DNA from: an uncultured Nitrospiraceae bacterium
GTDB taxonomy: Bacteria > Nitrospirota > Nitrospiria > Nitrospirales > Nitrospiraceae
NCBI GenBank assembly: GCA_963846575.1
Contig: CAWJWJ010000002.1
Span: 928,001 to 992,000 of the forward strand
DNA: 64,000 nt
Direction: 5' to 3'
The position numbers and the translations under genes were made by a program. Under the pieces are notes generated by a model. The model ran no database searches. It worked only from the letters and a program-made list of their open reading frames with translations, and had not been told where the DNA came from. Below, piece after piece: positions 1 through 64,000 of this stretch. Numbering within the stretch: the first letter of the stretch is position 1; every line of letters starts with the position of its first letter.

Positions 1-2
1 AT

Positions 3-722
3 GTGGATCGGCTCATGTATGTGGGGCGGTTGAACGTCAACATTCTAGGCCGGCCCGGATATGGCGAAGGCGATCTCGCCTATTCCGAAACACCGCAATT
101 GGCGGTGGGTGGAGGCTATTCCTACAATCCCGGCGTCAATACCAGCTCCGACAACGCGTTTGTCGGTCTGGACCTTGCCAATTTAAACATCCGGCGCCAA
201 CTGGCTGCCTTTGGAAACGGACGGCAACTCGGTCTCGGTATTGTGGACTATTCAACCTGGGCGGCCGATGGAATCTTCAAGTATCGCGGGTTCTCGCTCC
301 AGGGTGAGTTTTATTTCAAGAACATCAATCGCCATGAAAAAGGTTTGGCCTGCATGAACGTCGCCTGTACGGCGACGGCGCCCAATACCTTCGGTCATGC
401 CACGGGTTGGTATGTGCAGGGCGGGTATTATGTGGTTCCGCGCACGGTGGAGCTGGCAGCCCGGTTCGCCTATTGGGATCCTGATACCCACTCGGCCAAC
501 GATCTGATCAGAGAAACCGATGTGTCCTTGAACTGGTTCTTGAACGGAACCTACGATCATCAGATCATGGTGATGTACAGCAACACCCAGTTCGGGACCG
601 GCGGGTATGCAATCGGCCGGAGTGCTCCCTTACCGCCTGGTTCCGGCACGGTGCCGCTCGATGCGGTCGGCGGGACGTTGATTGAACATGCCATTCGGGT
701 GCAGTACCAGATCTTCTTCTAA
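3..722 (+). CDS. Anion-selective (OprO/OprP-like) porin, C-terminal part; runs off the window start
   Basis: Amphipathic beta-strand pattern (GFSLQGEFY, GWYVQGGYY, ELAARFAYWDP), C-terminal Phe (IRVQYQIFF), upstream of the mod genes. Confidence 0.7.
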   Translation: MDRLMYVGRLNVNILGRPGYGEGDLAYSETPQLAVGGGYSYNPGVNTSSDNAFVGLDLANLNIRRQLAAFGNGRQLGLGIVDYSTWAADGIFKYRGFSLQGEFYFKNINRHEKGLACMNVACTATAPNTFGHATGWYVQGGYYVVPRTVELAARFAYWDPDTHSANDLIRETDVSLNWFLNGTYDHQIMVMYSNTQFGTGGYAIGRSAPLPPGSGTVPLDAVGGTLIEHAIRVQYQIFF

Positions 723-909
723 GGGTGGACCTGTGAGAGGGTATTGGCAACGGTCCCGTTGTCAGCGTCTCGATCGGGCGGAGGAACGGTCCTTGGATGG
801 ACGGCTGTATCCTGTTCGTGTTCCCATACCAGTCACACGATGACGTGCTGGCACAAACCCGGAAATGAGGTGGTGTCTCCGCCGCCTCGCGAGGAAAGGA
901 GTAGGAGCA

Positions 910-1710
910 GTGCTTTTTAAGCAACATGGACGGATGCGGCGGGTTGCGGGCTGGATGGTGGCGTTCGCCATGACGGCGGTGTGCGGCGGAGGTTTCTCCT
1001 CTGCCCAGGCTGAGGAGGTGGTGGTTGCGGCCGCGTCCGACCTCAACTTCGCCATCAAGGAAATGATTGCTGAATTCGAACAACACACCGGTCATCATGT
1101 GAAACTCTCTCTGGGTTCCTCCGGGAATTTTTATGCGCAACTGCAGCAAGGGGCGCCGTTTGATCTCTATTTTTCGGCAGACATCGGGTATCCCAAAAAG
1201 CTGGAAGAAGCCGGTCTCACGGCGCCGGGCACGCTCTATCGTTATGCGGTGGGCAGGATCGTCCTGTGGGTTCCGAAGTCCTCGCCCCTCGATGTATCCA
1301 AAGGCCTGATGGTGTTGCGTGAACCGACGATCCGGAAAATTGCGATCGCCAATCCGAAACATGCGCCCTACGGTCGTGCGGCAGTGGCGGCGATGGAACA
1401 TGCGCAGGTTTATGCGGCGGTCAGGGAGCGGCTGGTGCTCGGGGAGAACATTTCGCAGGCGGCGCAGTTCATCGAATCCGGGGCCTGCGATGTCGGCATC
1501 ATCGCCCTGTCTCTGGCGATGGCCCCGGCAATGAAGAGCGCGGGCACCTATTGGGAAATTCCTGCGGACAATCATCCGGCATTGGAACAGGGCGCGATCA
1601 TCATGAAACAGTCCAAGAAGCAGGAGATCGCCCGGCAGTTTCTGGGATTCATGAAAGGCGCTCAAGGGCAGGAGATCATGACTCGTTATGGCTTCACAGT
1701 CCCGGATTAA
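910..1710 (+). CDS. modA: Molybdate ABC transporter substrate-binding protein
   Basis: Signal peptide, AAASDL, GSSG, DLYFSAD, IANPKHAPYG motifs. Start uncertain: GTG 910 follows AGGAG, ORF is open from 865. Confidence 0.95.
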   Translation: MLFKQHGRMRRVAGWMVAFAMTAVCGGGFSSAQAEEVVVAAASDLNFAIKEMIAEFEQHTGHHVKLSLGSSGNFYAQLQQGAPFDLYFSADIGYPKKLEEAGLTAPGTLYRYAVGRIVLWVPKSSPLDVSKGLMVLREPTIRKIAIANPKHAPYGRAAVAAMEHAQVYAAVRERLVLGENISQAAQFIESGACDVGIIALSLAMAPAMKSAGTYWEIPADNHPALEQGAIIMKQSKKQEIARQFLGFMKGAQGQEIMTRYGFTVPD

Positions 1711-2086
1711 AAGGGCGCTACCCCAGCTCTGCCTCCTTCTCCTGATCTCCGCCGGGGGGTGCTCCGAAGCCGTGTTGTTAACCCGGGAGTCAGAGCAGGG
1801 CGGTGTGATGACCTACAGCTATCGAGACGATCGGGGCGGTCCCATGGGATCGCCGTACAGGAAGCAGGCGCTCGACGCGATTCAGAACAAGTGTCGTGAG
1901 GGATCTCGCATCCTGCGTGAAGGGGAAGTGAAGGGGTATTCCAGCGCCGGTCTGGGCATCGTCGAAGGAACCGAAGACGAATCGAGGGGCAGGCGATGGG
2001 GGATTCAGTTTGAATGTAGGGTCTCGGGCAGTACCGTGGACCGAGGTTCTGCTGCATCCCAATCCGGCGTAGCGGGGAAGAGCTGA
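1688..2086 (+). CDS. Hypothetical lipoprotein
   Basis: Basic N-terminus, hydrophobic stretch and lipobox-like AGGC; overlaps the end of modA. Confidence 0.65.
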   Translation: MASQSRIKRALPQLCLLLLISAGGCSEAVLLTRESEQGGVMTYSYRDDRGGPMGSPYRKQALDAIQNKCREGSRILREGEVKGYSSAGLGIVEGTEDESRGRRWGIQFECRVSGSTVDRGSAASQSGVAGKS

Positions 2087-2258
2087 GCTGCGGGCTCGCC
2101 GATGTCTGGGGTTCATGCCGGTCGGAGTGAAATGGTCGGCCACGACGCCTGTGCCGGGTTAGGTGAGTCTATGGGCGTCGTCGATCTGCCTGTCGTGGTT
2201 GTTAGTCGGCATGACCGATGTAGATCGAACGGTCGCCTCAACAGGAAGGAGAACTGCC

Positions 2259-2462
2259 ATGAAACTGAGCGCCAGGAATCAATTTCAAGGAACGGTGACT
2301 CACATCACTGAAGGCCAAGCCATGGCCGAGGTCGTCGTGAAGGTCGGAAATCTGGAGTTCGTGGCCGCCATCACCGAAGGGTCCGTCAAGAGCATGGGAC
2401 TCCAGATGAACGACAGGGTGACCGTCGCCGTGAAGGCCACGGAAGTTATGATCGGAAAATGA
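2259..2462 (+). CDS. Molbindin/Mop single TOBE-domain protein
   Basis: MKLSARNQFQG...AAIT..S...MGL....V.VAVKATEVMI; AGGAG RBS. Confidence 0.93.
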   Translation: MKLSARNQFQGTVTHITEGQAMAEVVVKVGNLEFVAAITEGSVKSMGLQMNDRVTVAVKATEVMIGK

Positions 2463-2544
2463 GCGGAGCGAAGTTGACCTTCTCCGGCGCTGTCCGTGAC
2501 AATACGCCGCCCGGAACGGCTCCGACGATGATTGGGACAGACGT

Positions 2545-3219
2545 GTGAACTGGATTGCAATCTGGGTGACGTTCAAACTGGCCGCGCTCACGGCGCTGGT
2601 GCTCTTGATCATCGGGCTTCCCATTGCCTATTGGGTCAGTTTTTCGCGGAGGCGATGGAAATTTATCGTGGAGTCGGTGGTGGCGCTGCCGTTGGTGCTG
2701 CCGCCGACCGTGCTCGGGTTCTACATCCTTGTCGCCATCGGCCCGCACAGTCCCTTCGGGCGGTTGTATAACGATCTCGTCGGGCATCCTCTGCCCTTTA
2801 CCTTCGAAGGTTTGCTGTTCGCCTCCATTCTCTACAGCCTCCCTTTTGCCGTGCAACCGTTTGCCGCCGCCTTCGAGCAGGTCGACCGGCGGCTCATCGA
2901 AGCGTCCTGGACGCTGGGCGTCTCGAAGCTCAAGACCTTTTTCAAGCTGATCGTGCCGCTTTCGAAGGCCGGTTTGGTGACCGGCGCCGTCCTGAGCTTC
3001 GCCCATACGATGGGGGAATTCGGGGTCGTTCTGATGGTCGGAGGCAATCTCGAAGGTGAGACACGCACGGTCTCGATCGATATCTACGATGAAGTGCAGG
3101 CCCTCAATTATGCCGGTGCCGCCAAGACTGCGCTCTTTCTACTGGTCGTCTCCTATGCCGTCCTGCTCCTGGTCTATGCGGTCAATCGAAATGTGTGGGC
3201 AGCATGGCCGCAGAAATAG
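2545..3219 (+). CDS. modB: Molybdate ABC transporter permease
   Basis: LPLVLPPTVLGFY, EAS-loop, FAHTMGEFG motifs. Confidence 0.95.
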   Translation: MNWIAIWVTFKLAALTALVLLIIGLPIAYWVSFSRRRWKFIVESVVALPLVLPPTVLGFYILVAIGPHSPFGRLYNDLVGHPLPFTFEGLLFASILYSLPFAVQPFAAAFEQVDRRLIEASWTLGVSKLKTFFKLIVPLSKAGLVTGAVLSFAHTMGEFGVVLMVGGNLEGETRTVSIDIYDEVQALNYAGAAKTALFLLVVSYAVLLLVYAVNRNVWAAWPQK

Positions 3220-4298
3220 CCATTCAGATCCTCAAGACCTTCCCTGGCCGTGGGCCGATTCGAGCCAGGATCCGCTATTCCATCGAGTCATCGACCGTCT
3301 TGATCCTCTTCGGTCCCTCGGGGTCCGGCAAGACGACGATTCTCAGATGCCTGGCAGGGCTGGAATGGCCGGAAGAGGGGAGCATCCGGTTCGTGTCCAG
3401 ACTGTGGCTGGACACCAAAGCAGGAATACGAGTCCCGCCGCAGCATCGACATGTCGGCTACATGCCGCAAGACTATGCGCTGTTTCCGACCCATACCGTG
3501 GCAGGAAATATTGCCTATGGACTCGGTCATTTGTCCGGCGTGGAGCGTCAGAAACGTGTGGACGAGATGGTGGATCTGTTTCAATTGCACGGCCTGGAGG
3601 CCGCGAAACCCCGTGAACTGTCCGGCGGCCAACAACAGCGGGTCGCGCTTGCTCGAGCGGTCGCACCTCGGCCGCTGCTGCTCCTGCTCGACGAACCGTT
3701 GTCCGCGCTGGATGCCCCGACGCGGTTGCATCTGAGAGACGACTTACGCAGCCTCCTCAAGCAGTTGGCCCTGCCGTCGATCATCGTCACGCACGACTGG
3801 ACGGAGGCTCTGACGCTTGGCGACGTCATGGCCGTTATCAATGAGGGCGACGTGTTGCAGGTTGGAGCGCCGATCGAGGTCTTCAGCCGTCCGCAAGACG
3901 CAACCGTGGCGCGCATCGTCGGAGTAGAGACGGTGGTGAAGGGCAGAGTCGTCGGATCGGCAAGCGGCATGTTGCAGGTGAGAGTCAATGGCACGACATT
4001 AACCGCCGTCGAGGGTGAATCGGAGGGACCTGATGTATTTGTCTGCATCCGATCGGAAGATGTGGTCTTGGAGCGAGGCCAGACGCACGTCAGCAGCGCG
4101 CGCAATCACGTGTCTGGAATGGTCACGACGGTGACCCGTCTTGGGGCCTTGGCGCGGGTCACGATCGATTGCGGGTTTCCGCTTGTGGCCATGGTGACTC
4201 ATTCAGCCGTGGAAGAGTTCGGGCTGGGTTCCGGTGTTCCCGTGGTGGCGGCCATTAAGGCCGGCGCCGTTCATCTGGTGTCGAGACAAGGCGACTAG
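3204..4298 (+). CDS. modC: Molybdate ABC transporter ATPase with C-terminal TOBE domains
   Basis: Walker A GPSGSGKT, LSGGQQQR, LLLDEP, C-terminal SSARN TOBE motif. Confidence 0.93.
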   Translation: MAAEIAIQILKTFPGRGPIRARIRYSIESSTVLILFGPSGSGKTTILRCLAGLEWPEEGSIRFVSRLWLDTKAGIRVPPQHRHVGYMPQDYALFPTHTVAGNIAYGLGHLSGVERQKRVDEMVDLFQLHGLEAAKPRELSGGQQQRVALARAVAPRPLLLLLDEPLSALDAPTRLHLRDDLRSLLKQLALPSIIVTHDWTEALTLGDVMAVINEGDVLQVGAPIEVFSRPQDATVARIVGVETVVKGRVVGSASGMLQVRVNGTTLTAVEGESEGPDVFVCIRSEDVVLERGQTHVSSARNHVSGMVTTVTRLGALARVTIDCGFPLVAMVTHSAVEEFGLGSGVPVVAAIKAGAVHLVSRQGD

Positions 4299-4354
4299 AG
4301 GATGGTAAACGACCGAAGACGCGAGAAGTTGGGCTCAGGGCAGCTGGCGGTTGG

Positions 4355-5089
4355 TTAAAACGCCCCGGTGATACTGGCGCCGAACTTGTCCCGCACAATA
4401 GGGGTGGCTTCCTCGATGTTCAGATGTTTCTGGAGTACGTGGGCCACCGATCGCATTTTGTACGCTCGGGACGGACCTTCCTTTCCCTGCTCCGTGACCA
4501 GCACGTCGGCGACGCAGAGATAGGTCACATCATCGCTCTGTTGCGGCTGCGCCATGCCGGGATACCCGCCCCGGCCGCTCATGGCCATCCGCATCAGGGC
4601 ATTCATGTCCGGCATGGCCCCGCCATTCAGTCCCATGGCGCGCATCGCTTGCCCGTTCATGCCGCCGGGCATTCCCGGGAACAGGCCGCCCATCGCCTCC
4701 ATGTCGACTCCGCCAGCGTTGGCAAGAGGGGTTCCTCCGCTGCCGATGCCCGCGCCGAAACCAGCCTTGGCGACCGCCTCGGGTCTGACTCCCTCTCCTG
4801 CCTTGTGGCAATACACGACCTGGGTCTGTAGCCAATAGTCCGCGTCCACCGGGTCCTTGACGACGTGGTAGCCCTTTGCGCTCAGCCTGGTTGGAATGTC
4901 CGAGGGGGTTGCGCCTTGGTTTTCGGAGGTGTTGCGGATCTGCACATAGACGGTACGTGCGGCACTCGGAGGCAGCAGTATGGAGGTATCGTTGACCAGC
5001 CCGGATCGCAACACGTTGCTGCAACCCGTCAACAGAAGCAGGCCGGCAACCATGCTGCTCATTGCACCGTGGGTGAGGTGCCTGCGCAT
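4355..5089 (-). CDS. TraT-like lipoprotein with Met/Gly-rich insert
   Basis: Lipobox LTGC; RTVYVQIRNTS...AKGY.VV.DP..A.YWLQ and C-terminal SITGAF typical of TraT. Confidence 0.8.
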   Translation of the reverse strand: MRRHLTHGAMSSMVAGLLLLTGCSNVLRSGLVNDTSILLPPSAARTVYVQIRNTSENQGATPSDIPTRLSAKGYHVVKDPVDADYWLQTQVVYCHKAGEGVRPEAVAKAGFGAGIGSGGTPLANAGGVDMEAMGGLFPGMPGGMNGQAMRAMGLNGGAMPDMNALMRMAMSGRGGYPGMAQPQQSDDVTYLCVADVLVTEQGKEGPSRAYKMRSVAHVLQKHLNIEEATPIVRDKFGASITGAF

Positions 5090-5111
5090 CGTTGATCCCT
5101 CCAGCGCCAGT

Positions 5112-5831
5112 TCAGAAGTGTCCTGCCACCGCCGCGCTCAGTCGCTGCTGCACCAGTGGAGTCGCTTCCTGTTCATCGAGTTTCTTCTGAAGCACGCTCG
5201 CCGCCAATCGCGTTTGGTACACCCCGATCGGGGGCTGCATGCCGGCTTGGGACACAGGCATGCTCCCGCCCGTTTTGACGAGCTCTGTGATCTGAAGATC
5301 CGCGATGCAGGCGTAATTGATGTTCTCATTGGCATCGGGCCGCGACGGTCCGCCGAACATGTTGCCCACGGCACTTCCAAGCCCCTCCGCGGCATTCAGC
5401 CCCATGCTGGCCGCGCCCCCGACCAGGGCACCCTGCGGACCAGCCATGCTCGCCATTCCGGTCAATCCGTGCAGCCCGGACAGGATCGAGCTTCCGATTC
5501 CCGAGCCATACCCACCGGCGACCATGTCCTCCACCGGCAACTCGACCTTGGTTTGGTTGCAGTAGACGATGTTGGTCAGTACCACGTAGGCCGCGGCTTT
5601 GGGATCCTGCACGACCTGGTACCCTTTGGCGCTTAGTCGCGAGGCCAGGTCGGTGAGCGACACGTCCTGATTGTCGGAAGAGTTTCGATTCTGGAGGAAG
5701 ACCGTTCGCGCCGTTGAGGGCGCCAGGATGATGCTGTTGCTGGCCAGGAGATCGGTGTCGCGAACGTTGGCCGAGCAACCGGCCACCAGGAGTATCGCTG
5801 CCAGAAACCCAACGAAGGAGCCTGGAGCCAT
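5112..5831 (-). CDS. TraT-like lipoprotein (paralog)
   Basis: Lipobox VAGC; RTVFLQNRNSS, AKGYQVVQDP, glycine zipper, YACIADLQITE, AVAGHF. Confidence 0.8.
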   Translation of the reverse strand: MAPGSFVGFLAAILLVAGCSANVRDTDLLASNSIILAPSTARTVFLQNRNSSDNQDVSLTDLASRLSAKGYQVVQDPKAAAYVVLTNIVYCNQTKVELPVEDMVAGGYGSGIGSSILSGLHGLTGMASMAGPQGALVGGAASMGLNAAEGLGSAVGNMFGGPSRPDANENINYACIADLQITELVKTGGSMPVSQAGMQPPIGVYQTRLAASVLQKKLDEQEATPLVQQRLSAAVAGHF

Positions 5832-5979
5832 CTGCGCGTTCCCGGGAAGTGTGAGGTTGCCGGCCAGAGACAATCGCGGCGCATTCTAGGTGAATCCCGC
5901 CCGGCTTTGCAATCAAAAGAGTGGCAAAAATCACGGGATAAATAATGAAAAAAAATTCTCGAAACCTCTCCCCAAAATC

Positions 5980-6241
5980 TGTGGATATCTCTGTTGATAG
6001 TCTCTCCGCGGTAGGCCAACAGTCCCGCTAATTCATGCCGCATACCATGTTGCCTATTTTTTAGGCATAGGAAGATATATTGTCTTGACCACAACATATA
6101 GTGGAACGCAGCGGCATTGTATGTATTAGCAAACACGTTCTAGACGGACGCGAATAACGTCCTGAACGGCGGGTGAGCAGCTTGTTTATTCGCGGAGGGT
6201 CGCAAATCTCTGTTGACTTATGCACAGAATGGTTCTGTGCA
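5980..6241. promoter_or_regulatory. Cluster of DnaA-box-like 9-mers, an NrdR-box-like palindrome and inverted repeats
   Basis: TGTGGATAT 5980, TGTTGATAG 5992, TTATGCACA 6218; CCACAACATATAGTGG 6089-6104; TGCCTA-N5-TAGGCA 6051-6067; TGCACAGAA-N3-TTCTGTGCA 6221-6241. Confidence 0.5.
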
Positions 6242-6642
6242 AGGGGGTGATCACGACCCTGTAAGTTACAATAACCGCTTTGGAAGAGCCTGCCGGAATA
6301 GTCAAGAACGTACCGCCTCTATTTCTTGGACACCCGGTTGATGAAATCCACACCGTGCCCGCTATGGCCAGTCGGTCGCAGCGCACTTGGGCCGGAACGC
6401 GAACGTCATGTCCGTGTCATGCAATGAGCCACTCCTCACCGGTGGAGGCCGTTTGGGGCCCATGTGTGGTCGCCGGCGAGACGGGAGTGGCCTGACGGGC
6501 TTGTTGGGCAGAGAACGTCGCTTGAGACAGCCCGACTCCTCAGCGGAGCCAGGCCGGAGCCGATGCGTGCCTCGGCTGTTGCCAGGCACGCATCGCCCCC
6601 ACCTGTTTCAATGTACCTGCTTATGGACGCTTGCGGTCGTCC

Positions 6643-6993
6643 TTAGTAGGCCTTGCTGAATCCGGCTTCGCCGTCGTAGTTCCACAACTTTTGCGCGGCG
6701 GACCACCACCAGCCTTGTCGGGTCAGGGCGTCCAGGAACACATTGACATCCGCGTCCTGCACGTCTTTGGTCGCCATGAACCGGCAGCGGTACCAATTCA
6801 CCTGCAGCAGATCCGGACTCACGAAGCCGGGCCAGACCTTCGTGCCACGATTCGAGATGAATTCACATTTGAACGGTCCGATGTCCTCGAACGCCGGGAT
6901 CCCCTTCTCGGTGATAATGTACATATCGATCCCGACTAGGGTGATCTGGCGCTTTTTTTTCGTCGCTTTCGCAGTGTGAGTGAATGTCAGCAT
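6643..6993 (-). CDS. Stand-alone isocitrate dehydrogenase C-terminal-domain protein
   Basis: LVGIDMYI, ISNRGTKVWP, WYRCRF, YDGEAGFSKAY resemble the C-terminal extension of long bacterial IDHs; adjacent to icd. Confidence 0.75.
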   Translation of the reverse strand: MLTFTHTAKATKKKRQITLVGIDMYIITEKGIPAFEDIGPFKCEFISNRGTKVWPGFVSPDLLQVNWYRCRFMATKDVQDADVNVFLDALTRQGWWWSAAQKLWNYDGEAGFSKAY

Positions 6994-7031
6994 CGCGCTT
7001 CTCCTTTTCCATTCAGCGAGTGATCTCGCGC

Positions 7032-8048
7032 TTAGGCCGTTGCATGCATTTGATCTACGATGGCTTGCGCGTACTCATCCGTTGACGCGGTTCCACCGAC
7101 GTCATACGTCACGTGTTTTCGCTGATCGAGGACCGCAAACATGGCCTTTGTAATCCGATCGGCTGCCGTGTGCTCCTTTAGCCAGCGTAGCATCATGATT
7201 CCGGAGACCAGCACAGCCGACGGATTGACCTTCTTCATCCCGGCGTACTTCGGCGCGGATCCATGCACCGCTTCGAAGATCGCGCAGTCGTCGCCGACAT
7301 TGGCGCCCGGCGCGAAGCCGAGGCCGCCCACCAGGCCGGCGCACAGGTCCGTGAGGATGTCGCCGTACAGATTCGGGAGCACCAAGCAATCAAACTGCGC
7401 CGGATTTCTCACGAGCTGCATGCAGCAATTATCCACGATGATGTCGCCGGATTCGATATCGGGATATTTCTTCGCGACCTCTCGGAAGGCATCGAGAAAG
7501 AGGCCATCGGTCATCTTCATGATGTTGGCCTTGTGAACGCAGTAGACCTTCTTGCGTCCGTTCTCTTGGGCCCACTTGAAGGCGAAGTCGGCGATGCGAT
7601 AGGAGCCAGGCCAGGTAATGACCTTCAAACATTGCGCGACTTCGTCTGACACCATATGCTCGATGGCCGCGTAGCAATCCTCGGTGTTCTCCCGAAAGTT
7701 CAGGATATCGATCTTGTCCCAGGGCCGCTTGAGCACCGGGATCAGTTTCGCAGGCCGCACGTTGGCGTAAAGATCGAACACCTTCCGGAGCGTCACATTC
7801 GCGCTCTTGTGACCGGTTCCGACCGGCGTGGTGGTAGGGCCTTTCAGCGCGATCTTGTTTTTGGCGATGGCTTGCACTGTCTTGTCCGGCAGCAACGTGC
7901 CGTGCTTATCCAAGCAGTCCAGTCCGATCTCTTCATACTCCCATTTGATATCGACACCGCTGGCATCGATCACAAGCCGGACCGCTTCGCAAATTTCCGG
8001 GCCGGTGCCCTCTCCCGGTAACATCGTCACGACATGCTGTGTGGCCAT
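7032..8048 (-). CDS. icd: Isocitrate dehydrogenase catalytic subunit, probably NADP-type
   Basis: SANVTLRK...NVRP isocitrate motif, HKANIMK, NLYGDILTD, HGSAPKYAG (Lys-Tyr as in NADP enzymes). Confidence 0.9.
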   Translation of the reverse strand: MATQHVVTMLPGEGTGPEICEAVRLVIDASGVDIKWEYEEIGLDCLDKHGTLLPDKTVQAIAKNKIALKGPTTTPVGTGHKSANVTLRKVFDLYANVRPAKLIPVLKRPWDKIDILNFRENTEDCYAAIEHMVSDEVAQCLKVITWPGSYRIADFAFKWAQENGRKKVYCVHKANIMKMTDGLFLDAFREVAKKYPDIESGDIIVDNCCMQLVRNPAQFDCLVLPNLYGDILTDLCAGLVGGLGFAPGANVGDDCAIFEAVHGSAPKYAGMKKVNPSAVLVSGIMMLRWLKEHTAADRITKAMFAVLDQRKHVTYDVGGTASTDEYAQAIVDQMHATA

Positions 8049-8706
8049 GAACAAATCTCCCTTAAGCAGCAAGAGGTGTCGGACCATCCGCTCCCTCGGT
8101 TGGAGATCACTGCAAGTCAGGTTCCAGACTGGCCGACGACTGCCGTGGGCCAGGAGGCCCGGAGTTTCCCTGTTATTTCTCGGCTCGTCGCGGCCTGGAG
8201 TGTCCGGCGAAGCAGCATCCTTCCCGGGCCTGATGGACATTCCGTGCATCGCCACACGAGCTGCACCGCGGCCGGTGCGCCACTGCTCGACGCTCTCATC
8301 TCAGACTGTGATACGACGACAGATATCGGGGGTGAGAGAGGGGTAGGTCGCAGGGCACATAGTGCGCCGTGACTATTGGGCTTGACAGAGTTGCGCCCGG
8401 AATCGCTCGTCTAGGCTGAAGCGTGACGTGATGACCAGAGGCGGATAATCACCGGGAGAATCCGGCAGGCGTAAGTATGGTGACAACCGATGCCGGGGTC
8501 CTGAACTGCACAACGTCCTGGCTCTTGTGGTACGGTTGAATCGATCGGCTCCCGGACGTTCCCCCAGGTTTCGTATGCCGCCAACCGTCTCATTCCTCTA
8601 CACTCACCACCGCACGGCCCAGGGTATCTTGTGCAATCGGGTTCAGACAGTGTTTCTAACCCTTGCCACAGAACCTTGGCAGAAATCCCGCTGGTGCATC
8701 CCGCGG

Positions 8707-10107
8707 TTAGCCGCCACATCTCGAGATCGCAGCCTGCGCCAGGGAATGGCAATAGCCGCCTAACTCCAAGCTGCCGGTTACTACGACGAGTCCATGGGCG
8801 CCTGCTTCTAGGACAGCCCTCTCAAACGCGTCGCCAGGGTCGGTCACGACCTCTGCCGCGGCCCGCGTGTAGGAACGCCAGACACCGGCAAGATCCTGAG
8901 GGGCGACCGCGCGGTCGTGCGGATACTGGGTGAAGATGGCCTGGTCAGCTCCTGCGCCGGCCAGATGCCGGATGATCTTTTCAATCTCTTTCTCTCGCAA
9001 CAGTGAGACGACCAGGATCGTTCGGCGGCCTTCGCGGATGTTTCGAATGGTTGAAGAGAGACTGGCGGCAGCCGGAGCATTGTGCGCTCCGTCGATCACG
9101 ATCGCCGGTTGTCCGGTGAGCACTTCGCAGCAGGCCGGCAAGCGAATCTGCTCGAATGTGCGGCGAAGGGCCGGTCCATCCAATGGGGAGACCAAACCGC
9201 GGCGCCGGAGGACATCGTAGGCTGCGAGCGCATGCGCGGCATTGGTCGCTGTGAACTCGGCCGGGGAGGCCAATCTGATTCCTTCCCAAGTCGAATCCCC
9301 GACCCGAAGCGAGCAGAATCCGCCAGAGCCGGTGCGCATGATGTCCTTCGCCTCGTAGTCGCGACCGAACAACAAGACCGGGGCCTTCAACTGTTCGGCT
9401 CGAGACAGAACCACCGACCGCGGGCCGTCCTCCATGGGCCCGCACACGACCGGCGTGAGCGGCTTGACGATGCCGGATTTCTCCGCTGCGATCTGTTCAA
9501 GGGTGTCACCCAAGACATCCATATGATCGTAGTCTACGTTCGTGATGACCGAGACCTCCGGCGCGAGGATATTGGTTGCGTCTTGCCGCCCGCCGATGCC
9601 GACTTCGATGACGGCATAGTCTACCTTGGCGGCACGGAATGCGAGGAACGCGGCGGCGGTGAGGAATTCGAAAGGACTCATCTCGACGACGCCCCAGTCC
9701 ATTAGCGATTTGAGATGATTACAGGCGTCCACCAACTCCTGTTCGCTGATCGGTTGGCCGTCGATGGAGATACGCTCTCGAAAATGCCCGAGATGGGGAC
9801 TGGTGAAGCGACCGACCTTCAGGCCGCTGGCCTGGATGAGGGCCGCAGTCATCCGACTGACGCTGGTTTTCCCGTTCGTGCCTGTCACGTGCACGGACCG
9901 ATAGGCTCGGTCGGGACGTCCCAGTTCCTGCAAACAGCGGGCATTGGCTCCGAAGCTCACGGTGCCATCCGAGGGCCGGCCGCGCAGGATACAGGCTGTT
10001 TCAAGCTGGCGCAGAAAGTCCGTGACCTCCTCATACGAGGAAAAGGGCACGGTCCAGTACGGGAGCATCTTCTTCGACTCCGTGTCGTGCATAGATACCT
10101 CGTTCAT
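8707..10107 (-). CDS. folC: Folylpolyglutamate/dihydrofolate synthase family protein
   Basis: HVTGTNGKTS, FTSPHL, EVGIGGRQDATN, DHMDVLG, EKSGI, DGAHN motifs. Confidence 0.92.
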   Translation of the reverse strand: MNEVSMHDTESKKMLPYWTVPFSSYEEVTDFLRQLETACILRGRPSDGTVSFGANARCLQELGRPDRAYRSVHVTGTNGKTSVSRMTAALIQASGLKVGRFTSPHLGHFRERISIDGQPISEQELVDACNHLKSLMDWGVVEMSPFEFLTAAAFLAFRAAKVDYAVIEVGIGGRQDATNILAPEVSVITNVDYDHMDVLGDTLEQIAAEKSGIVKPLTPVVCGPMEDGPRSVVLSRAEQLKAPVLLFGRDYEAKDIMRTGSGGFCSLRVGDSTWEGIRLASPAEFTATNAAHALAAYDVLRRRGLVSPLDGPALRRTFEQIRLPACCEVLTGQPAIVIDGAHNAPAAASLSSTIRNIREGRRTILVVSLLREKEIEKIIRHLAGAGADQAIFTQYPHDRAVAPQDLAGVWRSYTRAAAEVVTDPGDAFERAVLEAGAHGLVVVTGSLELGGYCHSLAQAAISRCGG

Positions 10108-10122
10108 GTGCGCCGCAGCCTG

Positions 10123-13100
10123 TCAGGCCCGCTCGGCGGGAACAGCCTCGGTGGTGACGGCAATCCATCCGTCTGCGCCGTTGTAGCGATAATGGCGCCG
10201 TTCTACCGGCTCAAAGGCGATCAGATGAAGCCAGCGATTGTTGAACAGCTTCTCCAGTAACGGTTGGCGATTGATGATGGCTGAAATCCGGTCCCGCGGG
10301 GCTTCGACAATCGTCGCGAGGCGCATGGGTTCGTGATACGGACGCGTGCCGTTCATGACAGTCTGGACGGGCAGTCCCATCCGGAGATCACTCCGCCCTC
10401 CTGCCATCACCCCGATACGGCCCGTGACATTGTGATACACCTTGCTTCCGCTGCCATAGATCTCGGGGGCCACGGTCGAAAAATAGTATTCCAGGTTGAT
10501 CCATTGAGCCACGATCAGCGGCGCCGTCATAATGATCTCAAGGAGCTTCCCGTCGGTGTCCGGCCGATGGTCGTAGGAGTGCAGGAAGGACCGCCCCGCA
10601 AGATCGCTTCCCTGGGTCAACCGCCTGCTCCCGATGATGAAGAAGCTGTTCTTTGCCAACCCCCATTCAGGACGCACTTGCGCCCAATCCATGCTGCGGA
10701 GCTGCACGTCGCGTCTCGTGGGCATGGCCTGCAGCGCCCGGCCGCGCTCCGCAGAGGCCATGACCCCGGTTTCGTTGACGTCCTCCAGCACCTGAGTCAG
10801 TTCCTTGCGATGCGTCGGCGGCACATCTTCCAGGTCCGCGATCGTGACGTGATCCGTCGTCGTGTCGTGAAACGCCGCGAGAAAATGAGTGTCGGGCGGG
10901 ATGGCGAGTCCACGCTTCGCCAACAGTTCACGCACCTGTGGCCGATTGGCGATCATGGCGAACGCGCGCGCGTTCGGAAGCCCATGACTTCCTCCGCAGG
11001 CACCGCAATCCAACGCGGATTCGTAGGGGTTGTTTTGAGAGGTGCTGCCGTGACCGCACAGGATGACGAGACGGGACCATGTTTCGGTCAAGCCCATGAG
11101 CCGGAGCGACGTCTCCACGTAGTAAGCCTGCTCGTTCAGGGTGAAGCCCGTTTGCGTGATCCGATCGAGCTGTGCTGCCATATCACGCGGAGTGATGCCA
11201 CAGTCGCGGCGGAGTTCCTCGATCACACTCGTTTCATGATGCTTCGAAATGACCAGGAGGTGCCCGAGATCGCTCGGCACCATTTTCAAATCATGGTCCG
11301 TTCCCAGCGCTTGAAGCCGGATGCCGTCGAGGGTGTCAGCCGTTAATGTGCTGCCTGAGATCTGAAATCTGGTTCGCAGCCACCGGACGATCCGCATCCG
11401 CTGCTCGACCGCAACCATTTCCTCCGCTTCGCTTGTTGGGAGCTTGTCCACCGTCAACGTGGTCGCGACCGCCGGCATGAAGACCTGTTTCAAACGGCCG
11501 GCCAGGCGGTGATACCAGCGAGGACATAGTGTCCTCCCCAACAACGGCACGGCGAAGAACCATCCGATCGCTTCCACCATGACATAGGGCGTAATCACGT
11601 TATACTTAAGGTCGTGCAGAAGCTCATGTCCGGCCTTGGCCACCTGCGTACTGGTTTTTTGGCGCTGCGCGGCCTTGCTCTGATAGGTCCTCGGAACCTC
11701 CCGAATGATGTGCTTCGGCTTGAGGAGCACCGGGCACAGGTCCAAGGTCACGTCCGTGCCCAACGCGCGATAGGCAAGAGGCAGCCCGAAGAATCCGGCA
11801 AAACCAAAGGTCTCATAGCCCCCGCGCTGCTCGAGGTGCCGTCGAAAGACTTCCGACCGTACATCGATACAAAAAGCGAACTGGGCGAGGGGGCGCACAG
11901 GGCCCCGTTCTTGGCTCTTCAAGCCGACATCGTGACCGTGCACTTCCAGTTCTCGAAGGATGGTGTGCTGGTGTGCGAGCTCATAAGCCTCCAGCCACGT
12001 GGGGCCGTGCCGCCGTTCCGGAAACGCGCGAAGCCAGCGCAGCAGCGTCGTGAGATCGCTCGACGCCGTCGAGTGGATCCGCTCTTTCGGAACATCGAGG
12101 GCCTGAGCCAGACGGAATAACATGCGCGCCTGGTCGGTGGCGGCCTCCTTCCGGCGGAACATCCGGTGTTCATCGTACCATCGCCGGCCGAGATCTTCCC
12201 ACGCCTGGGAATTCGACGCGCGCCACCATCGCTGGAGACGCGCGGCTTCCGACGCCGCTTTCCTCGGGAGATCGCCCTGCACGAGCCGCCGGCGGAACCA
12301 CACCGCATGGGGAAACTGTCTCGCGTACGTCTGAGCCGTATCGACATCCCCCGAGCCGTGTAAGAGTTTCCGACAGGAGACTGCCACCAGTTCCCTCTCA
12401 TAAAACAGACGGACGGCGAGATACTTCACGAGGTCGATACGATAGGCCTCTTGCCAGGGATAGGATGTTTGCTCGGCGCGCCACTTGATAAAGCCTGCCC
12501 ACCCGGGGAGCGCCGCCACATGGCGTGACAGATATTCTCCCCACGCCGATCTGGGGATCTTTAAACGATCGAGCGATTCCAGGAGGACGTCTTCAGGACG
12601 GTCGGATAAGAGTCTAATCTTTTCGAATGCCCGTTTGATGCCGAGCAGGGACAGCCCCAGGTCATACTGCGCAGCGGCCTTCCAGGCACGGAAAAATGTA
12701 TTCTCGCGGCCGGGCATTGGCCAGGTGGCTTCCCCCTCGTCGCAAAAAGCGGCGCACCATTTGATTAATTGGCTGTCGATCCGGTCCTCCAGGTCGGTTC
12801 CGAACGTGCGATCGCACCAGGCCGCCATCGTTGTCCGGTTGGGCAACTCATCCGGTTCACCTAAGCGCAGGCTCTCATGCTCCTCCCAGGTCTCGGAGTC
12901 CGGAATCGACGCAAGCCGCTGCGTCAGTTGTGTGAACGAGTCCGTGTTCTCGTCCGGCGATTCGGCTGCAGCTGAGGCGGATCGGCCCGGGGACGTTGGC
13001 TCCACTCCATGCACCATCACCGCACGGAGCACGTCCAGGTGGAACAGCCGGCGATCGCCGAAGCGGATGTGTGTTTCCGTGGCCAGCGGGCGCAACGCTG

Positions 13101-13380
13101 CATCCACATGTCCTGATTGGATGCGGCCGCATCGAAACGCGTCGCGATACGCGGCACAGGAGAGGTACCCTCGCCCCCCGAAGAGCTGTTCCCCCCGCCG
13201 CACGGCCTCGTCGAAGTGGAGCTGTTCAAACCCCTGCAGCGGATTTCTCGAGATGAAGGTCCGCATCGGCCAGAGGGGCGCCACTACCTCGCCCGCGAGG
13301 TTGACATAGGAGCGCAACTCCATCCGCTGCACGTCGGTGTAGGATGTCGGCCTGCCGGTCGTTTGTGCCATGCTGCTCAC
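10123..13380 (-). CDS. dabA: DAB inorganic carbon transporter, soluble subunit (DUF2309)
   Basis: PLWPMRTFISRNPLQG, LPGWAG, zinc-ligand motifs FCIDVRSE, GHGS, DCGACGG, GSGSK. Alternative start at 13371. Confidence 0.95.
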   Translation of the reverse strand: MSSMAQTTGRPTSYTDVQRMELRSYVNLAGEVVAPLWPMRTFISRNPLQGFEQLHFDEAVRRGEQLFGGRGYLSCAAYRDAFRCGRIQSGHVDAALRPLATETHIRFGDRRLFHLDVLRAVMVHGVEPTSPGRSASAAAESPDENTDSFTQLTQRLASIPDSETWEEHESLRLGEPDELPNRTTMAAWCDRTFGTDLEDRIDSQLIKWCAAFCDEGEATWPMPGRENTFFRAWKAAAQYDLGLSLLGIKRAFEKIRLLSDRPEDVLLESLDRLKIPRSAWGEYLSRHVAALPGWAGFIKWRAEQTSYPWQEAYRIDLVKYLAVRLFYERELVAVSCRKLLHGSGDVDTAQTYARQFPHAVWFRRRLVQGDLPRKAASEAARLQRWWRASNSQAWEDLGRRWYDEHRMFRRKEAATDQARMLFRLAQALDVPKERIHSTASSDLTTLLRWLRAFPERRHGPTWLEAYELAHQHTILRELEVHGHDVGLKSQERGPVRPLAQFAFCIDVRSEVFRRHLEQRGGYETFGFAGFFGLPLAYRALGTDVTLDLCPVLLKPKHIIREVPRTYQSKAAQRQKTSTQVAKAGHELLHDLKYNVITPYVMVEAIGWFFAVPLLGRTLCPRWYHRLAGRLKQVFMPAVATTLTVDKLPTSEAEEMVAVEQRMRIVRWLRTRFQISGSTLTADTLDGIRLQALGTDHDLKMVPSDLGHLLVISKHHETSVIEELRRDCGITPRDMAAQLDRITQTGFTLNEQAYYVETSLRLMGLTETWSRLVILCGHGSTSQNNPYESALDCGACGGSHGLPNARAFAMIANRPQVRELLAKRGLAIPPDTHFLAAFHDTTTDHVTIADLEDVPPTHRKELTQVLEDVNETGVMASAERGRALQAMPTRRDVQLRSMDWAQVRPEWGLAKNSFFIIGSRRLTQGSDLAGRSFLHSYDHRPDTDGKLLEIIMTAPLIVAQWINLEYYFSTVAPEIYGSGSKVYHNVTGRIGVMAGGRSDLRMGLPVQTVMNGTRPYHEPMRLATIVEAPRDRISAIINRQPLLEKLFNNRWLHLIAFEPVERRHYRYNGADGWIAVTTEAVPAERA

Positions 13381-13411
13381 CTCTCCCTTCTGTCCCGCTT
13401 ACACCCAGCAA

Positions 13412-13427
13412 AGCAAGAAGAGGGCCG
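13412..13427 (-). promoter_or_regulatory. Putative sigma54 (-24/-12) promoter of dabA
   Basis: Minus strand CGGCCCTCTTCTTGCT = GG-N10-GC with TTGCT, about 30-40 nt before the start codon. Confidence 0.65.
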
Positions 13428-13667
13428 CGACACGGGTTCCCTTGGCCGCGGGGACGTAACTACTTCGTGTGCAAAGAGAAACCGACTCCTGGCGTCATCG
13501 GGTGACCAACGAGAACCGCACCACTCACCGAGGAAGGCGTGCGTCAGCACACGCGCGTGCATGCCTGCACGTAGCCGCCAACATCACGTGCGGTTGGGCA
13601 TAGCGGGGCCGCGGATTGGAAGCCTCGGGGACGTTGGAGCGGAGCGTTCCGCCTGCATGGTCGGCGG

Positions 13668-14465
13668 TTACATGTGACCGAGTTTACGGAGTGTTTCCAT
13701 TCCACGGCCTTCGTCCTGCGCGCGACCTGCGCGTTCGGCGGTCTTGGTGCTCCGCAACTCGAAGACGACCTGCGGAATCGTCTTCGCGCAGGAGTTCACG
13801 GTGCCCGTGCAGGGCATGCAGCCGAGGCTGCGGTAGCGAGTGCCGGCCCCTTGGTCGAAATATAGTTCCGGAAGGGGAACCCGTTCCTGTTCGAGGTATT
13901 CCCAGATATTCAGCTCGGTCCAATCGAGCAGTGGATGCACGCGTACGTGAGAACCGGCAGGAAATGTCGTTTTGTATTGATCCCATAGTTCGGGCGGCTG
14001 ATCGCGGTAATCCCATTCCCCATGTTCGTCCCGGAGAGAGAAGTAGCGTTCTTTGGCTCGCGTGCCTTCCTCGTCCGCGCGGATGCCGAGAATGACGGCC
14101 GTCCACCCATGTTCGGCGATCGTGTGCTTGAGGGCCTCGATTTTCATGGCCGTGCAGCAGGTGACGCGCCCCTGCTCAGGGCCCATACCGCCCGCGAGGG
14201 CCTTCTTGTTCTGACCGACGACCAGATTGAGCCCCCACTCGCGGCAGAGCCGGTCCCGATAGTCGATTAACTCGGGCATCTCGTAGCCCGTGTCGATATG
14301 CACGAGAGGAAACGGTACATGACCGAAGAAAGCCTTTCGAGCCAGCCATAATAGCACCGTCGAGTCCTTGCCCATCGACCAGAGCATGGCGAGGTCATCG
14401 AAGTGTTTGTAGGCTTCGCGAAGAATGTAGACGCTCTGATCTTCCAGGGCTCTCAGGTGCTGCAT
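13668..14465 (-). CDS. cysD: Sulfate adenylyltransferase subunit 2
   Basis: [15 protein letters not shown]-loop [38 protein letters not shown]. Confidence 0.92.
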
Positions 14466-14791
14466 GAGTATGCTCCTCTTCAATAGGCTGCCGGCTCGGA
14501 GAACGTGCGATTCGACTCGAGGCCGAGCAATGGAGTCCTTCTGTCTGATGGTGCCGTGGTCTGCCTCACTGTGACCAGTCCGATCGATCCCTCCAGCGCG
14601 ATCCACAGCCTCCCGTTTCGTCGTGCGCGATGGGGGGCGTCCTAGCGTAGGCGAGGTTGACGATCGGAAGCTCCCTCAGCTCTCGTAGCGCCTCAGCGTG
14701 ACTCACACCCGGGGCACGGCCACGAGCGAGGAGACCTTGAGGAGCGGAGGGCATTCAGGAGGTCCTGTTGCATCGGGAGGTGGAGCAATGG

Positions 14792-16198
14792 TCAGCCCGT
14801 TGGTCTTCGCCGCCGGTCCAGCATCCAGCGCGTGATGCCGAGATGTTTGGCAGCCAGGGTCTTGTTGCCGTCCGACCGACGCAGCACCTCGGTAATGATC
14901 TGGTCTTCGAGGTCGTTCAGCGATTGTTCGCCAACTCGGAAAGAGAGGTGAACGGCGGTGGGATCGGACGCATCTGGCTCAGGACTCGGATGTTCTAGTG
15001 ACGTTGTGAGCGAGGTCTGGTTCGCGCCATGAAGATCGGAAGGGAAGTTGCCGGCTTCGAGGGTGGGGCCATGGCAGAACAGGACGGCCCGTTCCATAAG
15101 ATTGCTCAATTCACGGATGTTCCCGGGGAAGCGGTATTGGCGCAAGAGGGTCTGCGCGCTCCCGCCCAACACACGACCCGGCTTCTTGAGGGCGATGGCG
15201 GAACGGGCCAGGAATTGCTCGGCCAGCGGAATGATGTCCTCGGCACGTTCGCGAAGGGGCGGGACGACCAATGTGACCACATTGAGTCTGAAATAGAGAT
15301 CCTCTCGAAACTCGCCCTTCGAGACGGCTTCTTTGAGATTGCGATTGGTCGCGGCCATGAACCTGACGTCGACCGGGATGGTGGTTGCCCCTCCGACACG
15401 TCTCAGTGTTCGTTCTTCCAACACCCGGAGGAGCTTGGCTTGCAGAGGGAGCGGCAAATCCCCGATTTCATCGAAGAGAACCGTCCCTCCTTCGGCCAGT
15501 TCGATCAGACCGCATTTCCTGCCGATCGCCCCGGTGAAAGATCCCTTTTCATGTCCGAACAATTCAGACTCGAAGAGCTCACGCGGAATCGAGGGGCAGT
15601 CCACTTCTGTGCAAAGCTTGTCGGCCCGGGGTCCGTTAAAGTGGATCACACGGCTCATGTATTGCTTGCCGGTGCCGGTTTCGCCTTGCAAGAGGATTGT
15701 CACCCGGTCGTTCTTCGCCAGTTCGCGGATCTGTTGCAGGAACACCTGTGTGACGGGACTGTTCGCGATGATGCGATCGATCGCATAGCGTTTCGCATCC
15801 TGCCCGCTGTGCAGTTGGACCTGCCGGCGCAGCGTGAGCAGATCCGTCGCGCGGCGCAGCGTGTGATGGAGGTCGTCCATGTCGATGGATTTGGCGACGA
15901 AATCGAAAGCCCCGAGCCGCATCGCTTCCACCGCGTCCTTCACCGTCCCTCTGGCGGTCAGCACGATGACGAGAAGCTCCGGAAGGGTGTCTTTCACCCG
16001 GGCGAGAACCTCCAGACCCGAAAGGTTGGGCATGACGAGGTCCAGGATGAGAATGTCTGGTTCGAAGGAGCGAAGCAGCGCCAGGGCCTCTTCCCCCGAT
16101 CCGGCGGTTTGCACGGCATAGCCTTGCGCCGTGAGACGCAGGGAAAAGGCTTCCCGAACGGATGCCTCATCCTCTACGAGCAGAAGTTGCCAGCCCAT
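14792..16198 (-). CDS. Sigma54-dependent response regulator (REC-AAA+-Fis HTH)
   Basis: REC domain, GETGTGK, ESELFGHEKGSFTGA, FDEIGD, FPGNIREL, C-terminal HTH. Confidence 0.95.
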   Translation of the reverse strand: MGWQLLLVEDEASVREAFSLRLTAQGYAVQTAGSGEEALALLRSFEPDILILDLVMPNLSGLEVLARVKDTLPELLVIVLTARGTVKDAVEAMRLGAFDFVAKSIDMDDLHHTLRRATDLLTLRRQVQLHSGQDAKRYAIDRIIANSPVTQVFLQQIRELAKNDRVTILLQGETGTGKQYMSRVIHFNGPRADKLCTEVDCPSIPRELFESELFGHEKGSFTGAIGRKCGLIELAEGGTVLFDEIGDLPLPLQAKLLRVLEERTLRRVGGATTIPVDVRFMAATNRNLKEAVSKGEFREDLYFRLNVVTLVVPPLRERAEDIIPLAEQFLARSAIALKKPGRVLGGSAQTLLRQYRFPGNIRELSNLMERAVLFCHGPTLEAGNFPSDLHGANQTSLTTSLEHPSPEPDASDPTAVHLSFRVGEQSLNDLEDQIITEVLRRSDGNKTLAAKHLGITRWMLDRRRRPTG

Positions 16199-16199
16199 G

Positions 16200-18164
16200 C
16201 TAATCCTCGCGTTTCAGTGGAAGCCAGATGTCCACGACAGCCCCGCTCCCGGATGGACTGTGAACCAGTAACTGGCCGTTGTGCCGCTCGATAATGTCGC
16301 GGGTGATGGTCAACCCAAGCCCGACCCCCTTCGCTTTTCCATTCGTAAAGAACGGTTCATAAATGCGTTCCAGATCTTCGGCTGAAATGCCTTTTCCGGA
16401 GTCCGCAAAGGTGAGCAGCAGCCCCGCGCCTCTCCTGGTCTCCGGTCTCATGCTGATGGTCAATTCGCCCCCGTTCGGCATCGCATCGATCGCATTCATG
16501 GCAATGTTCAGGCAGACTTGGAGGATGTGGGCTCGCGAAGCCTCCATCGATGGAAGATCCGCGGCCGCGTGCTTTTTCACAGAGACGCGGTGCTTCACCA
16601 GGTTCGGACGCAGCAAGGCAAGTGCGTCATCGAGCAGTTCAAGAACGTGGCAGGGGGCTATCTCGAAGGGGCGCGGCCTCAACTGTCCGAGGTGGGATTC
16701 CAGGAGATCGTCGATCCGCGCCGCTTCGCGCGCGATCAGGCGGCAGCGGTCGCGCGCAGCCTGAGGAAGGGTGTCCTGGTCAGCTAAATGAGTGGCCAGA
16801 CTTCCGAGCCCGATGAGTGGATTCCTGACCTCGTGAAGGATGCCTCCGGCAAGTTGCCCGACGAGTTTCACCTGTTCGGTATGACGCAGGGCTTCCAGCA
16901 TTTGCTCGCGCTCGCTGAGATCGGTCAGGATCGCAAGAAAATACCGGATGGTCCCGTCCGGATCCTTGACCGGGCTCACGCTTTCCCATGCCAGGAACTC
17001 GGAGCCGTCCTTGCGGCGGTTGATGACACGGTCCACGAAGGCCGCTCCGGATCGGATCGCGCCCCACATGCGCTCGAAATATTCCGGCGGATGTTTTCCG
17101 GATCTCAACAATGCCGGCGTTCGACCGATGACCTCCGTGCTCGTCCAGCCCGACAACCGTTCCATCGCGGGATTCCATTCCAGAAGCGTCCCTTGGGTAT
17201 CGGTCAGCATCACGCCGTCCTGCACCAGCTCAAACATCCGGTGATAGAGCTGAAGCTGCGTTTCCTCCCGTCGCCATCGTTCGAGCACCGTGGCGACCGT
17301 GTTCGCGACTAAGCAGAGAAACTCCAATTCTTTCGGGGTGAAATCCCGCACGATCTTGCAGTGCGCTCCCATCACCCCGTACACCCGGTCCTGGACCATC
17401 ATCGGGACGCTCATGCCGGAGATGCCGCCATGTTCCGAGAGGAGCCTCGACGGCATAAAGCGCGTTTCGGTTCGCAAGTCCCGCACGACCACCGGCTGTC
17501 GTTCGCGGATCGCAAAACCCGCTTGAGAATGGGTACCGCCCTCCACCGTCAATGTTCCGATGAGACCGTCGAGCCAACCGGTGCCGGCGACGAGATAGAG
17601 ATGCTCGTCAGATTCACGAGGAATGAGAATTTTACAGAGTTCCACGTTCAGTGCCTGGGCCGTGAGTCGCGCGGCCTCGTTCATAATCTCTTGGACCGGG
17701 CTTCCGCTCACCGCCAGCGTTCCGATCTGCGCGAGCACCGATTGAAATCGGGCCACCTGGGAGGCTTCCCGTGACAGCAGGGCCCGCTCCGTGACATTTT
17801 CCAGCACGAGGAGCACACCCGTGGCGCTCCGGTAAGGAACGACGTTGAATCGGCATTCGTAAATGAGCGGATTGCCGGCTTGATCGGTCAGGCGATACTC
17901 CTTGGTCTCCCGGGCTCCGGGCGCGTCCTGACTCCAGGCCTTGACCGCCTCGATCAACCTCGCTCGCAATGAGGGTTCAGACCCTCTGAAGGGCGTGTCG
18001 ACCAATTCACCAAACTGCTTGTTTTCGAAGATCACGGTCTCGTGGGAAACAAAACAGAGGCCCCCCGGGATGCAGTCCCTGAGCCAGGCCAAGACTTCCG
18101 TGGCGGGCACTTCCGATCGCGCCTGGGCTGAAGGCTTGGGGTGTGATCGACGGGAGGAAGGCAT
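16200..18164 (-). CDS. Cytoplasmic PAS/GAF sensor histidine kinase
   Basis: GAF and PAS domains, H-box HEVRNPL, N/G1/F/G2 boxes; no transmembrane segment seen. Confidence 0.93.
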   Translation of the reverse strand: MPSSRRSHPKPSAQARSEVPATEVLAWLRDCIPGGLCFVSHETVIFENKQFGELVDTPFRGSEPSLRARLIEAVKAWSQDAPGARETKEYRLTDQAGNPLIYECRFNVVPYRSATGVLLVLENVTERALLSREASQVARFQSVLAQIGTLAVSGSPVQEIMNEAARLTAQALNVELCKILIPRESDEHLYLVAGTGWLDGLIGTLTVEGGTHSQAGFAIRERQPVVVRDLRTETRFMPSRLLSEHGGISGMSVPMMVQDRVYGVMGAHCKIVRDFTPKELEFLCLVANTVATVLERWRREETQLQLYHRMFELVQDGVMLTDTQGTLLEWNPAMERLSGWTSTEVIGRTPALLRSGKHPPEYFERMWGAIRSGAAFVDRVINRRKDGSEFLAWESVSPVKDPDGTIRYFLAILTDLSEREQMLEALRHTEQVKLVGQLAGGILHEVRNPLIGLGSLATHLADQDTLPQAARDRCRLIAREAARIDDLLESHLGQLRPRPFEIAPCHVLELLDDALALLRPNLVKHRVSVKKHAAADLPSMEASRAHILQVCLNIAMNAIDAMPNGGELTISMRPETRRGAGLLLTFADSGKGISAEDLERIYEPFFTNGKAKGVGLGLTITRDIIERHNGQLLVHSPSGSGAVVDIWLPLKRED

Positions 18165-18292
18165 GGCATCACTCCGTTCGTATCCCGCACATGATCAACG
18201 CAATGCTCGACCTTGCGTGGAGAGTATACCCAGTCCGGCTGCGGACCGTCGAGGGCGGCATCGCCCCGAGCAGCATAGGGGGGCGGTCTTCC

Positions 18293-18622
18293 TCACTTGG
18301 CGACGAAGTGCTCGCGGCGACTGACCGCGACGTCGGTGACGAACATCGCGCCGGAATGCTTGTTGAACAACGGCCCCAGGCCGGCCAGAATCGGTTCGAC
18401 CCGCTCTTCCGGCACCACCGTGAAGACAATCACCTGGCTGCTGATATCGTTGAACAACAAATGACCCTCATGGAAGCCGTGCTGGCCTTTGCCGGACACA
18501 TTGTTGATGATCGTGTAGCCGGTGGCGCCCACCCGATCCAGCAGATCAGTGACGAACTTCAGATGCTCGCCCTGAACCACCACCTTAATCTCTTTCATGG
18601 AATGCAGCGTTAAATTCATCAT
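18293..18622 (-). CDS. PII-like (SbtB-type) signalling protein
   Basis: GATGYTI...SGKG motif; 109 aa; next to dabB. Confidence 0.88.
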   Translation of the reverse strand: MMNLTLHSMKEIKVVVQGEHLKFVTDLLDRVGATGYTIINNVSGKGQHGFHEGHLLFNDISSQVIVFTVVPEERVEPILAGLGPLFNKHSGAMFVTDVAVSRREHFVAK

Positions 18623-18797
18623 GCAATTCTCCTCCTACGTTACGGCATCCAGGTAGGCTGTCGTGTTGTATAGAACGCTCCTGATGGATGAATGTTCGCA
18701 TCGGCCGATACCGGGGGAGCACCCCTCTTGCGACCTGTACAGAGGAGCGTACCTCCGTGGGCTGCATCCGTCGACATCTGTCGAGGCCCTGTCGTCA

Positions 18798-20504
18798 TCA
18801 CAGCTCCAATTCAGGTGCGTCCCTCCGGCTTGTTCGAATCTTCATCCGCTGGGGGCGCTGTGCGAGGGCCCGAAGGACATCCTCAATATAAAGGCCGTTC
18901 AGGAAGGCGACATAGGCGCGCGTCTCGAGGGTACCGACCCAGTCGGGAATCGAGAACCGCATGCCGTGGGCCCTGCCGTATAAGAGGATCCACACGGCGA
19001 CGATGAGGCAGGTCGCGAGAAAGACAACCGCATCGAAGAGGCCGGTAGGCCAGGCTGCCGTTTGAAAATAGGCTGCAGCCTGTCCCGGATCGGGATAGAG
19101 GAAATGGGTGAAGGATTCGCCCGCCCATAAATAGGTCCAGCCTATCAGGGCAAGCGTCGAGACCATCGTCAGGGACACTTTCCACGAGGCCACCGCGTGG
19201 AGGCGATAGAGACTGAAGATCGCTTGGGATGAGGTGACCCAGGCGAAGAACAGAAAAATCAAGGTGCTCTGCGTCTCAAACAGCGGGATACGAACGAGGC
19301 CATGAGCGGCGAGCAGGATGATCAGCGGTAACAGCAACGTGACCCCTAATCCGGTCGCCCAGGTGACCAGGGAGAAGCCCGGTATTTCTTCGACATGCTC
19401 GTGCGCGGGAAGTTTCAGCTCGGTGCGCGCTTTCTGAATGGTGGCTCCCGAATTGAGAAACAATGCGGCCTTGAACAGTCCATGGGCGCAGAGATGGTAC
19501 ACGGAGAGGGCAAAGGCCCCTAAGCCACATTCCATGATCATGTAACCCATCTGTCCCATCGTAGAATAGACGAGCGTGCGTTTGATGCTGTATTGGGTCA
19601 GCATCGTGGCGGCTCCGACCAGGGCCGTCAGCCCCCCGATAAGAAACATTAGATGAAGCGAGGCCGGCGCCACGCCGTAGAGCGGGGCCAGCCGGTTGAC
19701 CAAAAATCCTCCGGCATTGACGATCCCGGCGTGGAGCATCGCCGAGACAGGGGTCGGCGCCTCGATGGTCTCCGGCAACCACACGTGAAAGGGGAATTGG
19801 GCGGATTTCGTCATGATCGCGATCAAGATCAACAGCGTAATCGCCGTTACCGAGTTGAGTTCGAAGACCGTTCCGCTCCACAACGAAGGCGTAGCAGACG
19901 ATTGGATCCTACGAAACAATTCCGGGAGATCCAGCGTATCGAATTTGAGATAGATGAGAACACAGCCGAGTAGCAAGGCCGCATCGCCAAGTCCCTGCAC
20001 ATGCAACGTAATTCGTCCCGCCTTGCGTGCGGCGAGACTCGCCGGATTGAACGAGAGCAGGGCCATCAGCAACCAGCTGACAGCGTGCCAAAAGCCGAAC
20101 AGCCAGAACAGATTTCCACTGGTCACTAAGCTCAAGAGCACGAAGGTCAGCAGGCTCAGCAGGCTGAAGAATCGGACATAGGCCTGGTCGCCTTGCATGT
20201 AGCGCTGTGAAAACACGTGAATCACCAGGCTCACACCTGTGATGAGAACCATCATGACGGCGGAAAGGCGATCAATCAGGACCGTATACTGAATAGATTT
20301 GGGAAGGAAGCCGGAAAACGTAAGGAACACAGGCTCGCTCTGCACGACATGATACAGCGAAGCGAGCGCCGCGACTGTTGAGAGCGACAGGGCGCTGACG
20401 CCGAGAGTGGAGCTTCTCTCGCCAAATCTGGTTCCGAGAAGCGCGATCAGGCCGCTGGCCAGGAGTGGCGCAAAGACCGCAACAAGTGGAAAGAGAATAT
20501 CCAT
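18798..20504 (-). CDS. dabB: DAB membrane subunit (NuoL/ND5-like)
   Basis: KSAQFPFHVWLP, EAPTPVSAMLHAGIVNAGG, STMGQMG, AHGLFKA; linked to the DUF2309 gene. Confidence 0.9.
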   Translation of the reverse strand: MDILFPLVAVFAPLLASGLIALLGTRFGERSSTLGVSALSLSTVAALASLYHVVQSEPVFLTFSGFLPKSIQYTVLIDRLSAVMMVLITGVSLVIHVFSQRYMQGDQAYVRFFSLLSLLTFVLLSLVTSGNLFWLFGFWHAVSWLLMALLSFNPASLAARKAGRITLHVQGLGDAALLLGCVLIYLKFDTLDLPELFRRIQSSATPSLWSGTVFELNSVTAITLLILIAIMTKSAQFPFHVWLPETIEAPTPVSAMLHAGIVNAGGFLVNRLAPLYGVAPASLHLMFLIGGLTALVGAATMLTQYSIKRTLVYSTMGQMGYMIMECGLGAFALSVYHLCAHGLFKAALFLNSGATIQKARTELKLPAHEHVEEIPGFSLVTWATGLGVTLLLPLIILLAAHGLVRIPLFETQSTLIFLFFAWVTSSQAIFSLYRLHAVASWKVSLTMVSTLALIGWTYLWAGESFTHFLYPDPGQAAAYFQTAAWPTGLFDAVVFLATCLIVAVWILLYGRAHGMRFSIPDWVGTLETRAYVAFLNGLYIEDVLRALAQRPQRMKIRTSRRDAPELEL

Positions 20505-20547
20505 GGTCCATCCTACTGTGGTGGTTCGTGATGTGTGAGACTGTATC

Positions 20548-20563
20548 AGCAAGAATAGGACCG
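20548..20563 (-). promoter_or_regulatory. Putative sigma54 (-24/-12) promoter of dabB
   Basis: Minus strand CGGTCCTATTCTTGCT, 14/16 identical to the dabA motif, 44 nt upstream of the ATG. Confidence 0.65.
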
Positions 20564-20954
20564 ACAGGTTGCCGAGGTGGCTACCTGAGGCAAGTCTCTG
20601 AAGCATGGGAGAAATTTTGATGAGGAGATATGGGGTTGGAGAGTGTGATCGCACCTTGACCGGAAGGGCTGTGTATGGGCGCACTGACTGTGCGGCGGTG
20701 CACGAGTGAGCCACGGCATGGCATCACGGCTCGTTCGGCACGCCACCCCCCGAGAGTCTGTTCAGAGGGCGGTCCAAACGGGGGGCACACGTGCTTGGAG
20801 TCTAGCCTGTCCATTAGAGCGAGACTGTCTCCACAATCGGTTGCCTCCCCCCTTCGCCCCTCTTGAGATGCATAACCTGCCGCGCCGGTCTTGAGGACTA
20901 TCCCTGCCAATAGAGAATAAAGAAAAAATGACCCAAGAAGCCGATCGAGGGTGC

Positions 20955-20993
20955 TTGACAGGGCCGGTAGAGACGTGTAACCATTGGTTACAC
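20955..20993 (+). promoter_or_regulatory. -35 TTGACA plus perfect 19-bp palindromic operator
   Basis: TTGACA 20955-20960; GTGTAACCA-T-TGGTTACAC 20975-20993, 1 nt before the ATG. Confidence 0.75.
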
Positions 20994-20994
20994 C

Positions 20995-21543
20995 ATGACC
21001 GCCGATGAATTTCGCCACATCAGGGAACAATTAGGGCTGACGCAGGAGCAGCTCGCAGAGGCTCTGCGTACCACGCGTGTGTCGGTCGCTCGTTATGAGG
21101 CGGGCATGCGGCGAATTGGCGGGGCCGTCGAAGTGGCGGTCACGCAACTCTCGCGCAGGGTTGAGGTTCCAATGGCCGGAGTCGTGGCGGCCGGTCTGCC
21201 GATTGAACCGGTAGCTCAATCGGAATGGGTCGAGGTGCCACCCAGCATGGTGCGCTCGGGCGACACCTTCGCACTGCGTGTGAAAGGGGATTCCATGATC
21301 GAGCATGGCATCCTCGCGGGCGATCTGGTCGTCATCCGAAAGCAGGCGACTGCCCAAAATGGTCAGACGGTGGTGGCATTGGTGAACCGGGAAGCGACGA
21401 TCAAAACCTACTTCAAGCGCGAACGCCACATTGAACTCCGTCCTGCCAATGCCGCGATGAAGCCGTTTGTGGTGACAGCCGCGGACGAATTTACCATCGA
21501 GGGGGTGCTGGTCGGCGTGATTCGTCATTGCGATAACAGGTGA
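20995..21543 (+). CDS. LexA/CI-like self-cleaving repressor (XRE HTH plus S24 peptidase)
   Basis: LGLTQEQLAEAL HTH; Ala-Gly site VAAG, catalytic GDSM and TIK. Confidence 0.9.
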   Translation: MTADEFRHIREQLGLTQEQLAEALRTTRVSVARYEAGMRRIGGAVEVAVTQLSRRVEVPMAGVVAAGLPIEPVAQSEWVEVPPSMVRSGDTFALRVKGDSMIEHGILAGDLVVIRKQATAQNGQTVVALVNREATIKTYFKRERHIELRPANAAMKPFVVTAADEFTIEGVLVGVIRHCDNR

Positions 21544-21558
21544 TCCAAGGAGGGCACG

Positions 21559-21804
21559 ATGATGACTCAGCAGCAGGCAATGGTTGAACGTGTGGCTGAA
21601 CTGGAACGGATGATCGTCCGGCTGAACGGGCGGATAGGAGAACTTCAACGTGAACTCAAGCAGGGGAAGGGTGCGTTCATTGGGTGGTCCGGTGGCTCCT
21701 CCAGAATACGAACGTTTCTAGGAGGATTCAAACCCATCACCTCCACCCCGAGTCCAATCCGAGAGAACAGGAGGGTCCAACGCCATGATCTCTGTCTCTT
21801 CTGA
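21559..21804 (+). CDS. Small coiled-coil hypothetical protein
   Basis: AGGAGG RBS directly after the repressor; heptad pattern. Confidence 0.55.
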   Translation: MMTQQQAMVERVAELERMIVRLNGRIGELQRELKQGKGAFIGWSGGSSRIRTFLGGFKPITSTPSPIRENRRVQRHDLCLF

Positions 21805-21967
21805 CATTGACACAGCGACTGCCGGTTGTTGCGCTGACTGCGGTCAGATGGTTCTGCGGCGAACGCCGCTCCTCGACGAGCACATCAAAGTGACTCGGGA
21901 AGTCTGTATCCGCTGTCTGGTCCTGGCCTATCAACGTCGTCAGTTTGAATCGGGCTGTTGCGGGTGA
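21785..21967 (+). CDS. Small Cys-rich (CxxC...CxxC) protein
   Basis: AGGAGG upstream; CADC, CIRC, terminal GCCG. Confidence 0.5.
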   Translation: MISVSSDIDTATAGCCADCGQMVLRRTPLLDEHIKVTREVCIRCLVLAYQRRQFESGCCG

Positions 21968-22111
21968 CGGCTCTTTTTCAGGCGGGCGGCATGTGCCAGG
22001 CGCCGGGTGACGCGACATGTGTTAGAGTCTAATGGTCTGCCCGTAGCTGCTGAGTCCATAGAGCGCCATCGGGCCATGTTCTTCATGTCTCACGTGGAGA
22101 TGGAGCCAGCC

Positions 22112-22585
22112 ATGAAACCTTTCCGCCAGTCCTCTTCTATGTGTATGGCCGCAGCCGCCCTGGGAACGGTGCTTTCGGGGGGAATGTTGTTTGCCCAGCC
22201 CGACCCAAAAGACACGTTCGATCATCACGACACCCGGGTCTTCAAGGCGGCAGCTTGCACCAAAGATCATCGGCCCATGGAAGCCCTCTACTATATCGTC
22301 GCCAGCCGATCCGATCTGGCGACGGGAAAGCCGTCTCCATCAGCTCAGCTCATGAAAGATGAGGTTGATAACAATTGGCGGCAGGTAACCTCGCGGTTGA
22401 CCATGGAACAGGTCATGGAGGAACGCTTTGCAGACACCTACCACGCGCTCTTGAACGAGCTGGTTCCCCAGTTGCAGCAGACGGTGGAGGAAAAGACCGG
22501 CGTATCAATCTCCGTATCAGAGGTCAACAGCAGACCCATGGACCAGGCAAAGGACAACGACGTTCCGGCCTGCGCTTCTCAGTAA
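22112..22585 (+). CDS. Secreted hypothetical protein
   Basis: GGAG RBS, signal-peptide-like N-terminus, two Cys in the mature part. Confidence 0.65.
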   Translation: MKPFRQSSSMCMAAAALGTVLSGGMLFAQPDPKDTFDHHDTRVFKAAACTKDHRPMEALYYIVASRSDLATGKPSPSAQLMKDEVDNNWRQVTSRLTMEQVMEERFADTYHALLNELVPQLQQTVEEKTGVSISVSEVNSRPMDQAKDNDVPACASQ

Positions 22586-23131
22586 GCAACTTTCTTGCAA
22601 AGAGATCTTTGTGATGCGATAGGGCTGGATCGGCCGTGGGGTGACGTAATCCACAGCCCAACCTGTCCTGTGCCCCTTGCCGAGCTGAACCTATCCGGCT
22701 GAACCGTCATGTGTGAGTGCAGGCATCGGCTTGAAACCACGTGGCGAAGGCCGCAGGAAAACGAATCCCGTCGCTGATGAGGAACATCGGTCACCCGGCG
22801 CAACCTGCGGCGGATTTTGTGAGGACAAAGGGGCCTAGTTTGTAGGAAAGATCGGCGGGAACCCGGACGACCCGCGGCCTATTGGTTCCACCGGGCTTGA
22901 ACGGACTGGCTGAAAACCGCATGAACAGGGGGTGCAGCGAAGACAGAAGACCGCCAACGATGAGGCAGCGGTAGGCACCCGGCACCCTTCCGCACCCTGT
23001 TTTGAGGAAGGGCGTGGTCTCACCGCCCTAAAAAGGCATGGCTACAGAGGGCTTTTTCTATACAACAAAGGGGTTGGCTCTCTGTGGCACGGCCCTTACA
23101 TTTCGCCCTGCCTCGCCCGGCCTGGCAGTCT

Positions 23132-23536
23132 TTACAGTTGATTCAGATACTCTCGCATTCGTTCAACGATGGCGCGGTCGTGCCCAATCATTTTCAGCGC
23201 ATGGGTTTCGTCAGGAGAAAACCATCCCATCGCCTGTCCTTCACCTAATTGGAGGGGTTGGTCCTGATATTGTTCCACAAACACATACTTCGTGTTCATA
23301 TCCTCTTCATCTCTAACTGTCTGCTCCATGAGAAAGTATGGGTTTCGTACGTGATACGATAGTTCTTCTAAGACCTCGCGTTCCAGTGCGTCCGTCGGAC
23401 TTTCTCCTTCTTCAATACCGCCTCCAAAAAAGGCCCAGTAATTGGGCAGCCGAAACGCATCGTGCGACCGATGCTGAAGGAGTATTTGCCCTGAAGCGGT
23501 GTAGAGAATGAACAGCGAAACGTTTCGTACAGCCAT
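23132..23536 (-). CDS. NUDIX hydrolase
   Basis: Nudix box GGGIEEGESPTDALEREVLEEL. Confidence 0.92.
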   Translation of the reverse strand: MAVRNVSLFILYTASGQILLQHRSHDAFRLPNYWAFFGGGIEEGESPTDALEREVLEELSYHVRNPYFLMEQTVRDEEDMNTKYVFVEQYQDQPLQLGEGQAMGWFSPDETHALKMIGHDRAIVERMREYLNQL

Positions 23537-23747
23537 TGTTCACCATAACCTATGGACTCCGGACAGGTGAAGAACTTCTCACTCAACCGGAAACTCCTCT
23601 TAGTCAAACAGTTTCCTCACAATGCCTCATTCATGATGCTCTGTGCCTTATCGCGACATGAGCTGAACTAGGACTATCGCTAGCACCATCTCTCAGGAAG
23701 ATCGGGTACAAGCCTAGCCTGCACTTCATCTGAAGGGAGGCGTGGGT

Positions 23748-23924
23748 ATGGAAGCCGCCACGAACAGTTCGACCGCGAAGACCTGTGGGCATCTGGGGTG
23801 TTCGTGTCAGGTGGCAGGGGATTATCCTTACTGCAGCCCCGAGTGTGCGTCCACTGCAAAGGTGACCACCGAGTCGGTGACGTGTCCTTGCCCGCATACT
23901 GCGTGCACAGTCGTTCAACAGTAA
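23748..23924 (+). CDS. Bacterial metallothionein-like protein
   Basis: 58 aa: CGHxGCSC, YCSPECA, CPCPHTAC; GGAGG RBS. Confidence 0.75.
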   Translation: MEAATNSSTAKTCGHLGCSCQVAGDYPYCSPECASTAKVTTESVTCPCPHTACTVVQQ

Positions 23925-24576
23925 TCGCAGAGGTCAAGCCAGCGTCACAACTCGATTGTCTGGGGAATCGGCTGCGGTTGCCGCCCACACGAGCCAGAAG
24001 CTATTTTCGCGCCATTCAAGGGGGTGCAGGATGGCATCGAAGACCACATGGGCGGTGGGTGGCTTGATGGGTCTGCTGACCTGATGCGCTTGAGTGCGTC
24101 CCCCTAGGCTCAATTACACCTGGCTGTGAGCGGTTGAACCACGTTCCACCACTTCCGTGTTGGGCGTAACTCCACAAGTTGGCAGAGCGGGAATCAATCG
24201 TTGACGAATAGTCTAGGAAGGTTCGCGGTAGCTTCGGCTAGGCACGTCAGATGCACCTTTGCGGTAGGGGTGTGATTGAGGGGTACGTGTCACTAGCCGC
24301 TTGGATAGGATGGCCAGGATCGCGAGGGACAGCATTGTGAGAACACGGGCTAACATGTCTCACCATATCGCCCTGCGAGGAAGGTGTCAAACGCTACCGG
24401 GTCACGCAGTGTTGCGAATCGGATTTTGAAACTATCTAAACCACTCTCACTTCCCCACTTTTAAGCTCATAGACCCAATCCCCGGCAAAGCAGTCTCTGC
24501 GTCTAGTTGCATAGAGTTAAAGGCTGTGGCCTTATAGGCGATGTGACGCGCATCAAACCCACATGAGAGGACTATC

Positions 24577-24795
24577 ATGACGCCACTACAGATCAAGGTT
24601 TCGATGGTCGGCGTATTTGCACTTACTGCATTAATTGGCTGCGAAGGACATAAGCACGATAGGCAGCTCCCACCGCCTTCAGGGGCATCCGTTCACAAAT
24701 CCCCCTCTCATGCCGGATCACCGGCCACTCAAGGCTCAATGCCCGTCCCAGCGCCAATCGGACCTGATAACGGCGGTGATCAAACGATTCGGTAA
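24577..24795 (+). CDS. Small Pro-rich lipoprotein
   Basis: GAGG RBS, lipobox LIGC, paralog at 30023. Confidence 0.7.
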   Translation: MTPLQIKVSMVGVFALTALIGCEGHKHDRQLPPPSGASVHKSPSHAGSPATQGSMPVPAPIGPDNGGDQTIR

Positions 24796-24870
24796 CGGCT
24801 GTGTCGCTTGGGAGGGATGGCGCACACTCATTCGGTCTGGTCAGTCCTGCGCCAACGTCTGGAATCAATA

Positions 24871-24945
24871 GACGGGCGTCCCGACATCACCTCCGAGGTT
24901 GGAGCGGGGACCCGCGCCACGCTTGTGGTGCCTAGGAGCCGCTAG
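24871..24945 (+). pseudogene. C-terminal relic of a histidine kinase HATPase domain
   Basis: Translates DGRPDITSEVGAGTRATLVVP*. Confidence 0.45.
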
Positions 24946-25078
24946 GTTTGATTCTATATCGCTCGACGAGATGTGCCGCCGTGCCTTCTGCGGATAACGT
25001 CAGTTGATCTATCAATCCCTGACCAAGCCCGACAAGGGGAACCTACAGAGAACACTCTCGATGGAGCACGTCCACCAG

Positions 25079-25413
25079 TTACCCCGGAACGAGTTCCTTG
25101 GGCAGAAACGCTCGGGCACCGGCAGACAGGAACGCGCGCTCGACCCAGCCGCTCCTGTCTGAAGACATCCCAATGATACACGAGTCGGGCACGATCTCAC
25201 GAATTTGACGGGCCGCCTCGATCCCGTGCATCCGCGGCATCTGCATGCCCATCAAGACGACATCTGGCCGGACCGTTTGGCAGAGGTGGATCGCCTCCAT
25301 GCCATCGGCCGCTTCGCCGATGACTTTTAGATCGGGTGCCCGTCGAGGATGGCCCGCAATGTGCGTCGCATCGATGCATGGTCATCCACTACTCAGACAC
25401 CGATCGTAGACAT
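25079..25413 (-). pseudogene. Response regulator receiver pseudogene
   Basis: VVDDH...KVIGEAADGMEAI...RPDVVLM..QMP, with an internal stop and a frameshift. Confidence 0.8.
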
Positions 25414-25709
25414 TGAATTGTTATAGCCTAGGGACACGATCGTCTACTGGCATGAAAGCATCAAATCAGGCCTGCCCCGCTACGGAGCGGCATCTGGGGA
25501 AGCCCCTAAGGCTCTTCCCCTCGCTGGCAGAAGCAGCGGTAGAGACGGGCGGATTCTATGGGAGGAGGATCTCATCTGTAGGCCGCAACAGGGGTTTGGC
25601 ATAGCTGCGCAGCCGGAGAATGAGGCGTCTAATAACAACTGGCGGAACACCCTATAAGGGTGAGCCGCCACGGTACACCACCCTGCTAGAAAATGAAGGA
25701 GAACGTCTC

Positions 25710-26003
25710 ATGCACAAAGAAGAAGTGTCTCGTACGCTGTTCGCTTTGATGGCCGGCGCCACGGTCGGGGCTGGCGTCGGGCTTTTATTGGCGCCCCAAA
25801 CAGGATCGCAGTTTCGCTCATCCCTGCGTAACTTGACGAGACAAGCCACGGACCAAGCGGATCAGTCAACGAAGGACCGCACGCAATCGAGTGCCATGCG
25901 GGAAACAGCCGGCGAGTCAGGCGTCCCCGAGCTGGGCCTGGAAGGTGGGGGGCGGTCAGCACAAAAAGATCATACGATCGGTGATACCGGACAAGACAAT
26001 TGA
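25710..26003 (+). CDS. YtxH-like protein
   Basis: GATVGAGVGLLLAPQTG motif; AGGAG RBS. Confidence 0.8.
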   Translation: MHKEEVSRTLFALMAGATVGAGVGLLLAPQTGSQFRSSLRNLTRQATDQADQSTKDRTQSSAMRETAGESGVPELGLEGGGRSAQKDHTIGDTGQDN

Positions 26004-26029
26004 CAAGACAACAGAAGCGCCGATGACGA

Positions 26030-26190
26030 CATCGCTGCTCGTGGGCTTGTTGGCATTCTCATCGGCGGCGTCGCCGTTCTGTTACCGGCTCCTTCTATGG
26101 CGGCGCTCGTGTGGCTGTTCGGCGGCTATGCGTTACTGGACGGACTCTTCAACATCGTGACCGTGTGGCGACGTGGGCGGACGCGTCGTG
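26030..26190 (+). pseudogene. HdeD/DUF308 membrane protein fragment
   Basis: RGLVGILIG...ALVWLFGGYALLDG, then similarity is lost. Confidence 0.6.
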
Positions 26191-26339
26191 GCGGCCTGCT
26201 GAGTCATGTTTCTACTCGCGCCTCAAGCGGGAGTGGTTGTGCCGGTCTGGCTCTGAGGGGCCTACACGGCGGCTGCGCACGGCGTGGCTCATGTCTAGGA
26301 GCCACTATACGGGTCAGCCGTCGCTCCTGGACTAGCACG

Positions 26340-26600
26340 CCATGTTGGACGCACTCTTCTCGGCCTCATTGACGGTGCTACGCCTTCTGACGCCTCGCGA
26401 CGCCGAATATCGAGGCGGTAAAGGTCTACCGCCCATATCACAGGCTGGTAACACCCTTGCCAAAGATGCGGCAGGACGCCATCTCGCTGATTCAACTGGC
26501 CACGGCCGCAGGCTGCCGCGCCTGTGTATTGGTGGATAACCGCACGGAGGGCAATGCGCCACGGACCATCCAGGCGCCGATAAATCGAACAAGGAGTCCA
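26340..26600 (+). pseudogene. DUF72-family C-terminal fragment
   Basis: TVLRLLTP...PY.RLV.PLPKMRQD...VLVDNRTEGNAP.TI across a frameshift. Confidence 0.55.
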
Positions 26601-26766
26601 CGCCACGACGAGAGCGTCACGTACAAGGAGAGTCTCTCGGGTAGGACACCATCGTCCCCTCTCACGGGGTCGCTCAACGCCTGAGGATACAAAGCAGAAG
26701 GCCGTCGAGGGCCTCACGAGGCAGTCGGTGGTAGAAATATCATTTGATCTGTTGGGAGAACATCAC

Positions 26767-27672
26767 ATGGCCATCGTGGCAGTGACGGCGAAGCAGGATA
26801 TTGCGCGTAGCATTGACGAAGCATTGGGACTTCTCGATCTGGACTTCCTCCGAGGCAAACGTGTCGCGATCAAACCCAACGAAACGTGGGCATCCAAAGA
26901 CGACTGCACCGGCGTGACCCAGCCCGACACCTTACGTGCCGTGCTGCGGCATATCAAACAGCATGGGCCACGGGAGATCATCGTGACCGGGGGCGCCGGA
27001 TCGGCTGAAACGGACGACGTGTTCCGCATTGCCGGGCTGATGAAGGTCGTCGAAGAAGAAGGAGCCCAGTTTTTCGATCATAACCGCGCTCCTTTTGTGT
27101 CTGTCGATCTCGACTACGGCGGGAATGCCGAAGTTCGCGGACCGCAACGCGCGGTCATGGTCAACCCGCGCGTGTTGGAGTATGAGGCCCTCATTGCGGT
27201 CAATCAATTGAAGCTGCATGAAACGGCGACCGTGACCTTGGGGCTCAAGAACATCGCCATGTCGTTCCCGGCTGCTGACTACTATGGGCATCCTCGATCC
27301 ACGCAGCGTCACGGCAATCACTTTTTTGAAGACATGCACTCCTTCATCGCCGCGATGGCCAAACGGTTCCCCACCGATCTCGCGGTGACCGTGGGACATC
27401 CGGCGATGATCGGGACGGGTCCGTTAGGAGGCCATGCGGTGGAAACCGGAATCACGATTGCGTCCACCGATGCGCTCGCCGCGGATGTCGTAGGCGCTCG
27501 CCTGCTGGGGTTCACGTCCCAGGCCGTCCGGCATTTATGGGAAGCCGCTCGTCTGGAGATCGGCGAAAGCTCCCTGGACCGGATGACATTTCCGGGTCTG
27601 ACCTTAAAGGAGGCGATCGGGGCGTTCACTGAAGCGGCCTATGGAAAGCGCCTCGACTTTGATCATGCGTGA
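26767..27672 (+). CDS. DUF362 domain protein
   Basis: VAIKPN, LKLH..ATVTLGLKN, DALAAD motifs. Confidence 0.85.
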   Translation: MAIVAVTAKQDIARSIDEALGLLDLDFLRGKRVAIKPNETWASKDDCTGVTQPDTLRAVLRHIKQHGPREIIVTGGAGSAETDDVFRIAGLMKVVEEEGAQFFDHNRAPFVSVDLDYGGNAEVRGPQRAVMVNPRVLEYEALIAVNQLKLHETATVTLGLKNIAMSFPAADYYGHPRSTQRHGNHFFEDMHSFIAAMAKRFPTDLAVTVGHPAMIGTGPLGGHAVETGITIASTDALAADVVGARLLGFTSQAVRHLWEAARLEIGESSLDRMTFPGLTLKEAIGAFTEAAYGKRLDFDHA

Positions 27673-27706
27673 TTGCGCGCGGCTCATTTTCGTTCAAGGA
27701 GGGACC

Positions 27707-27991
27707 GTGTACATATTGTTCGGCTGGGCAGGAATCGCATTCTTGATCGCGATCACCGCCGCAGTGGTCGGTTTCACGGACTTGGCCCCAGGCGCTGCAG
27801 AGACTGCACGAATGGTCTTCTATCTGATTTTTGTTCTCTCTCTGCTCCTCCTTCTGATCGGATTCATCGTGGTCAGAAAGGTCACCGCGTTTGCCCGCGG
27901 CTTCGGTATCAATGTGAGCTTAGGAGGACTGTTGGGAATGATGAAGTGGGTCCAGCTTCTGCGGATGGGACGACGAGGGTTCAGGCGATGA
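27707..27991 (+). CDS. DUF1328-like small membrane protein
   Basis: FLIAITAAVVGFTDLAPGAAETARMVF; AGGAGG RBS. Confidence 0.8.
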   Translation: MYILFGWAGIAFLIAITAAVVGFTDLAPGAAETARMVFYLIFVLSLLLLLIGFIVVRKVTAFARGFGINVSLGGLLGMMKWVQLLRMGRRGFRR

Positions 27992-28289
27992 ATCAGGACA
28001 AGGACAAAACATTTTCAAAGGGCTGGACTGACGACTGCTTCCCCCGTCATACCCTACGCGGTTCGCATCATATCTAACTGGGGTGACGGAGACGTCGACT
28101 CGGCCCATGGATGCATCTCAATTACCATTCCATAGTGCGGAGGAGTGATCTCCAGCCCCCCTGCCGCGGCTCCCGTCTCTGATATTGTTCTCTTCGACAC
28201 ATCCACCTGGACCTTTGAAGGCTGGCAAGGGCACGTCTGTCGCCGCAAGTATGCACCCATGGCCCGCACGCGAGACTGTCTGTTCCTGA

Positions 28290-28766
28290 TTATGGTACGC
28301 CGCCTTGTCGCTTCCATTGTCGCATGGCCTGAAATGCCTCACCCGGCAGTACCTGATGATGCGTCATGAACCGCTCTCGTCCACTCGCGCACACCTCGTC
28401 GTACAAGGCCTTATCGCCGAATCCCACCTGTTCCGCTCTATCGGATGAACAGCCAAAGTAGATGGTACGGATGCCCGCCCAGTAGATGGCGCTCAAACAC
28501 ATGGGACAGGGCTGACAGGACGCATAGATCACACACTGCCCCAGGTCAATGGTGGCCGCCTTTTTACACGCTCTCCGTAACGCCACGATCTCCGCATGGG
28601 CCGTCGGATCCCTATCGAGCATCGTGCGGTTGAATCCGCGAGCGAGAATTTTTCCATTGGACACAATCACGGCCCCGAATGGTCGCCCATGTAGTTTACC
28701 CGCCTGGCTCCGGGCAAGCTGAATCGCCATTCGCATGAATTGTCGATGCTGGTGTTCAATCGTCAC
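28290..28766 (-). CDS. Nucleoside/guanine deaminase (CDA fold)
   Basis: PFGAVIV, DPTAHAE, PCPMC. Confidence 0.92.
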   Translation of the reverse strand: MTIEHQHRQFMRMAIQLARSQAGKLHGRPFGAVIVSNGKILARGFNRTMLDRDPTAHAEIVALRRACKKAATIDLGQCVIYASCQPCPMCLSAIYWAGIRTIYFGCSSDRAEQVGFGDKALYDEVCASGRERFMTHHQVLPGEAFQAMRQWKRQGGVP

Positions 28767-28881
28767 GTGCCCTCCTGATCCTGATTCTACATTGGCCTAG
28801 TTGCGGTCTGTACGAATCTGTGTGGGGTAGTGTCGCGTGAGCGTCACGTCGATGATGACCACTTCACGCGAGGAAAGTCGA

Positions 28882-29120
28882 ATGAGGACCGAGCGTGAGA
28901 AAATGCGGCCAGGATCACTGTACGAGCCGATGACCAGGGGACTCGTGACAGCACGGGGACGAGACCTCTAGCAGGACCTCAACGTCGCGCGCGAGGCGGC
29001 GCAGGACGAGCGGCGCCGCGTCCTGCGCGATCTGTTCGGCGCGGGTGGCGACTCGGTCTGGATGCAGCCTCTCTTTCATGACTATTCACCTACATTAAAT
29101 TGGGCGAGCGGGTCTACTTT
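28882..29120 (+). pseudogene. Sugar (maltose) O-acetyltransferase N-terminal relic
   Basis: MRTEREKM..G.LY.P...ERRRVLRDLFG.GGDSVWMQP...IKLGERVYF, with indels. Confidence 0.7.
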
Positions 29121-29311
29121 GGACTCGTGGGGTGGCGATTGACGATGAACCGGCGACACTCGACACATGCATAACTAAATTCCATGTGCTTTGGATTGTA
29201 CTGTTCCACTATTTTCGCGCGGTCCACGGCTGTATCCGGCCACTCCATTTGATACGCGCTCGTAGCTATCGCATACCCACATGGGCATCGGACAATATCT
29301 GGAAGTATCAT
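29114..29311 (-). CDS. Small Cys-containing hypothetical protein
   Basis: GAGG RBS; CPCG...CVEC. Confidence 0.45.
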   Translation of the reverse strand: MILPDIVRCPCGYAIATSAYQMEWPDTAVDRAKIVEQYNPKHMEFSYACVECRRFIVNRHPTSPK

Positions 29312-29650
29312 CGTAATCCTCTCGGTTGCTGGGTGCCGATGGTTGCCACGTGAGCCGACATCAAATCGCGTGTTCCTCAGGGCAATCCTGCCATGATCTG
29401 ACCCCGATGTTCACCATCCACGGCATCCTAGTGTCTCTCAACCTCATGGATGGGATTTTAGGGTGGAGCTGATCATCAGGATACTAGGCCCAACCCCCGT
29501 TTTACTTGTACGAGACCCTCAGCCCTCAAGAGTCTTACGCGACGGGTCAAGGCACTTGGCCTCGTGCAGTAATTCATGAACAAGGGCCATTCCCAGTAGT
29601 GCCTCTCACCGGTATCTCGCAGAATGGGCCACACCCGCAAGGAGCTACCA

Positions 29651-30013
29651 ATGGAACCGCAGCGCTTTTGGATCCACTTCACACTCGTGCTCGCGGTGTT
29701 CATTGCGGTCACTGTCTCGCACATCGTGAGCAGCGCCGGAGCCGGGAACACGGCTGGCGGAACCGACGTGCCACCGGAGGGTGGGTTCGCCAATCCATTA
29801 CCGGGGGCTAGCACTGGCCCGACCGCCGGGGAACCAGACGACTCCACAGCAGCCAAGGGCGCCGTTCAGGAGCGGACGAGATCGGAGCCGGACGCTTCAG
29901 CGCATGACAGCACCTCGCTGCGAAAATCCCCTTCCAGTCAGCCGGATAACCATCCTGGTTCTGACCGCATAGACTCCGATCATAAGAAGGCCCGCGACAA
30001 ACTAAGTCATTAG
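29651..30013 (+). CDS. Secreted low-complexity hypothetical protein
   Basis: AGGAG RBS, N-terminal hydrophobic segment. Confidence 0.55.
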   Translation: MEPQRFWIHFTLVLAVFIAVTVSHIVSSAGAGNTAGGTDVPPEGGFANPLPGASTGPTAGEPDDSTAAKGAVQERTRSEPDASAHDSTSLRKSPSSQPDNHPGSDRIDSDHKKARDKLSH

Positions 30014-30022
30014 CGAGGCGCG

Positions 30023-30244
30023 ATGTCGATCACATGGACACCTTGCACGATTGCATGCTGTGGCGTGGTTGTCATCGCTGCGTTGACCGGATGCGATCGA
30101 CAAGGACTCAATCGACAACCGCCTCCACCGGCCGGCGTGTCGGTTCATCAGTCACCCTCGCAGGGGTTCCCACCCGCGCCGCAAGGAGCTATGCACGTCC
30201 CGGCGGTGACACCTGCTGTCCCTGCAGATTCAGCCGCTCGATAA
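30023..30244 (+). CDS. Small Pro-rich lipoprotein (paralog of 24577)
   Basis: Lipobox LTGC; shared RQ.PPP.G.SVH.SPS....PA.QG.M.VPA. Confidence 0.7.
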   Translation: MSITWTPCTIACCGVVVIAALTGCDRQGLNRQPPPPAGVSVHQSPSQGFPPAPQGAMHVPAVTPAVPADSAAR

Positions 30245-30795
30245 GCCCGTCATTCAAGTTGCATTTGCCTCTTGGCAAGCGATCGCGAAATAAAGAAGCG
30301 GTCCATGCTGAAACTCGTTAGATGCGACCACGATAGGATGACCCCTGCCAGCGGCTCCTGACAAGGAATTAGGCCGGTGTTAATACTGCTCCTGGCTGTT
30401 TGGGGAGATTATGCCGGCCGAAAGGTGTGCAGCTGATCCGTAATGTCTGCCGGCCAGAGTGCGAAAGGAGCGAAAAAAAGACCTTTCTTCGCTGCTTTCG
30501 CTAATGCGCGAGCAAATGTTGTGAGGCGTTATACACACCTATGCAGCAGAAGCAGGGGACCCGGACAGAATAGAAGACCCCCAGGTACGCACACAGCACA
30601 TATGAAGAGATGTCAACGTACGATGCCGCCCGCAGGAGCGCCTCCTTTGATTGGAGACTTTGCGACAGCAAGTCATCGACCAGCACATCCCCGGGGTCTC
30701 GGCTTGCCGGTGTCGAGGCGAATACCGAAGAAGTGAATGTTAAACCGTGACTGCCTGAAAGAGGGCTTAAAGGAAGAGTAAGCCGTTGAATTATT

Positions 30796-30842
30796 TGGTG
30801 GCGGTGACCCGGATTGAACGGGTGACCCGCGGCTTATGAGTC
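30796..30842 (-). tRNA. 3' fragment (nt 30-76) of tRNA-Met(CAT); island att end
   Basis: Minus strand GACTCATAAGCCGCGGGTCACCCGTTCAATCCGGGTCACCGCCACCA: anticodon, T-arm and CCA; no 5' half upstream. Confidence 0.92.
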
Positions 30843-31046
30843 GCCTCCGAACCGTGACAGAAACCGTGACAGCTAAGAAGGCTGAAAGTCGGGTTCCAGT
30901 GATCCAATCCCGGGGCTATGTCATGCATGGTACTGGTGAGCTTCTGCAAGCGTACCAGCGAAGAGGCTGACGCGGTAAGACGAGGCTTATGAATTAAACT
31001 CATTCACTACTTCGGCTGTGCCAGGAAACATGTATAGCCAGTCGAG

Positions 31047-32707
31047 TTTTAACCGCCCTCGTGCGACGGCGGATCACCCCACACATTGCGGCCAAGACGA
31101 CGGGACGGGAGGCCATCCATCAGCGGGTGCGTCGGCTGAGTCGGACGGTGGGCTATCGCCTCTCGCAACGGGCGCGGAAGAAGATCGAAGAACTCTGAGG
31201 CGAGGCGAAATGCTGGCACGGCTTCCGGCGGTTTCAGCGACGGGGGCTGCTCCAGGCGTAAGCTCCCCTTAGATTGAGACAGCCATAAGGAGAACATTCT
31301 GGCACAATCGTCACCCTAGCCAGGAGGTTCCCATGCGCCAGTCGAAGTTCACCGAAACACAAATCGTGTCGATCCTGAAAGAAGCCGATGCCGGGCGCCC
31401 GGTCAATGAGTTGTGGCGGCAGCACGGCATCAGTTCCGCGACGTACTACAAGTGGAAATCCAAGTACGGCGGGCTGGAAGCCTCGGATGTGAAGCGACTG
31501 AAGGAATTGGAACACGAAAACAACCGCCTCAAGCGGATGTATGCCGATCTCTCGCTCGAGAATGCGGCGCTGAAAGATGTCATCGCAAAAAAGCTCTGAA
31601 GCCCGCTGAACGTCGGGAGGTTGTCACGCATCTCGTGACCGTACACGGTCTCCCGGTTCAGCGGGCTTGTCGCGCAGTGGGTTTGGGACGGGCGACGTAC
31701 TACCGACCACTCATCGACTGGGCTCGGCGGGATGCGCCGGTCATCGAGGCGTTGACGACGCTCGTCGCGGCGAAGAGTCGCTGGGGCTTTTGGAAGTGTT
31801 TCGGCGACTCCGATTGGATGGACATCCGTGGAATCACAAGCGTCTCTGGCGGGTGTACTGCCAGCTCCGCTTGAATCTCCCCCGTCGGACGAAGAAGCGG
31901 CTCTCAGCTCGTCTGCGACAGCCGTTGGGCGTGATTCCGTACCCGAACGCCGTGTGGGCCGTGGACTTCATGAGTGACACTCTGTACGGCGGCCGACGAT
32001 TCCGGACGCTGAACCTGCTGGATGAAGGCGTGCGGGAAGGCTTGGCGATTGAGATCGATACGTCGCTCCCGGCTGAACGCGTGATTCGCGTGCTGGAGCA
32101 AGTCGTGAGCTGGCGGGGCCAGCCGCAAGCGATTCGGCTCGATAATGGCCCAGAATTCCTCGCCGACCGGTTCATCACCTGGTGTGCGGAACGGGCGATT
32201 CAGCTGTGGCACATCCAACCGGGCAAGCCGGATCAGAATGCCTTGATTGAGCGGTATAACCGAACCTATCGGACCGAAGTGCTCAATGCCTATGTGTTCG
32301 AGTCGTTGGATCAGGTGCGAGAGATCAGTGCCGAATGGTTGCAGAGTTACAATGAAGAGCGGCCCCATGACGCGTTGGCGGGCCTGCCGCCCGCCACGTA
32401 TCGGGCCCAAGTGGAAGCCAGAAATTCTCCCATGAAACTGTCTCCTTGACGGGGGAGCTTACGCAGGTCCGAGATGAGGCCTATCTAATGGGCTGGTTAC
32501 TGAATCTGAAGCGACTGGCGAACCTGCTCCCGGCCCCGGCCTAGCGGGGGCACACCGGGCGCCTGGGGGCGTGCAGGAGCGGCGGGAGAGAGCAGGTGAT
32601 GGACGGCTCACCTTCCATGACGGACAGACCAATCGCCCAACAGAGACCTGAGTGAGTACAGCCGTGACAGCGAAACCGTTTCAAAAGGCTAGTTTGTCAA
32701 CAGCCTG
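31047..32707 (+). pseudogene. Truncated IS5-family element (3' end plus IR), interrupted by IS3
   Basis: Homologous to the 3' end of the 45110-46486 element; IR GTTTGTCAACAGCCTG 32692-32707; in-frame TGA. Confidence 0.85.
31257..32463 (+). mobile_element. IS3-family (IS407-like) element, copy 1; orfB has a 1-nt frameshift near 31800
   Basis: IRs CGTAAGCTCCCC; 4-bp TSD CAGG; orfA 31333-31599; A6G slippery site; DDE orfB to 32449. Confidence 0.95.
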
Positions 32708-33020
32708 CTAGCGTATCGGCACCTAGTTCGTGCCGAGCGATAATCACTCCGCTATTTTCTAGAGTGGAGACAACACTCGAGATCGGGCCGTCCCCAAGGT
32801 TGTAGAAGCAGCGCGTTTCCATTGCGAGCTCTTCGATCCGGTCGAAGGATAGGAGCAGAGGATCACCAGGAACATCAAGCTGAGGTAGGCGCGGAACAGG
32901 AAATTGTACGTGACCACGAAGATACGAGACAATCTCACGAAAGCCAGGCATAGCGTTGTTCGGCACGCCTGCGAGCGGATTTTGTTGCGGCCTTCATCGA
33001 CCGATAGAAGCTACGATACT
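32708..33020 (-). pseudogene. Internal fragment of an XRE-ImmA/IrrE metallopeptidase gene
   Basis: FYRSMKAATKSARRRAE...IEELA..TR....LGDGPISSVV..LEN.GV, cut by the IS5 end. Confidence 0.7.
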
Positions 33021-33057
33021 CTGTTCTCTTTCTGGCTCGCACGGCTTAATGCCATGC

Positions 33058-34896
33058 TCACAACGGCTCTTCTCTTCCTTGGTACACTATAACCTCCTCA
33101 TAGTCAGGAGCTTTGACTTGAATGCTGGAACAGGCCCAGTACCCTTCTGGTTCGCAAGGTTCAATGTCAGGTTCACAGCAGCCAGGTCGAGGGGGATCAC
33201 TGCATGGCCGTCGACACGGTGGAGGACAGCGTCGCGTAATGACAAACCGGCAGCTGGCAGTAAAGCTAAATGGCACACCCACTGGTGCAACCTCTCGGAA
33301 ATTACCTCGAGGCGGCCGAATATAGACCTTAGCACTTGGGACTGAAGTGCCCGTTCCTGCATCCTCAGCGTATACCGTAACTTGCCCAGAACCTTCTATG
33401 TTTGATGGATTCGTCGAAACCCGCAATTTCCTCAATATAATCGGCATACCAATCGCCGTGTCGTTATAGCTAGACGCCACTACGGTTACCTTATTCCCTT
33501 CATGAAAGGAATAGGTGATAGCGGTGTTCGTCTCTCCTATGACTTGTCCGTCGACTTTTACCTGACCACGGATCGCATTTCCACTATGCCAATCGTGAGC
33601 GCTCACTATGAAAGAAACAGGCTCTCCGACTGGGATTCGCTGAACATTCAAGGAAAGCCGTAATTGGGGCGGCCCTAGTCTCCAAAACACTCGGTAGATG
33701 GCCTTGAAGTCAGCATCCTTTCTTACGAAGATGCCCCTTTCTCCTCGAATGAAGACATATACATTGACATGGTCCTGGTGTTTCGTAATTCGCGCACCAT
33801 TTCTGGCCGAATTACCATCAACTATGAGATCCGTGGTGGTTTCTCCTCCCACTGCTTCTACGCATTCCAATGTCGCGAGGGGATCGGGACGGCTAGATGG
33901 AGGGTGAATATCAAGATTCAAAATCCGCTCCTGAGCCGTTGTCGGGCCTGCTTTCGCCACCATTGCGACACAGCGAACGGTTTCCTCCCGCGCTTTAGGT
34001 GGGAGTGCATGAACATGATCTGGGGGGTGAATTTCCGTCCAGCGAGCCGGATTGTAGGGATGCTCCTTGGGATTTGTTCCCCATTTTAATATCCGATCCC
34101 CCCAGGCTTGAAGAGCGCTTCCATCAGCCCAGTGGGGATCATCCGTCACTAATGCTCCTATCACGCAGAGATAATCCCCCCCCTGCAATCGCCTGCTCGG
34201 GTCATTGGACGCGTATCTCGGATCCCAGGGCCAGACAAAATTACGTCCGTCTGCACAGCCGGACAATTCTGGTGGATGAGCTGTCCAACCAGCATCTTCA
34301 GGAATCGCACGATTATCCTCACACTTACCGCAACGCTGTCCCGGCCGCCATGACTTTATTTCAACATGGATGAGTGGTGGAGACACTGCAACGTAGTCAT
34401 TCCCACTGGTATTGTGCTGAACGATGCTGCCGACACGCATCAAGCCTCCGAGGTCTATTCCCTTTGCGTCTGTGAATCGAGGATCGATTTCAAATCCAAA
34501 GGTTGCGTCAGGGGGATCTTCATGACAGCCCGGTGATGAACCAATCTCCTTTTCCAACCAACCATGGAGTTCAATAATCCGTGCACCACGGGCATTTGGC
34601 CACGTACCGCCGATGGCAAGGCGATGATCACGGTTAGGCCAGCTCAGTTGGCTATGGATATCCCAGTAGATCATCGAGGGATCAGTGCCCGCATAGCCTC
34701 GCGTGCCACCACACCCTACGTCTTGGGCATAGTGTCTATTGGGATCCGCCCGCCAGTAAGAATCTGGCACGCCAGTATGGGACAGATTAGGAATGGGCAG
34801 CGCCGCTGACGCTCGCTTATAGAACGGTGCGGGGAGTAGCGAGACCATTCCAACCGCAAGGCTAAGCTTCAAAAACTTTCTTCTGCTGATAGCCAT
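33058..34896 (-). CDS. Tat-exported hypothetical protein with EIHP motif, Ig-like repeats and Cys/Pro-rich tail
   Basis: SRRKFLK twin-arginine signal; 612-aa open frame. Confidence 0.85.
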   Translation of the reverse strand: MAISRRKFLKLSLAVGMVSLLPAPFYKRASAALPIPNLSHTGVPDSYWRADPNRHYAQDVGCGGTRGYAGTDPSMIYWDIHSQLSWPNRDHRLAIGGTWPNARGARIIELHGWLEKEIGSSPGCHEDPPDATFGFEIDPRFTDAKGIDLGGLMRVGSIVQHNTSGNDYVAVSPPLIHVEIKSWRPGQRCGKCEDNRAIPEDAGWTAHPPELSGCADGRNFVWPWDPRYASNDPSRRLQGGDYLCVIGALVTDDPHWADGSALQAWGDRILKWGTNPKEHPYNPARWTEIHPPDHVHALPPKAREETVRCVAMVAKAGPTTAQERILNLDIHPPSSRPDPLATLECVEAVGGETTTDLIVDGNSARNGARITKHQDHVNVYVFIRGERGIFVRKDADFKAIYRVFWRLGPPQLRLSLNVQRIPVGEPVSFIVSAHDWHSGNAIRGQVKVDGQVIGETNTAITYSFHEGNKVTVVASSYNDTAIGMPIILRKLRVSTNPSNIEGSGQVTVYAEDAGTGTSVPSAKVYIRPPRGNFREVAPVGVPFSFTASCRFVITRRCPPPCRRPCSDPPRPGCCEPDIEPCEPEGYWACSSIQVKAPDYEEVIVYQGREEPL

Positions 34897-34953
34897 GAGT
34901 TACCCGTGCGACTTTTCCAAATTCTTAAGTGCAAAAACATTCCCGTCTCGACG

Positions 34954-35721
34954 TCACTCTTTCTTAGGTCCACCGACTCTAGGTGATCCGCCCGCCTTTG
35001 CATCTTGACCAGTAGATTTCCAGAGAAGGTTGTAGATTTCCTTCTGGTGCTGGAGATAGCGAAAAACGATGTTTTGAATTACCTGGGGTACGTCTGCCAA
35101 CGGCGAGTTGGGAGGTTCGGTCATTATTGGTGGCGAAGATGGGCCGGAAACCGGGGGCGGGGAAGGGGAAGAAGGTTGGGTAGGCTGAGGGATTGTAGGT
35201 GAAAGCGCAGGCTGTACCGCCGTTGTGGTGACTCCAAAACCTGTGTTCACTGGCTGAACCTGAAGTTTAGTTAGCTCGTCTATTGCGAAAACCGTCACCA
35301 CAAAGTCGTCAAACATAACAATGATATCTAGATAGAGGTCCTTATCAATTGCTCCGTTAAGGTAGGCCTCGCAGGCTCGGTACAAACTATCTCTGAGGAG
35401 TTGAATGGTTGATGTCCTTGTCCCGAGCTTTGCCACCGCCTCCGCTGAACGTGCATCCATTTCGACTAAGCTCTTTTCTCCGACGGGAACCTTTAGTAGC
35501 CCGGAAGCAGCCATACTTACAATGGCATCGGGGCTTGGTTCAGCACACACTATCCGCTCATTATGATTTGTCCCGCCCTTTAGGGTCGACAACATGATCC
35601 GCTGTCTCGCGTCCATGCTGAGACTGATCGGCTCGTCCACATTAAATGTCTTGAAGATGGTCGAACTACAGCCTGTACAAGTCACTATCAAACACAGCAT
35701 GACCAACTTATTCGTATTCAT
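34954..35721 (-). CDS. Hypothetical lipoprotein (CAEPSPDA...LLRD.LYRACEAY type)
   Basis: Lipobox CTGC; Pro-rich linker; GAGG RBS. Confidence 0.8.
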   Translation of the reverse strand: MNTNKLVMLCLIVTCTGCSSTIFKTFNVDEPISLSMDARQRIMLSTLKGGTNHNERIVCAEPSPDAIVSMAASGLLKVPVGEKSLVEMDARSAEAVAKLGTRTSTIQLLRDSLYRACEAYLNGAIDKDLYLDIIVMFDDFVVTVFAIDELTKLQVQPVNTGFGVTTTAVQPALSPTIPQPTQPSSPSPPPVSGPSSPPIMTEPPNSPLADVPQVIQNIVFRYLQHQKEIYNLLWKSTGQDAKAGGSPRVGGPKKE

Positions 35722-35834
35722 AAGTACCTCGCAAGTGTTCTATGGGCGCATGCCCGGTCTTTCTGGCAGCGGCCGGGGCAAAATCAACTCCGCTGTACTA
35801 TTCAAACGGCAAACACCAATGGCAAGCAATGGCA

Positions 35835-35850
35835 AGCAACAAGTATTCCA
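35835..35850 (-). promoter_or_regulatory. Putative sigma54 promoter
   Basis: Minus strand TGGAATACTTGTTGCT (GG-N10-GC). Confidence 0.55.
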
Positions 35851-36852
35851 TGTCCCCCAAAGACAAATTGCATTAGCATACTGCGACCGCGATGGAACGC
35901 AGTACAGGACCTTGGTATTTACAAAAATCACAGCCAAACCCTTGTGGGTGAACACGGAAAAGGCTTCTTAACGTCGGCTGGGCCAGCCTGTTGAACTGCC
36001 GTGGCCGCAGTTCTAATCCCCTAGCATTCCCCGCGAATGGCCACTTTTAGATACCAGCAAAGTATCGAAACCGATACCGTCAGTATCTTTTGAGATATAG
36101 GCCAGGGACGTCAGAAGCAATCATCCGCGTTTCGATGAGAATCACTTAGTCGCTTTGCCTGTACCGAACAAGCTAATGGAAGTCTCTCCCAAAATCCAAC
36201 GCTATGTCCATAAAGCTATCCTAGCCCGCCAGAAGGCTGCGCGCCTTTTTTGGCGGGATGCGAAAGCAACAGTCGAAAAAACAATAAGGCTTTTGGCCTA
36301 AGAGGAGTTCTTACACCTCGGTGCCAAAGAGCTACCCGCGCTCTGTCCTTCCCTATCAAATGAATGGAGCCGGCAAGGATGAGGCCTTGTCGAAGGGGCG
36401 GACTACAGGTTGCCACACCACGAACAGCACTAGCAGGTGTCCGGCCAATGCCTGACACGTCACCAGGCGACATATGAAGTGAGAGGAAGAACTAATATCC
36501 GAAGGTGGAACGATGGAATAGCATGTCAATATAGGGACAAGCGTCTCTGCATATCGATGCGTAGCGGCACGTCGTGATCCTGACATGCAGCGGTGCGCTC
36601 TCTCAGCGATCGTCGCGCAACAATATAGCTCTGGGATACCCTTCCATTAAGCGAGCCAAGCATTATCCAGGAGTTGTATCTTTTTCGATAATCCCGTGTC
36701 GGAAAGGATACGGCGCCCTTCTGAACCTATGCGACGGAAGCCCGTAGATACCGTTTTTTACAAAATCTGCGTAATGATCATCGCAGCTCGCAGCAAGGCT
36801 AAATGCGGAATGGTCTATTGAAGCTGCGAGCAAAATCTTTCAAGCAGAGATA

Positions 36853-36868
36853 TGGAATAGATATTGCT
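36853..36868 (+). promoter_or_regulatory. Putative sigma54 promoter
   Basis: TGGAATAGATATTGCT (GG-N10-GC). Confidence 0.55.
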
Positions 36869-36981
36869 GAATGAATACGTACGTAATAAGCGAAGACTTC
36901 AATGCCACTAAGATTGGCTGAGTTTTTTTTAAAAGGCTTACCACCACTTTTCTTCTAAATGATTCCGCAGAAAGGAACGTT

Positions 36982-38968
36982 ATGAGAATGAACCGTTACT
37001 TGGGAGGCATGAGTATTTTAGGTTTGGCGAGTGTACTGTTGACCGGATGCCTGGTTGCTATGGCTCAGGATGATCGAGGAGAGACAAAGCGTGTCGCGGC
37101 GGTACAACCAGAAGCGACGGCAAAGAAAATAAGTGCTCCATTGGTCCGTGATGCTGCTAAGCCGAAAACGTCGACCACGAAAGATACCCGTGCGTTAATG
37201 GACGCGGCGCCAATGAAGATGTGGAAAGAAGGAGATCCCGTCCGGGTTAAGGACGATATAAGGGGTCTTGATAGTGCCGATGCAGTGCGATACCGGCCGC
37301 AAAAGCAGGTAGACCCGGTCTTGAGCCCCGGGACTTAGCTCAAGAGCGGACATGAATGCCGCCCCAACGATTGTCGCCAACTTTGATGGAATTCAAGCCA
37401 CGGGCGTTTTACCTCCAGATACAGTCGGAGCAGTAGGACCCAATCATTACATTCAAATGGTAAACTCAGCCTTCTCCATCTACAACAAAACTGGGACCCT
37501 GCTCGCCGGACCGTCTCAGATTAATTCCTTGTGGAACGGGTTTGGTGGGCCATGCGAAACGGACAATGACGGGGATCCGGTAGTGCGGTATGACCACTTG
37601 GCAGATCGTTGGCTCGTGAGTCAATTTGCCATCGATAAGAGTATGCAGTGCGTTGCTATTTCTCGAGGCGCTGACCCAGTCACGAGCGGTTGGTTCTTGT
37701 ACGCCTTTCCAACGCAGGATGCAAACGGACAGCCCGTGACTCCAGATTATCCCAAAATTGGCGTATGGCCCGATGGATACTATATGGCAACGCAGCGAGG
37801 ATTTCCGAATAATGGCCTTGATGTGTGGGTCTTTGAGCGAGATCGTATGCTAGCTGGACAGCCAGCCAGACAGGTGCAGTTTGCCGTGGCCGCCCCATCT
37901 CTGTTCCTGCAACCTAGCGATTTGAATGGTCCGCCTCCGCCGGCTGGGACGCCCAATTTCTTCATTCGGCAGGTGGATGGACAACGCTTCAACGGGCAAG
38001 ATCGAATTGAGGTGTACGCCTTCACTGTGAACTGGGCTAATCCAGCCACGTCCACATTTCAGTTAACCAACAGTTTGCCGACTGCCGCCTTTGATTCCGT
38101 CCTGTGCAATTCTACCCTGCTAGGCGCATGCGTACCACAGCCTGGTACATCGCAGCGCCTAGAGACGCTGAGTGTGTGGCCGATGTTCCGCGCACAATAT
38201 CGTAATTTCGGGGCCCATGAAGTGTTGCTCTTAAACCATACAGTAGATGCGACCGGACAGGATCGAGCCGGAATTCGATGGTATGAGCTCCGGCGGACGC
38301 CTGGCGGTACGTGGTCGATTTTTCAACAGCAGACCCATTCACCAGATGCGACAGATCGCTGGATGGGCAGTATGGCTATGGACGCAAAGGGCAACTTAGC
38401 CTTGGGGTACAGCGCCTCGAGCTCAACGACATCCCCGAGTATACGGGTTGCCACAAGGGCCGCTACAGACGGGGCCGGTCAATTCGGCCCAGAAATCACT
38501 TTAATGAATGGCGGTGGATCGCAAACGCATTCGTCAGCACGGTGGGGAGATTACAGTTCAATGGACGTGGACCCCGTTCAGCCCTGCACCTTTTGGTTTA
38601 CGACGCTTTACTATGCTTCTACATCTCAAGCAGCGTGGAGGACGCGAATCTCGGAAGTTCGGATCCCCGAGTGCAGCGGCAGTACGCCAACATCTGCTCT
38701 TCTCGCCTTTGGCGTTGTCTTTAGCGATGGGACCAAGCAATCAGGAACACCGAATTGGACATCAGTATTTAACAGCGCCGAAAAGCGGTATGAACTCACA
38801 ATAAATGGTGAAAATTACCACTATCTAAGGTACAGCACACTGATCACACCAGCCGGTGATATGCGTTACTGTCACTCCTCTAGCATCGGAGGCAAGTTGC
38901 TGATCTATTGCCATGACAAGAATGGCATTCCAACCACAGCGCGGTTTGCCTTTATCACTTATAAATAG
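36982..38968 (+). pseudogene. Secreted beta-rich protein, apparently one gene split by a frameshift near 37324 (ORFs 36982-37338 and 37352-38968)
   Basis: Signal peptide only in the first ORF; second ORF frame is open from 37325; PPDTVGAVGPNHYIQMVN, DYPK, RWGDYS motifs. Confidence 0.7.
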
Positions 38969-39011
38969 AAATCGCTCGAGGCCAGTACTCATATAGGGGG
39001 GAGTGGGAGTT

Positions 39012-39482
39012 ATGAACAATATTATCCGAGCTAGTTTGTGTGTACTCATATTGGTGCACTGTCAGGCGCTGGCCCAGCAGGATCAGGATGATTCAAGCCA
39101 AGTGTTGGATGACGCCGGTGGCATTGCTTGGATGCTGGCAACCGGACACGAACTGACTGATAGCGAGGAGGGAGCTTATGCCGGTGCACTTACTGCGCCA
39201 ACTGCTATCCCATTGGCGTATGGGGTGGTGTACAACGACGGCTCAAAACAGTCGGGATCCACAAACTGGACTTCAGCCTACAACGCTACAAGCCATCGCT
39301 ATGAGATCACAATTGGCGGAGAGAATTACCACTATTCCAGTTATGCCACCATTGTTACGCCAGCAGGAGACGTCCGGTACTGTCGAACAGATAGTGTAAG
39401 CGGAAAGCTTCTTGTCTATTGCGTAGACAAGATAGGGTCTCCCGCTCCCTCACGGTTTTCGTTTGCAGTATACAAACCTTAG
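39012..39482 (+). CDS. Secreted protein consisting of a copy of the preceding gene's C-terminal domain
   Basis: Signal peptide; ungapped alignment to the last 88 aa of the 37352 ORF. Confidence 0.85.
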   Translation: MNNIIRASLCVLILVHCQALAQQDQDDSSQVLDDAGGIAWMLATGHELTDSEEGAYAGALTAPTAIPLAYGVVYNDGSKQSGSTNWTSAYNATSHRYEITIGGENYHYSSYATIVTPAGDVRYCRTDSVSGKLLVYCVDKIGSPAPSRFSFAVYKP

Positions 39483-39571
39483 ATTATGCGCACGTGGCCT
39501 CAGTAAGTTGGCTCCTTCAAGACCCAAAATGCTGCTTTTCGCCACATTGATCATCACGAGGTAGATCCGAC

Positions 39572-41017
39572 ATGCGAATAGTCCGAGCGCCCCTCAAGGT
39601 TCTAAGCCTTGTCGTATGTGCGGTCCTGTCGTTATCTGATACCGCGCTGCCAGTGGTCGGACAAGCAGTGAAGAAATTCACATGGCTACTGGACAACGTC
39701 GAGGTTCAAGGTGTCGTGCGATGGATCGATCCAATTCAGGACGGGACGGAACCGGACATCTTTCGGATTAGAGCCAGACCCGAACTACAGCATCTCATTT
39801 CGCTCTTGCCAGGAAATAACCCCATGATGTTTCAGCCAGTGGGATCAGTTGGAGTTCTCCAGTGTGAGACATATCCGCTTACGCCATTGGACATTAACCG
39901 CTCTGACTCATGGAGCCTTCCGAGGAAACCGAACCAGCCTTTCGAAGTTATTATTGATCCAGTGACGCATCAAAAGCGCCCCCTGCAAGTCGGGGACCAT
40001 ATACGCGTAGTCGGTCGGTTGGTGATAGATCACCATCCCGAGTGGTGTGATATGCCCAGCAAGTTCACGCCTCCAGAGCCATCACGATGCCGCCATCGTG
40101 GATGGCTCAAAGTCGGCCCAGCTCATATGGAACTGCATCCTATCCGCTGGGACGACATTCAGCTAGTGTACGAGGCCCGGTACCATGAGGCAGTCAGCGA
40201 AACGCTTTCGCTCGCCGCGCGCCTCTACGTGGAGAGGGTGTACCGGGGTGGCGGAAAACACATCGCAAACGAGATCGCTGGCGTAGCGAGCAAGATCTTC
40301 ATTCATGAATCCGCCTATAACTATCACGAGCGTGCGACGGCAATCATCCGGCTTAAGGCACCTCCGATCCCTGGATTCTCGCCGCGAGCTGACCTCGTGG
40401 GGTTTGAGAGAGTTTGTACTTCGCAATGGGACTGGAAGGAACCTCTCTGAACTGCGAACGATTCGGACATTGGACGACGGCCTACAAGTCACGGCGTCAA
40501 TAGACGCTCCAAAAACGATCGAACAGGATGGCCTGAGGTTGGAGACGTCGACGATCCATCTAAAGGAAAGTCAATCCTTCAAGTAAATTATCAGGTGTAT
40601 TGGCAGCGGCGCTTGCAAGCTGTCGATAAAAATGGGCATGCGTATGATGTCGACAATCCTTTTCACCAAGATCGTATCAACCTTGGTATGGTCCCTCGTC
40701 AATCCTCCTTTCAGGTGTATCTAAAGAACCGTGGACCTGATGTGCTTACGATCTCAGAAGTCAGCATGGGGCCATCGATAGGAAATCCACGATTCAGAAC
40801 CTTCGCCATTGAAAATGCTTCTGGATTAAAAGTTCCCGCTGGTAGGACCGTACAGCTTGGCGGCACATTCCGGTCGCTCTTTGGCGGTACGTATAGCTCT
40901 AAACTGATCGTTGTCAGTAACGATCCATCGTATCCTCGATTAGAGATAGAGATTATAGCGAGCACCCAAGGACCGGGTAGGCCTACAAATCCTTTCGAGC
41001 CGCTGGTGCCTCAGTAG
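39572..41017 (+). pseudogene. Secreted ELHP-motif protein with C-terminal Ig-like (ASH/choice-of-anchor-D-like) domain; two frameshifts near 40405 and 40540
   Basis: Three overlapping frames read as one protein colinear with the 33058 gene; N.G...L.I...SNDP tail. Confidence 0.65.
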
Positions 41018-41263
41018 TTCCGAAGCACTTAAGACGAAGAATGTGTTTGGTTGCCGGTGAGAGAAATAGAGGACACATCATCTTCTGTCTCTGTCAACGA
41101 GTGCCCCCTTAATGAGCTTCAGAAAACGGGATACTTATATTAATCGCCCCGTTCCAGACCTTGCTTCCTATCGGGCACTCTTTCTGTACGCTCGATGCGT
41201 GGGGAATGAGTTCCTGAGTCTTCTTCGACTTTTTCTTCGGTTTTTTTTTCAGGGACAACCTGA

Positions 41264-41497
41264 TCAGCGGGATCCGACGATTTTCAAGTCTGGCATGACG
41301 TGCACTGGATCGCCTGGTTTCCATTTGGGTGCAGGTCGCATAGGCATTGTACCATCGCTCGCTTTAGGAGAAACAGGCTCTCGAATGATGGGTCCCTGGG
41401 GAGGCCTCATTTCGGTATTGGAAAGAACGGTACTTTCAGTAAGCAAGCAGGCAAGAATGACCGATGTCCCGAGGTACTTTTTGAGGTTGAGCGCCAT
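41264..41497 (-). CDS. Small secreted protein similar to the N-terminal segment of the 36982 gene
   Basis: AGGAGG RBS, signal peptide, WKPGDPVHVMPDL versus WKEGDPVRVKDDI. Confidence 0.65.
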   Translation of the reverse strand: MALNLKKYLGTSVILACLLTESTVLSNTEMRPPQGPIIREPVSPKASDGTMPMRPAPKWKPGDPVHVMPDLKIVGSR

Positions 41498-41580
41498 TGC
41501 TGCACCTCCTGAACATTATTGTACTCCATGTGCGTCCCAGATATCGAGAGCATGGGGTTTCCGGTTGATCCCAGACAGTA

Positions 41581-43743
41581 ATGAAGGTTTTCAGGCTTAT
41601 TATTACAGGCGAACGATTCATAATTGGTAGACGCCGTGTCGCCCTTCTTACACAGCTGATTTTCGGCTTCACTATCTGTATTCCGTTCCTCGGAATAGCT
41701 GCGCCACCAACCGCAGACGACTCGTCTGTCCGTCAAGAAACTGGAGACTCGTCTGAAGTGATAGTTCTTGAAGAAGTGACGGTCACTGCGACTCGAGAAA
41801 AGCGTAAGACGTTTGATATTCCGCAGGATGTAACAGTTGTAGGACGTGAAGAGATAGAGCGACGAGCACCTACCATTCTGCCCGATCTCTTAGAAGGTGC
41901 GGAAGGCGTGTTCGTACAGCGGACCACCCCCGGTCAAGCAAATCCCATCATCCGAGGACTCGTCGGAAGCTCCGTCCTCACGCTCGTCGATGGCATGCGC
42001 CTCAATACGGCGTTTTTTCGTCCCTCGCCCAATCAATTCGTTGCCTTGGTGGACCCACAAAACGTGGACAGTATTGAAGTCGTCCGGGGATCCGGGTCCA
42101 CACTCTACGGCAGTGATGCGATCGGCGGCGTGATTAATATCCTGACGCCGGTCCCGAGATTCGATTCTAGTGACTGGCAGACTCGAGGGAAAGCCCGGGG
42201 TCAATTCAGCAGCGCTGACTTGGGCTATGTATCTCGCCTCGCCGTCGAGTCTGGGAAAAAAGGGATCGCGTTTAGTACCGGGCTTACCTACCAGGCGGCG
42301 GACGACTTACGGGGGGGCGGTGATATCGGAATTCAACGCCCGTCGGGATTTAGGTCTTATGCGTTTGATAGCAAATTGTTTGTTGAGGGCCATGCGCAAG
42401 ACCTTCTTCTGAACGTCCAGTATCTGCAACAGCCGAAGACCCCGCGTTACGATGAACTGAACCCTGGCTTTGGGCAAACTACGCCGAGTTCGTCGGTGTT
42501 CTTCTTCCAACCCAATGATCGGCTGTTTATCCATGGCCGATATCGCGTTTTCCAGCCCGTGTCGTTTATGGACCGAGCCGAATTCAACGTCGCCCTGCAA
42601 GAGATTCGTGACGATCGGCGTGCTAGAGATTTTGACAGTCCAATCGAGGTGAGAGAGCGGAATAAAAGCCGCATGATTGGCGGCAACTTTCAGTTCACCT
42701 CCGTCTTGCCTGATTGGCTGACGCTCACGTATGGAGGCGAAGCCTATTTGGACACGATCTCAAGTCGTAGCATGGGAAAGGACATCACGAGCGGACAAGC
42801 AGTGGCACAGAGCAGTCGCTTCCCGGATGGGTCGACCCTGAACAGCTTTGGGGCCTATGTCGAAGGGGAGATCACATTACATCCCCGACTCACGGCGGTG
42901 GTGGGAGGACGGCTCAGTTACTTTGAGATCAATATTCCGAAAGCCGACCGCGACGTGGGCGTGCAGTTAAACCCGCTCGCTTCGACGGGTCACGTCGGCC
43001 TGGTGTATCACCTTACCCCCGAAGTCAATCTTGTCACGAATGTCAGCCGGGGATTTCGGGTTCCCAACGTCTTTGATCTGTCTACGTTGGGTTCCCGACC
43101 AGGGAACAGATTTGCGATTCCAAATCCCAACCTGAAGCCAGAGGAGGCGTGGTCCTTTGATGCCGGGACAAAGGTCCGTTTCAACCGCTTTACCGGCGAA
43201 CTCTTCGGCTTCTACACTCTGATCCCCAATCGAATTGAAGGGGAACTGACGGGGGCCACGACTGCAGACGGAAGACAGGTGATTCAAAGCGCCAATCTTA
43301 ACCGGGTCCAACTCACAGGGATCGAGGCAGGCGGCCGGATATATCTGACTGCTGAATTGGAACTCTACGGCAACCTGACTTATACCTATGGGTGGGAAAC
43401 ACTTCCACAAGGTCAGGTTCAGCCCGCCGACCGCATTCCCCCCTTGAATGGCCGCATAGGCTTGCTTTATCGTCCGAGGTCAAACGTGTGGATCGAGCCC
43501 TTCTTTCGCTTTTCCTCGCCGCAAGACCGCTTAAGTACTCGCGACCTGACCGACCCACGCATCAATCCCAATGGGACGGCCGGATGGACCACGGCGAGTC
43601 TCCGCGTGGGGTGGATTCTCTCAAAATACCTGACGCTCCATGGCACGCTGGAGAATATACTCGACCAACCGTATCGTGAGCATGGGTTTGGAATTAGTGC
43701 GCCGGGTACTAATGTGATAGTTGCATTGGAAGGGCGCTTGTAA
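41581..43743 (+). CDS. TonB-dependent receptor
   Basis: TonB box EEVTVTATR, plug IEVVRGSGSTLYGSDAIGGVINI, NPNLKPE, ENILD; start uncertain. Confidence 0.95.
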   Translation: MKVFRLIITGERFIIGRRRVALLTQLIFGFTICIPFLGIAAPPTADDSSVRQETGDSSEVIVLEEVTVTATREKRKTFDIPQDVTVVGREEIERRAPTILPDLLEGAEGVFVQRTTPGQANPIIRGLVGSSVLTLVDGMRLNTAFFRPSPNQFVALVDPQNVDSIEVVRGSGSTLYGSDAIGGVINILTPVPRFDSSDWQTRGKARGQFSSADLGYVSRLAVESGKKGIAFSTGLTYQAADDLRGGGDIGIQRPSGFRSYAFDSKLFVEGHAQDLLLNVQYLQQPKTPRYDELNPGFGQTTPSSSVFFFQPNDRLFIHGRYRVFQPVSFMDRAEFNVALQEIRDDRRARDFDSPIEVRERNKSRMIGGNFQFTSVLPDWLTLTYGGEAYLDTISSRSMGKDITSGQAVAQSSRFPDGSTLNSFGAYVEGEITLHPRLTAVVGGRLSYFEINIPKADRDVGVQLNPLASTGHVGLVYHLTPEVNLVTNVSRGFRVPNVFDLSTLGSRPGNRFAIPNPNLKPEEAWSFDAGTKVRFNRFTGELFGFYTLIPNRIEGELTGATTADGRQVIQSANLNRVQLTGIEAGGRIYLTAELELYGNLTYTYGWETLPQGQVQPADRIPPLNGRIGLLYRPRSNVWIEPFFRFSSPQDRLSTRDLTDPRINPNGTAGWTTASLRVGWILSKYLTLHGTLENILDQPYREHGFGISAPGTNVIVALEGRL

Positions 43744-43927
43744 CGAATAACGCATTCAGAACCTCCTTATGAAGGATCGGGATAAAATCCAGCGAAGGAG
43801 GCCAATCTTCTTCTGTTGGTTCCGAGGCTCTGTGCGGTGGCCTAGGCGGAATAGATATGAATTGTACAGAGTATAAAACCAAACCATCTAAAAGTCCGGG
43901 GAAACGCACAGGAGGAAGGAGCAGTTT

Positions 43928-44878
43928 ATGGCAAAAAGAACTAAATTTATTAGCCGGGCGCTGGCGTTAGGCCGTGCGAAAGGCAATGAAATTGTCCAAT
44001 TTCGCGTCAAGGCATTAAAGAGTAGAACAGAAGCGCTAGCGAGACGTGCAGCTCCGCCTCAGAAATTAAAAAGTACCCCCCGCCCGAATATAGCAAAAAC
44101 TGTAATGGCGTCGGTGGGGTCTTCTGGTGTGTTAGTGGCGGAAGGAGATTCATGGTTTGACTACCCTTGGACCGACATACTCAGACTCCTGGAAGATACA
44201 CATGGCTATGATGTTGAATCGGTATCGCATAAAGGCGATCGTGTTGAAGAGATGGCTTACTCAGGAGGACAACTAGAGGAACTTTCTCGACGATTGGAAA
44301 AACTGCTCAGGAACGGATTAATGCCAAAAGCTATTCTCTTGTCCGGCGGAGGGAATGACATAGCAGGGCCAGAATTCGGGACTCTCCTCAATCATGCAGC
44401 ATCCGCGGACCCGGGACTTAATGAGCAAGTTGTTTCTGGTTTGATTGATGAAAGAATACGGTTCGCTTTCATCACAATATTGGCTGCAATTACTCAAATC
44501 TGCCAAAAATGGCTACAGCGTCCACTTCCAATTATCACCCATGGCTATGATTATCCTGTCCCAGACGGCCGCGGCTTTCTGGGTGGATGGTGGTTTCTTC
44601 CCGGGCCGTGGCTCGAGCCAGGATTTAGGGAAAAGGGGTTTGAGGATATTGCCATTCGAAAAACTATTGCGAGACAACTCATTGACCGATTCAACAAAAT
44701 GATGGCCGAGGTGGCCAAGCTACCCGACTTTAATCATGTGACGTATCTCGACTTGAGAGCGACTCTCTCCTCTGGAGCTGACTACAAGAAATCCTGGGAA
44801 AATGAGCTGCACCCAACCATTAGAGGCTTTGAGACCGTTACAGGTCGTTTTGTACATCTGTTAGATCGTCTTCCGTGA
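43928..44878 (+). CDS. SGNH/GDSL hydrolase-family protein
   Basis: AEGDSW, SGGGND, HGYDY, NELHP blocks. Confidence 0.85.
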   Translation: MAKRTKFISRALALGRAKGNEIVQFRVKALKSRTEALARRAAPPQKLKSTPRPNIAKTVMASVGSSGVLVAEGDSWFDYPWTDILRLLEDTHGYDVESVSHKGDRVEEMAYSGGQLEELSRRLEKLLRNGLMPKAILLSGGGNDIAGPEFGTLLNHAASADPGLNEQVVSGLIDERIRFAFITILAAITQICQKWLQRPLPIITHGYDYPVPDGRGFLGGWWFLPGPWLEPGFREKGFEDIAIRKTIARQLIDRFNKMMAEVAKLPDFNHVTYLDLRATLSSGADYKKSWENELHPTIRGFETVTGRFVHLLDRLP

Positions 44879-45109
44879 TCTTTTTGTGTACGGCGTGCGT
44901 TGGCATTTCACTCGGAAAGTGGTCTAGTGGATCGACTGTTAATAAAACTACCTTCGCTCCTCCTGACGAACGGTACATTAAGAAACGGCTGCGCAAACAC
45001 ATATCGTTGAGAGAAAGGCTGCTGGATGGCAACCGCACGAAGAACAGTATTAAGACGACTACCAAGTGTTCCTTGATTACTGATGCTTTGCCACCGTTTC
45101 ACTAACTAA

Positions 45110-46486
45110 CAGGCTGTTGACAAACTCGCCGTTTGAAACAGTTTCATTGGCACGGCTGTACTCACTCAGGTCTCTGTGTGGCGATTGGTCTGTCTGCTCT
45201 GGAGTGTGAGCCGGCCATTTTCTGTTCTCTCCTCCTTCCCGCATAGCCCCGGCCCCTGGGGCTCCATTAGGCCGGTGCCTGGGGTACGCTCGCCGAGCCG
45301 TTTCAGATTCAGCAGCCAGCCCATGAGATAGGCTTCGTCTCGGACCTGCAAGAGCCCGCGCCGTTGCAAGCGCCGGAAGCCGTGCCAGCATTTCGCCTCG
45401 CCCCAGAGTTCTTCGATCTTCTTCCGCGCCCGCTGCGAGGGGCGGTAGCCTACCGTCCGGCTCAGTCGACGCACCCGCTGATGCACGGCCTCCCGTCCGG
45501 TGGTTTTGGCCGCAATGTGCGGCCGGATCCGCCGTCGCACAAGAGCCCTCAGGAATGGCTTGGCAAAATACCCCTTGTCCGCGCCCACGGTCTGAATCCG
45601 AAGATCGTGCGTCGCATGAAACCGATCGATCAACGTTCGCCCGCCGTCCGTCTCTGAGGCCGGCCCTCGAAACGGCTCCATATGGATCCCCACTGACAGC
45701 CGATGCCGATTTTCAATCAGGCCGTTCACGGTGTCGCCGACCATGGCCGCGGTCCCATTGCCTTTGTTGGCCAACTTGGCATCGGGATCCGTCGTGGAGA
45801 CATGCGTCTGGTTCGAGCGCCGTTCCCCACGAAACGTGACCGTGGGATTCCCCGAATCCTGGTCCGGCTCCGACCTCGCATCGAGGGATCGAATCCGCTT
45901 CTTGTAGTCCTCTGGCTTCAGAAATACTTCCATCGGAACAAAGCTCTTGTGCGAGGCATTGGCCTGTACCAGCGTCCCATCGAGCGTCGTTTGATGCGAC
46001 ACCAGCTTCTGCTTGATCGCCAAGGCGACCGTCTCATCAAACAACCGTTCGAGCAGCCCACTCTCGGTAAAGCGCCGCTTCCGATTCTGTGAGAACGTCG
46101 AGTGATCCCACGGCATCTGATCTAAATCCAAGCCCACAAACCAGCGGAGAACCAGGTTCCCGGTCAGTTCGCGCACCAAGGCCCGTTCCGAGGTCACGCC
46201 CAGCAGATACCCGCCCAAGAGAGCTAGGAATAGTTGCTCGGGCGGAATGGACGGGCGACCGGTCTCGGCATACAGCGGCTCGCAGAGCTGCCGGATTCGC
46301 GCCGTGTCGATCAACGGGCGGATCTTCCGCATCGGATGATCGGCGGTCACATACTGCTCTATTTTGATGTGATAGAACATCGACGGCTGCGGATCGGCTG
46401 TGCCCATTATAGGGAAGGGTCCTCCTGATGGAGAATCCTCTTATCATATCTTTCGCGAATGAGGGGGAGGGTTTGTCAACAGCCTG
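45110..46486 (-). mobile_element. IS5-family element; transposase 45166-46407 with a +1 shift near the C-terminus
   Basis: Perfect 16-bp IRs CAGGCTGTTGACAAAC; TSD CTAA (45106-45109 and 46487-46490); GRPSIPPE, DHSTFS, DGT, ADKGY. Confidence 0.95.
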
Positions 46487-46761
46487 CTAAGCGGCTTCTA
46501 CAGACCCTTTGAATGGAACTCCCCACGGACTTATAGCTGTTATGCAAAGGCCATCCAATCCCGTTGGGGATTTGAACCGGTGTGCCATTCGTTAGCTTAT
46601 GTATCGCTAGAGTCCTGATCTGCTACCACGCTGCTACCCGGACAGGGCAAATCATCACCAACATGGGCTACGTCAATAGCAGCCTATTTGTAGTTTCTTG
46701 TGTGGCTCGGTCGTCTGAGGTAGGACTATCCGAAATTCGTAAACCGCAGGTCGGCTGGAGT

Positions 46762-47969
46762 CGTAAGCTCCCCCGTCAAGGAGACAGTTTCATGGGAGAA
46801 TTTCTGGCTTCCACTTGGGCCCGATACGTGGCGGGCGGCAGGCCCGCCAACGCGTCATGGGGCCGCTCTTCATTGTAACTCTGCAACCATTCGGCACTGA
46901 TCTCTCGCACCTGATCCAACGACTCGAACACATAGGCATTGAGCACTTCGGTCCGATAGGTTCGGTTATACCGCTCAATCAAGGCATTCTGATCCGGCTT
47001 GCCCGGTTGGATGTGCCACAGCTGAATCGCCCGTTCCGCACACCAGGTGATGAACCGGTCGGCGAGGAATTCTGGGCCATTATCGAGCCGAATCGCTTGC
47101 GGCTGGCCCCGCCAGCTCACGACTTGCTCCAGCACGCGAATCACGCGTTCAGCCGGGAGCGACGTATCGATCTCAATCGCCAAGCCTTCCCGCACGCCTT
47201 CATCCAGCAGGTTCAGCGTCCGGAATCGTCGGCCGCCGTACAGAGTGTCACTCATGAAGTCCACGGCCCACACGGCGTTCGGGTACGGAATCACGCCCAA
47301 CGGCTGTCGCAGACGAGCTGAGAGCCGCTTCTTCGTCCGACGGGGGAGATTCAAGCGGAGCTGGCAGTACACCCGCCAGAGACGCTTGTGATTCCACGGA
47401 TGTCCATCCAATCGGAGTCGCCCCCAACACTTCCAAAAGCCCCAGCGACTCTTCGCCGCGACGAGCGTCGTCAACGCCTCGATGACCGGCGCATCCCGCC
47501 GAGCCCAGTCCATGAGTGGTCGGTAGTACGTCGCCCGTCCCAAACCCACTGCGCGACAAGCCCGCTGAACCGGGAGACCGTGTACGGTCACGAGATGCGT
47601 GACAACCTCCCGACGTTCAGCGGGCTTCAGAGCTTTTTTGCGATGACATCTTTCAGCGCCGCATTCTCGAGCGAGAGATCGGCATACATCCGCTTGAGGC
47701 GGTTGTTTTCGTGTTCCAATTCCTTCAGTCGCTTCACATCCGAGGCTTCCAGCCCGCCGTACTTGGATTTCCACTTGTAGTACGTCGCGGAACTGATGCC
47801 GTGCTGCCGCCACAACTCATTGACCGGGCGCCCGGCATCGGCTTCTTTCAGGATCGACACGATTTGTGTTTCGGTGAACTTCGACTGGCGCATGGGAACC
47901 TCCTGGCTAGGGTGACGATTGTGCCAGAATGTTCTCCTTATGGCTGTCTCAATCTAAGGGGAGCTTACG
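46762..47969 (-). mobile_element. IS3-family element, copy 2 (orfA and orfB intact)
   Basis: Near-identical inverted copy of 31257-32463; no matching TSD (GAGT / GATA). Confidence 0.95.
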
Positions 47970-48417
47970 GATAGACGCGATGAGGAAAGAAAGCCCAATA
48001 GGCTTATAGCTGCCCCACCCGAAGGCAACATAGGGTAGGGCCATCGCCTGGGCCAATTTATGGTTGAGCGTACACCAGAGAGCCTGTGGAAGGCAGAAGC
48101 AAGTTCCTTCAGATTGAGCCAGTGACGGTGTAAGCTGCGGGGCTACAGTCAAGTTTCAATGGTGAAGTAACCAGTTGCCACCCAGTGCCCAGATCTAGTC
48201 TTCACACGCGATTAACGCCGGTTGAGGTATCTTGGCGCCTCAAGTGATCGAAGTGAGGCGGACTAGAAGGTAATTACTTTAGTACTATTATGTTTCCCCC
48301 TAAGAATATATAAACCTCTCTCACTTCCCTCACTTCTCACCCTTAATGTTTAAACTAGGGACAAAGCACTTTTCTCATAAAGTCGATGGTTCGGAAGCGC
48401 ATCCTTCTCGAAGGATT

Positions 48418-49767
48418 CTATTGGCACTTATCCCAAGGCTCACGAATGAAATACAACGCTTCGCGCCCGTGAATTTCGACGCCATCTTTAGCCCATGTGC
48501 CCCAGCGAGTAAAGTACTTCTTTTCACCGTCCTTCTGCACGGCCACTGTAAAGTCTTTTCGCAGCTCCCTGTAGCAGCCCTCTAAATGCGTCAATGTTAC
48601 GTCCACTTGAGATTTACCTCTTTCAAATTTTCCACCTGCCTTATTGATGAGGACGAAGCCTTCATTTCCTCGTTCCATCATCAGAATCGTTGGCTCATCT
48701 ATGACGGCTAATACGTTCTCAGCGACATTGCCGCCGCCGTTCTTTCGCTGAGCCATTACCTGACGAAACTTGACCCCATAAGAGATATAGGCAACATCGT
48801 AATTGTCCCAATTAAAAACTAAAGGGGTACCACTCTCTCGCGCCAAGATGTATGCCGTAGCGAGATAGCTATCTGAGGGTTCGGCGTATGGGTTAATCGC
48901 TTTATCGTTTAGTTGGCTAATGGTGTCGTGATTGCGACCGAAGGTGACGCTTCGAGAATCGTTCACAGCATGCGGGAGTCGAAGTGACCGTAGATCGCCT
49001 CCGTAACTGAACGCCTTCTTCATTGAATCATAGAGGACAAAGTCCGTTGTGGCGGCAACTCCTGAGTAATGTTCGGCCTGAGTGTCGTGATCTGAAATGA
49101 CCTCTAGGTAGTTCCAGGTTTTGTTATGGCTGTTTTCATTAATATAGCCTATGTACTCCTGAACCGTTTCAATAGACATATGTTTGGCTGCGTCGAGTCT
49201 AAAGCCGTCAATCCCCAGATCCAGAAGTTTTTGCAGGTGAGCCTTGTGAATCGTCTTCACATTCGCCTGGGTTTGATCAAGATCAGGCAGATCGCCTAGC
49301 CAACAATTGACTTCAGTGTTCCGGTTACCGTCGTCATACCCAATCCCGCAACGATCATGAAAATCGGCTGGTGAAAACTGTGGATAGTGTAAGTCCTTGT
49401 ACTCATCCATGTTAGCCATGTGATTCAGCACGACATCGGCTATTACTCGGATCTTGCATCCATGCGCGATTGAAATCAGATCTTTAAGGTCCTGCTCTGA
49501 GCCCCGACCTTCAATCACGGCATAATCGACAGGCTGGTACCGCGCCCACCATCGGGAATCTGGATTTGATTTCTGCACTGGGGCTATTTGGACATGCGAA
49601 TAGCCTTGCTGCTCAAGTTTACAGACGAATTGTTTTACGTCGCTGTAGCTCTGGTCGAAGGCATGGAAGATTGCACGTGGTTGTTCGCCGATCGCTGGGA
49701 CGACGAATCCGCTCAGCCACGCAAAGCACGCGAGCAAGACGGACAGAGGTCGCGGTATCAACTTCAT
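48418..49767 (-). CDS. Secreted GH13 alpha-amylase
   Basis: Signal peptide; DVVLNH, GFRLDAAKH, YLEV, NHD catalytic motifs. Confidence 0.92.
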   Translation of the reverse strand: MKLIPRPLSVLLACFAWLSGFVVPAIGEQPRAIFHAFDQSYSDVKQFVCKLEQQGYSHVQIAPVQKSNPDSRWWARYQPVDYAVIEGRGSEQDLKDLISIAHGCKIRVIADVVLNHMANMDEYKDLHYPQFSPADFHDRCGIGYDDGNRNTEVNCWLGDLPDLDQTQANVKTIHKAHLQKLLDLGIDGFRLDAAKHMSIETVQEYIGYINENSHNKTWNYLEVISDHDTQAEHYSGVAATTDFVLYDSMKKAFSYGGDLRSLRLPHAVNDSRSVTFGRNHDTISQLNDKAINPYAEPSDSYLATAYILARESGTPLVFNWDNYDVAYISYGVKFRQVMAQRKNGGGNVAENVLAVIDEPTILMMERGNEGFVLINKAGGKFERGKSQVDVTLTHLEGCYRELRKDFTVAVQKDGEKKYFTRWGTWAKDGVEIHGREALYFIREPWDKCQ

Positions 49768-49808
49768 GCTGTGTCCTTTCATGGAAAGCCCGCTTTTGTC
49801 ACAACACA

Positions 49809-49824
49809 CGCAACAAGCACACCA
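49809..49824 (-). promoter_or_regulatory. Putative sigma54 promoter of the amylase gene
   Basis: Minus strand TGGTGTGCTTGTTGCG (GG-N10-GC), about 40 nt before the ATG. Confidence 0.5.
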
Positions 49825-50012
49825 GATCCTAAGCGCATGAAGGCTATGAAATACTTTCGAGCTTAATCTTTCGATACAACAAAGTGAGGGTATTCCGAAA
49901 TCCAATTGGCCGCGTATCCATTTGGATACTCCTTGCATCTGAAAGGATACAGAAAAACCTACCTAGTCCTATCCCGCTAACTTTTGAGCAATGAAAATAA
50001 TACTTATGTGGT

Positions 50013-50028
50013 TGGAATAGTACATGCA
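50013..50028 (+). promoter_or_regulatory. Putative sigma54 promoter
   Basis: TGGAATAGTACATGCA (GG-N10-GC), 33 nt before ATG 50061. Confidence 0.5.
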
Positions 50029-50060
50029 TTACGAATGTGCGCGTGACAATTTAAGTGAGG

Positions 50061-51077
50061 ATGAAGATGGTCAGAAAAGTCCTCCTTTGTCTTGTAACAG
50101 CAGTGCTGATCCTTAGCCGAAACGCCGAGGCTACCCTAAGTGTTGAGGTGCAGAGAATATGGCAGGAAGCGACCCTAGTAGAGAACGAGCACAAGAAATT
50201 GATTGTTGAGAAGAAGAAGTTGGCTGAATTGATGGCTGCGCTCAAAGATAAAACCTTCAAGGAGGAAGACCGCAAGAAATTAGAAACCCAACAAGCACTG
50301 GTTGATGCTCAGAATCGCAATCTTGAAGCAGTAATAGACGCTACCTCACTGAAGGGGCCGACAGAGACTGCAATTATAAACGCCATATCAATAGTAAATA
50401 AGAAATCAAAGTTGGACGAGCTGGGTACACAAATGTTGACGCATCCGAAAGAAACACAGGCTGTGTTAGCTAAAACCATAGAAGGCATGGAAGCAGACTT
50501 AACTACATCAGCCGTGAATGCGACAAAGCTGAATGAACGCGAACGAATAGATAAAGAGGCCGACACACGCTTCGCGGGATTTGGTTTCGGCGTAGCCATT
50601 GGCCTTACAGTAAAGGCAGGAAATAGGGACCTCGTGCAATCTGCCACGCTGGATGCCAACAAAATAGTCCGAGTCGAGCGTGACAACAACTCAAGAGCCA
50701 ATTTTCTATTGGAAACCCATTATCTCTTTACACCGAATGCTCCCTTTCTTCCATGGATTCCATTTTTCAATGTAGAGGCTAAACAGTGGGGGCATGGGCC
50801 CTTCGTCGCGGTGCAGCCAGGCACAGACAATATTATTGAATCGGTAGGAATAGGATGGATGCTCGGATTTAAACGTTCTCGCATCCTTGCGACAGATACA
50901 GCCCGTCAACGAGGGGATAGCTTCAATCTCGGAGCGGGGGTACTGGTCAATCCTAACGCTCAAGTTCTTGGCGATGGCGTGGTAAAGAACCAGCCGCTAC
51001 CCAGCAATGAGACAGATGTACGTTTGAAAAAGACGACTGAAATTGGTTGGCTTGTCGTCTTCTCCTATTCTTTTTGA
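50061..51077 (+). CDS. Secreted protein: coiled coil plus small C-terminal beta-barrel-like domain
   Basis: Signal peptide (AEA), heptads, terminal VVFSYSF. Confidence 0.8.
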   Translation: MKMVRKVLLCLVTAVLILSRNAEATLSVEVQRIWQEATLVENEHKKLIVEKKKLAELMAALKDKTFKEEDRKKLETQQALVDAQNRNLEAVIDATSLKGPTETAIINAISIVNKKSKLDELGTQMLTHPKETQAVLAKTIEGMEADLTTSAVNATKLNERERIDKEADTRFAGFGFGVAIGLTVKAGNRDLVQSATLDANKIVRVERDNNSRANFLLETHYLFTPNAPFLPWIPFFNVEAKQWGHGPFVAVQPGTDNIIESVGIGWMLGFKRSRILATDTARQRGDSFNLGAGVLVNPNAQVLGDGVVKNQPLPSNETDVRLKKTTEIGWLVVFSYSF

Positions 51078-51277
51078 AGCTAGGTTATTGGGAATGGTGC
51101 CACATGACTGAAGCGCCAAAGTTGGCTTTCATGTGCGCTTACTGCGCGCGTGCCGTTTAAAAAAGCAGGAGTTAAGCACTCGTATCAAGGAGTGATGAGC
51201 GAACGAAAATGCGTAAGTTAATAGGCCGCGTACCGCCGGTACAGAATTTGTATTGAACAGCGTGGATCATCGACTGC

Positions 51278-53072
51278 ATGGAGGGTGGTATGATCGCACC
51301 GACTTCTACTACCATAACCAAGTTGCTGCTGGTTTTGTCGTTGCTATCCACCGGTGGTTGTTTAATATGGGATCGCCCTCATCAACTAAACTCATTCCGT
51401 AGTTACATCGGTACAAATAAAGAACACCTCGACCTCTCACCGGTATGTGCTTCGAACGCCAGGCCCAAACACTTTGTGCTCCTTCATGGCATTTATGGGG
51501 ATGGTAAGACCTTTGGAAGGCTTCCCGAATTGTTAACTACACAGTCAAATTACGCGTGCGCGAAGTCTGTCCACATCATGGACTACTGGAGTAGCAGGTT
51601 CTTTCCTAACTTTCAGAGACTGGAAGATTTGGGTAACGCCTTTGAATCAAACCTACGGGAGATAGCTAACAGAGGTTCGGATGAGGACATTTTTATCATA
51701 GCGCACAGTCAAGGAGGATTGATCGCAAGACATGCGATTGCAGCGCTCGCCTCGGATCCTGCTGCGAAAGATATTGTGAATAGGATCACTCTCATAATGA
51801 TTGGAACACCCAATCTTCCATCTGCTTATGCCACCCTGAATAACGCTTTTGTGAATTCGGTACTGTTTCCCGCAACCTATGGCTTTGCCTTGCTTCAAAC
51901 ATTTGTTAAACCGGTAGTAAAAGAGCAGCACGCCCTGATCTACAACAGACAAGCTTTCGATATGGCGGACAATGGACTATTTTCGGGTAGGCAATGTCGC
52001 CCTTCATGGAATCATTGACGTTGAAATGGACTGAGTTGTTCTATTTGTTGAATGGCACCTCTCCTAAGCCAAAAGTTTACTCTATTTTGGCGTGTACGAT
52101 CTTTTTAATGCTTTAGCATTAAGCGATGGAGTAGTGCACTCGACAAGTTCACTGTATGCTGGAGTGCCACGAGAGAACACTTACCATGTGCCGTACAGAC
52201 ACTTCGGCCAAGAAGCTTATGTCACAGGGGTCTCGCACTATACCTTTCAAGCCCTCGAATGTATTTTTTCGGGAGGAGGGATAAACCCACGAATGTGTCC
52301 GCCAAATGCGTCTGGCGAAAGACCTCTGTTCTCAGGAGACCTATCACCATTTCGAGATCTATCCATTGCGTTTGTAACCTTTGTGGAAGAAGTTCCTGGT
52401 CCATCGTCTAAAACTCACAAAGGTCCCGATGGTCTCACGCAATTAGAAGAGCGTCCTTCTGATCCGGTTGTGTTACGCAATTTTGAGATAGACGATGGTG
52501 CATTTGCTCCAATGCATCTCGGCAAGCAAATGAGAGCAGCGATGGCGGTGGAATCCCGTCCATTTGAGGGGGGAATTGTGAATGGACTCTGGAATGCTTT
52601 TGAGCCCTGGCTGCTAATAGCGCCTTCTGTACTTCACAGTTTCGGTGATGTGGCGGTTCAGAGTCTAGAGCGGCGAGGATCAAACACTCCCAAATTGAGG
52701 CTCCTGGGACAGCCCCACCTGTTATATGCCGGTGAGCGAGCCGGCGAGATCGAATTCACACTTAATGTTGGAACGGCGGGTTGGTTGGGTTTGGGCCAAG
52801 AGACGAAAAGCAGCAAAATAAAGTTTTATGTCAACGATGATTCCAGCTTTTCCCATGCTGGATGCGAAGTTAAATATAGGTTGATATGGAGTTCTAAAGA
52901 AGCAATCGAACCGCTAAATTCTAATCAATATGCAATTGCTTTGGTTGAGAACGCCCCGAACTTTATCAAAATTGACATTAATGACGAGGAGATAGTGTTA
53001 AGGAATCTCGCCTGCAATAAAGGACATGGTATGATTGCTGGCGACGGCTTGCCCCTGTCGCAGAATCGTTAA
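51278..53072 (+). pseudogene. Alpha/beta-hydrolase lipoprotein, frameshifted near 51990 and 52090
   Basis: Lipobox TGGC, LLHGI, AHSQGG, GTPN, later SDGVV and H; a bridging frame is readable between the two ORFs. Confidence 0.7.
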
Positions 53073-53974
53073 GGATTAATGGTTGTCGGGATTAACTGCT
53101 CTTTTCATATCAGCCCCAGCTCTTCATGGCGATGCTGCACCGCTTGCAGATTAGGCGATTAAGTCAAGTCACTGGTTCTGCTGCGTTTCGCGTAGGATTC
53201 GATGGATGTAAGCAGCCGAATTAGGGTCCTTCGAGAGATGAACCCCTGCTGCAATAAGGTCTCTACATGGGCAGACGCCCTGTGGGCCTGATGACTGATG
53301 AGGTCCTGCTGATTAATAGTGTCGAGGTTTTGAAATTGATGGATGCCTGGAACGCAGTTAAACATTAGCATCGCTTTGATTGGCAATCGATATTGTTTTA
53401 GACACTTATGACCACGCATTGCAGATCCGGCCAGCTAGTGACTCGGCCGACTGCATCTGGTCTATCGCCAAATAAACACGCCTTAGTAACTCTTTCGCTT
53501 CAGACGGCCTGAGATCCACCGCATCGACAAGCTCCAACACATGATCGATCAGATACTGCTCCTCTTTGGTGTTGGGAGGAGGCCCCGGCACAATGACCTT
53601 CCCGTTCGCTCTCCGTATCGTTTGCGTAACTCAGGCACCATATCGTGAACCTCATGTTTCGTGCAGATGCCTTTCCGTCAATTAATGAATCGCCTCCATT
53701 CCCCACATATTGGCAAGCATCCCTTCTTCTTTTGTACCAGTCTCTCGGGGGGTTAAACGATCAGCCATTCTTCATCCTTTTTCCCTGCGGATTCTAGCAA
53801 TCGCTAGCTTGCCACATACAGCCATCAAGCTAAGTCTCGTGCAACGGCCTTAGAACACACCTACGAAAACCGAAGCGCCATGCCTAGCAGGGAACGTGTC
53901 TTTTCTATTCTCTAACAACACGCCGATATAACATAGCGTGTCCGCCTAGCCGTTAAGAAGGGAGCACTCTTCCT

Positions 53975-54784
53975 ATGTCTGATCCAGCCTGGGATATCAA
54001 TCGGCAACCTCGTGGATCACCGTTCAAAGCCCCGCCGCTGCGGTTGCCAGGACAGTCAGTGGATGAACGTATAAGCATCCTTCACGCCAGAATTGATGAT
54101 CTCTTGGTAATCCCGTTGTGCTTCGTCGTGGTCGCCGGATATGGCTGGATTCAGTGGTGGACAGGGCGTCCGTTACACCCACTGATTCTCACCGCCGTGG
54201 CAATCATCGCCGTAGCATGTGCATGGATAAAACTACGGCCCATTAGGCGGGCCGTGAAGAAGCTTAAGCTCGGTCGAGACGGTGAACGGATCGTGGGACA
54301 GATGCTCGAACAGTTACGAGGAAATGGATACCGCGTGTTTCACGACATTCCTGGGCCATCGTTCAATATCGACCATGTCATAGTGGGGCCAGCGGGTATC
54401 TTTTCCATCGAGACGAAAGCGCGAACTAAGCCAATACGTGGTCGGGGGAAGATTATCTACGATGGCGATACAGTTCAGATAGAAGGGAAAGGGGCAGTGG
54501 ATGCACCGTTGAATCAAGTGCGGGCACAAGCGCACTGGCTGGCTGCTCTACTCAATGACGGTCATGTCTCGAAGCACAGAGTTCGACCGGTGCTAGTGTT
54601 TCCTGAGTGGTACATTGAGTGGACCGGTCCACGTCTGGGCAGGAATGACGTGTGGGTGCTCAATCCGAAGGCGCTCGCCAGGTTCCTCGAACACGAGCCG
54701 CACATTCTCTCGCCCGCGATAGTTGAAATGGTGGCGCACATCCTTTCGCTATACTGCCGCCAGTCCATGAGAGAGTCGGCTTGA
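53975..54784 (+). CDS. Membrane-anchored NERD (PD-(D/E)xK nuclease-like) protein
   Basis: Two TM helices, G.DGE, NIDHVIVGPAGIFSIETK. Confidence 0.9.
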   Translation: MSDPAWDINRQPRGSPFKAPPLRLPGQSVDERISILHARIDDLLVIPLCFVVVAGYGWIQWWTGRPLHPLILTAVAIIAVACAWIKLRPIRRAVKKLKLGRDGERIVGQMLEQLRGNGYRVFHDIPGPSFNIDHVIVGPAGIFSIETKARTKPIRGRGKIIYDGDTVQIEGKGAVDAPLNQVRAQAHWLAALLNDGHVSKHRVRPVLVFPEWYIEWTGPRLGRNDVWVLNPKALARFLEHEPHILSPAIVEMVAHILSLYCRQSMRESA

Positions 54785-54962
54785 GATGCTTTCTAGGTTG
54801 GTGCTGGATCGCCTATTACCGCCGCCGGAGGGGCGATTTGGATGGAGAAGGAGACTGAGCCCGTAAGGTGGACCCTGCTGACACTTCCCATTAGGTTGGC
54901 CCCCGCTGGCGAATGGCACTTCTGTTTGGCCGTTTATAAGAATTCGGGTATCATCCAGTTAC

Positions 54963-55691
54963 ATGCTGAAAGGGAAACTATACCTTGCCTATTCAGGCGA
55001 AGTCCCTCGTGATTCATCTCAAGCACTTCTATTAAAACGCGCTTGGGAGTCTGTTCGGCGAAATTCAGGCTTCCAGCGAGACTGCCGTCTTTTAACTTCC
55101 AATCGGTCCGATCCCTCAGGAAAACTCAAAGAACAGTTTATGCGTAAGTGGGGTGTTGCATTAGCTGATCCCGCGAAGTCATTCGAAGATATAGTGGGCG
55201 GGGCGGCAATAGTGCTCTTGCATGACACGAATACATTTAGCGATGCGTACCTACGTTTATATGGCGATACCATCTATGGGGAAGACAAGGTGGTTCAATG
55301 TGACCAGTACCACAATCTCTATCACTTACTTGGGGCAGAGGACTTCAAACGCCTAAGCTCCATTGCTACAGGGCAGAGCACACACAGCGGGCCTATTGAA
55401 ACGCTTCAGGATGGTTCGTCCATTCCTCGGCAGATCCACCTGTCGATAGACGTGGACCAGAACCCTGTAGCCATTTTATATAAGATACAACTCATCATCA
55501 GAGCGTTGCGAGAAGCAAGGGCTTTAGCGGGTAAAACGCCTCATCTTGCTCCGCGAACTAAACAGCAACTCGCAGGTATAGCAGAACAACTGGATCTTGT
55601 CGGCGATGGCCGACGAGATTTCAGCAAAGACGATACGACCTTCCGCGTGTGGGATTTATCGCAAGAGGGTAAAACGAAACGTATGAGATAG
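54963..55691 (+). CDS. Hypothetical protein, possibly frameshifted at the 3' end
   Basis: 242-aa open frame; no family recognised. Confidence 0.55.
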   Translation: MLKGKLYLAYSGEVPRDSSQALLLKRAWESVRRNSGFQRDCRLLTSNRSDPSGKLKEQFMRKWGVALADPAKSFEDIVGGAAIVLLHDTNTFSDAYLRLYGDTIYGEDKVVQCDQYHNLYHLLGAEDFKRLSSIATGQSTHSGPIETLQDGSSIPRQIHLSIDVDQNPVAILYKIQLIIRALREARALAGKTPHLAPRTKQQLAGIAEQLDLVGDGRRDFSKDDTTFRVWDLSQEGKTKRMR

Positions 55692-56487
55692 CCCGGATGG
55701 TATGGCCCGATCAGTATGATCCCAATGAGGGAGTCCGTGACGCGGCGGGCGATAGAACTACGATAGGGAAGCGAGTTTACGAGTATAAGAAGCGGGCTAA
55801 TGACTGGATTAAGCTCTACGGGAAGCTCATAAAGGACGAAAATGAGCGTTCCCTGCAGCAATAAAACAACGACTTTTTTTGTACCCTGGCGGCTTCCTCT
55901 AAGCCGTTTTATCTTCTTGAGAGCCGAGGCTGGCGTTGATGCTGGTCTCGGCTTTTCTGTTTCTGGGCTAGTAACTCGAAGGGAGGGATAAGTTGTCGGA
56001 TCAAGAAAAACAAGGTTTCCCCGGTACCGTATGCCCACAGTGTGGGTACTAGGGGGAACCTCTAGAGGCACTCTATTTCCTAGACGTGGCCGCTGCACTT
56101 ATCCCCATGACCTACGACAGCCTGAGGAAGTTCCTGTCTAGGCACCGGGCCGAGTTTCCTGCCCGATACGGCAGATGGCAAGACGAGACGACGACAACGG
56201 CTCCTGACAGGTGCGGAGATTAGGCGCATCAGGGAGCGTCTGGTAGAGCCCCCAAGACGGACACCCTGGACGATGTGTTCCGACGAGGCATTGTCTCCGC
56301 GGAAGAGAACGTTGATGAAACGAAAGGGAATTCTGATTGATGGAGTCGGGGAGTGTGACCTTAACCTGTGACTAGGAGGTGTGCAATGGACGAAAGTTAG
56401 ACTGATCGACGACGCAATAGAGCGTAGAGGGGAACATCGGGTGTGCCTGGTTGAACCCGGGCGAAGCCCATAACACAAGTAAACGAC

Positions 56488-57531
56488 GTGAAAGGAGCAG
56501 CATGCAGAACAGTAAACGATTCACTTTCTATTCACCCTATAAGGCAGGTACCCGTGACGAAAGCGAAATTTAATCCGATGACGGCGTCAGAGTTGATTGA
56601 CATGGATATGGAGGAGGAAATCGAGTGGGTTTGGGAAGACTATTTCCCGGCTGGGGGGCTGGTGATCTTGGCCGCCAAGCCAAAGGTAGGCAAGAGCACA
56701 CTGGCCTATCAGTTAATCGTGAAGATCGCAAAAGGAGAGCCGTTTTTGGAGCGTTCAACCAAGCAGGGAGGCGTTCTCATCGTGGCTTTGGAAGAACACC
56801 TTCGGGATGTGAGGCTGAGGCTCAAGGAGTTGGATGGGAGGCTGGATAATATCTTCATCCATTCTGGCAGCTTAGTGCCGAATAGTGACACTCTGCTGGC
56901 GATTGAAATATTTGCGCTAGAGCGCGGGGTGAATCTCATTGTAATCGACACACTCGCCATGTTTTGGCGGCTCCAAGATGAAAGTGATGTGTCGGCTATG
57001 ACGAGGGAGATTAAGCCTTTGTTAGAGCTCGCACGCAATACAGGAGCATGCGTGGTGCTTATTCATCACTTTCGGAAGTCCGAGGGAAGCGGTGGTGATG
57101 AGATCCGTGGTTCCATCGCCTTGATGGGTGCCGTGGACATAGCGTTGGGGTTGTATCCGCAAGGGGGAGGTAATCGGCGAGAATTGAAGAAATTAGGAAG
57201 CCGATACAGCGAAACATCATCTGAATTGACCGTCGAGCTAAAAGACGGTGAGTACGTGGTGGTGGATATTGACCTTCAGAGCTCCGAGGCTGAAGAGAAA
57301 CGTCTGGCGGGCGCGCTGACCTCAGAGCCGCAGGATATTGAGAGCCTGGCAAAGGCAGCGGGTGTGCCGCGAAGTAGGGTCTACAAGCAGATGAAGCGCC
57401 TGGTGGACCAGGGGCTGGCTCAACTCCACGGGGAGGGCGTTAAAGGCAGCCCTCATACCTACACAGCAGTCGTGCCAGATTCTCTTTCTGTTCCACCATC
57501 CTTCCTTAGAGAAAGAAGAGAGAGAGCATAG
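56488..57531 (+). CDS. RecA-family AAA_25 (RepA-like helicase) with C-terminal HTH
   Basis: Walker A AKPKVGKS, LIVIDTL, LIHHFRK, RGS; start probably 56554 or 56578. Confidence 0.88.
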   Translation: MKGAACRTVNDSLSIHPIRQVPVTKAKFNPMTASELIDMDMEEEIEWVWEDYFPAGGLVILAAKPKVGKSTLAYQLIVKIAKGEPFLERSTKQGGVLIVALEEHLRDVRLRLKELDGRLDNIFIHSGSLVPNSDTLLAIEIFALERGVNLIVIDTLAMFWRLQDESDVSAMTREIKPLLELARNTGACVVLIHHFRKSEGSGGDEIRGSIALMGAVDIALGLYPQGGGNRRELKKLGSRYSETSSELTVELKDGEYVVVDIDLQSSEAEEKRLAGALTSEPQDIESLAKAAGVPRSRVYKQMKRLVDQGLAQLHGEGVKGSPHTYTAVVPDSLSVPPSFLRERRERA

Positions 57532-57769
57532 TGTCGAAGCGGTAGTAGCAGGGTAGAGATACCCTCGTGACTCTCGCCTGGGAGCAATTAGTAGTCTCAG
57601 GCGAGCGCGAGGTCCCACATTAACTAAAGGAGATCAAAATTCGTCAGCACGGCAAGCAATATGGGCATCGGGGAGGGCAGGTAGGGAGCGATTACTACGA
57701 CAAGGGGAAAGGCCGTTTGCGGGAGCCGGTTCTTATACGTCGATCAGGGAAGCCGCAAACTGGGCGGGG

Positions 57770-57955
57770 GTGTCGCCTCGGACAATGATGCGGTGGGTAG
57801 ACCAGGGATTGCCTCACTACCAAGCTAGACCAAGAGCAAAGGTGTTGGTACGGCCTGAAGATGTTGACGCCTTTCTTCAAAAGCAGCAGGTGCCACAAAT
57901 GGATCTTGATGCATTGGTCGAGGAGGTCATGCAGGGGCTCACCACCAAAAACTGA
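57770..57955 (+). CDS. Excisionase-like HTH protein; N-terminus likely frameshifted
   Basis: GVSPRTMMRWVDQGLP...VRPEDVDAFL. Confidence 0.75.
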   Translation: MSPRTMMRWVDQGLPHYQARPRAKVLVRPEDVDAFLQKQQVPQMDLDALVEEVMQGLTTKN

Positions 57956-58042
57956 CAGGGAGGGCGGTTCCGTGCGGTGCCGCCCTTCTTTCAAATATTG
58001 CATGGATATGACTGAACGATGCACAGAGCGGGTTCAGGCACA

Positions 58043-58231
58043 TCAGCCCTTTGATTTCGGCAGCACGCCCTTGCGCTCAAGTTCAGTGACATGGCTCTCC
58101 AACAGCTCCTTTAGATACGCAGGAAAGCCTTTTCCTGTCAGCGCGGCAGCAGCCCGGAGCTTTCTTACTGTCTCTGGTGGGATCCCCCTTACCAAGAGCG
58201 CCGGAGCTTCTTGGCGTTTCTGTGTTGTCAT
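58043..58231 (-). CDS. Small ribbon-helix-helix-like regulator
   Basis: LLVRGIPPETVRKLRAAAALTG...YLKELLE; divergent from the integrase. Confidence 0.7.
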   Translation of the reverse strand: MTTQKRQEAPALLVRGIPPETVRKLRAAAALTGKGFPAYLKELLESHVTELERKGVLPKSKG

Positions 58232-58331
58232 TTGCCAGGAAGCTAGCACAGGACGCCCCTGATTGCCACGTGATCTTGCAAAGCTATCTATGATATCATT
58301 GAAATCATATCTTATTAAGGAGGTGAACGTT

Positions 58332-59504
58332 ATGAGTGTCAAACTCCGAGAACGCCCGGGTAAAGGTTGGTTCGTAATGACAGATTGGAAGGGCCAACGG
58401 AAGTCAAACGCGTTTGGGAATAACAAGAAAGGAGCTCAAGAGTTTGCCCTGGAAGCTAGAGGCTCGGCTGAAGCGGGCGGAAGCCAGTGGTGAGCCTATC
58501 TTTCTTTCACAGCCGAATCAAAGCATGCCGACTGTGAAGGAGTATCTAATTGAGTGGTTAGAAACCCATGCGAGGGTTCACTGCAAGCCTTCCACTTATC
58601 GTGGTTATAGGCGAGCCATTGAAAAGCATCTAATCCCCACTTTCGGGGACAGACCATTGCATCTTCTGAAGCGTGAGGAAGTAAAACGATTCATCGCTAT
58701 TCAGATTGGCGAGGGAAAGGCGAGGGGGACCATTCAGAATTATCTCGTTCCGCTAAAGGCTGCTTTTAACCAAGCCAAAGAAGACGGTCTGGTTGTCACG
58801 AATCCAGCGGAACGATTGGGCAAACTCTTACAGCCGTCACATGATCGACGGGAGGAGATGCAGCCACTTACGTCTGGGGAAGTTCACACACTGCTAACAG
58901 TGGCTCAAACGCAATATCCATCTCTGTACCCGATACTACTTTGTGCTGTTCGTACAGGGATGAGGCAGGGTGAGCTGATTGGCCTCCAATGGGGAGATCT
59001 GGATATTCGTGGGCAGTTCATCGATGTTCGCCGCGGTGTTGTTTTAGGAGAAGTCACAACGACAAAAAGTAAGAAAATAAGACGCGTCCATATCAGTCCC
59101 CAACTGCTCGGCGTCCTTCAACGCATAAAAGAGATTCGCCAGTTGGAAGCCATGAGTGAGGATAAAGAGCTGTCCGAATGGATTTTTCTATCGCCTGAGG
59201 GACTACGCTGGGATGATCGAAATCTTAGGCGCGGGTTTTATCGTTGCCTAGACAAGGCAGGGATCAGGAAAGTTCGGTTCCATGATCTGAGGCATACCTA
59301 TGCGTCCTTAATGGCCGAAGCCGGTGCCCCGCCTAAGTTTGTTCAGCAGCAACTTGGGCATTCCTCTCTTTCCAGGTCACGATGGATATCTATTCGCATC
59401 TTTTCCCAGATGGAAACCGAGATTGGGTCGCCAAGCTAGATGTTCCAGTAACAGACACTCCCCTGATGGGGCGAATCCGCAACCCAGCCGCAACCGCAAC
59501 CTGA
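58332..59504 (+). pseudogene. Tyrosine integrase with two frameshifts (near 58450 and 59371)
   Basis: GGAGG RBS; TGMRQGE, HDLRHTYAS, LGHSS; catalytic TMDIYSH lies in a shifted frame. Confidence 0.9.
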
Positions 59505-59525
59505 ACCAATCGAATTGGCGCAACC
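59478..59525 (+). repeat. Four CGCAACC direct repeats, candidate integrase arm sites
   Basis: Copies at 59478, 59489, 59495, 59519, next to the att core. Confidence 0.6.
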
Positions 59526-59537
59526 TAACTAGCTGGA

Positions 59538-59573
59538 ATGAGTCCGCTGCTCTACCAACTGAGCTACACCGCC
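59538..59573 (-). tRNA. 5' half (nt 1-36) of tRNA-Met(CAT); 3' half not restored
   Basis: Minus strand GGCGGTGTAGCTCAGTTGGTAGAGCAGCGGACTCAT, then non-tRNA sequence; acceptor strand pairs with the 30796 fragment. Confidence 0.92.
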
Positions 59574-60459
59574 ACTTTATGAGGCTTACTCGAGAGGGGG
59601 AACGCAAGTGAACCGCAATAATAGCCGAAGACGAGTTGAAGTGTCTACCGATTGACCGAGGAAAACTGCGTCAAGAGACTGCCCAGGTTGAAAAGAGCAG
59701 CCGCCTCTCTGGTAGGGGCTGGTGAGTGAAGCCCGTCGACTTCCGGTCCGCCAAGCAGGGTCGTCCTCACTTGGCAGGGAACTGCCTCTCAGGCTACCGA
59801 TGCTTTTCCTTGTTCCGTCTGACCAGTGGTTACAGTGACTGGATTGCGAGCCGTGCGCAGCGCGGCATCGAGGGCCGTTGCCTCGGAGAGGGAGGCCGGT
59901 TCATCGATGAATGTCCGAATCTTCAGTGGGGTCTACCTCTTCACGTGCCGGGCAGAATCGCTCGGAATCCATTCACCGGCCGTCTTCGGATGTCACGGTA
60001 CCTGCCTGAGCCGTTCCTCCGCGCAGATAGAAGAACGATCCGGCCGCCACCCGGAGGTGTTCACAAGGGAGACCTCCCCGCAAAGGGCTCTGGCGGGATC
60101 CATCAAGGTGAGCCGCTCATGCCAGTTTTCTCAGGATGGAAGAAGCGGGTGGAAGTCTATAAACTGGCTGAGCGCATGGACTAGGGTCCAGTGACGAGAT
60201 CCAAAACCTTGCTCGTCGGCACCCGTCAATCTTGAGGCTGTGAATTCGAGCCGCACGATTAGATAGGCATGGAGGGATCTCGTTATCCGGCACGAGATGT
60301 TTCGCATCCTGGGCCCGGATCGGGCGCGGCGGTCCCACATGTCCCTTAATAAGTGGAGCCGTCTGCGTCGCGGTTCGATCTGCTCGCACAGATGCTCGCG
60401 CCCCTGGACGTGATTTCGCGGACGGTGGCGCGTCGAACGACTGAAAGGAGAGCTGTATT

Positions 60460-61386
60460 ATGACCGTAGTATCCATGGACAGTGTCCTGCCCTGGTTGTT
60501 GAGCATGTCGGCGGCGGTGGGCATCGCCATTCTGCGAGTCGGACTGGTGATCGTAGTCGGGTATGTCGCCATTCGTTTCGTCCGCTTGGGCTTGCAACAG
60601 TTGGAACGGGTGATGATCGTGACCAGCGCCCTTCCCGATCAACAGTCGGGGACTGCCCAGAAGCGCGCCGCGACCCTGACCGGAATTCTCAAGACCATTG
60701 CGATGACCGCGATCTGGGCCATCGTCGTCATCGAATCGCTGCACTTCGTGGGGCTGGACGTCGCGCCGATCCTTGCCGGTGCGGGCATCCTGGGTCTGGC
60801 CGTCGGCTTTGGCGCACAAAACCTGGTCCGGGACCTCATCAGCGGGTTCTTCATCATTCTTGAGGATCAGATCCGGCTGGGAGACGTCGCCGTGATCAAC
60901 GGAACCGGAGGACTGGTGGAGATCATCACATTCCGGACCATCTCATTGCGGGATTTTTCCGGGGTGGTGCACATCTTTCCCAACGGGGCGATCAACACAC
61001 TCTCGAACATGACGAAAGATTGGTCTGCGTTTGTGCTGGATATGGGAGTGGCCTACCATGAAGATACGGACCGGGTGGTCGAGGTCATGAAGAGGGTCGG
61101 CGAAGAACTCCGCAGTGATCTCACATTCGGCCCGAAGATGATTGAGCCCATCGAAGTGGTGGGTGTGGAGAATTTTGCCGACTCTGCCGTGACGGTGCGC
61201 GCGCGCATCAAAACCAAACCGCTGGAGCAATGGAACATCGGACGGGAATACCGGCGCCGCCTGAAGCAGGCCTTCGATGCGCAAGGCATCGAAATTCCTT
61301 TCCCATACCGGACATTGGTCATGAGCGATACTCCCGGCCCGTTCAAGGTCGAAGTGGTGGCCGGCTCAAGCGGAGTGCAGGCTTAA
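60460..61386 (+). CDS. mscS: Small-conductance mechanosensitive channel family protein
   Basis: AGAGILGLAVGFGAQNLVRDLISG, FPNG, GIEIPFP. Confidence 0.92.
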   Translation: MTVVSMDSVLPWLLSMSAAVGIAILRVGLVIVVGYVAIRFVRLGLQQLERVMIVTSALPDQQSGTAQKRAATLTGILKTIAMTAIWAIVVIESLHFVGLDVAPILAGAGILGLAVGFGAQNLVRDLISGFFIILEDQIRLGDVAVINGTGGLVEIITFRTISLRDFSGVVHIFPNGAINTLSNMTKDWSAFVLDMGVAYHEDTDRVVEVMKRVGEELRSDLTFGPKMIEPIEVVGVENFADSAVTVRARIKTKPLEQWNIGREYRRRLKQAFDAQGIEIPFPYRTLVMSDTPGPFKVEVVAGSSGVQA

Positions 61387-61399
61387 CCGGGGATACTTC

Positions 61400-63316
61400 T
61401 TACCCTTGCGGGTGATTGGTTGGGCGGATGTATTGCGCTAATCGCCGATGGACGATTCCTTCATCCAGCGTGGGATAGTGGCCTTTCAGCGCTTGTCTGC
61501 CGGTCGTCGCGGTGAGGTGATCCCGGTGATGCCGGAGTTCGTCGAGCCGTTGTTCAACACGCTGTTTCGCAGATGTGCAGAATGCATCCGTCAGCTCCCA
61601 CACCGCCCTGCGCCCCTCAGTTCTTGTCTGTCGTTCGGCGTACAGAACAGCGGCGAGCATGGCGAGCAAATCTTCGCCCACCGATTCGATCCGGTTTTGC
61701 AGGCCTTGTTCATCTTGAAAGGACGTCTGAAATCGTACCATCGCATAAAACGTTTCTCGCGCCAGGCGCCGGCTGGCACGTTCCACATACCGTGCCAGCG
61801 GCCGCACCTGGAGGTGGGTGAATTCCGGGCGATCCGGCAAGGGCCGCTTGCGCCATTGCCGCAGGTACCAGGGAAGATAGAAACGCGCCAGTTTCAAGAC
61901 CTGCCGGCTTTGATCGAGAATCGAAAGCCCATCGGCATACAGGCCTTTGGCACGTTCCAGATGGTGGCTCAGCCCCTCACGCACCACGAACGGCCGTAAG
62001 ATGTCTGTTGCCCCCTCGCCGATTCGATACATCTCGGCATCCCGCACGAGTTGTTCGATGCCGAAGGCCGGTTCGCCGCGTGCGCTTTTGGATTCGGCCG
62101 TTTCGTACCCCATGCCTCCGAACAGAATCTGGGCATCTTTGAGAAATTGAATTGTCCGTTCGGAACAGAAGATCTTGGCGACGGCGGCTTCGATGCGAAT
62201 GTCCTGGTGATGGTGATCCGCCAGTCGCCAGATGAGGAGCGATAGCGCCTCCATCGCGAAGAGATGACCTGCCATGTGGCCGATCCGGATCTGTTGAGTC
62301 TGGCGTTCTGCGAGAGGCTTCTGAAAGGTGACCCTGGTATTCGCCCGGTCCAGGGTCGGTTGCCAGGCTTGTTTGGCCATCCCGAGGCAAATGGCCGGGA
62401 TGCTGATGCCCCGGCCCACGTTCAGGATCGTCAAGGCATACTTCAATCCCTTTCCAATGTCGCCGATGACATTTTCCACCGGCACTTGCACATTCGTGAG
62501 AATAATGTGGGCGTTTTCGATGCCACGACAACCTGCAAACTGGCAGCGTTGGCCGATCCGCACACCCGGTGCGGACATATCCAGAATGAAGGCCGAGTGG
62601 ACTCGATCGTCCGCCGGTTCCCCATTCCGGACCGCAATCCATATGACTGTGCCGTTGTGCGTGACCCGCCGCGCCGGAACCCGGGCGATGAGTGTGGCGT
62701 ATCGGGCGATCGGACCATTCGTGCACCACAGTTTTTCGCCGTTCACCAGAAAATGGCTGCCGGTCGAATCCAGGACCGCTTCGGTCCGAACGTTGGCCGC
62801 ATCCGAGCCGGTCATCGGTTCGGTGAGAGCGAACGCCGAGATGGCCTCTTTGGCGACGAGCGGAAGGTATTTCTTTTTTTGATCTTCGGTGCCGAACAGG
62901 AGGATCGGCATGCCGATGCCGATGGACTGCGGAACCGCCACGGTCAGCGCGAGGATGTTGCTCCAGCTCGCCATCATCGTCAGGACACGACCATAGTTCG
63001 TGTAGGAAAAGCCGAGGCCGCCGTACTCTTTCGGAATCTTCATCGCCAAGGCTCCGAGCGCGAACAGGCCGCGGATGACGCGTTCGGGAATGTGTGCCTC
63101 ACGTTCGATTTGCCCGGGGTCCACCTCGCGAATCAGGAAGGCCTCGACGCGTTTGCAGTAGGCGTCTCCGACGGCTTTCTCTTCCGGTGGTTCAGGAGGA
63201 GGGCACAGGAGAGTGAAGTCCGGCCGGCCGTCGTAGAGGCTTGCCATGAAACTGATCCCGGCAATGCGCTCCCGGGCTTCTTCGATCCGTTCGAATCCTT
63301 TGAAGAGGCTGCTCAT
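61400..63316 (-). CDS. Acyl-CoA dehydrogenase family protein
   Basis: AFALTEP..GSDA, NGEKLWCTNG, FGGMGY, RIGEGA. Confidence 0.93.
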   Translation of the reverse strand: MSSLFKGFERIEEARERIAGISFMASLYDGRPDFTLLCPPPEPPEEKAVGDAYCKRVEAFLIREVDPGQIEREAHIPERVIRGLFALGALAMKIPKEYGGLGFSYTNYGRVLTMMASWSNILALTVAVPQSIGIGMPILLFGTEDQKKKYLPLVAKEAISAFALTEPMTGSDAANVRTEAVLDSTGSHFLVNGEKLWCTNGPIARYATLIARVPARRVTHNGTVIWIAVRNGEPADDRVHSAFILDMSAPGVRIGQRCQFAGCRGIENAHIILTNVQVPVENVIGDIGKGLKYALTILNVGRGISIPAICLGMAKQAWQPTLDRANTRVTFQKPLAERQTQQIRIGHMAGHLFAMEALSLLIWRLADHHHQDIRIEAAVAKIFCSERTIQFLKDAQILFGGMGYETAESKSARGEPAFGIEQLVRDAEMYRIGEGATDILRPFVVREGLSHHLERAKGLYADGLSILDQSRQVLKLARFYLPWYLRQWRKRPLPDRPEFTHLQVRPLARYVERASRRLARETFYAMVRFQTSFQDEQGLQNRIESVGEDLLAMLAAVLYAERQTRTEGRRAVWELTDAFCTSAKQRVEQRLDELRHHRDHLTATTGRQALKGHYPTLDEGIVHRRLAQYIRPTNHPQG

Positions 63317-63336
63317 CTCCTGCCTCCTTCGAGTGA

Positions 63337-64000
63337 TCACCGGTGTTCCTTGAATTGCGTGTCACGATAGGCCATCAGCCTGCCCGCCAGTCGGGCCTTC
63401 AGTTCCAGCCGTTTCGGCTTGCCGGTGGAGGTGTAGGGTGCGTCAGTGCCCATCAACAGGACCTTCGGTTGTTTCGAAAACGGGAGGCGCTCTCGGCAAT
63501 AGGACAGGAGATCCGTTTCCCTCGGGGGCGAGACCGGATCTTTCGGGACGACATAGGCGGCGATTTCTTCACCGTAATACCGGTTCTCGAAGGGCAGGGC
63601 CATGGCGAATCGTACGGCGGGATGACTCTTCAACACGTCGTCGATCTCCAGGGGGGAAATATTGACCCCGCCGCGAATGATGAGTTCTTTGAGGCGTCCT
63701 GAAATGAAAAAGTATGGCCGTCCCTGATCGTCGGCTATATAAAATCCCTCATCCCCGGATCGGAACCATCCCCACTGAAAGGCCGCGTCGTTGGCATCGT
63801 CACGGTTGAAGTATCCGGCGCAGACCGTCCGGCCACGGATGCAGATCTCCCCCCGGCCGTACTCGGGCACCGGCCTGCCGTCCCCGTCGAGAATGGTCAT
63901 CACGTTGTGGCGCAACGCCACCCCGATCGAAGGGAAATCAAGCTCTGCCAGCCATCGACGATGTTGCGCGTGCGTCAGATCGTTGGGTAGGAAGCAGGAA
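63337..64000 (-). CDS. AMP-binding acyl-CoA ligase, C-terminal part
   Basis: GEICIRG, WFRSGD, GRLKELIIRGG, TSTGK; runs off the window end. Confidence 0.9.
   Translation of the reverse strand, partial: SCFLPNDLTHAQHRRWLAELDFPSIGVALRHNVMTILDGDGRPVPEYGRGEICIRGRTVCAGYFNRDDANDAAFQWGWFRSGDEGFYIADDQGRPYFFISGRLKELIIRGGVNISPLEIDDVLKSHPAVRFAMALPFENRYYGEEIAAYVVPKDPVSPPRETDLLSYCRERLPFSKQPKVLLMGTDAPYTSTGKPKRLELKARLAGRLMAYRDTQFKEHR

Follow-up and report, generated by a model that had tools for sequence, protein, structure and literature searches.

A tRNA-Met gene in two pieces around a composite integrase island of a Nitrospiraceae genome, probably a local assembly error

The window, a stretch of 64,000 nt from the genome of an uncultured Nitrospiraceae bacterium (GCA_963846575.1, contig CAWJWJ010000002.1), holds an elongator tRNA-Met gene in two pieces on the minus strand, separated by an island of 28.7 kb (Table 1). 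We could confirm the layout described in an earlier, sequence-only reading: nt 1–36 stand under the native promoter, nt 30–76 lie at the far end of the island, and the 7-mer GACTCAT is common to both. The 5' half is not followed by a replacement 3' half (the next bases are TCCAGCTAG), and the two halves joined in silico give a 76-nt tRNA-Met(cat) cloverleaf, identical to the intact gene of genus relatives. A sequence resembling the promoter TAGACA-18-TATTAT is also found upstream of intact tRNA-Met genes in relatives, and no promoter was found upstream of the 3' half. ARAGORN calls zero tRNAs across the window. According to blastn each half is single-copy in the 4.2-Mb genome, which has only one tRNA-Met 5' half.

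The GC content of the island is 52% vs 59% in both flanks. Its excisionase-like gene has a homologue in the matching position in locus L288, and the two IS3 copies are 99.7% identical, with one 1-nt indel.

Table 1. Features of the split tRNA-Met gene and of the island, from the promoter to the far end.
Feature	Position	Strand	Evidence
Native sigma70-type promoter of the tRNA-Met gene, TAGACA-18-TATTAT	59618–59647	−	1 site vs 0.0 expected in shuffles
tRNA-Met (elongator) nt 1–36, anticodon last	59538–59573	−	Sequence, blastn, comparison with relatives
Spacer motif TTCCAGC..GTTA, directly next to the anticodon; the 45-nt loss lies between 59538 and 59537	59526–59538	−	
Four GGTTGCG arm-type-like repeats, element family A, left island end	59478–59525	−	
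Tyrosine integrase, family A, convergent on the tRNA	58332–59504	+	PF00589, 6e-30 at 58414–59439
Excisionase-like small protein	57689–57955	+	TIGR01764, E 1e-5, 25.8 bits, below the 28.8 cut-off
AAA_25/RepA-like helicase and HTH, typical of small integrative elements	56488–57531	+	
NERD-domain protein, cargo	53975–54784	+	
Low-GC cargo: alpha-amylase-like, alpha/beta hydrolase and unknown proteins	48418–53072		
IS5/IS1182-like transposase and IS3-family element (copy 2)	45166–47969	−	
Cargo: large unknown proteins, TonB-dependent receptor, GDSL lipase-like	33058–44878		
IS3-family copy 1 (31257–32464) within a decayed IS5-like element copy	31055–32711	+	
GTCACGGTT pair, arm-type-like, different element family B; 9 nt from CTCATAA	30850–30870	−	
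tRNA-Met 3' part with CCA end; true identity from nt 32 at 30840	30796–30842	−	
Lone GTCACGGTT repeat, 45 nt past the CCA end; an older family-B element's left end, its integrase gone	30743–30751	−	

In relatives the displaced 3' fragment starts at nt 32, with CTCATAA, and the "GA" of GACTCAT aligns with their island-end sequence. The shared 7-mer is thus not an integrase overlap: 5 of its nt come from the real crossover region and the other 2 match by chance. The gene does break directly after anticodon nt 36, but this is not a natural boundary: of 178 distinct occurrences of the 5'-half motif in all loci collected, 176 continue with AA, and the two others are the window and a match by chance within a gene. 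All 120 matches of a separate 5'-half search also continue with AA, whereas the window has CTCAT and then TC, and scanning metagenomes for a 5' half with a non-A base next gave 0 matches. The break cuts the CTCATAA crossover, which every natural fragment retains. The displaced fragment itself (30840–30796) lies downstream in the same orientation and starts at the anticodon loop.

The promoter-proximal end of the island belongs to element family A. Four members of this family (L002, L185, L257 and L260) contain an intact restored tRNA and have the GGTTGCG motif 87 nt past the anticodon. A family-A arm-like repeat is present 82–97 nt past the anticodon in all 30 other CAT-tRNA loci of this family (87–88 nt in 28, 82 and 97 nt in the remaining two), against 42 nt in the window. 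The spacer motif, which we take to be IHF-site-like, starts 44 nt past the anticodon in relatives, just behind the CCA end. What is missing at the left end is 45 nt, i.e., the restored 3' half and 5 nt more. Alignment with G024 showed a single clean 45-column gap, and pairwise alignment gave a gap of 45–46 nt against L002 and L185. The alignments with L257 and L260 have gaps of 83 and 75 that are not clean, their spacers having diverged though the arm spacing is 87. By ARAGORN, alignment and arm spacing alike, a restored full tRNA is absent from the left end of the window. No other 5'-half-only case was found among 239 loci with the arm motif, 126 of which could not be classed as they have neither tRNA motif upstream.

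The family-A integrase is 64% identical to an intact integrase adjoining an intact tRNA-Met in G051, but has two frame breaks (+1 near 58450 and +2 near 59365), and the genome has no second copy of it at E 1e-40. The genome has 15 PF00589 matches, several of them partial or with stops; as integrase decay is common here, sequence errors are not needed to explain the two frame breaks. An explanation of both breaks as methylation-motif errors in or beside CCWGG was dropped; CCWGG is not depleted.

At the far end the arm repeats directly precede the tRNA 3' part, and no 5' half is found there. The ends are mismatched, with GGTTGCG on the left vs GTCACGGTT on the right, which suggests that the island is a composite. 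The GGTTGCG pair expected 95 nt before the crossover at a family-A right end, as in G281, is absent from the window, and blastn found no internal 3' fragment separating the family-A part from the family-B part, whereas the true tandem array of G281 has one per junction. A scan for the right-end arm pair gave three matches, the one in G053 without an adjacent tRNA. Three relatives carry 132, 137, and 140 nt more than the window between the arm repeats and CTCATAA. MAFFT failed to place this gap; it was placed by pairwise alignment with cheap long gaps. With this second loss, each of the two junctions at which the duplicated tRNA segment lies is short. Since the spacing from arm to crossover is fixed within an integrase family (87–88 nt on the restored side, about 95–150 nt on the other), missing junction bases can be recognised without reads.

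The Nitrospira genome (completeness 99.93%, two contigs, C1 and C2) has 47 intron-less ARAGORN calls and 45 matches to Rfam RF00005, with every other amino acid covered; more than 1000 mostly spurious calls from relaxed ARAGORN (-ps85) were excluded from this count. Two intact CAT genes are present: an initiator (C1:950047) with 1:72 unpaired, and one of Ile2 type (C2:217133) with G3-C70, C4-G69, and C5-G68. The split gene carries C3-G70, a mark of elongator tRNA-Met according to the available part of Silva et al. (2006; PMC1635315). A second elongator tRNA-Met was not found in the assembly by whole-genome ARAGORN, Rfam, blastn, or a custom scan for an extra CAT anticodon arm plus T-arm, in which only the initiator and Ile2 genes were tRNA-like among 15 matches.

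An intact elongator tRNA-Met gene should be essential here, given that Met accounts for 2.1% of internal codons (1048 long ORFs), that the initiator has an unpaired 1:72, that tilS is intact (498-aa frame) and that, in the available part of PMC6265465, wild-type tRNA-fMet of Escherichia coli is unable to replace elongator tRNA-Met. The same part of that source reports that E. coli could not lose metT/metU despite a supplied wild-type initiator, apparently with the Ile2 gene still present.

The assembly is otherwise accurate. Across 365 kb of sequence from 290 conserved genes we found five candidate frame changes, one of which is a clear single-base insertion and the others not, and two gaps of at least 7 aa, compared with four in relatives (260 genes), i.e., no excess. 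The other tRNA islands of the genome look normal, with repeat pairs 45–57 nt behind four of the six tRNAs checked and 129–143 nt before five 3' fragments. The contig ends are rougher. Near its end C1 overlaps the first part of C2 by 319 nt, within a conserved gene, and then runs on for 36 nt that occur nowhere else; the last 400 nt or so of C2 have 68–72% GC. One true gap remains, from the end of C2 to the start of C1, inside a tRNA-Lys(TTT) island (full gene C1:6469–6544, 3' fragment C2:2877586–2877630). In three soil DNA runs from one study (shares 0.05–0.10), contigs on 56000–62000 match the host-flank parts mostly at 99% or more; none of them lies over 56000–59416 and none bridges the junction, though at a depth of 2–5 this carries no weight.

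Judged from its sequence, the island is of an ordinary, already known 3'-restoring tyrosine-integrase type. The locus would be a decayed composite of tRNA-Met-targeting islands, family A at the promoter-proximal end and family B at the far end. Elements of this kind recombine within the anticodon loop, at the 7 nt CTCATAA, and carry a 3' half of their own, which leaves the cell with an intact tRNA-Met under the native promoter. The contig lacks the 45 nt that hold the restored half and about 135 nt beside the far-end crossover. These bases were probably lost when long reads were assembled or polished, at a site where island content varies among strains of one population, and the real chromosome would then have an intact tRNA-Met at about 59573–59498. 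Of the three explanations in the sequence-only reading (an excision switch, a later deletion, an assembly error) the last is the most likely, on circumstantial evidence, and we consider that the split probably reflects a local error in long-read assembly rather than a living DNA switch.

The family-wide arm spacing, the clean 45-column gap and the second loss at the other end argue for an assembly error. So do the missing internal 3' fragment, the raw contig ends, the expected essentiality, and the joined tRNA-Met motif in 159 of the 175 other family genomes (completeness at least 95%). The otherwise accurate assembly, the normal junctions of the other tRNA islands and a similar truncation in G012 speak against it; nor do we have a specific mechanism for a polisher to remove precisely these nucleotides. 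Long-read metagenome assemblers have been described to concatenate subpopulation-specific regions and to leave indels without a supporting read (bioRxiv 10.1101/2025.04.22.649783, part available). Like such errors, the locus has conserved flanks around a variable region, a contig that combines parts of two elements, short junction losses and foreign contig tails, though tRNA att sites are not described in that part of the preprint.

The proposed later deletion of ~45 bp at an AT microhomology agrees with the size of the loss, and in L002 the matching spacer is preceded by the base pair AT; the premise that another tRNA-Met exists fails, at least within the assembly. A related, rather unlikely reading is that the deletions are real and the copy dead, with a working elongator tRNA-Met in unassembled DNA (the gap, a plasmid, or a prophage) and the locus free to decay. 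The island is truly decayed (ISs, remnants), one gap is left, and in N. moscoviensis a 5'-replacing element has moved the working tRNA-Met far from its promoter (L139 and L144, 1.3 Mb apart on opposite strands). Against this, the gap sits within the tRNA-Lys(TTT) island, the other contig break overlaps, and a search of G000 for arm motifs of 5'-replacing tRNA-Met families found none.

More doubtful still is that the only elongator tRNA-Met was truly lost, internal AUG codons being read by unmodified, Met-charged tRNA-Ile2(CAU) or by initiator that escapes formylation. No second copy exists in a nearly complete two-contig genome, and unmodified tRNA-Ile(CAU) acts as an elongator tRNA-Met in the available part of PMC1635315. 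G012 likewise has no joined copy: its gene is truncated mid-contig after nt 41 and no 3' half was found, but that genome is in 230 contigs. The intact tilS, the ordinary 1:72 mismatch of the initiator and the E. coli result on metT/metU (PMC6265465, in part) all speak against a true loss, which would also need two separate deletions, one per junction. It is similarly improbable that a free-living Nitrospira lives with its only elongator tRNA-Met in two pieces, either reading internal AUG with unmodified tRNA-Ile2(CAU) or rebuilding the gene by 7-nt recombination in some chromosome copies, with G012 as a second independent case.

The skin element in sigK, the nifD elements and prophage switches are known examples of regulated gene integrity. 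A switch of this kind, in which the tRNA is rebuilt once the 28.7 kb have been excised through GACTCAT, is highly improbable here. The likeness is a gene in two pieces around an integrase-bearing element, the precise join giving the exact wild-type gene under its own promoter, with an integrase and an excisionase-like gene at the left end. Skin and nifD elements, however, interrupt conditionally needed protein genes and have a functional recombinase and att ends that match; none of this is seen here. Excision is unlikely to rebuild the tRNA because CTCATAA is cut after five of its seven nt at the left end, the ends belong to different families, both ends are short, with the family-A right-end pair gone, and the integrase is frame-broken without a second copy. 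Elsewhere in the family the 3' half is restored, no relative has the layout of the window, and translation of the integrase would itself first require an elongator tRNA. Our literature search found no essential tRNA restored by prophage excision; PMC12424338 names Mageeney et al. (2020) on regulated gene integrity.

The locus shares several traits with the site-A islands of Islander, namely the target tRNA, a convergent tyrosine integrase at the promoter-proximal end, lower GC, tandem accretion and a displaced 3' fragment that begins at the anticodon loop. Unlike these, it has no restored 3' half, and its far end is of another family and also short. Some bacterial tRNA introns sit right after the anticodon, as the break does, and a group I intron is known from the tRNA-Ile of Azoarcus, but RNA-level repair by such an intron after nt 36 or by trans-splicing of the halves is exceedingly improbable: Rfam gave 0 matches at E up to 1 in 20000–64000, the base preceding the 3' exon would be T and not a terminal G, the pairing of trailer and leader at −13.8 kcal/mol does not exceed chance (87% of 1000 random pairs are equally low or lower), and the 3' half has no promoter. 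In the part of the Islander source available, 3760 of 3919 islands have a 3' fragment, with site A used by 2083, and 159 of 3919 a 5' fragment (PMC4383910); one full plus one partial gene is the usual outcome at tRNA islands (PMC9897764, in part).

If the split were real, it would mean either a free-living bacterium without canonical elongator tRNA-Met, in its single-tRNA form unknown according to the available part of PMC6265465, or an essential tRNA under the control of DNA excision, and would surprise specialists. The case is more useful as a caution about island junctions in otherwise accurate assemblies. A literature search for Nitrospira tRNA-Met islands found none, though the Islander/TIGER island tables may list them.

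Elements that replace the 5' half, in reversed orientation, were reportedly described by Zhao and Williams in 2002. Like them, the window has a bare 5' half under the native promoter. They keep the full CTCATAA in the fragment and rebuild the full gene at their far end, whereas the window has a cut loop and lacks a 5' half at the far end. Such 5'-replacing tRNA-Met elements are common in Nitrospiraceae, and one of them carries a hydrogenase cluster.

The two pieces of the tRNA-Met gene described in the sequence-only reading were recovered at the positions it gave. Joined, they fold as it had proposed into a 76-nt tRNA-Met(cat), and the joined sequence is that of the intact gene of relatives. 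ARAGORN called no tRNA in the whole window. Among the 20 loci used for the intact-gene comparison, 16 were identical letter for letter or differed by one D-loop or T-loop change, and the other four were two more distant loci with T-arm differences, one cut by a contig end and the window itself. As the named records bearing a tRNA-Met of this type are mostly Nitrospira, the host is placed as a Nitrospira.

The host assembly (G000; 4.2 Mb, two contigs, 99.93% complete) holds each tRNA-Met half in a single copy. Under the acceptor-stem rules that separate the kinds of CAT tRNA (excerpt of PMC1635315), its two intact CAT tRNAs are one initiator and one of the Ile2 type, and the split gene is the elongator; tilS is intact. 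Neither those listed among the 45 Rfam matches in G000 nor a custom anticodon-arm scan of this genome contained a further elongator copy, so the earlier premise of another tRNA-Met is not borne out in the assembly and elongator tRNA-Met becomes the sole tRNA missing from it. There are 13,157 Met codons inside 1048 long ORFs, and the E. coli elongator tRNA-Met is described as not replaceable by the wild-type initiator (excerpt of PMC6265465). The split gene is single-copy and should be essential.

Beyond the 5′ half lie a tyrosine integrase, then an excisionase-like gene and a helicase, with four GGTTGCG repeats (family A) between the half and the integrase. In G051 an intact integrase, 64% identical to that of the window, adjoins an intact tRNA-Met. 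The repeats also stand behind an intact tRNA in G024, and MAFFT alignment of this locus with the window gave a single 45-column gap starting directly after the anticodon. The GGTTGCG pair lies 87 nt from the anticodon in four relatives versus 42 nt in the window, a difference that matches in size the suspected loss of about 45 bp. Two collection scans yielded at least 239 loci with the motif; among those listed, a full tRNA was found upstream in 85 and a 3′ fragment in 18, the rest having a T-arm downstream (56), neither (71) or too little sequence (9). The spacing was 87–88 nt in 28 of the 30 distinct CAT-tRNA loci listed, 82 in one and 97 in one. Ten of the 240 listed loci examined for a D-arm lacking a T-arm were flagged, the window being one of them as positive control; the other nine were five visibly intact Nitrospira tRNAs overlooked by the T-arm expression and four spurious matches. 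From the spacing and the intact relatives it follows that the GGTTGCG family restores the 3′ half and that the window lacks exactly this restored half plus 5 nt.

The GGTTGCG motif has a broad taxonomic spread, with loci in Acidobacteriota, deltaproteobacteria, Nitrospirota and other groups (L346-L584), and stands behind at least 16 types of tRNA; of the 85 listed loci with a full tRNA, tRNA-Met(CAT) accounts for 40. We use "arm-type site" and "IHF-like" as predicted labels, based on position, spacing and presumed likeness to lambda-type att sites.

Coordinates of features in the window, in the host genome G000 and in the genomes compared (G###, with contigs C## and fetched loci L###)
Feature	Position	Remark
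tRNA-Met nt 1–36	window 59573–59538 (−)	
tRNA-Met nt 30–76	window 30842–30796 (−)	
Tyrosine integrase	window 58332–59504	two frame breaks; adjoins 5′ half side
TraT-family lipoprotein genes	window 4355–5873	two, adjacent
TadA/guanine-deaminase-like gene	window 28290–28766	G011 homologue 3.3 kb behind tRNA-Met
Large island proteins	window 33058–40450	several (612, 538, 292, 255 aa) without Pfam/NCBIfam match
Clean array at tRNA-Met	G281:C1:2215–2252 kb (L280, L281)	3′ fragment at each junction slightly diverged
tRNA-Met 5′ part	G012:C78:27810–27850 (L051)	stops after nt 41
5′-replacing loci	L139, L144, L295, L298, L301, L305, L306, L319, L080, L130, L142, L171, L186	
20.5-kb array unit	G043:C18:17184–37770 (L293, L294); G067:C30 (L296, L297); G287:C1:2037.7–2058.2 kb (L299, L300)	
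Homologue in the host genome	G000 C2:2115–2133 kb	72%
tRNA-Arg(TCT) 5′ fragment, 42 nt	G000 C2:1319431–1319472	own 5′-replacing element
tRNA-Arg(TCT) full gene	G000 C2:1351470–1351546	32 kb from fragment; intact integrase directly before it

Displaced 3′ fragments of relatives begin at CTCATAA, the anticodon loop and crossover of these islands. Of 120 matches to the 5′ half, 107 run on into the T arm, the remainder being 4 truncated at a contig end and 9 fragmentary or decayed copies, and AA follows the half in all 120. The 178 distinct occurrences across all loci include just two without this AA, the window (TC) and one chance match. Bare 5′ fragments with both ends readable belong to 5′-replacing elements, a kind counted in 159 of 3919 islands in an excerpt of Islander (PMC4383910). 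Those elements keep the whole loop and rebuild the full gene at their far end, whereas the window does neither, no rebuilt gene being present there. As all natural fragments keep the whole loop, the break in the window is not an integrase product.

The right island end carries repeats of another family, GTCACGGTT, a motif type also found behind intact tRNA-Met genes in L040, L118 and L150. Family-A right ends, as in the closed genome G281, have GGTTGCG 95 nt ahead of CTCATA; none occurs at the right island end in the window. The repeats there stand 9 nt from CTCATAA, in contrast to 132, 137 and 140 nt more at family-B right ends of three relatives and 143 nt at the corresponding place in the host's own tRNA-Arg(TCG) island. 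The 7-mer GACTCAT is indeed common to both halves, but alignment with L028 assigns its GA to the island end and not to the tRNA. The foreign motif and short spacing together show that the island is composite and that its right junction is also short; its component elements are of known kinds and the composite is decayed. In G281 the tandem array has an integrase of the same family as the window, and each of its junctions is marked by the 3′ fragment; no such fragment was found at the family A/B border of the island. The 612-aa island protein has a twin-arginine-like leader at its start and a Cys/Pro-rich tail.

Among 176 family genomes of at least 95% completeness (including two unpublished genomes, G112 and G116), the 5′ motif was present in 166 and the joined motif, with both parts contiguous, in 159. 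Eight had the former without the latter: G000 itself; G110, G305, G235 and G264, whose contigs stop within the tRNA; G122, with the left end of a 5′-replacing element at 390 nt from where its contig stops; G187, with a different full-length match (86%); and G012, truncated mid-contig in an assembly of 230 contigs. Of these, G012 alone is like the window. Its 5′ part runs straight into an arm pair, about 80 nt closer than usual, and an integrase end, and the 3′ half was not found in its 230 contigs.

Comparison thus establishes two junction losses, an ordinary island family and no second elongator gene in the assembly, and the unrestored split is probably absent from the living chromosome. On balance we favour an assembly error, in which bases at both island junctions would have been dropped in the long-read consensus. 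The expected need for the gene speaks for this, given the number of internal Met codons and the failure of the wild-type initiator to replace the elongator in E. coli. The assembly bears marks of long-read consensus and raw contig ends, and long-read metagenome assemblers are described as joining subpopulation-specific regions and printing read-unsupported indels (excerpt of bioRxiv 10.1101/2025.04.22.649783). Several observations speak against an error: the core genes are almost free of frame changes (5 candidates in 290 genes, one clear; 493 ORFs queried out of 800 kb from two relatives), mid-size gaps are not in excess, the other tRNA islands of G000 have normal junctions, and broken integrases occur frequently in it. 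A real deletion leaving a dead copy, with the working elongator gene unassembled, seems unlikely, as the sole open assembly gap sits within a tRNA-Lys island. Real loss of elongator tRNA-Met with compensation is quite improbable. The proposed switch in which excision rebuilds the tRNA is highly improbable, since the island has neither matching ends nor a complete crossover nor an intact integrase. Intron and trans-splicing readings failed their tests, and with excision failing too, a real deletion or an error remains.

In Nitrospiraceae, tRNA-Met is a frequent site of 5′-replacing elements. They leave the 5′ fragment under the native promoter, and the full gene, at the far end, is preceded by sequence from the element that has a repeat pair of its own (one family has GGTGAACA, others have the GGTGGACA and GGGCACA types). 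In N. moscoviensis (L139 at 2.748 Mb, L144 at 1.446 Mb) the working tRNA-Met is on the opposite strand at a distance of 1.3 Mb. A [NiFe]-hydrogenase cluster is encoded on one 20.5-kb unit of a 5′-replacing tandem array; it comprises genes for the large and small subunits, HypB/D/E/F-like proteins, a maturation protease and a sigma54 activator. Because the unit ends are 99.9–100% identical across genomes of three genera (0.9–2.4 kb compared), recent transfer of the cluster is suggested; shared binning from one habitat may also account for this identity. A 72% homologue is present on C2 of G000.

The end of C1 and the start of C2 in G000 share a 319-nt overlap inside a conserved gene, probably that of ribosomal protein S6. 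The final 36 nt of C1, found nowhere else, resemble a noisy sequencing-adapter tail and may be one, and the last 400 nt of C2 form a stretch of 68–72% GC.
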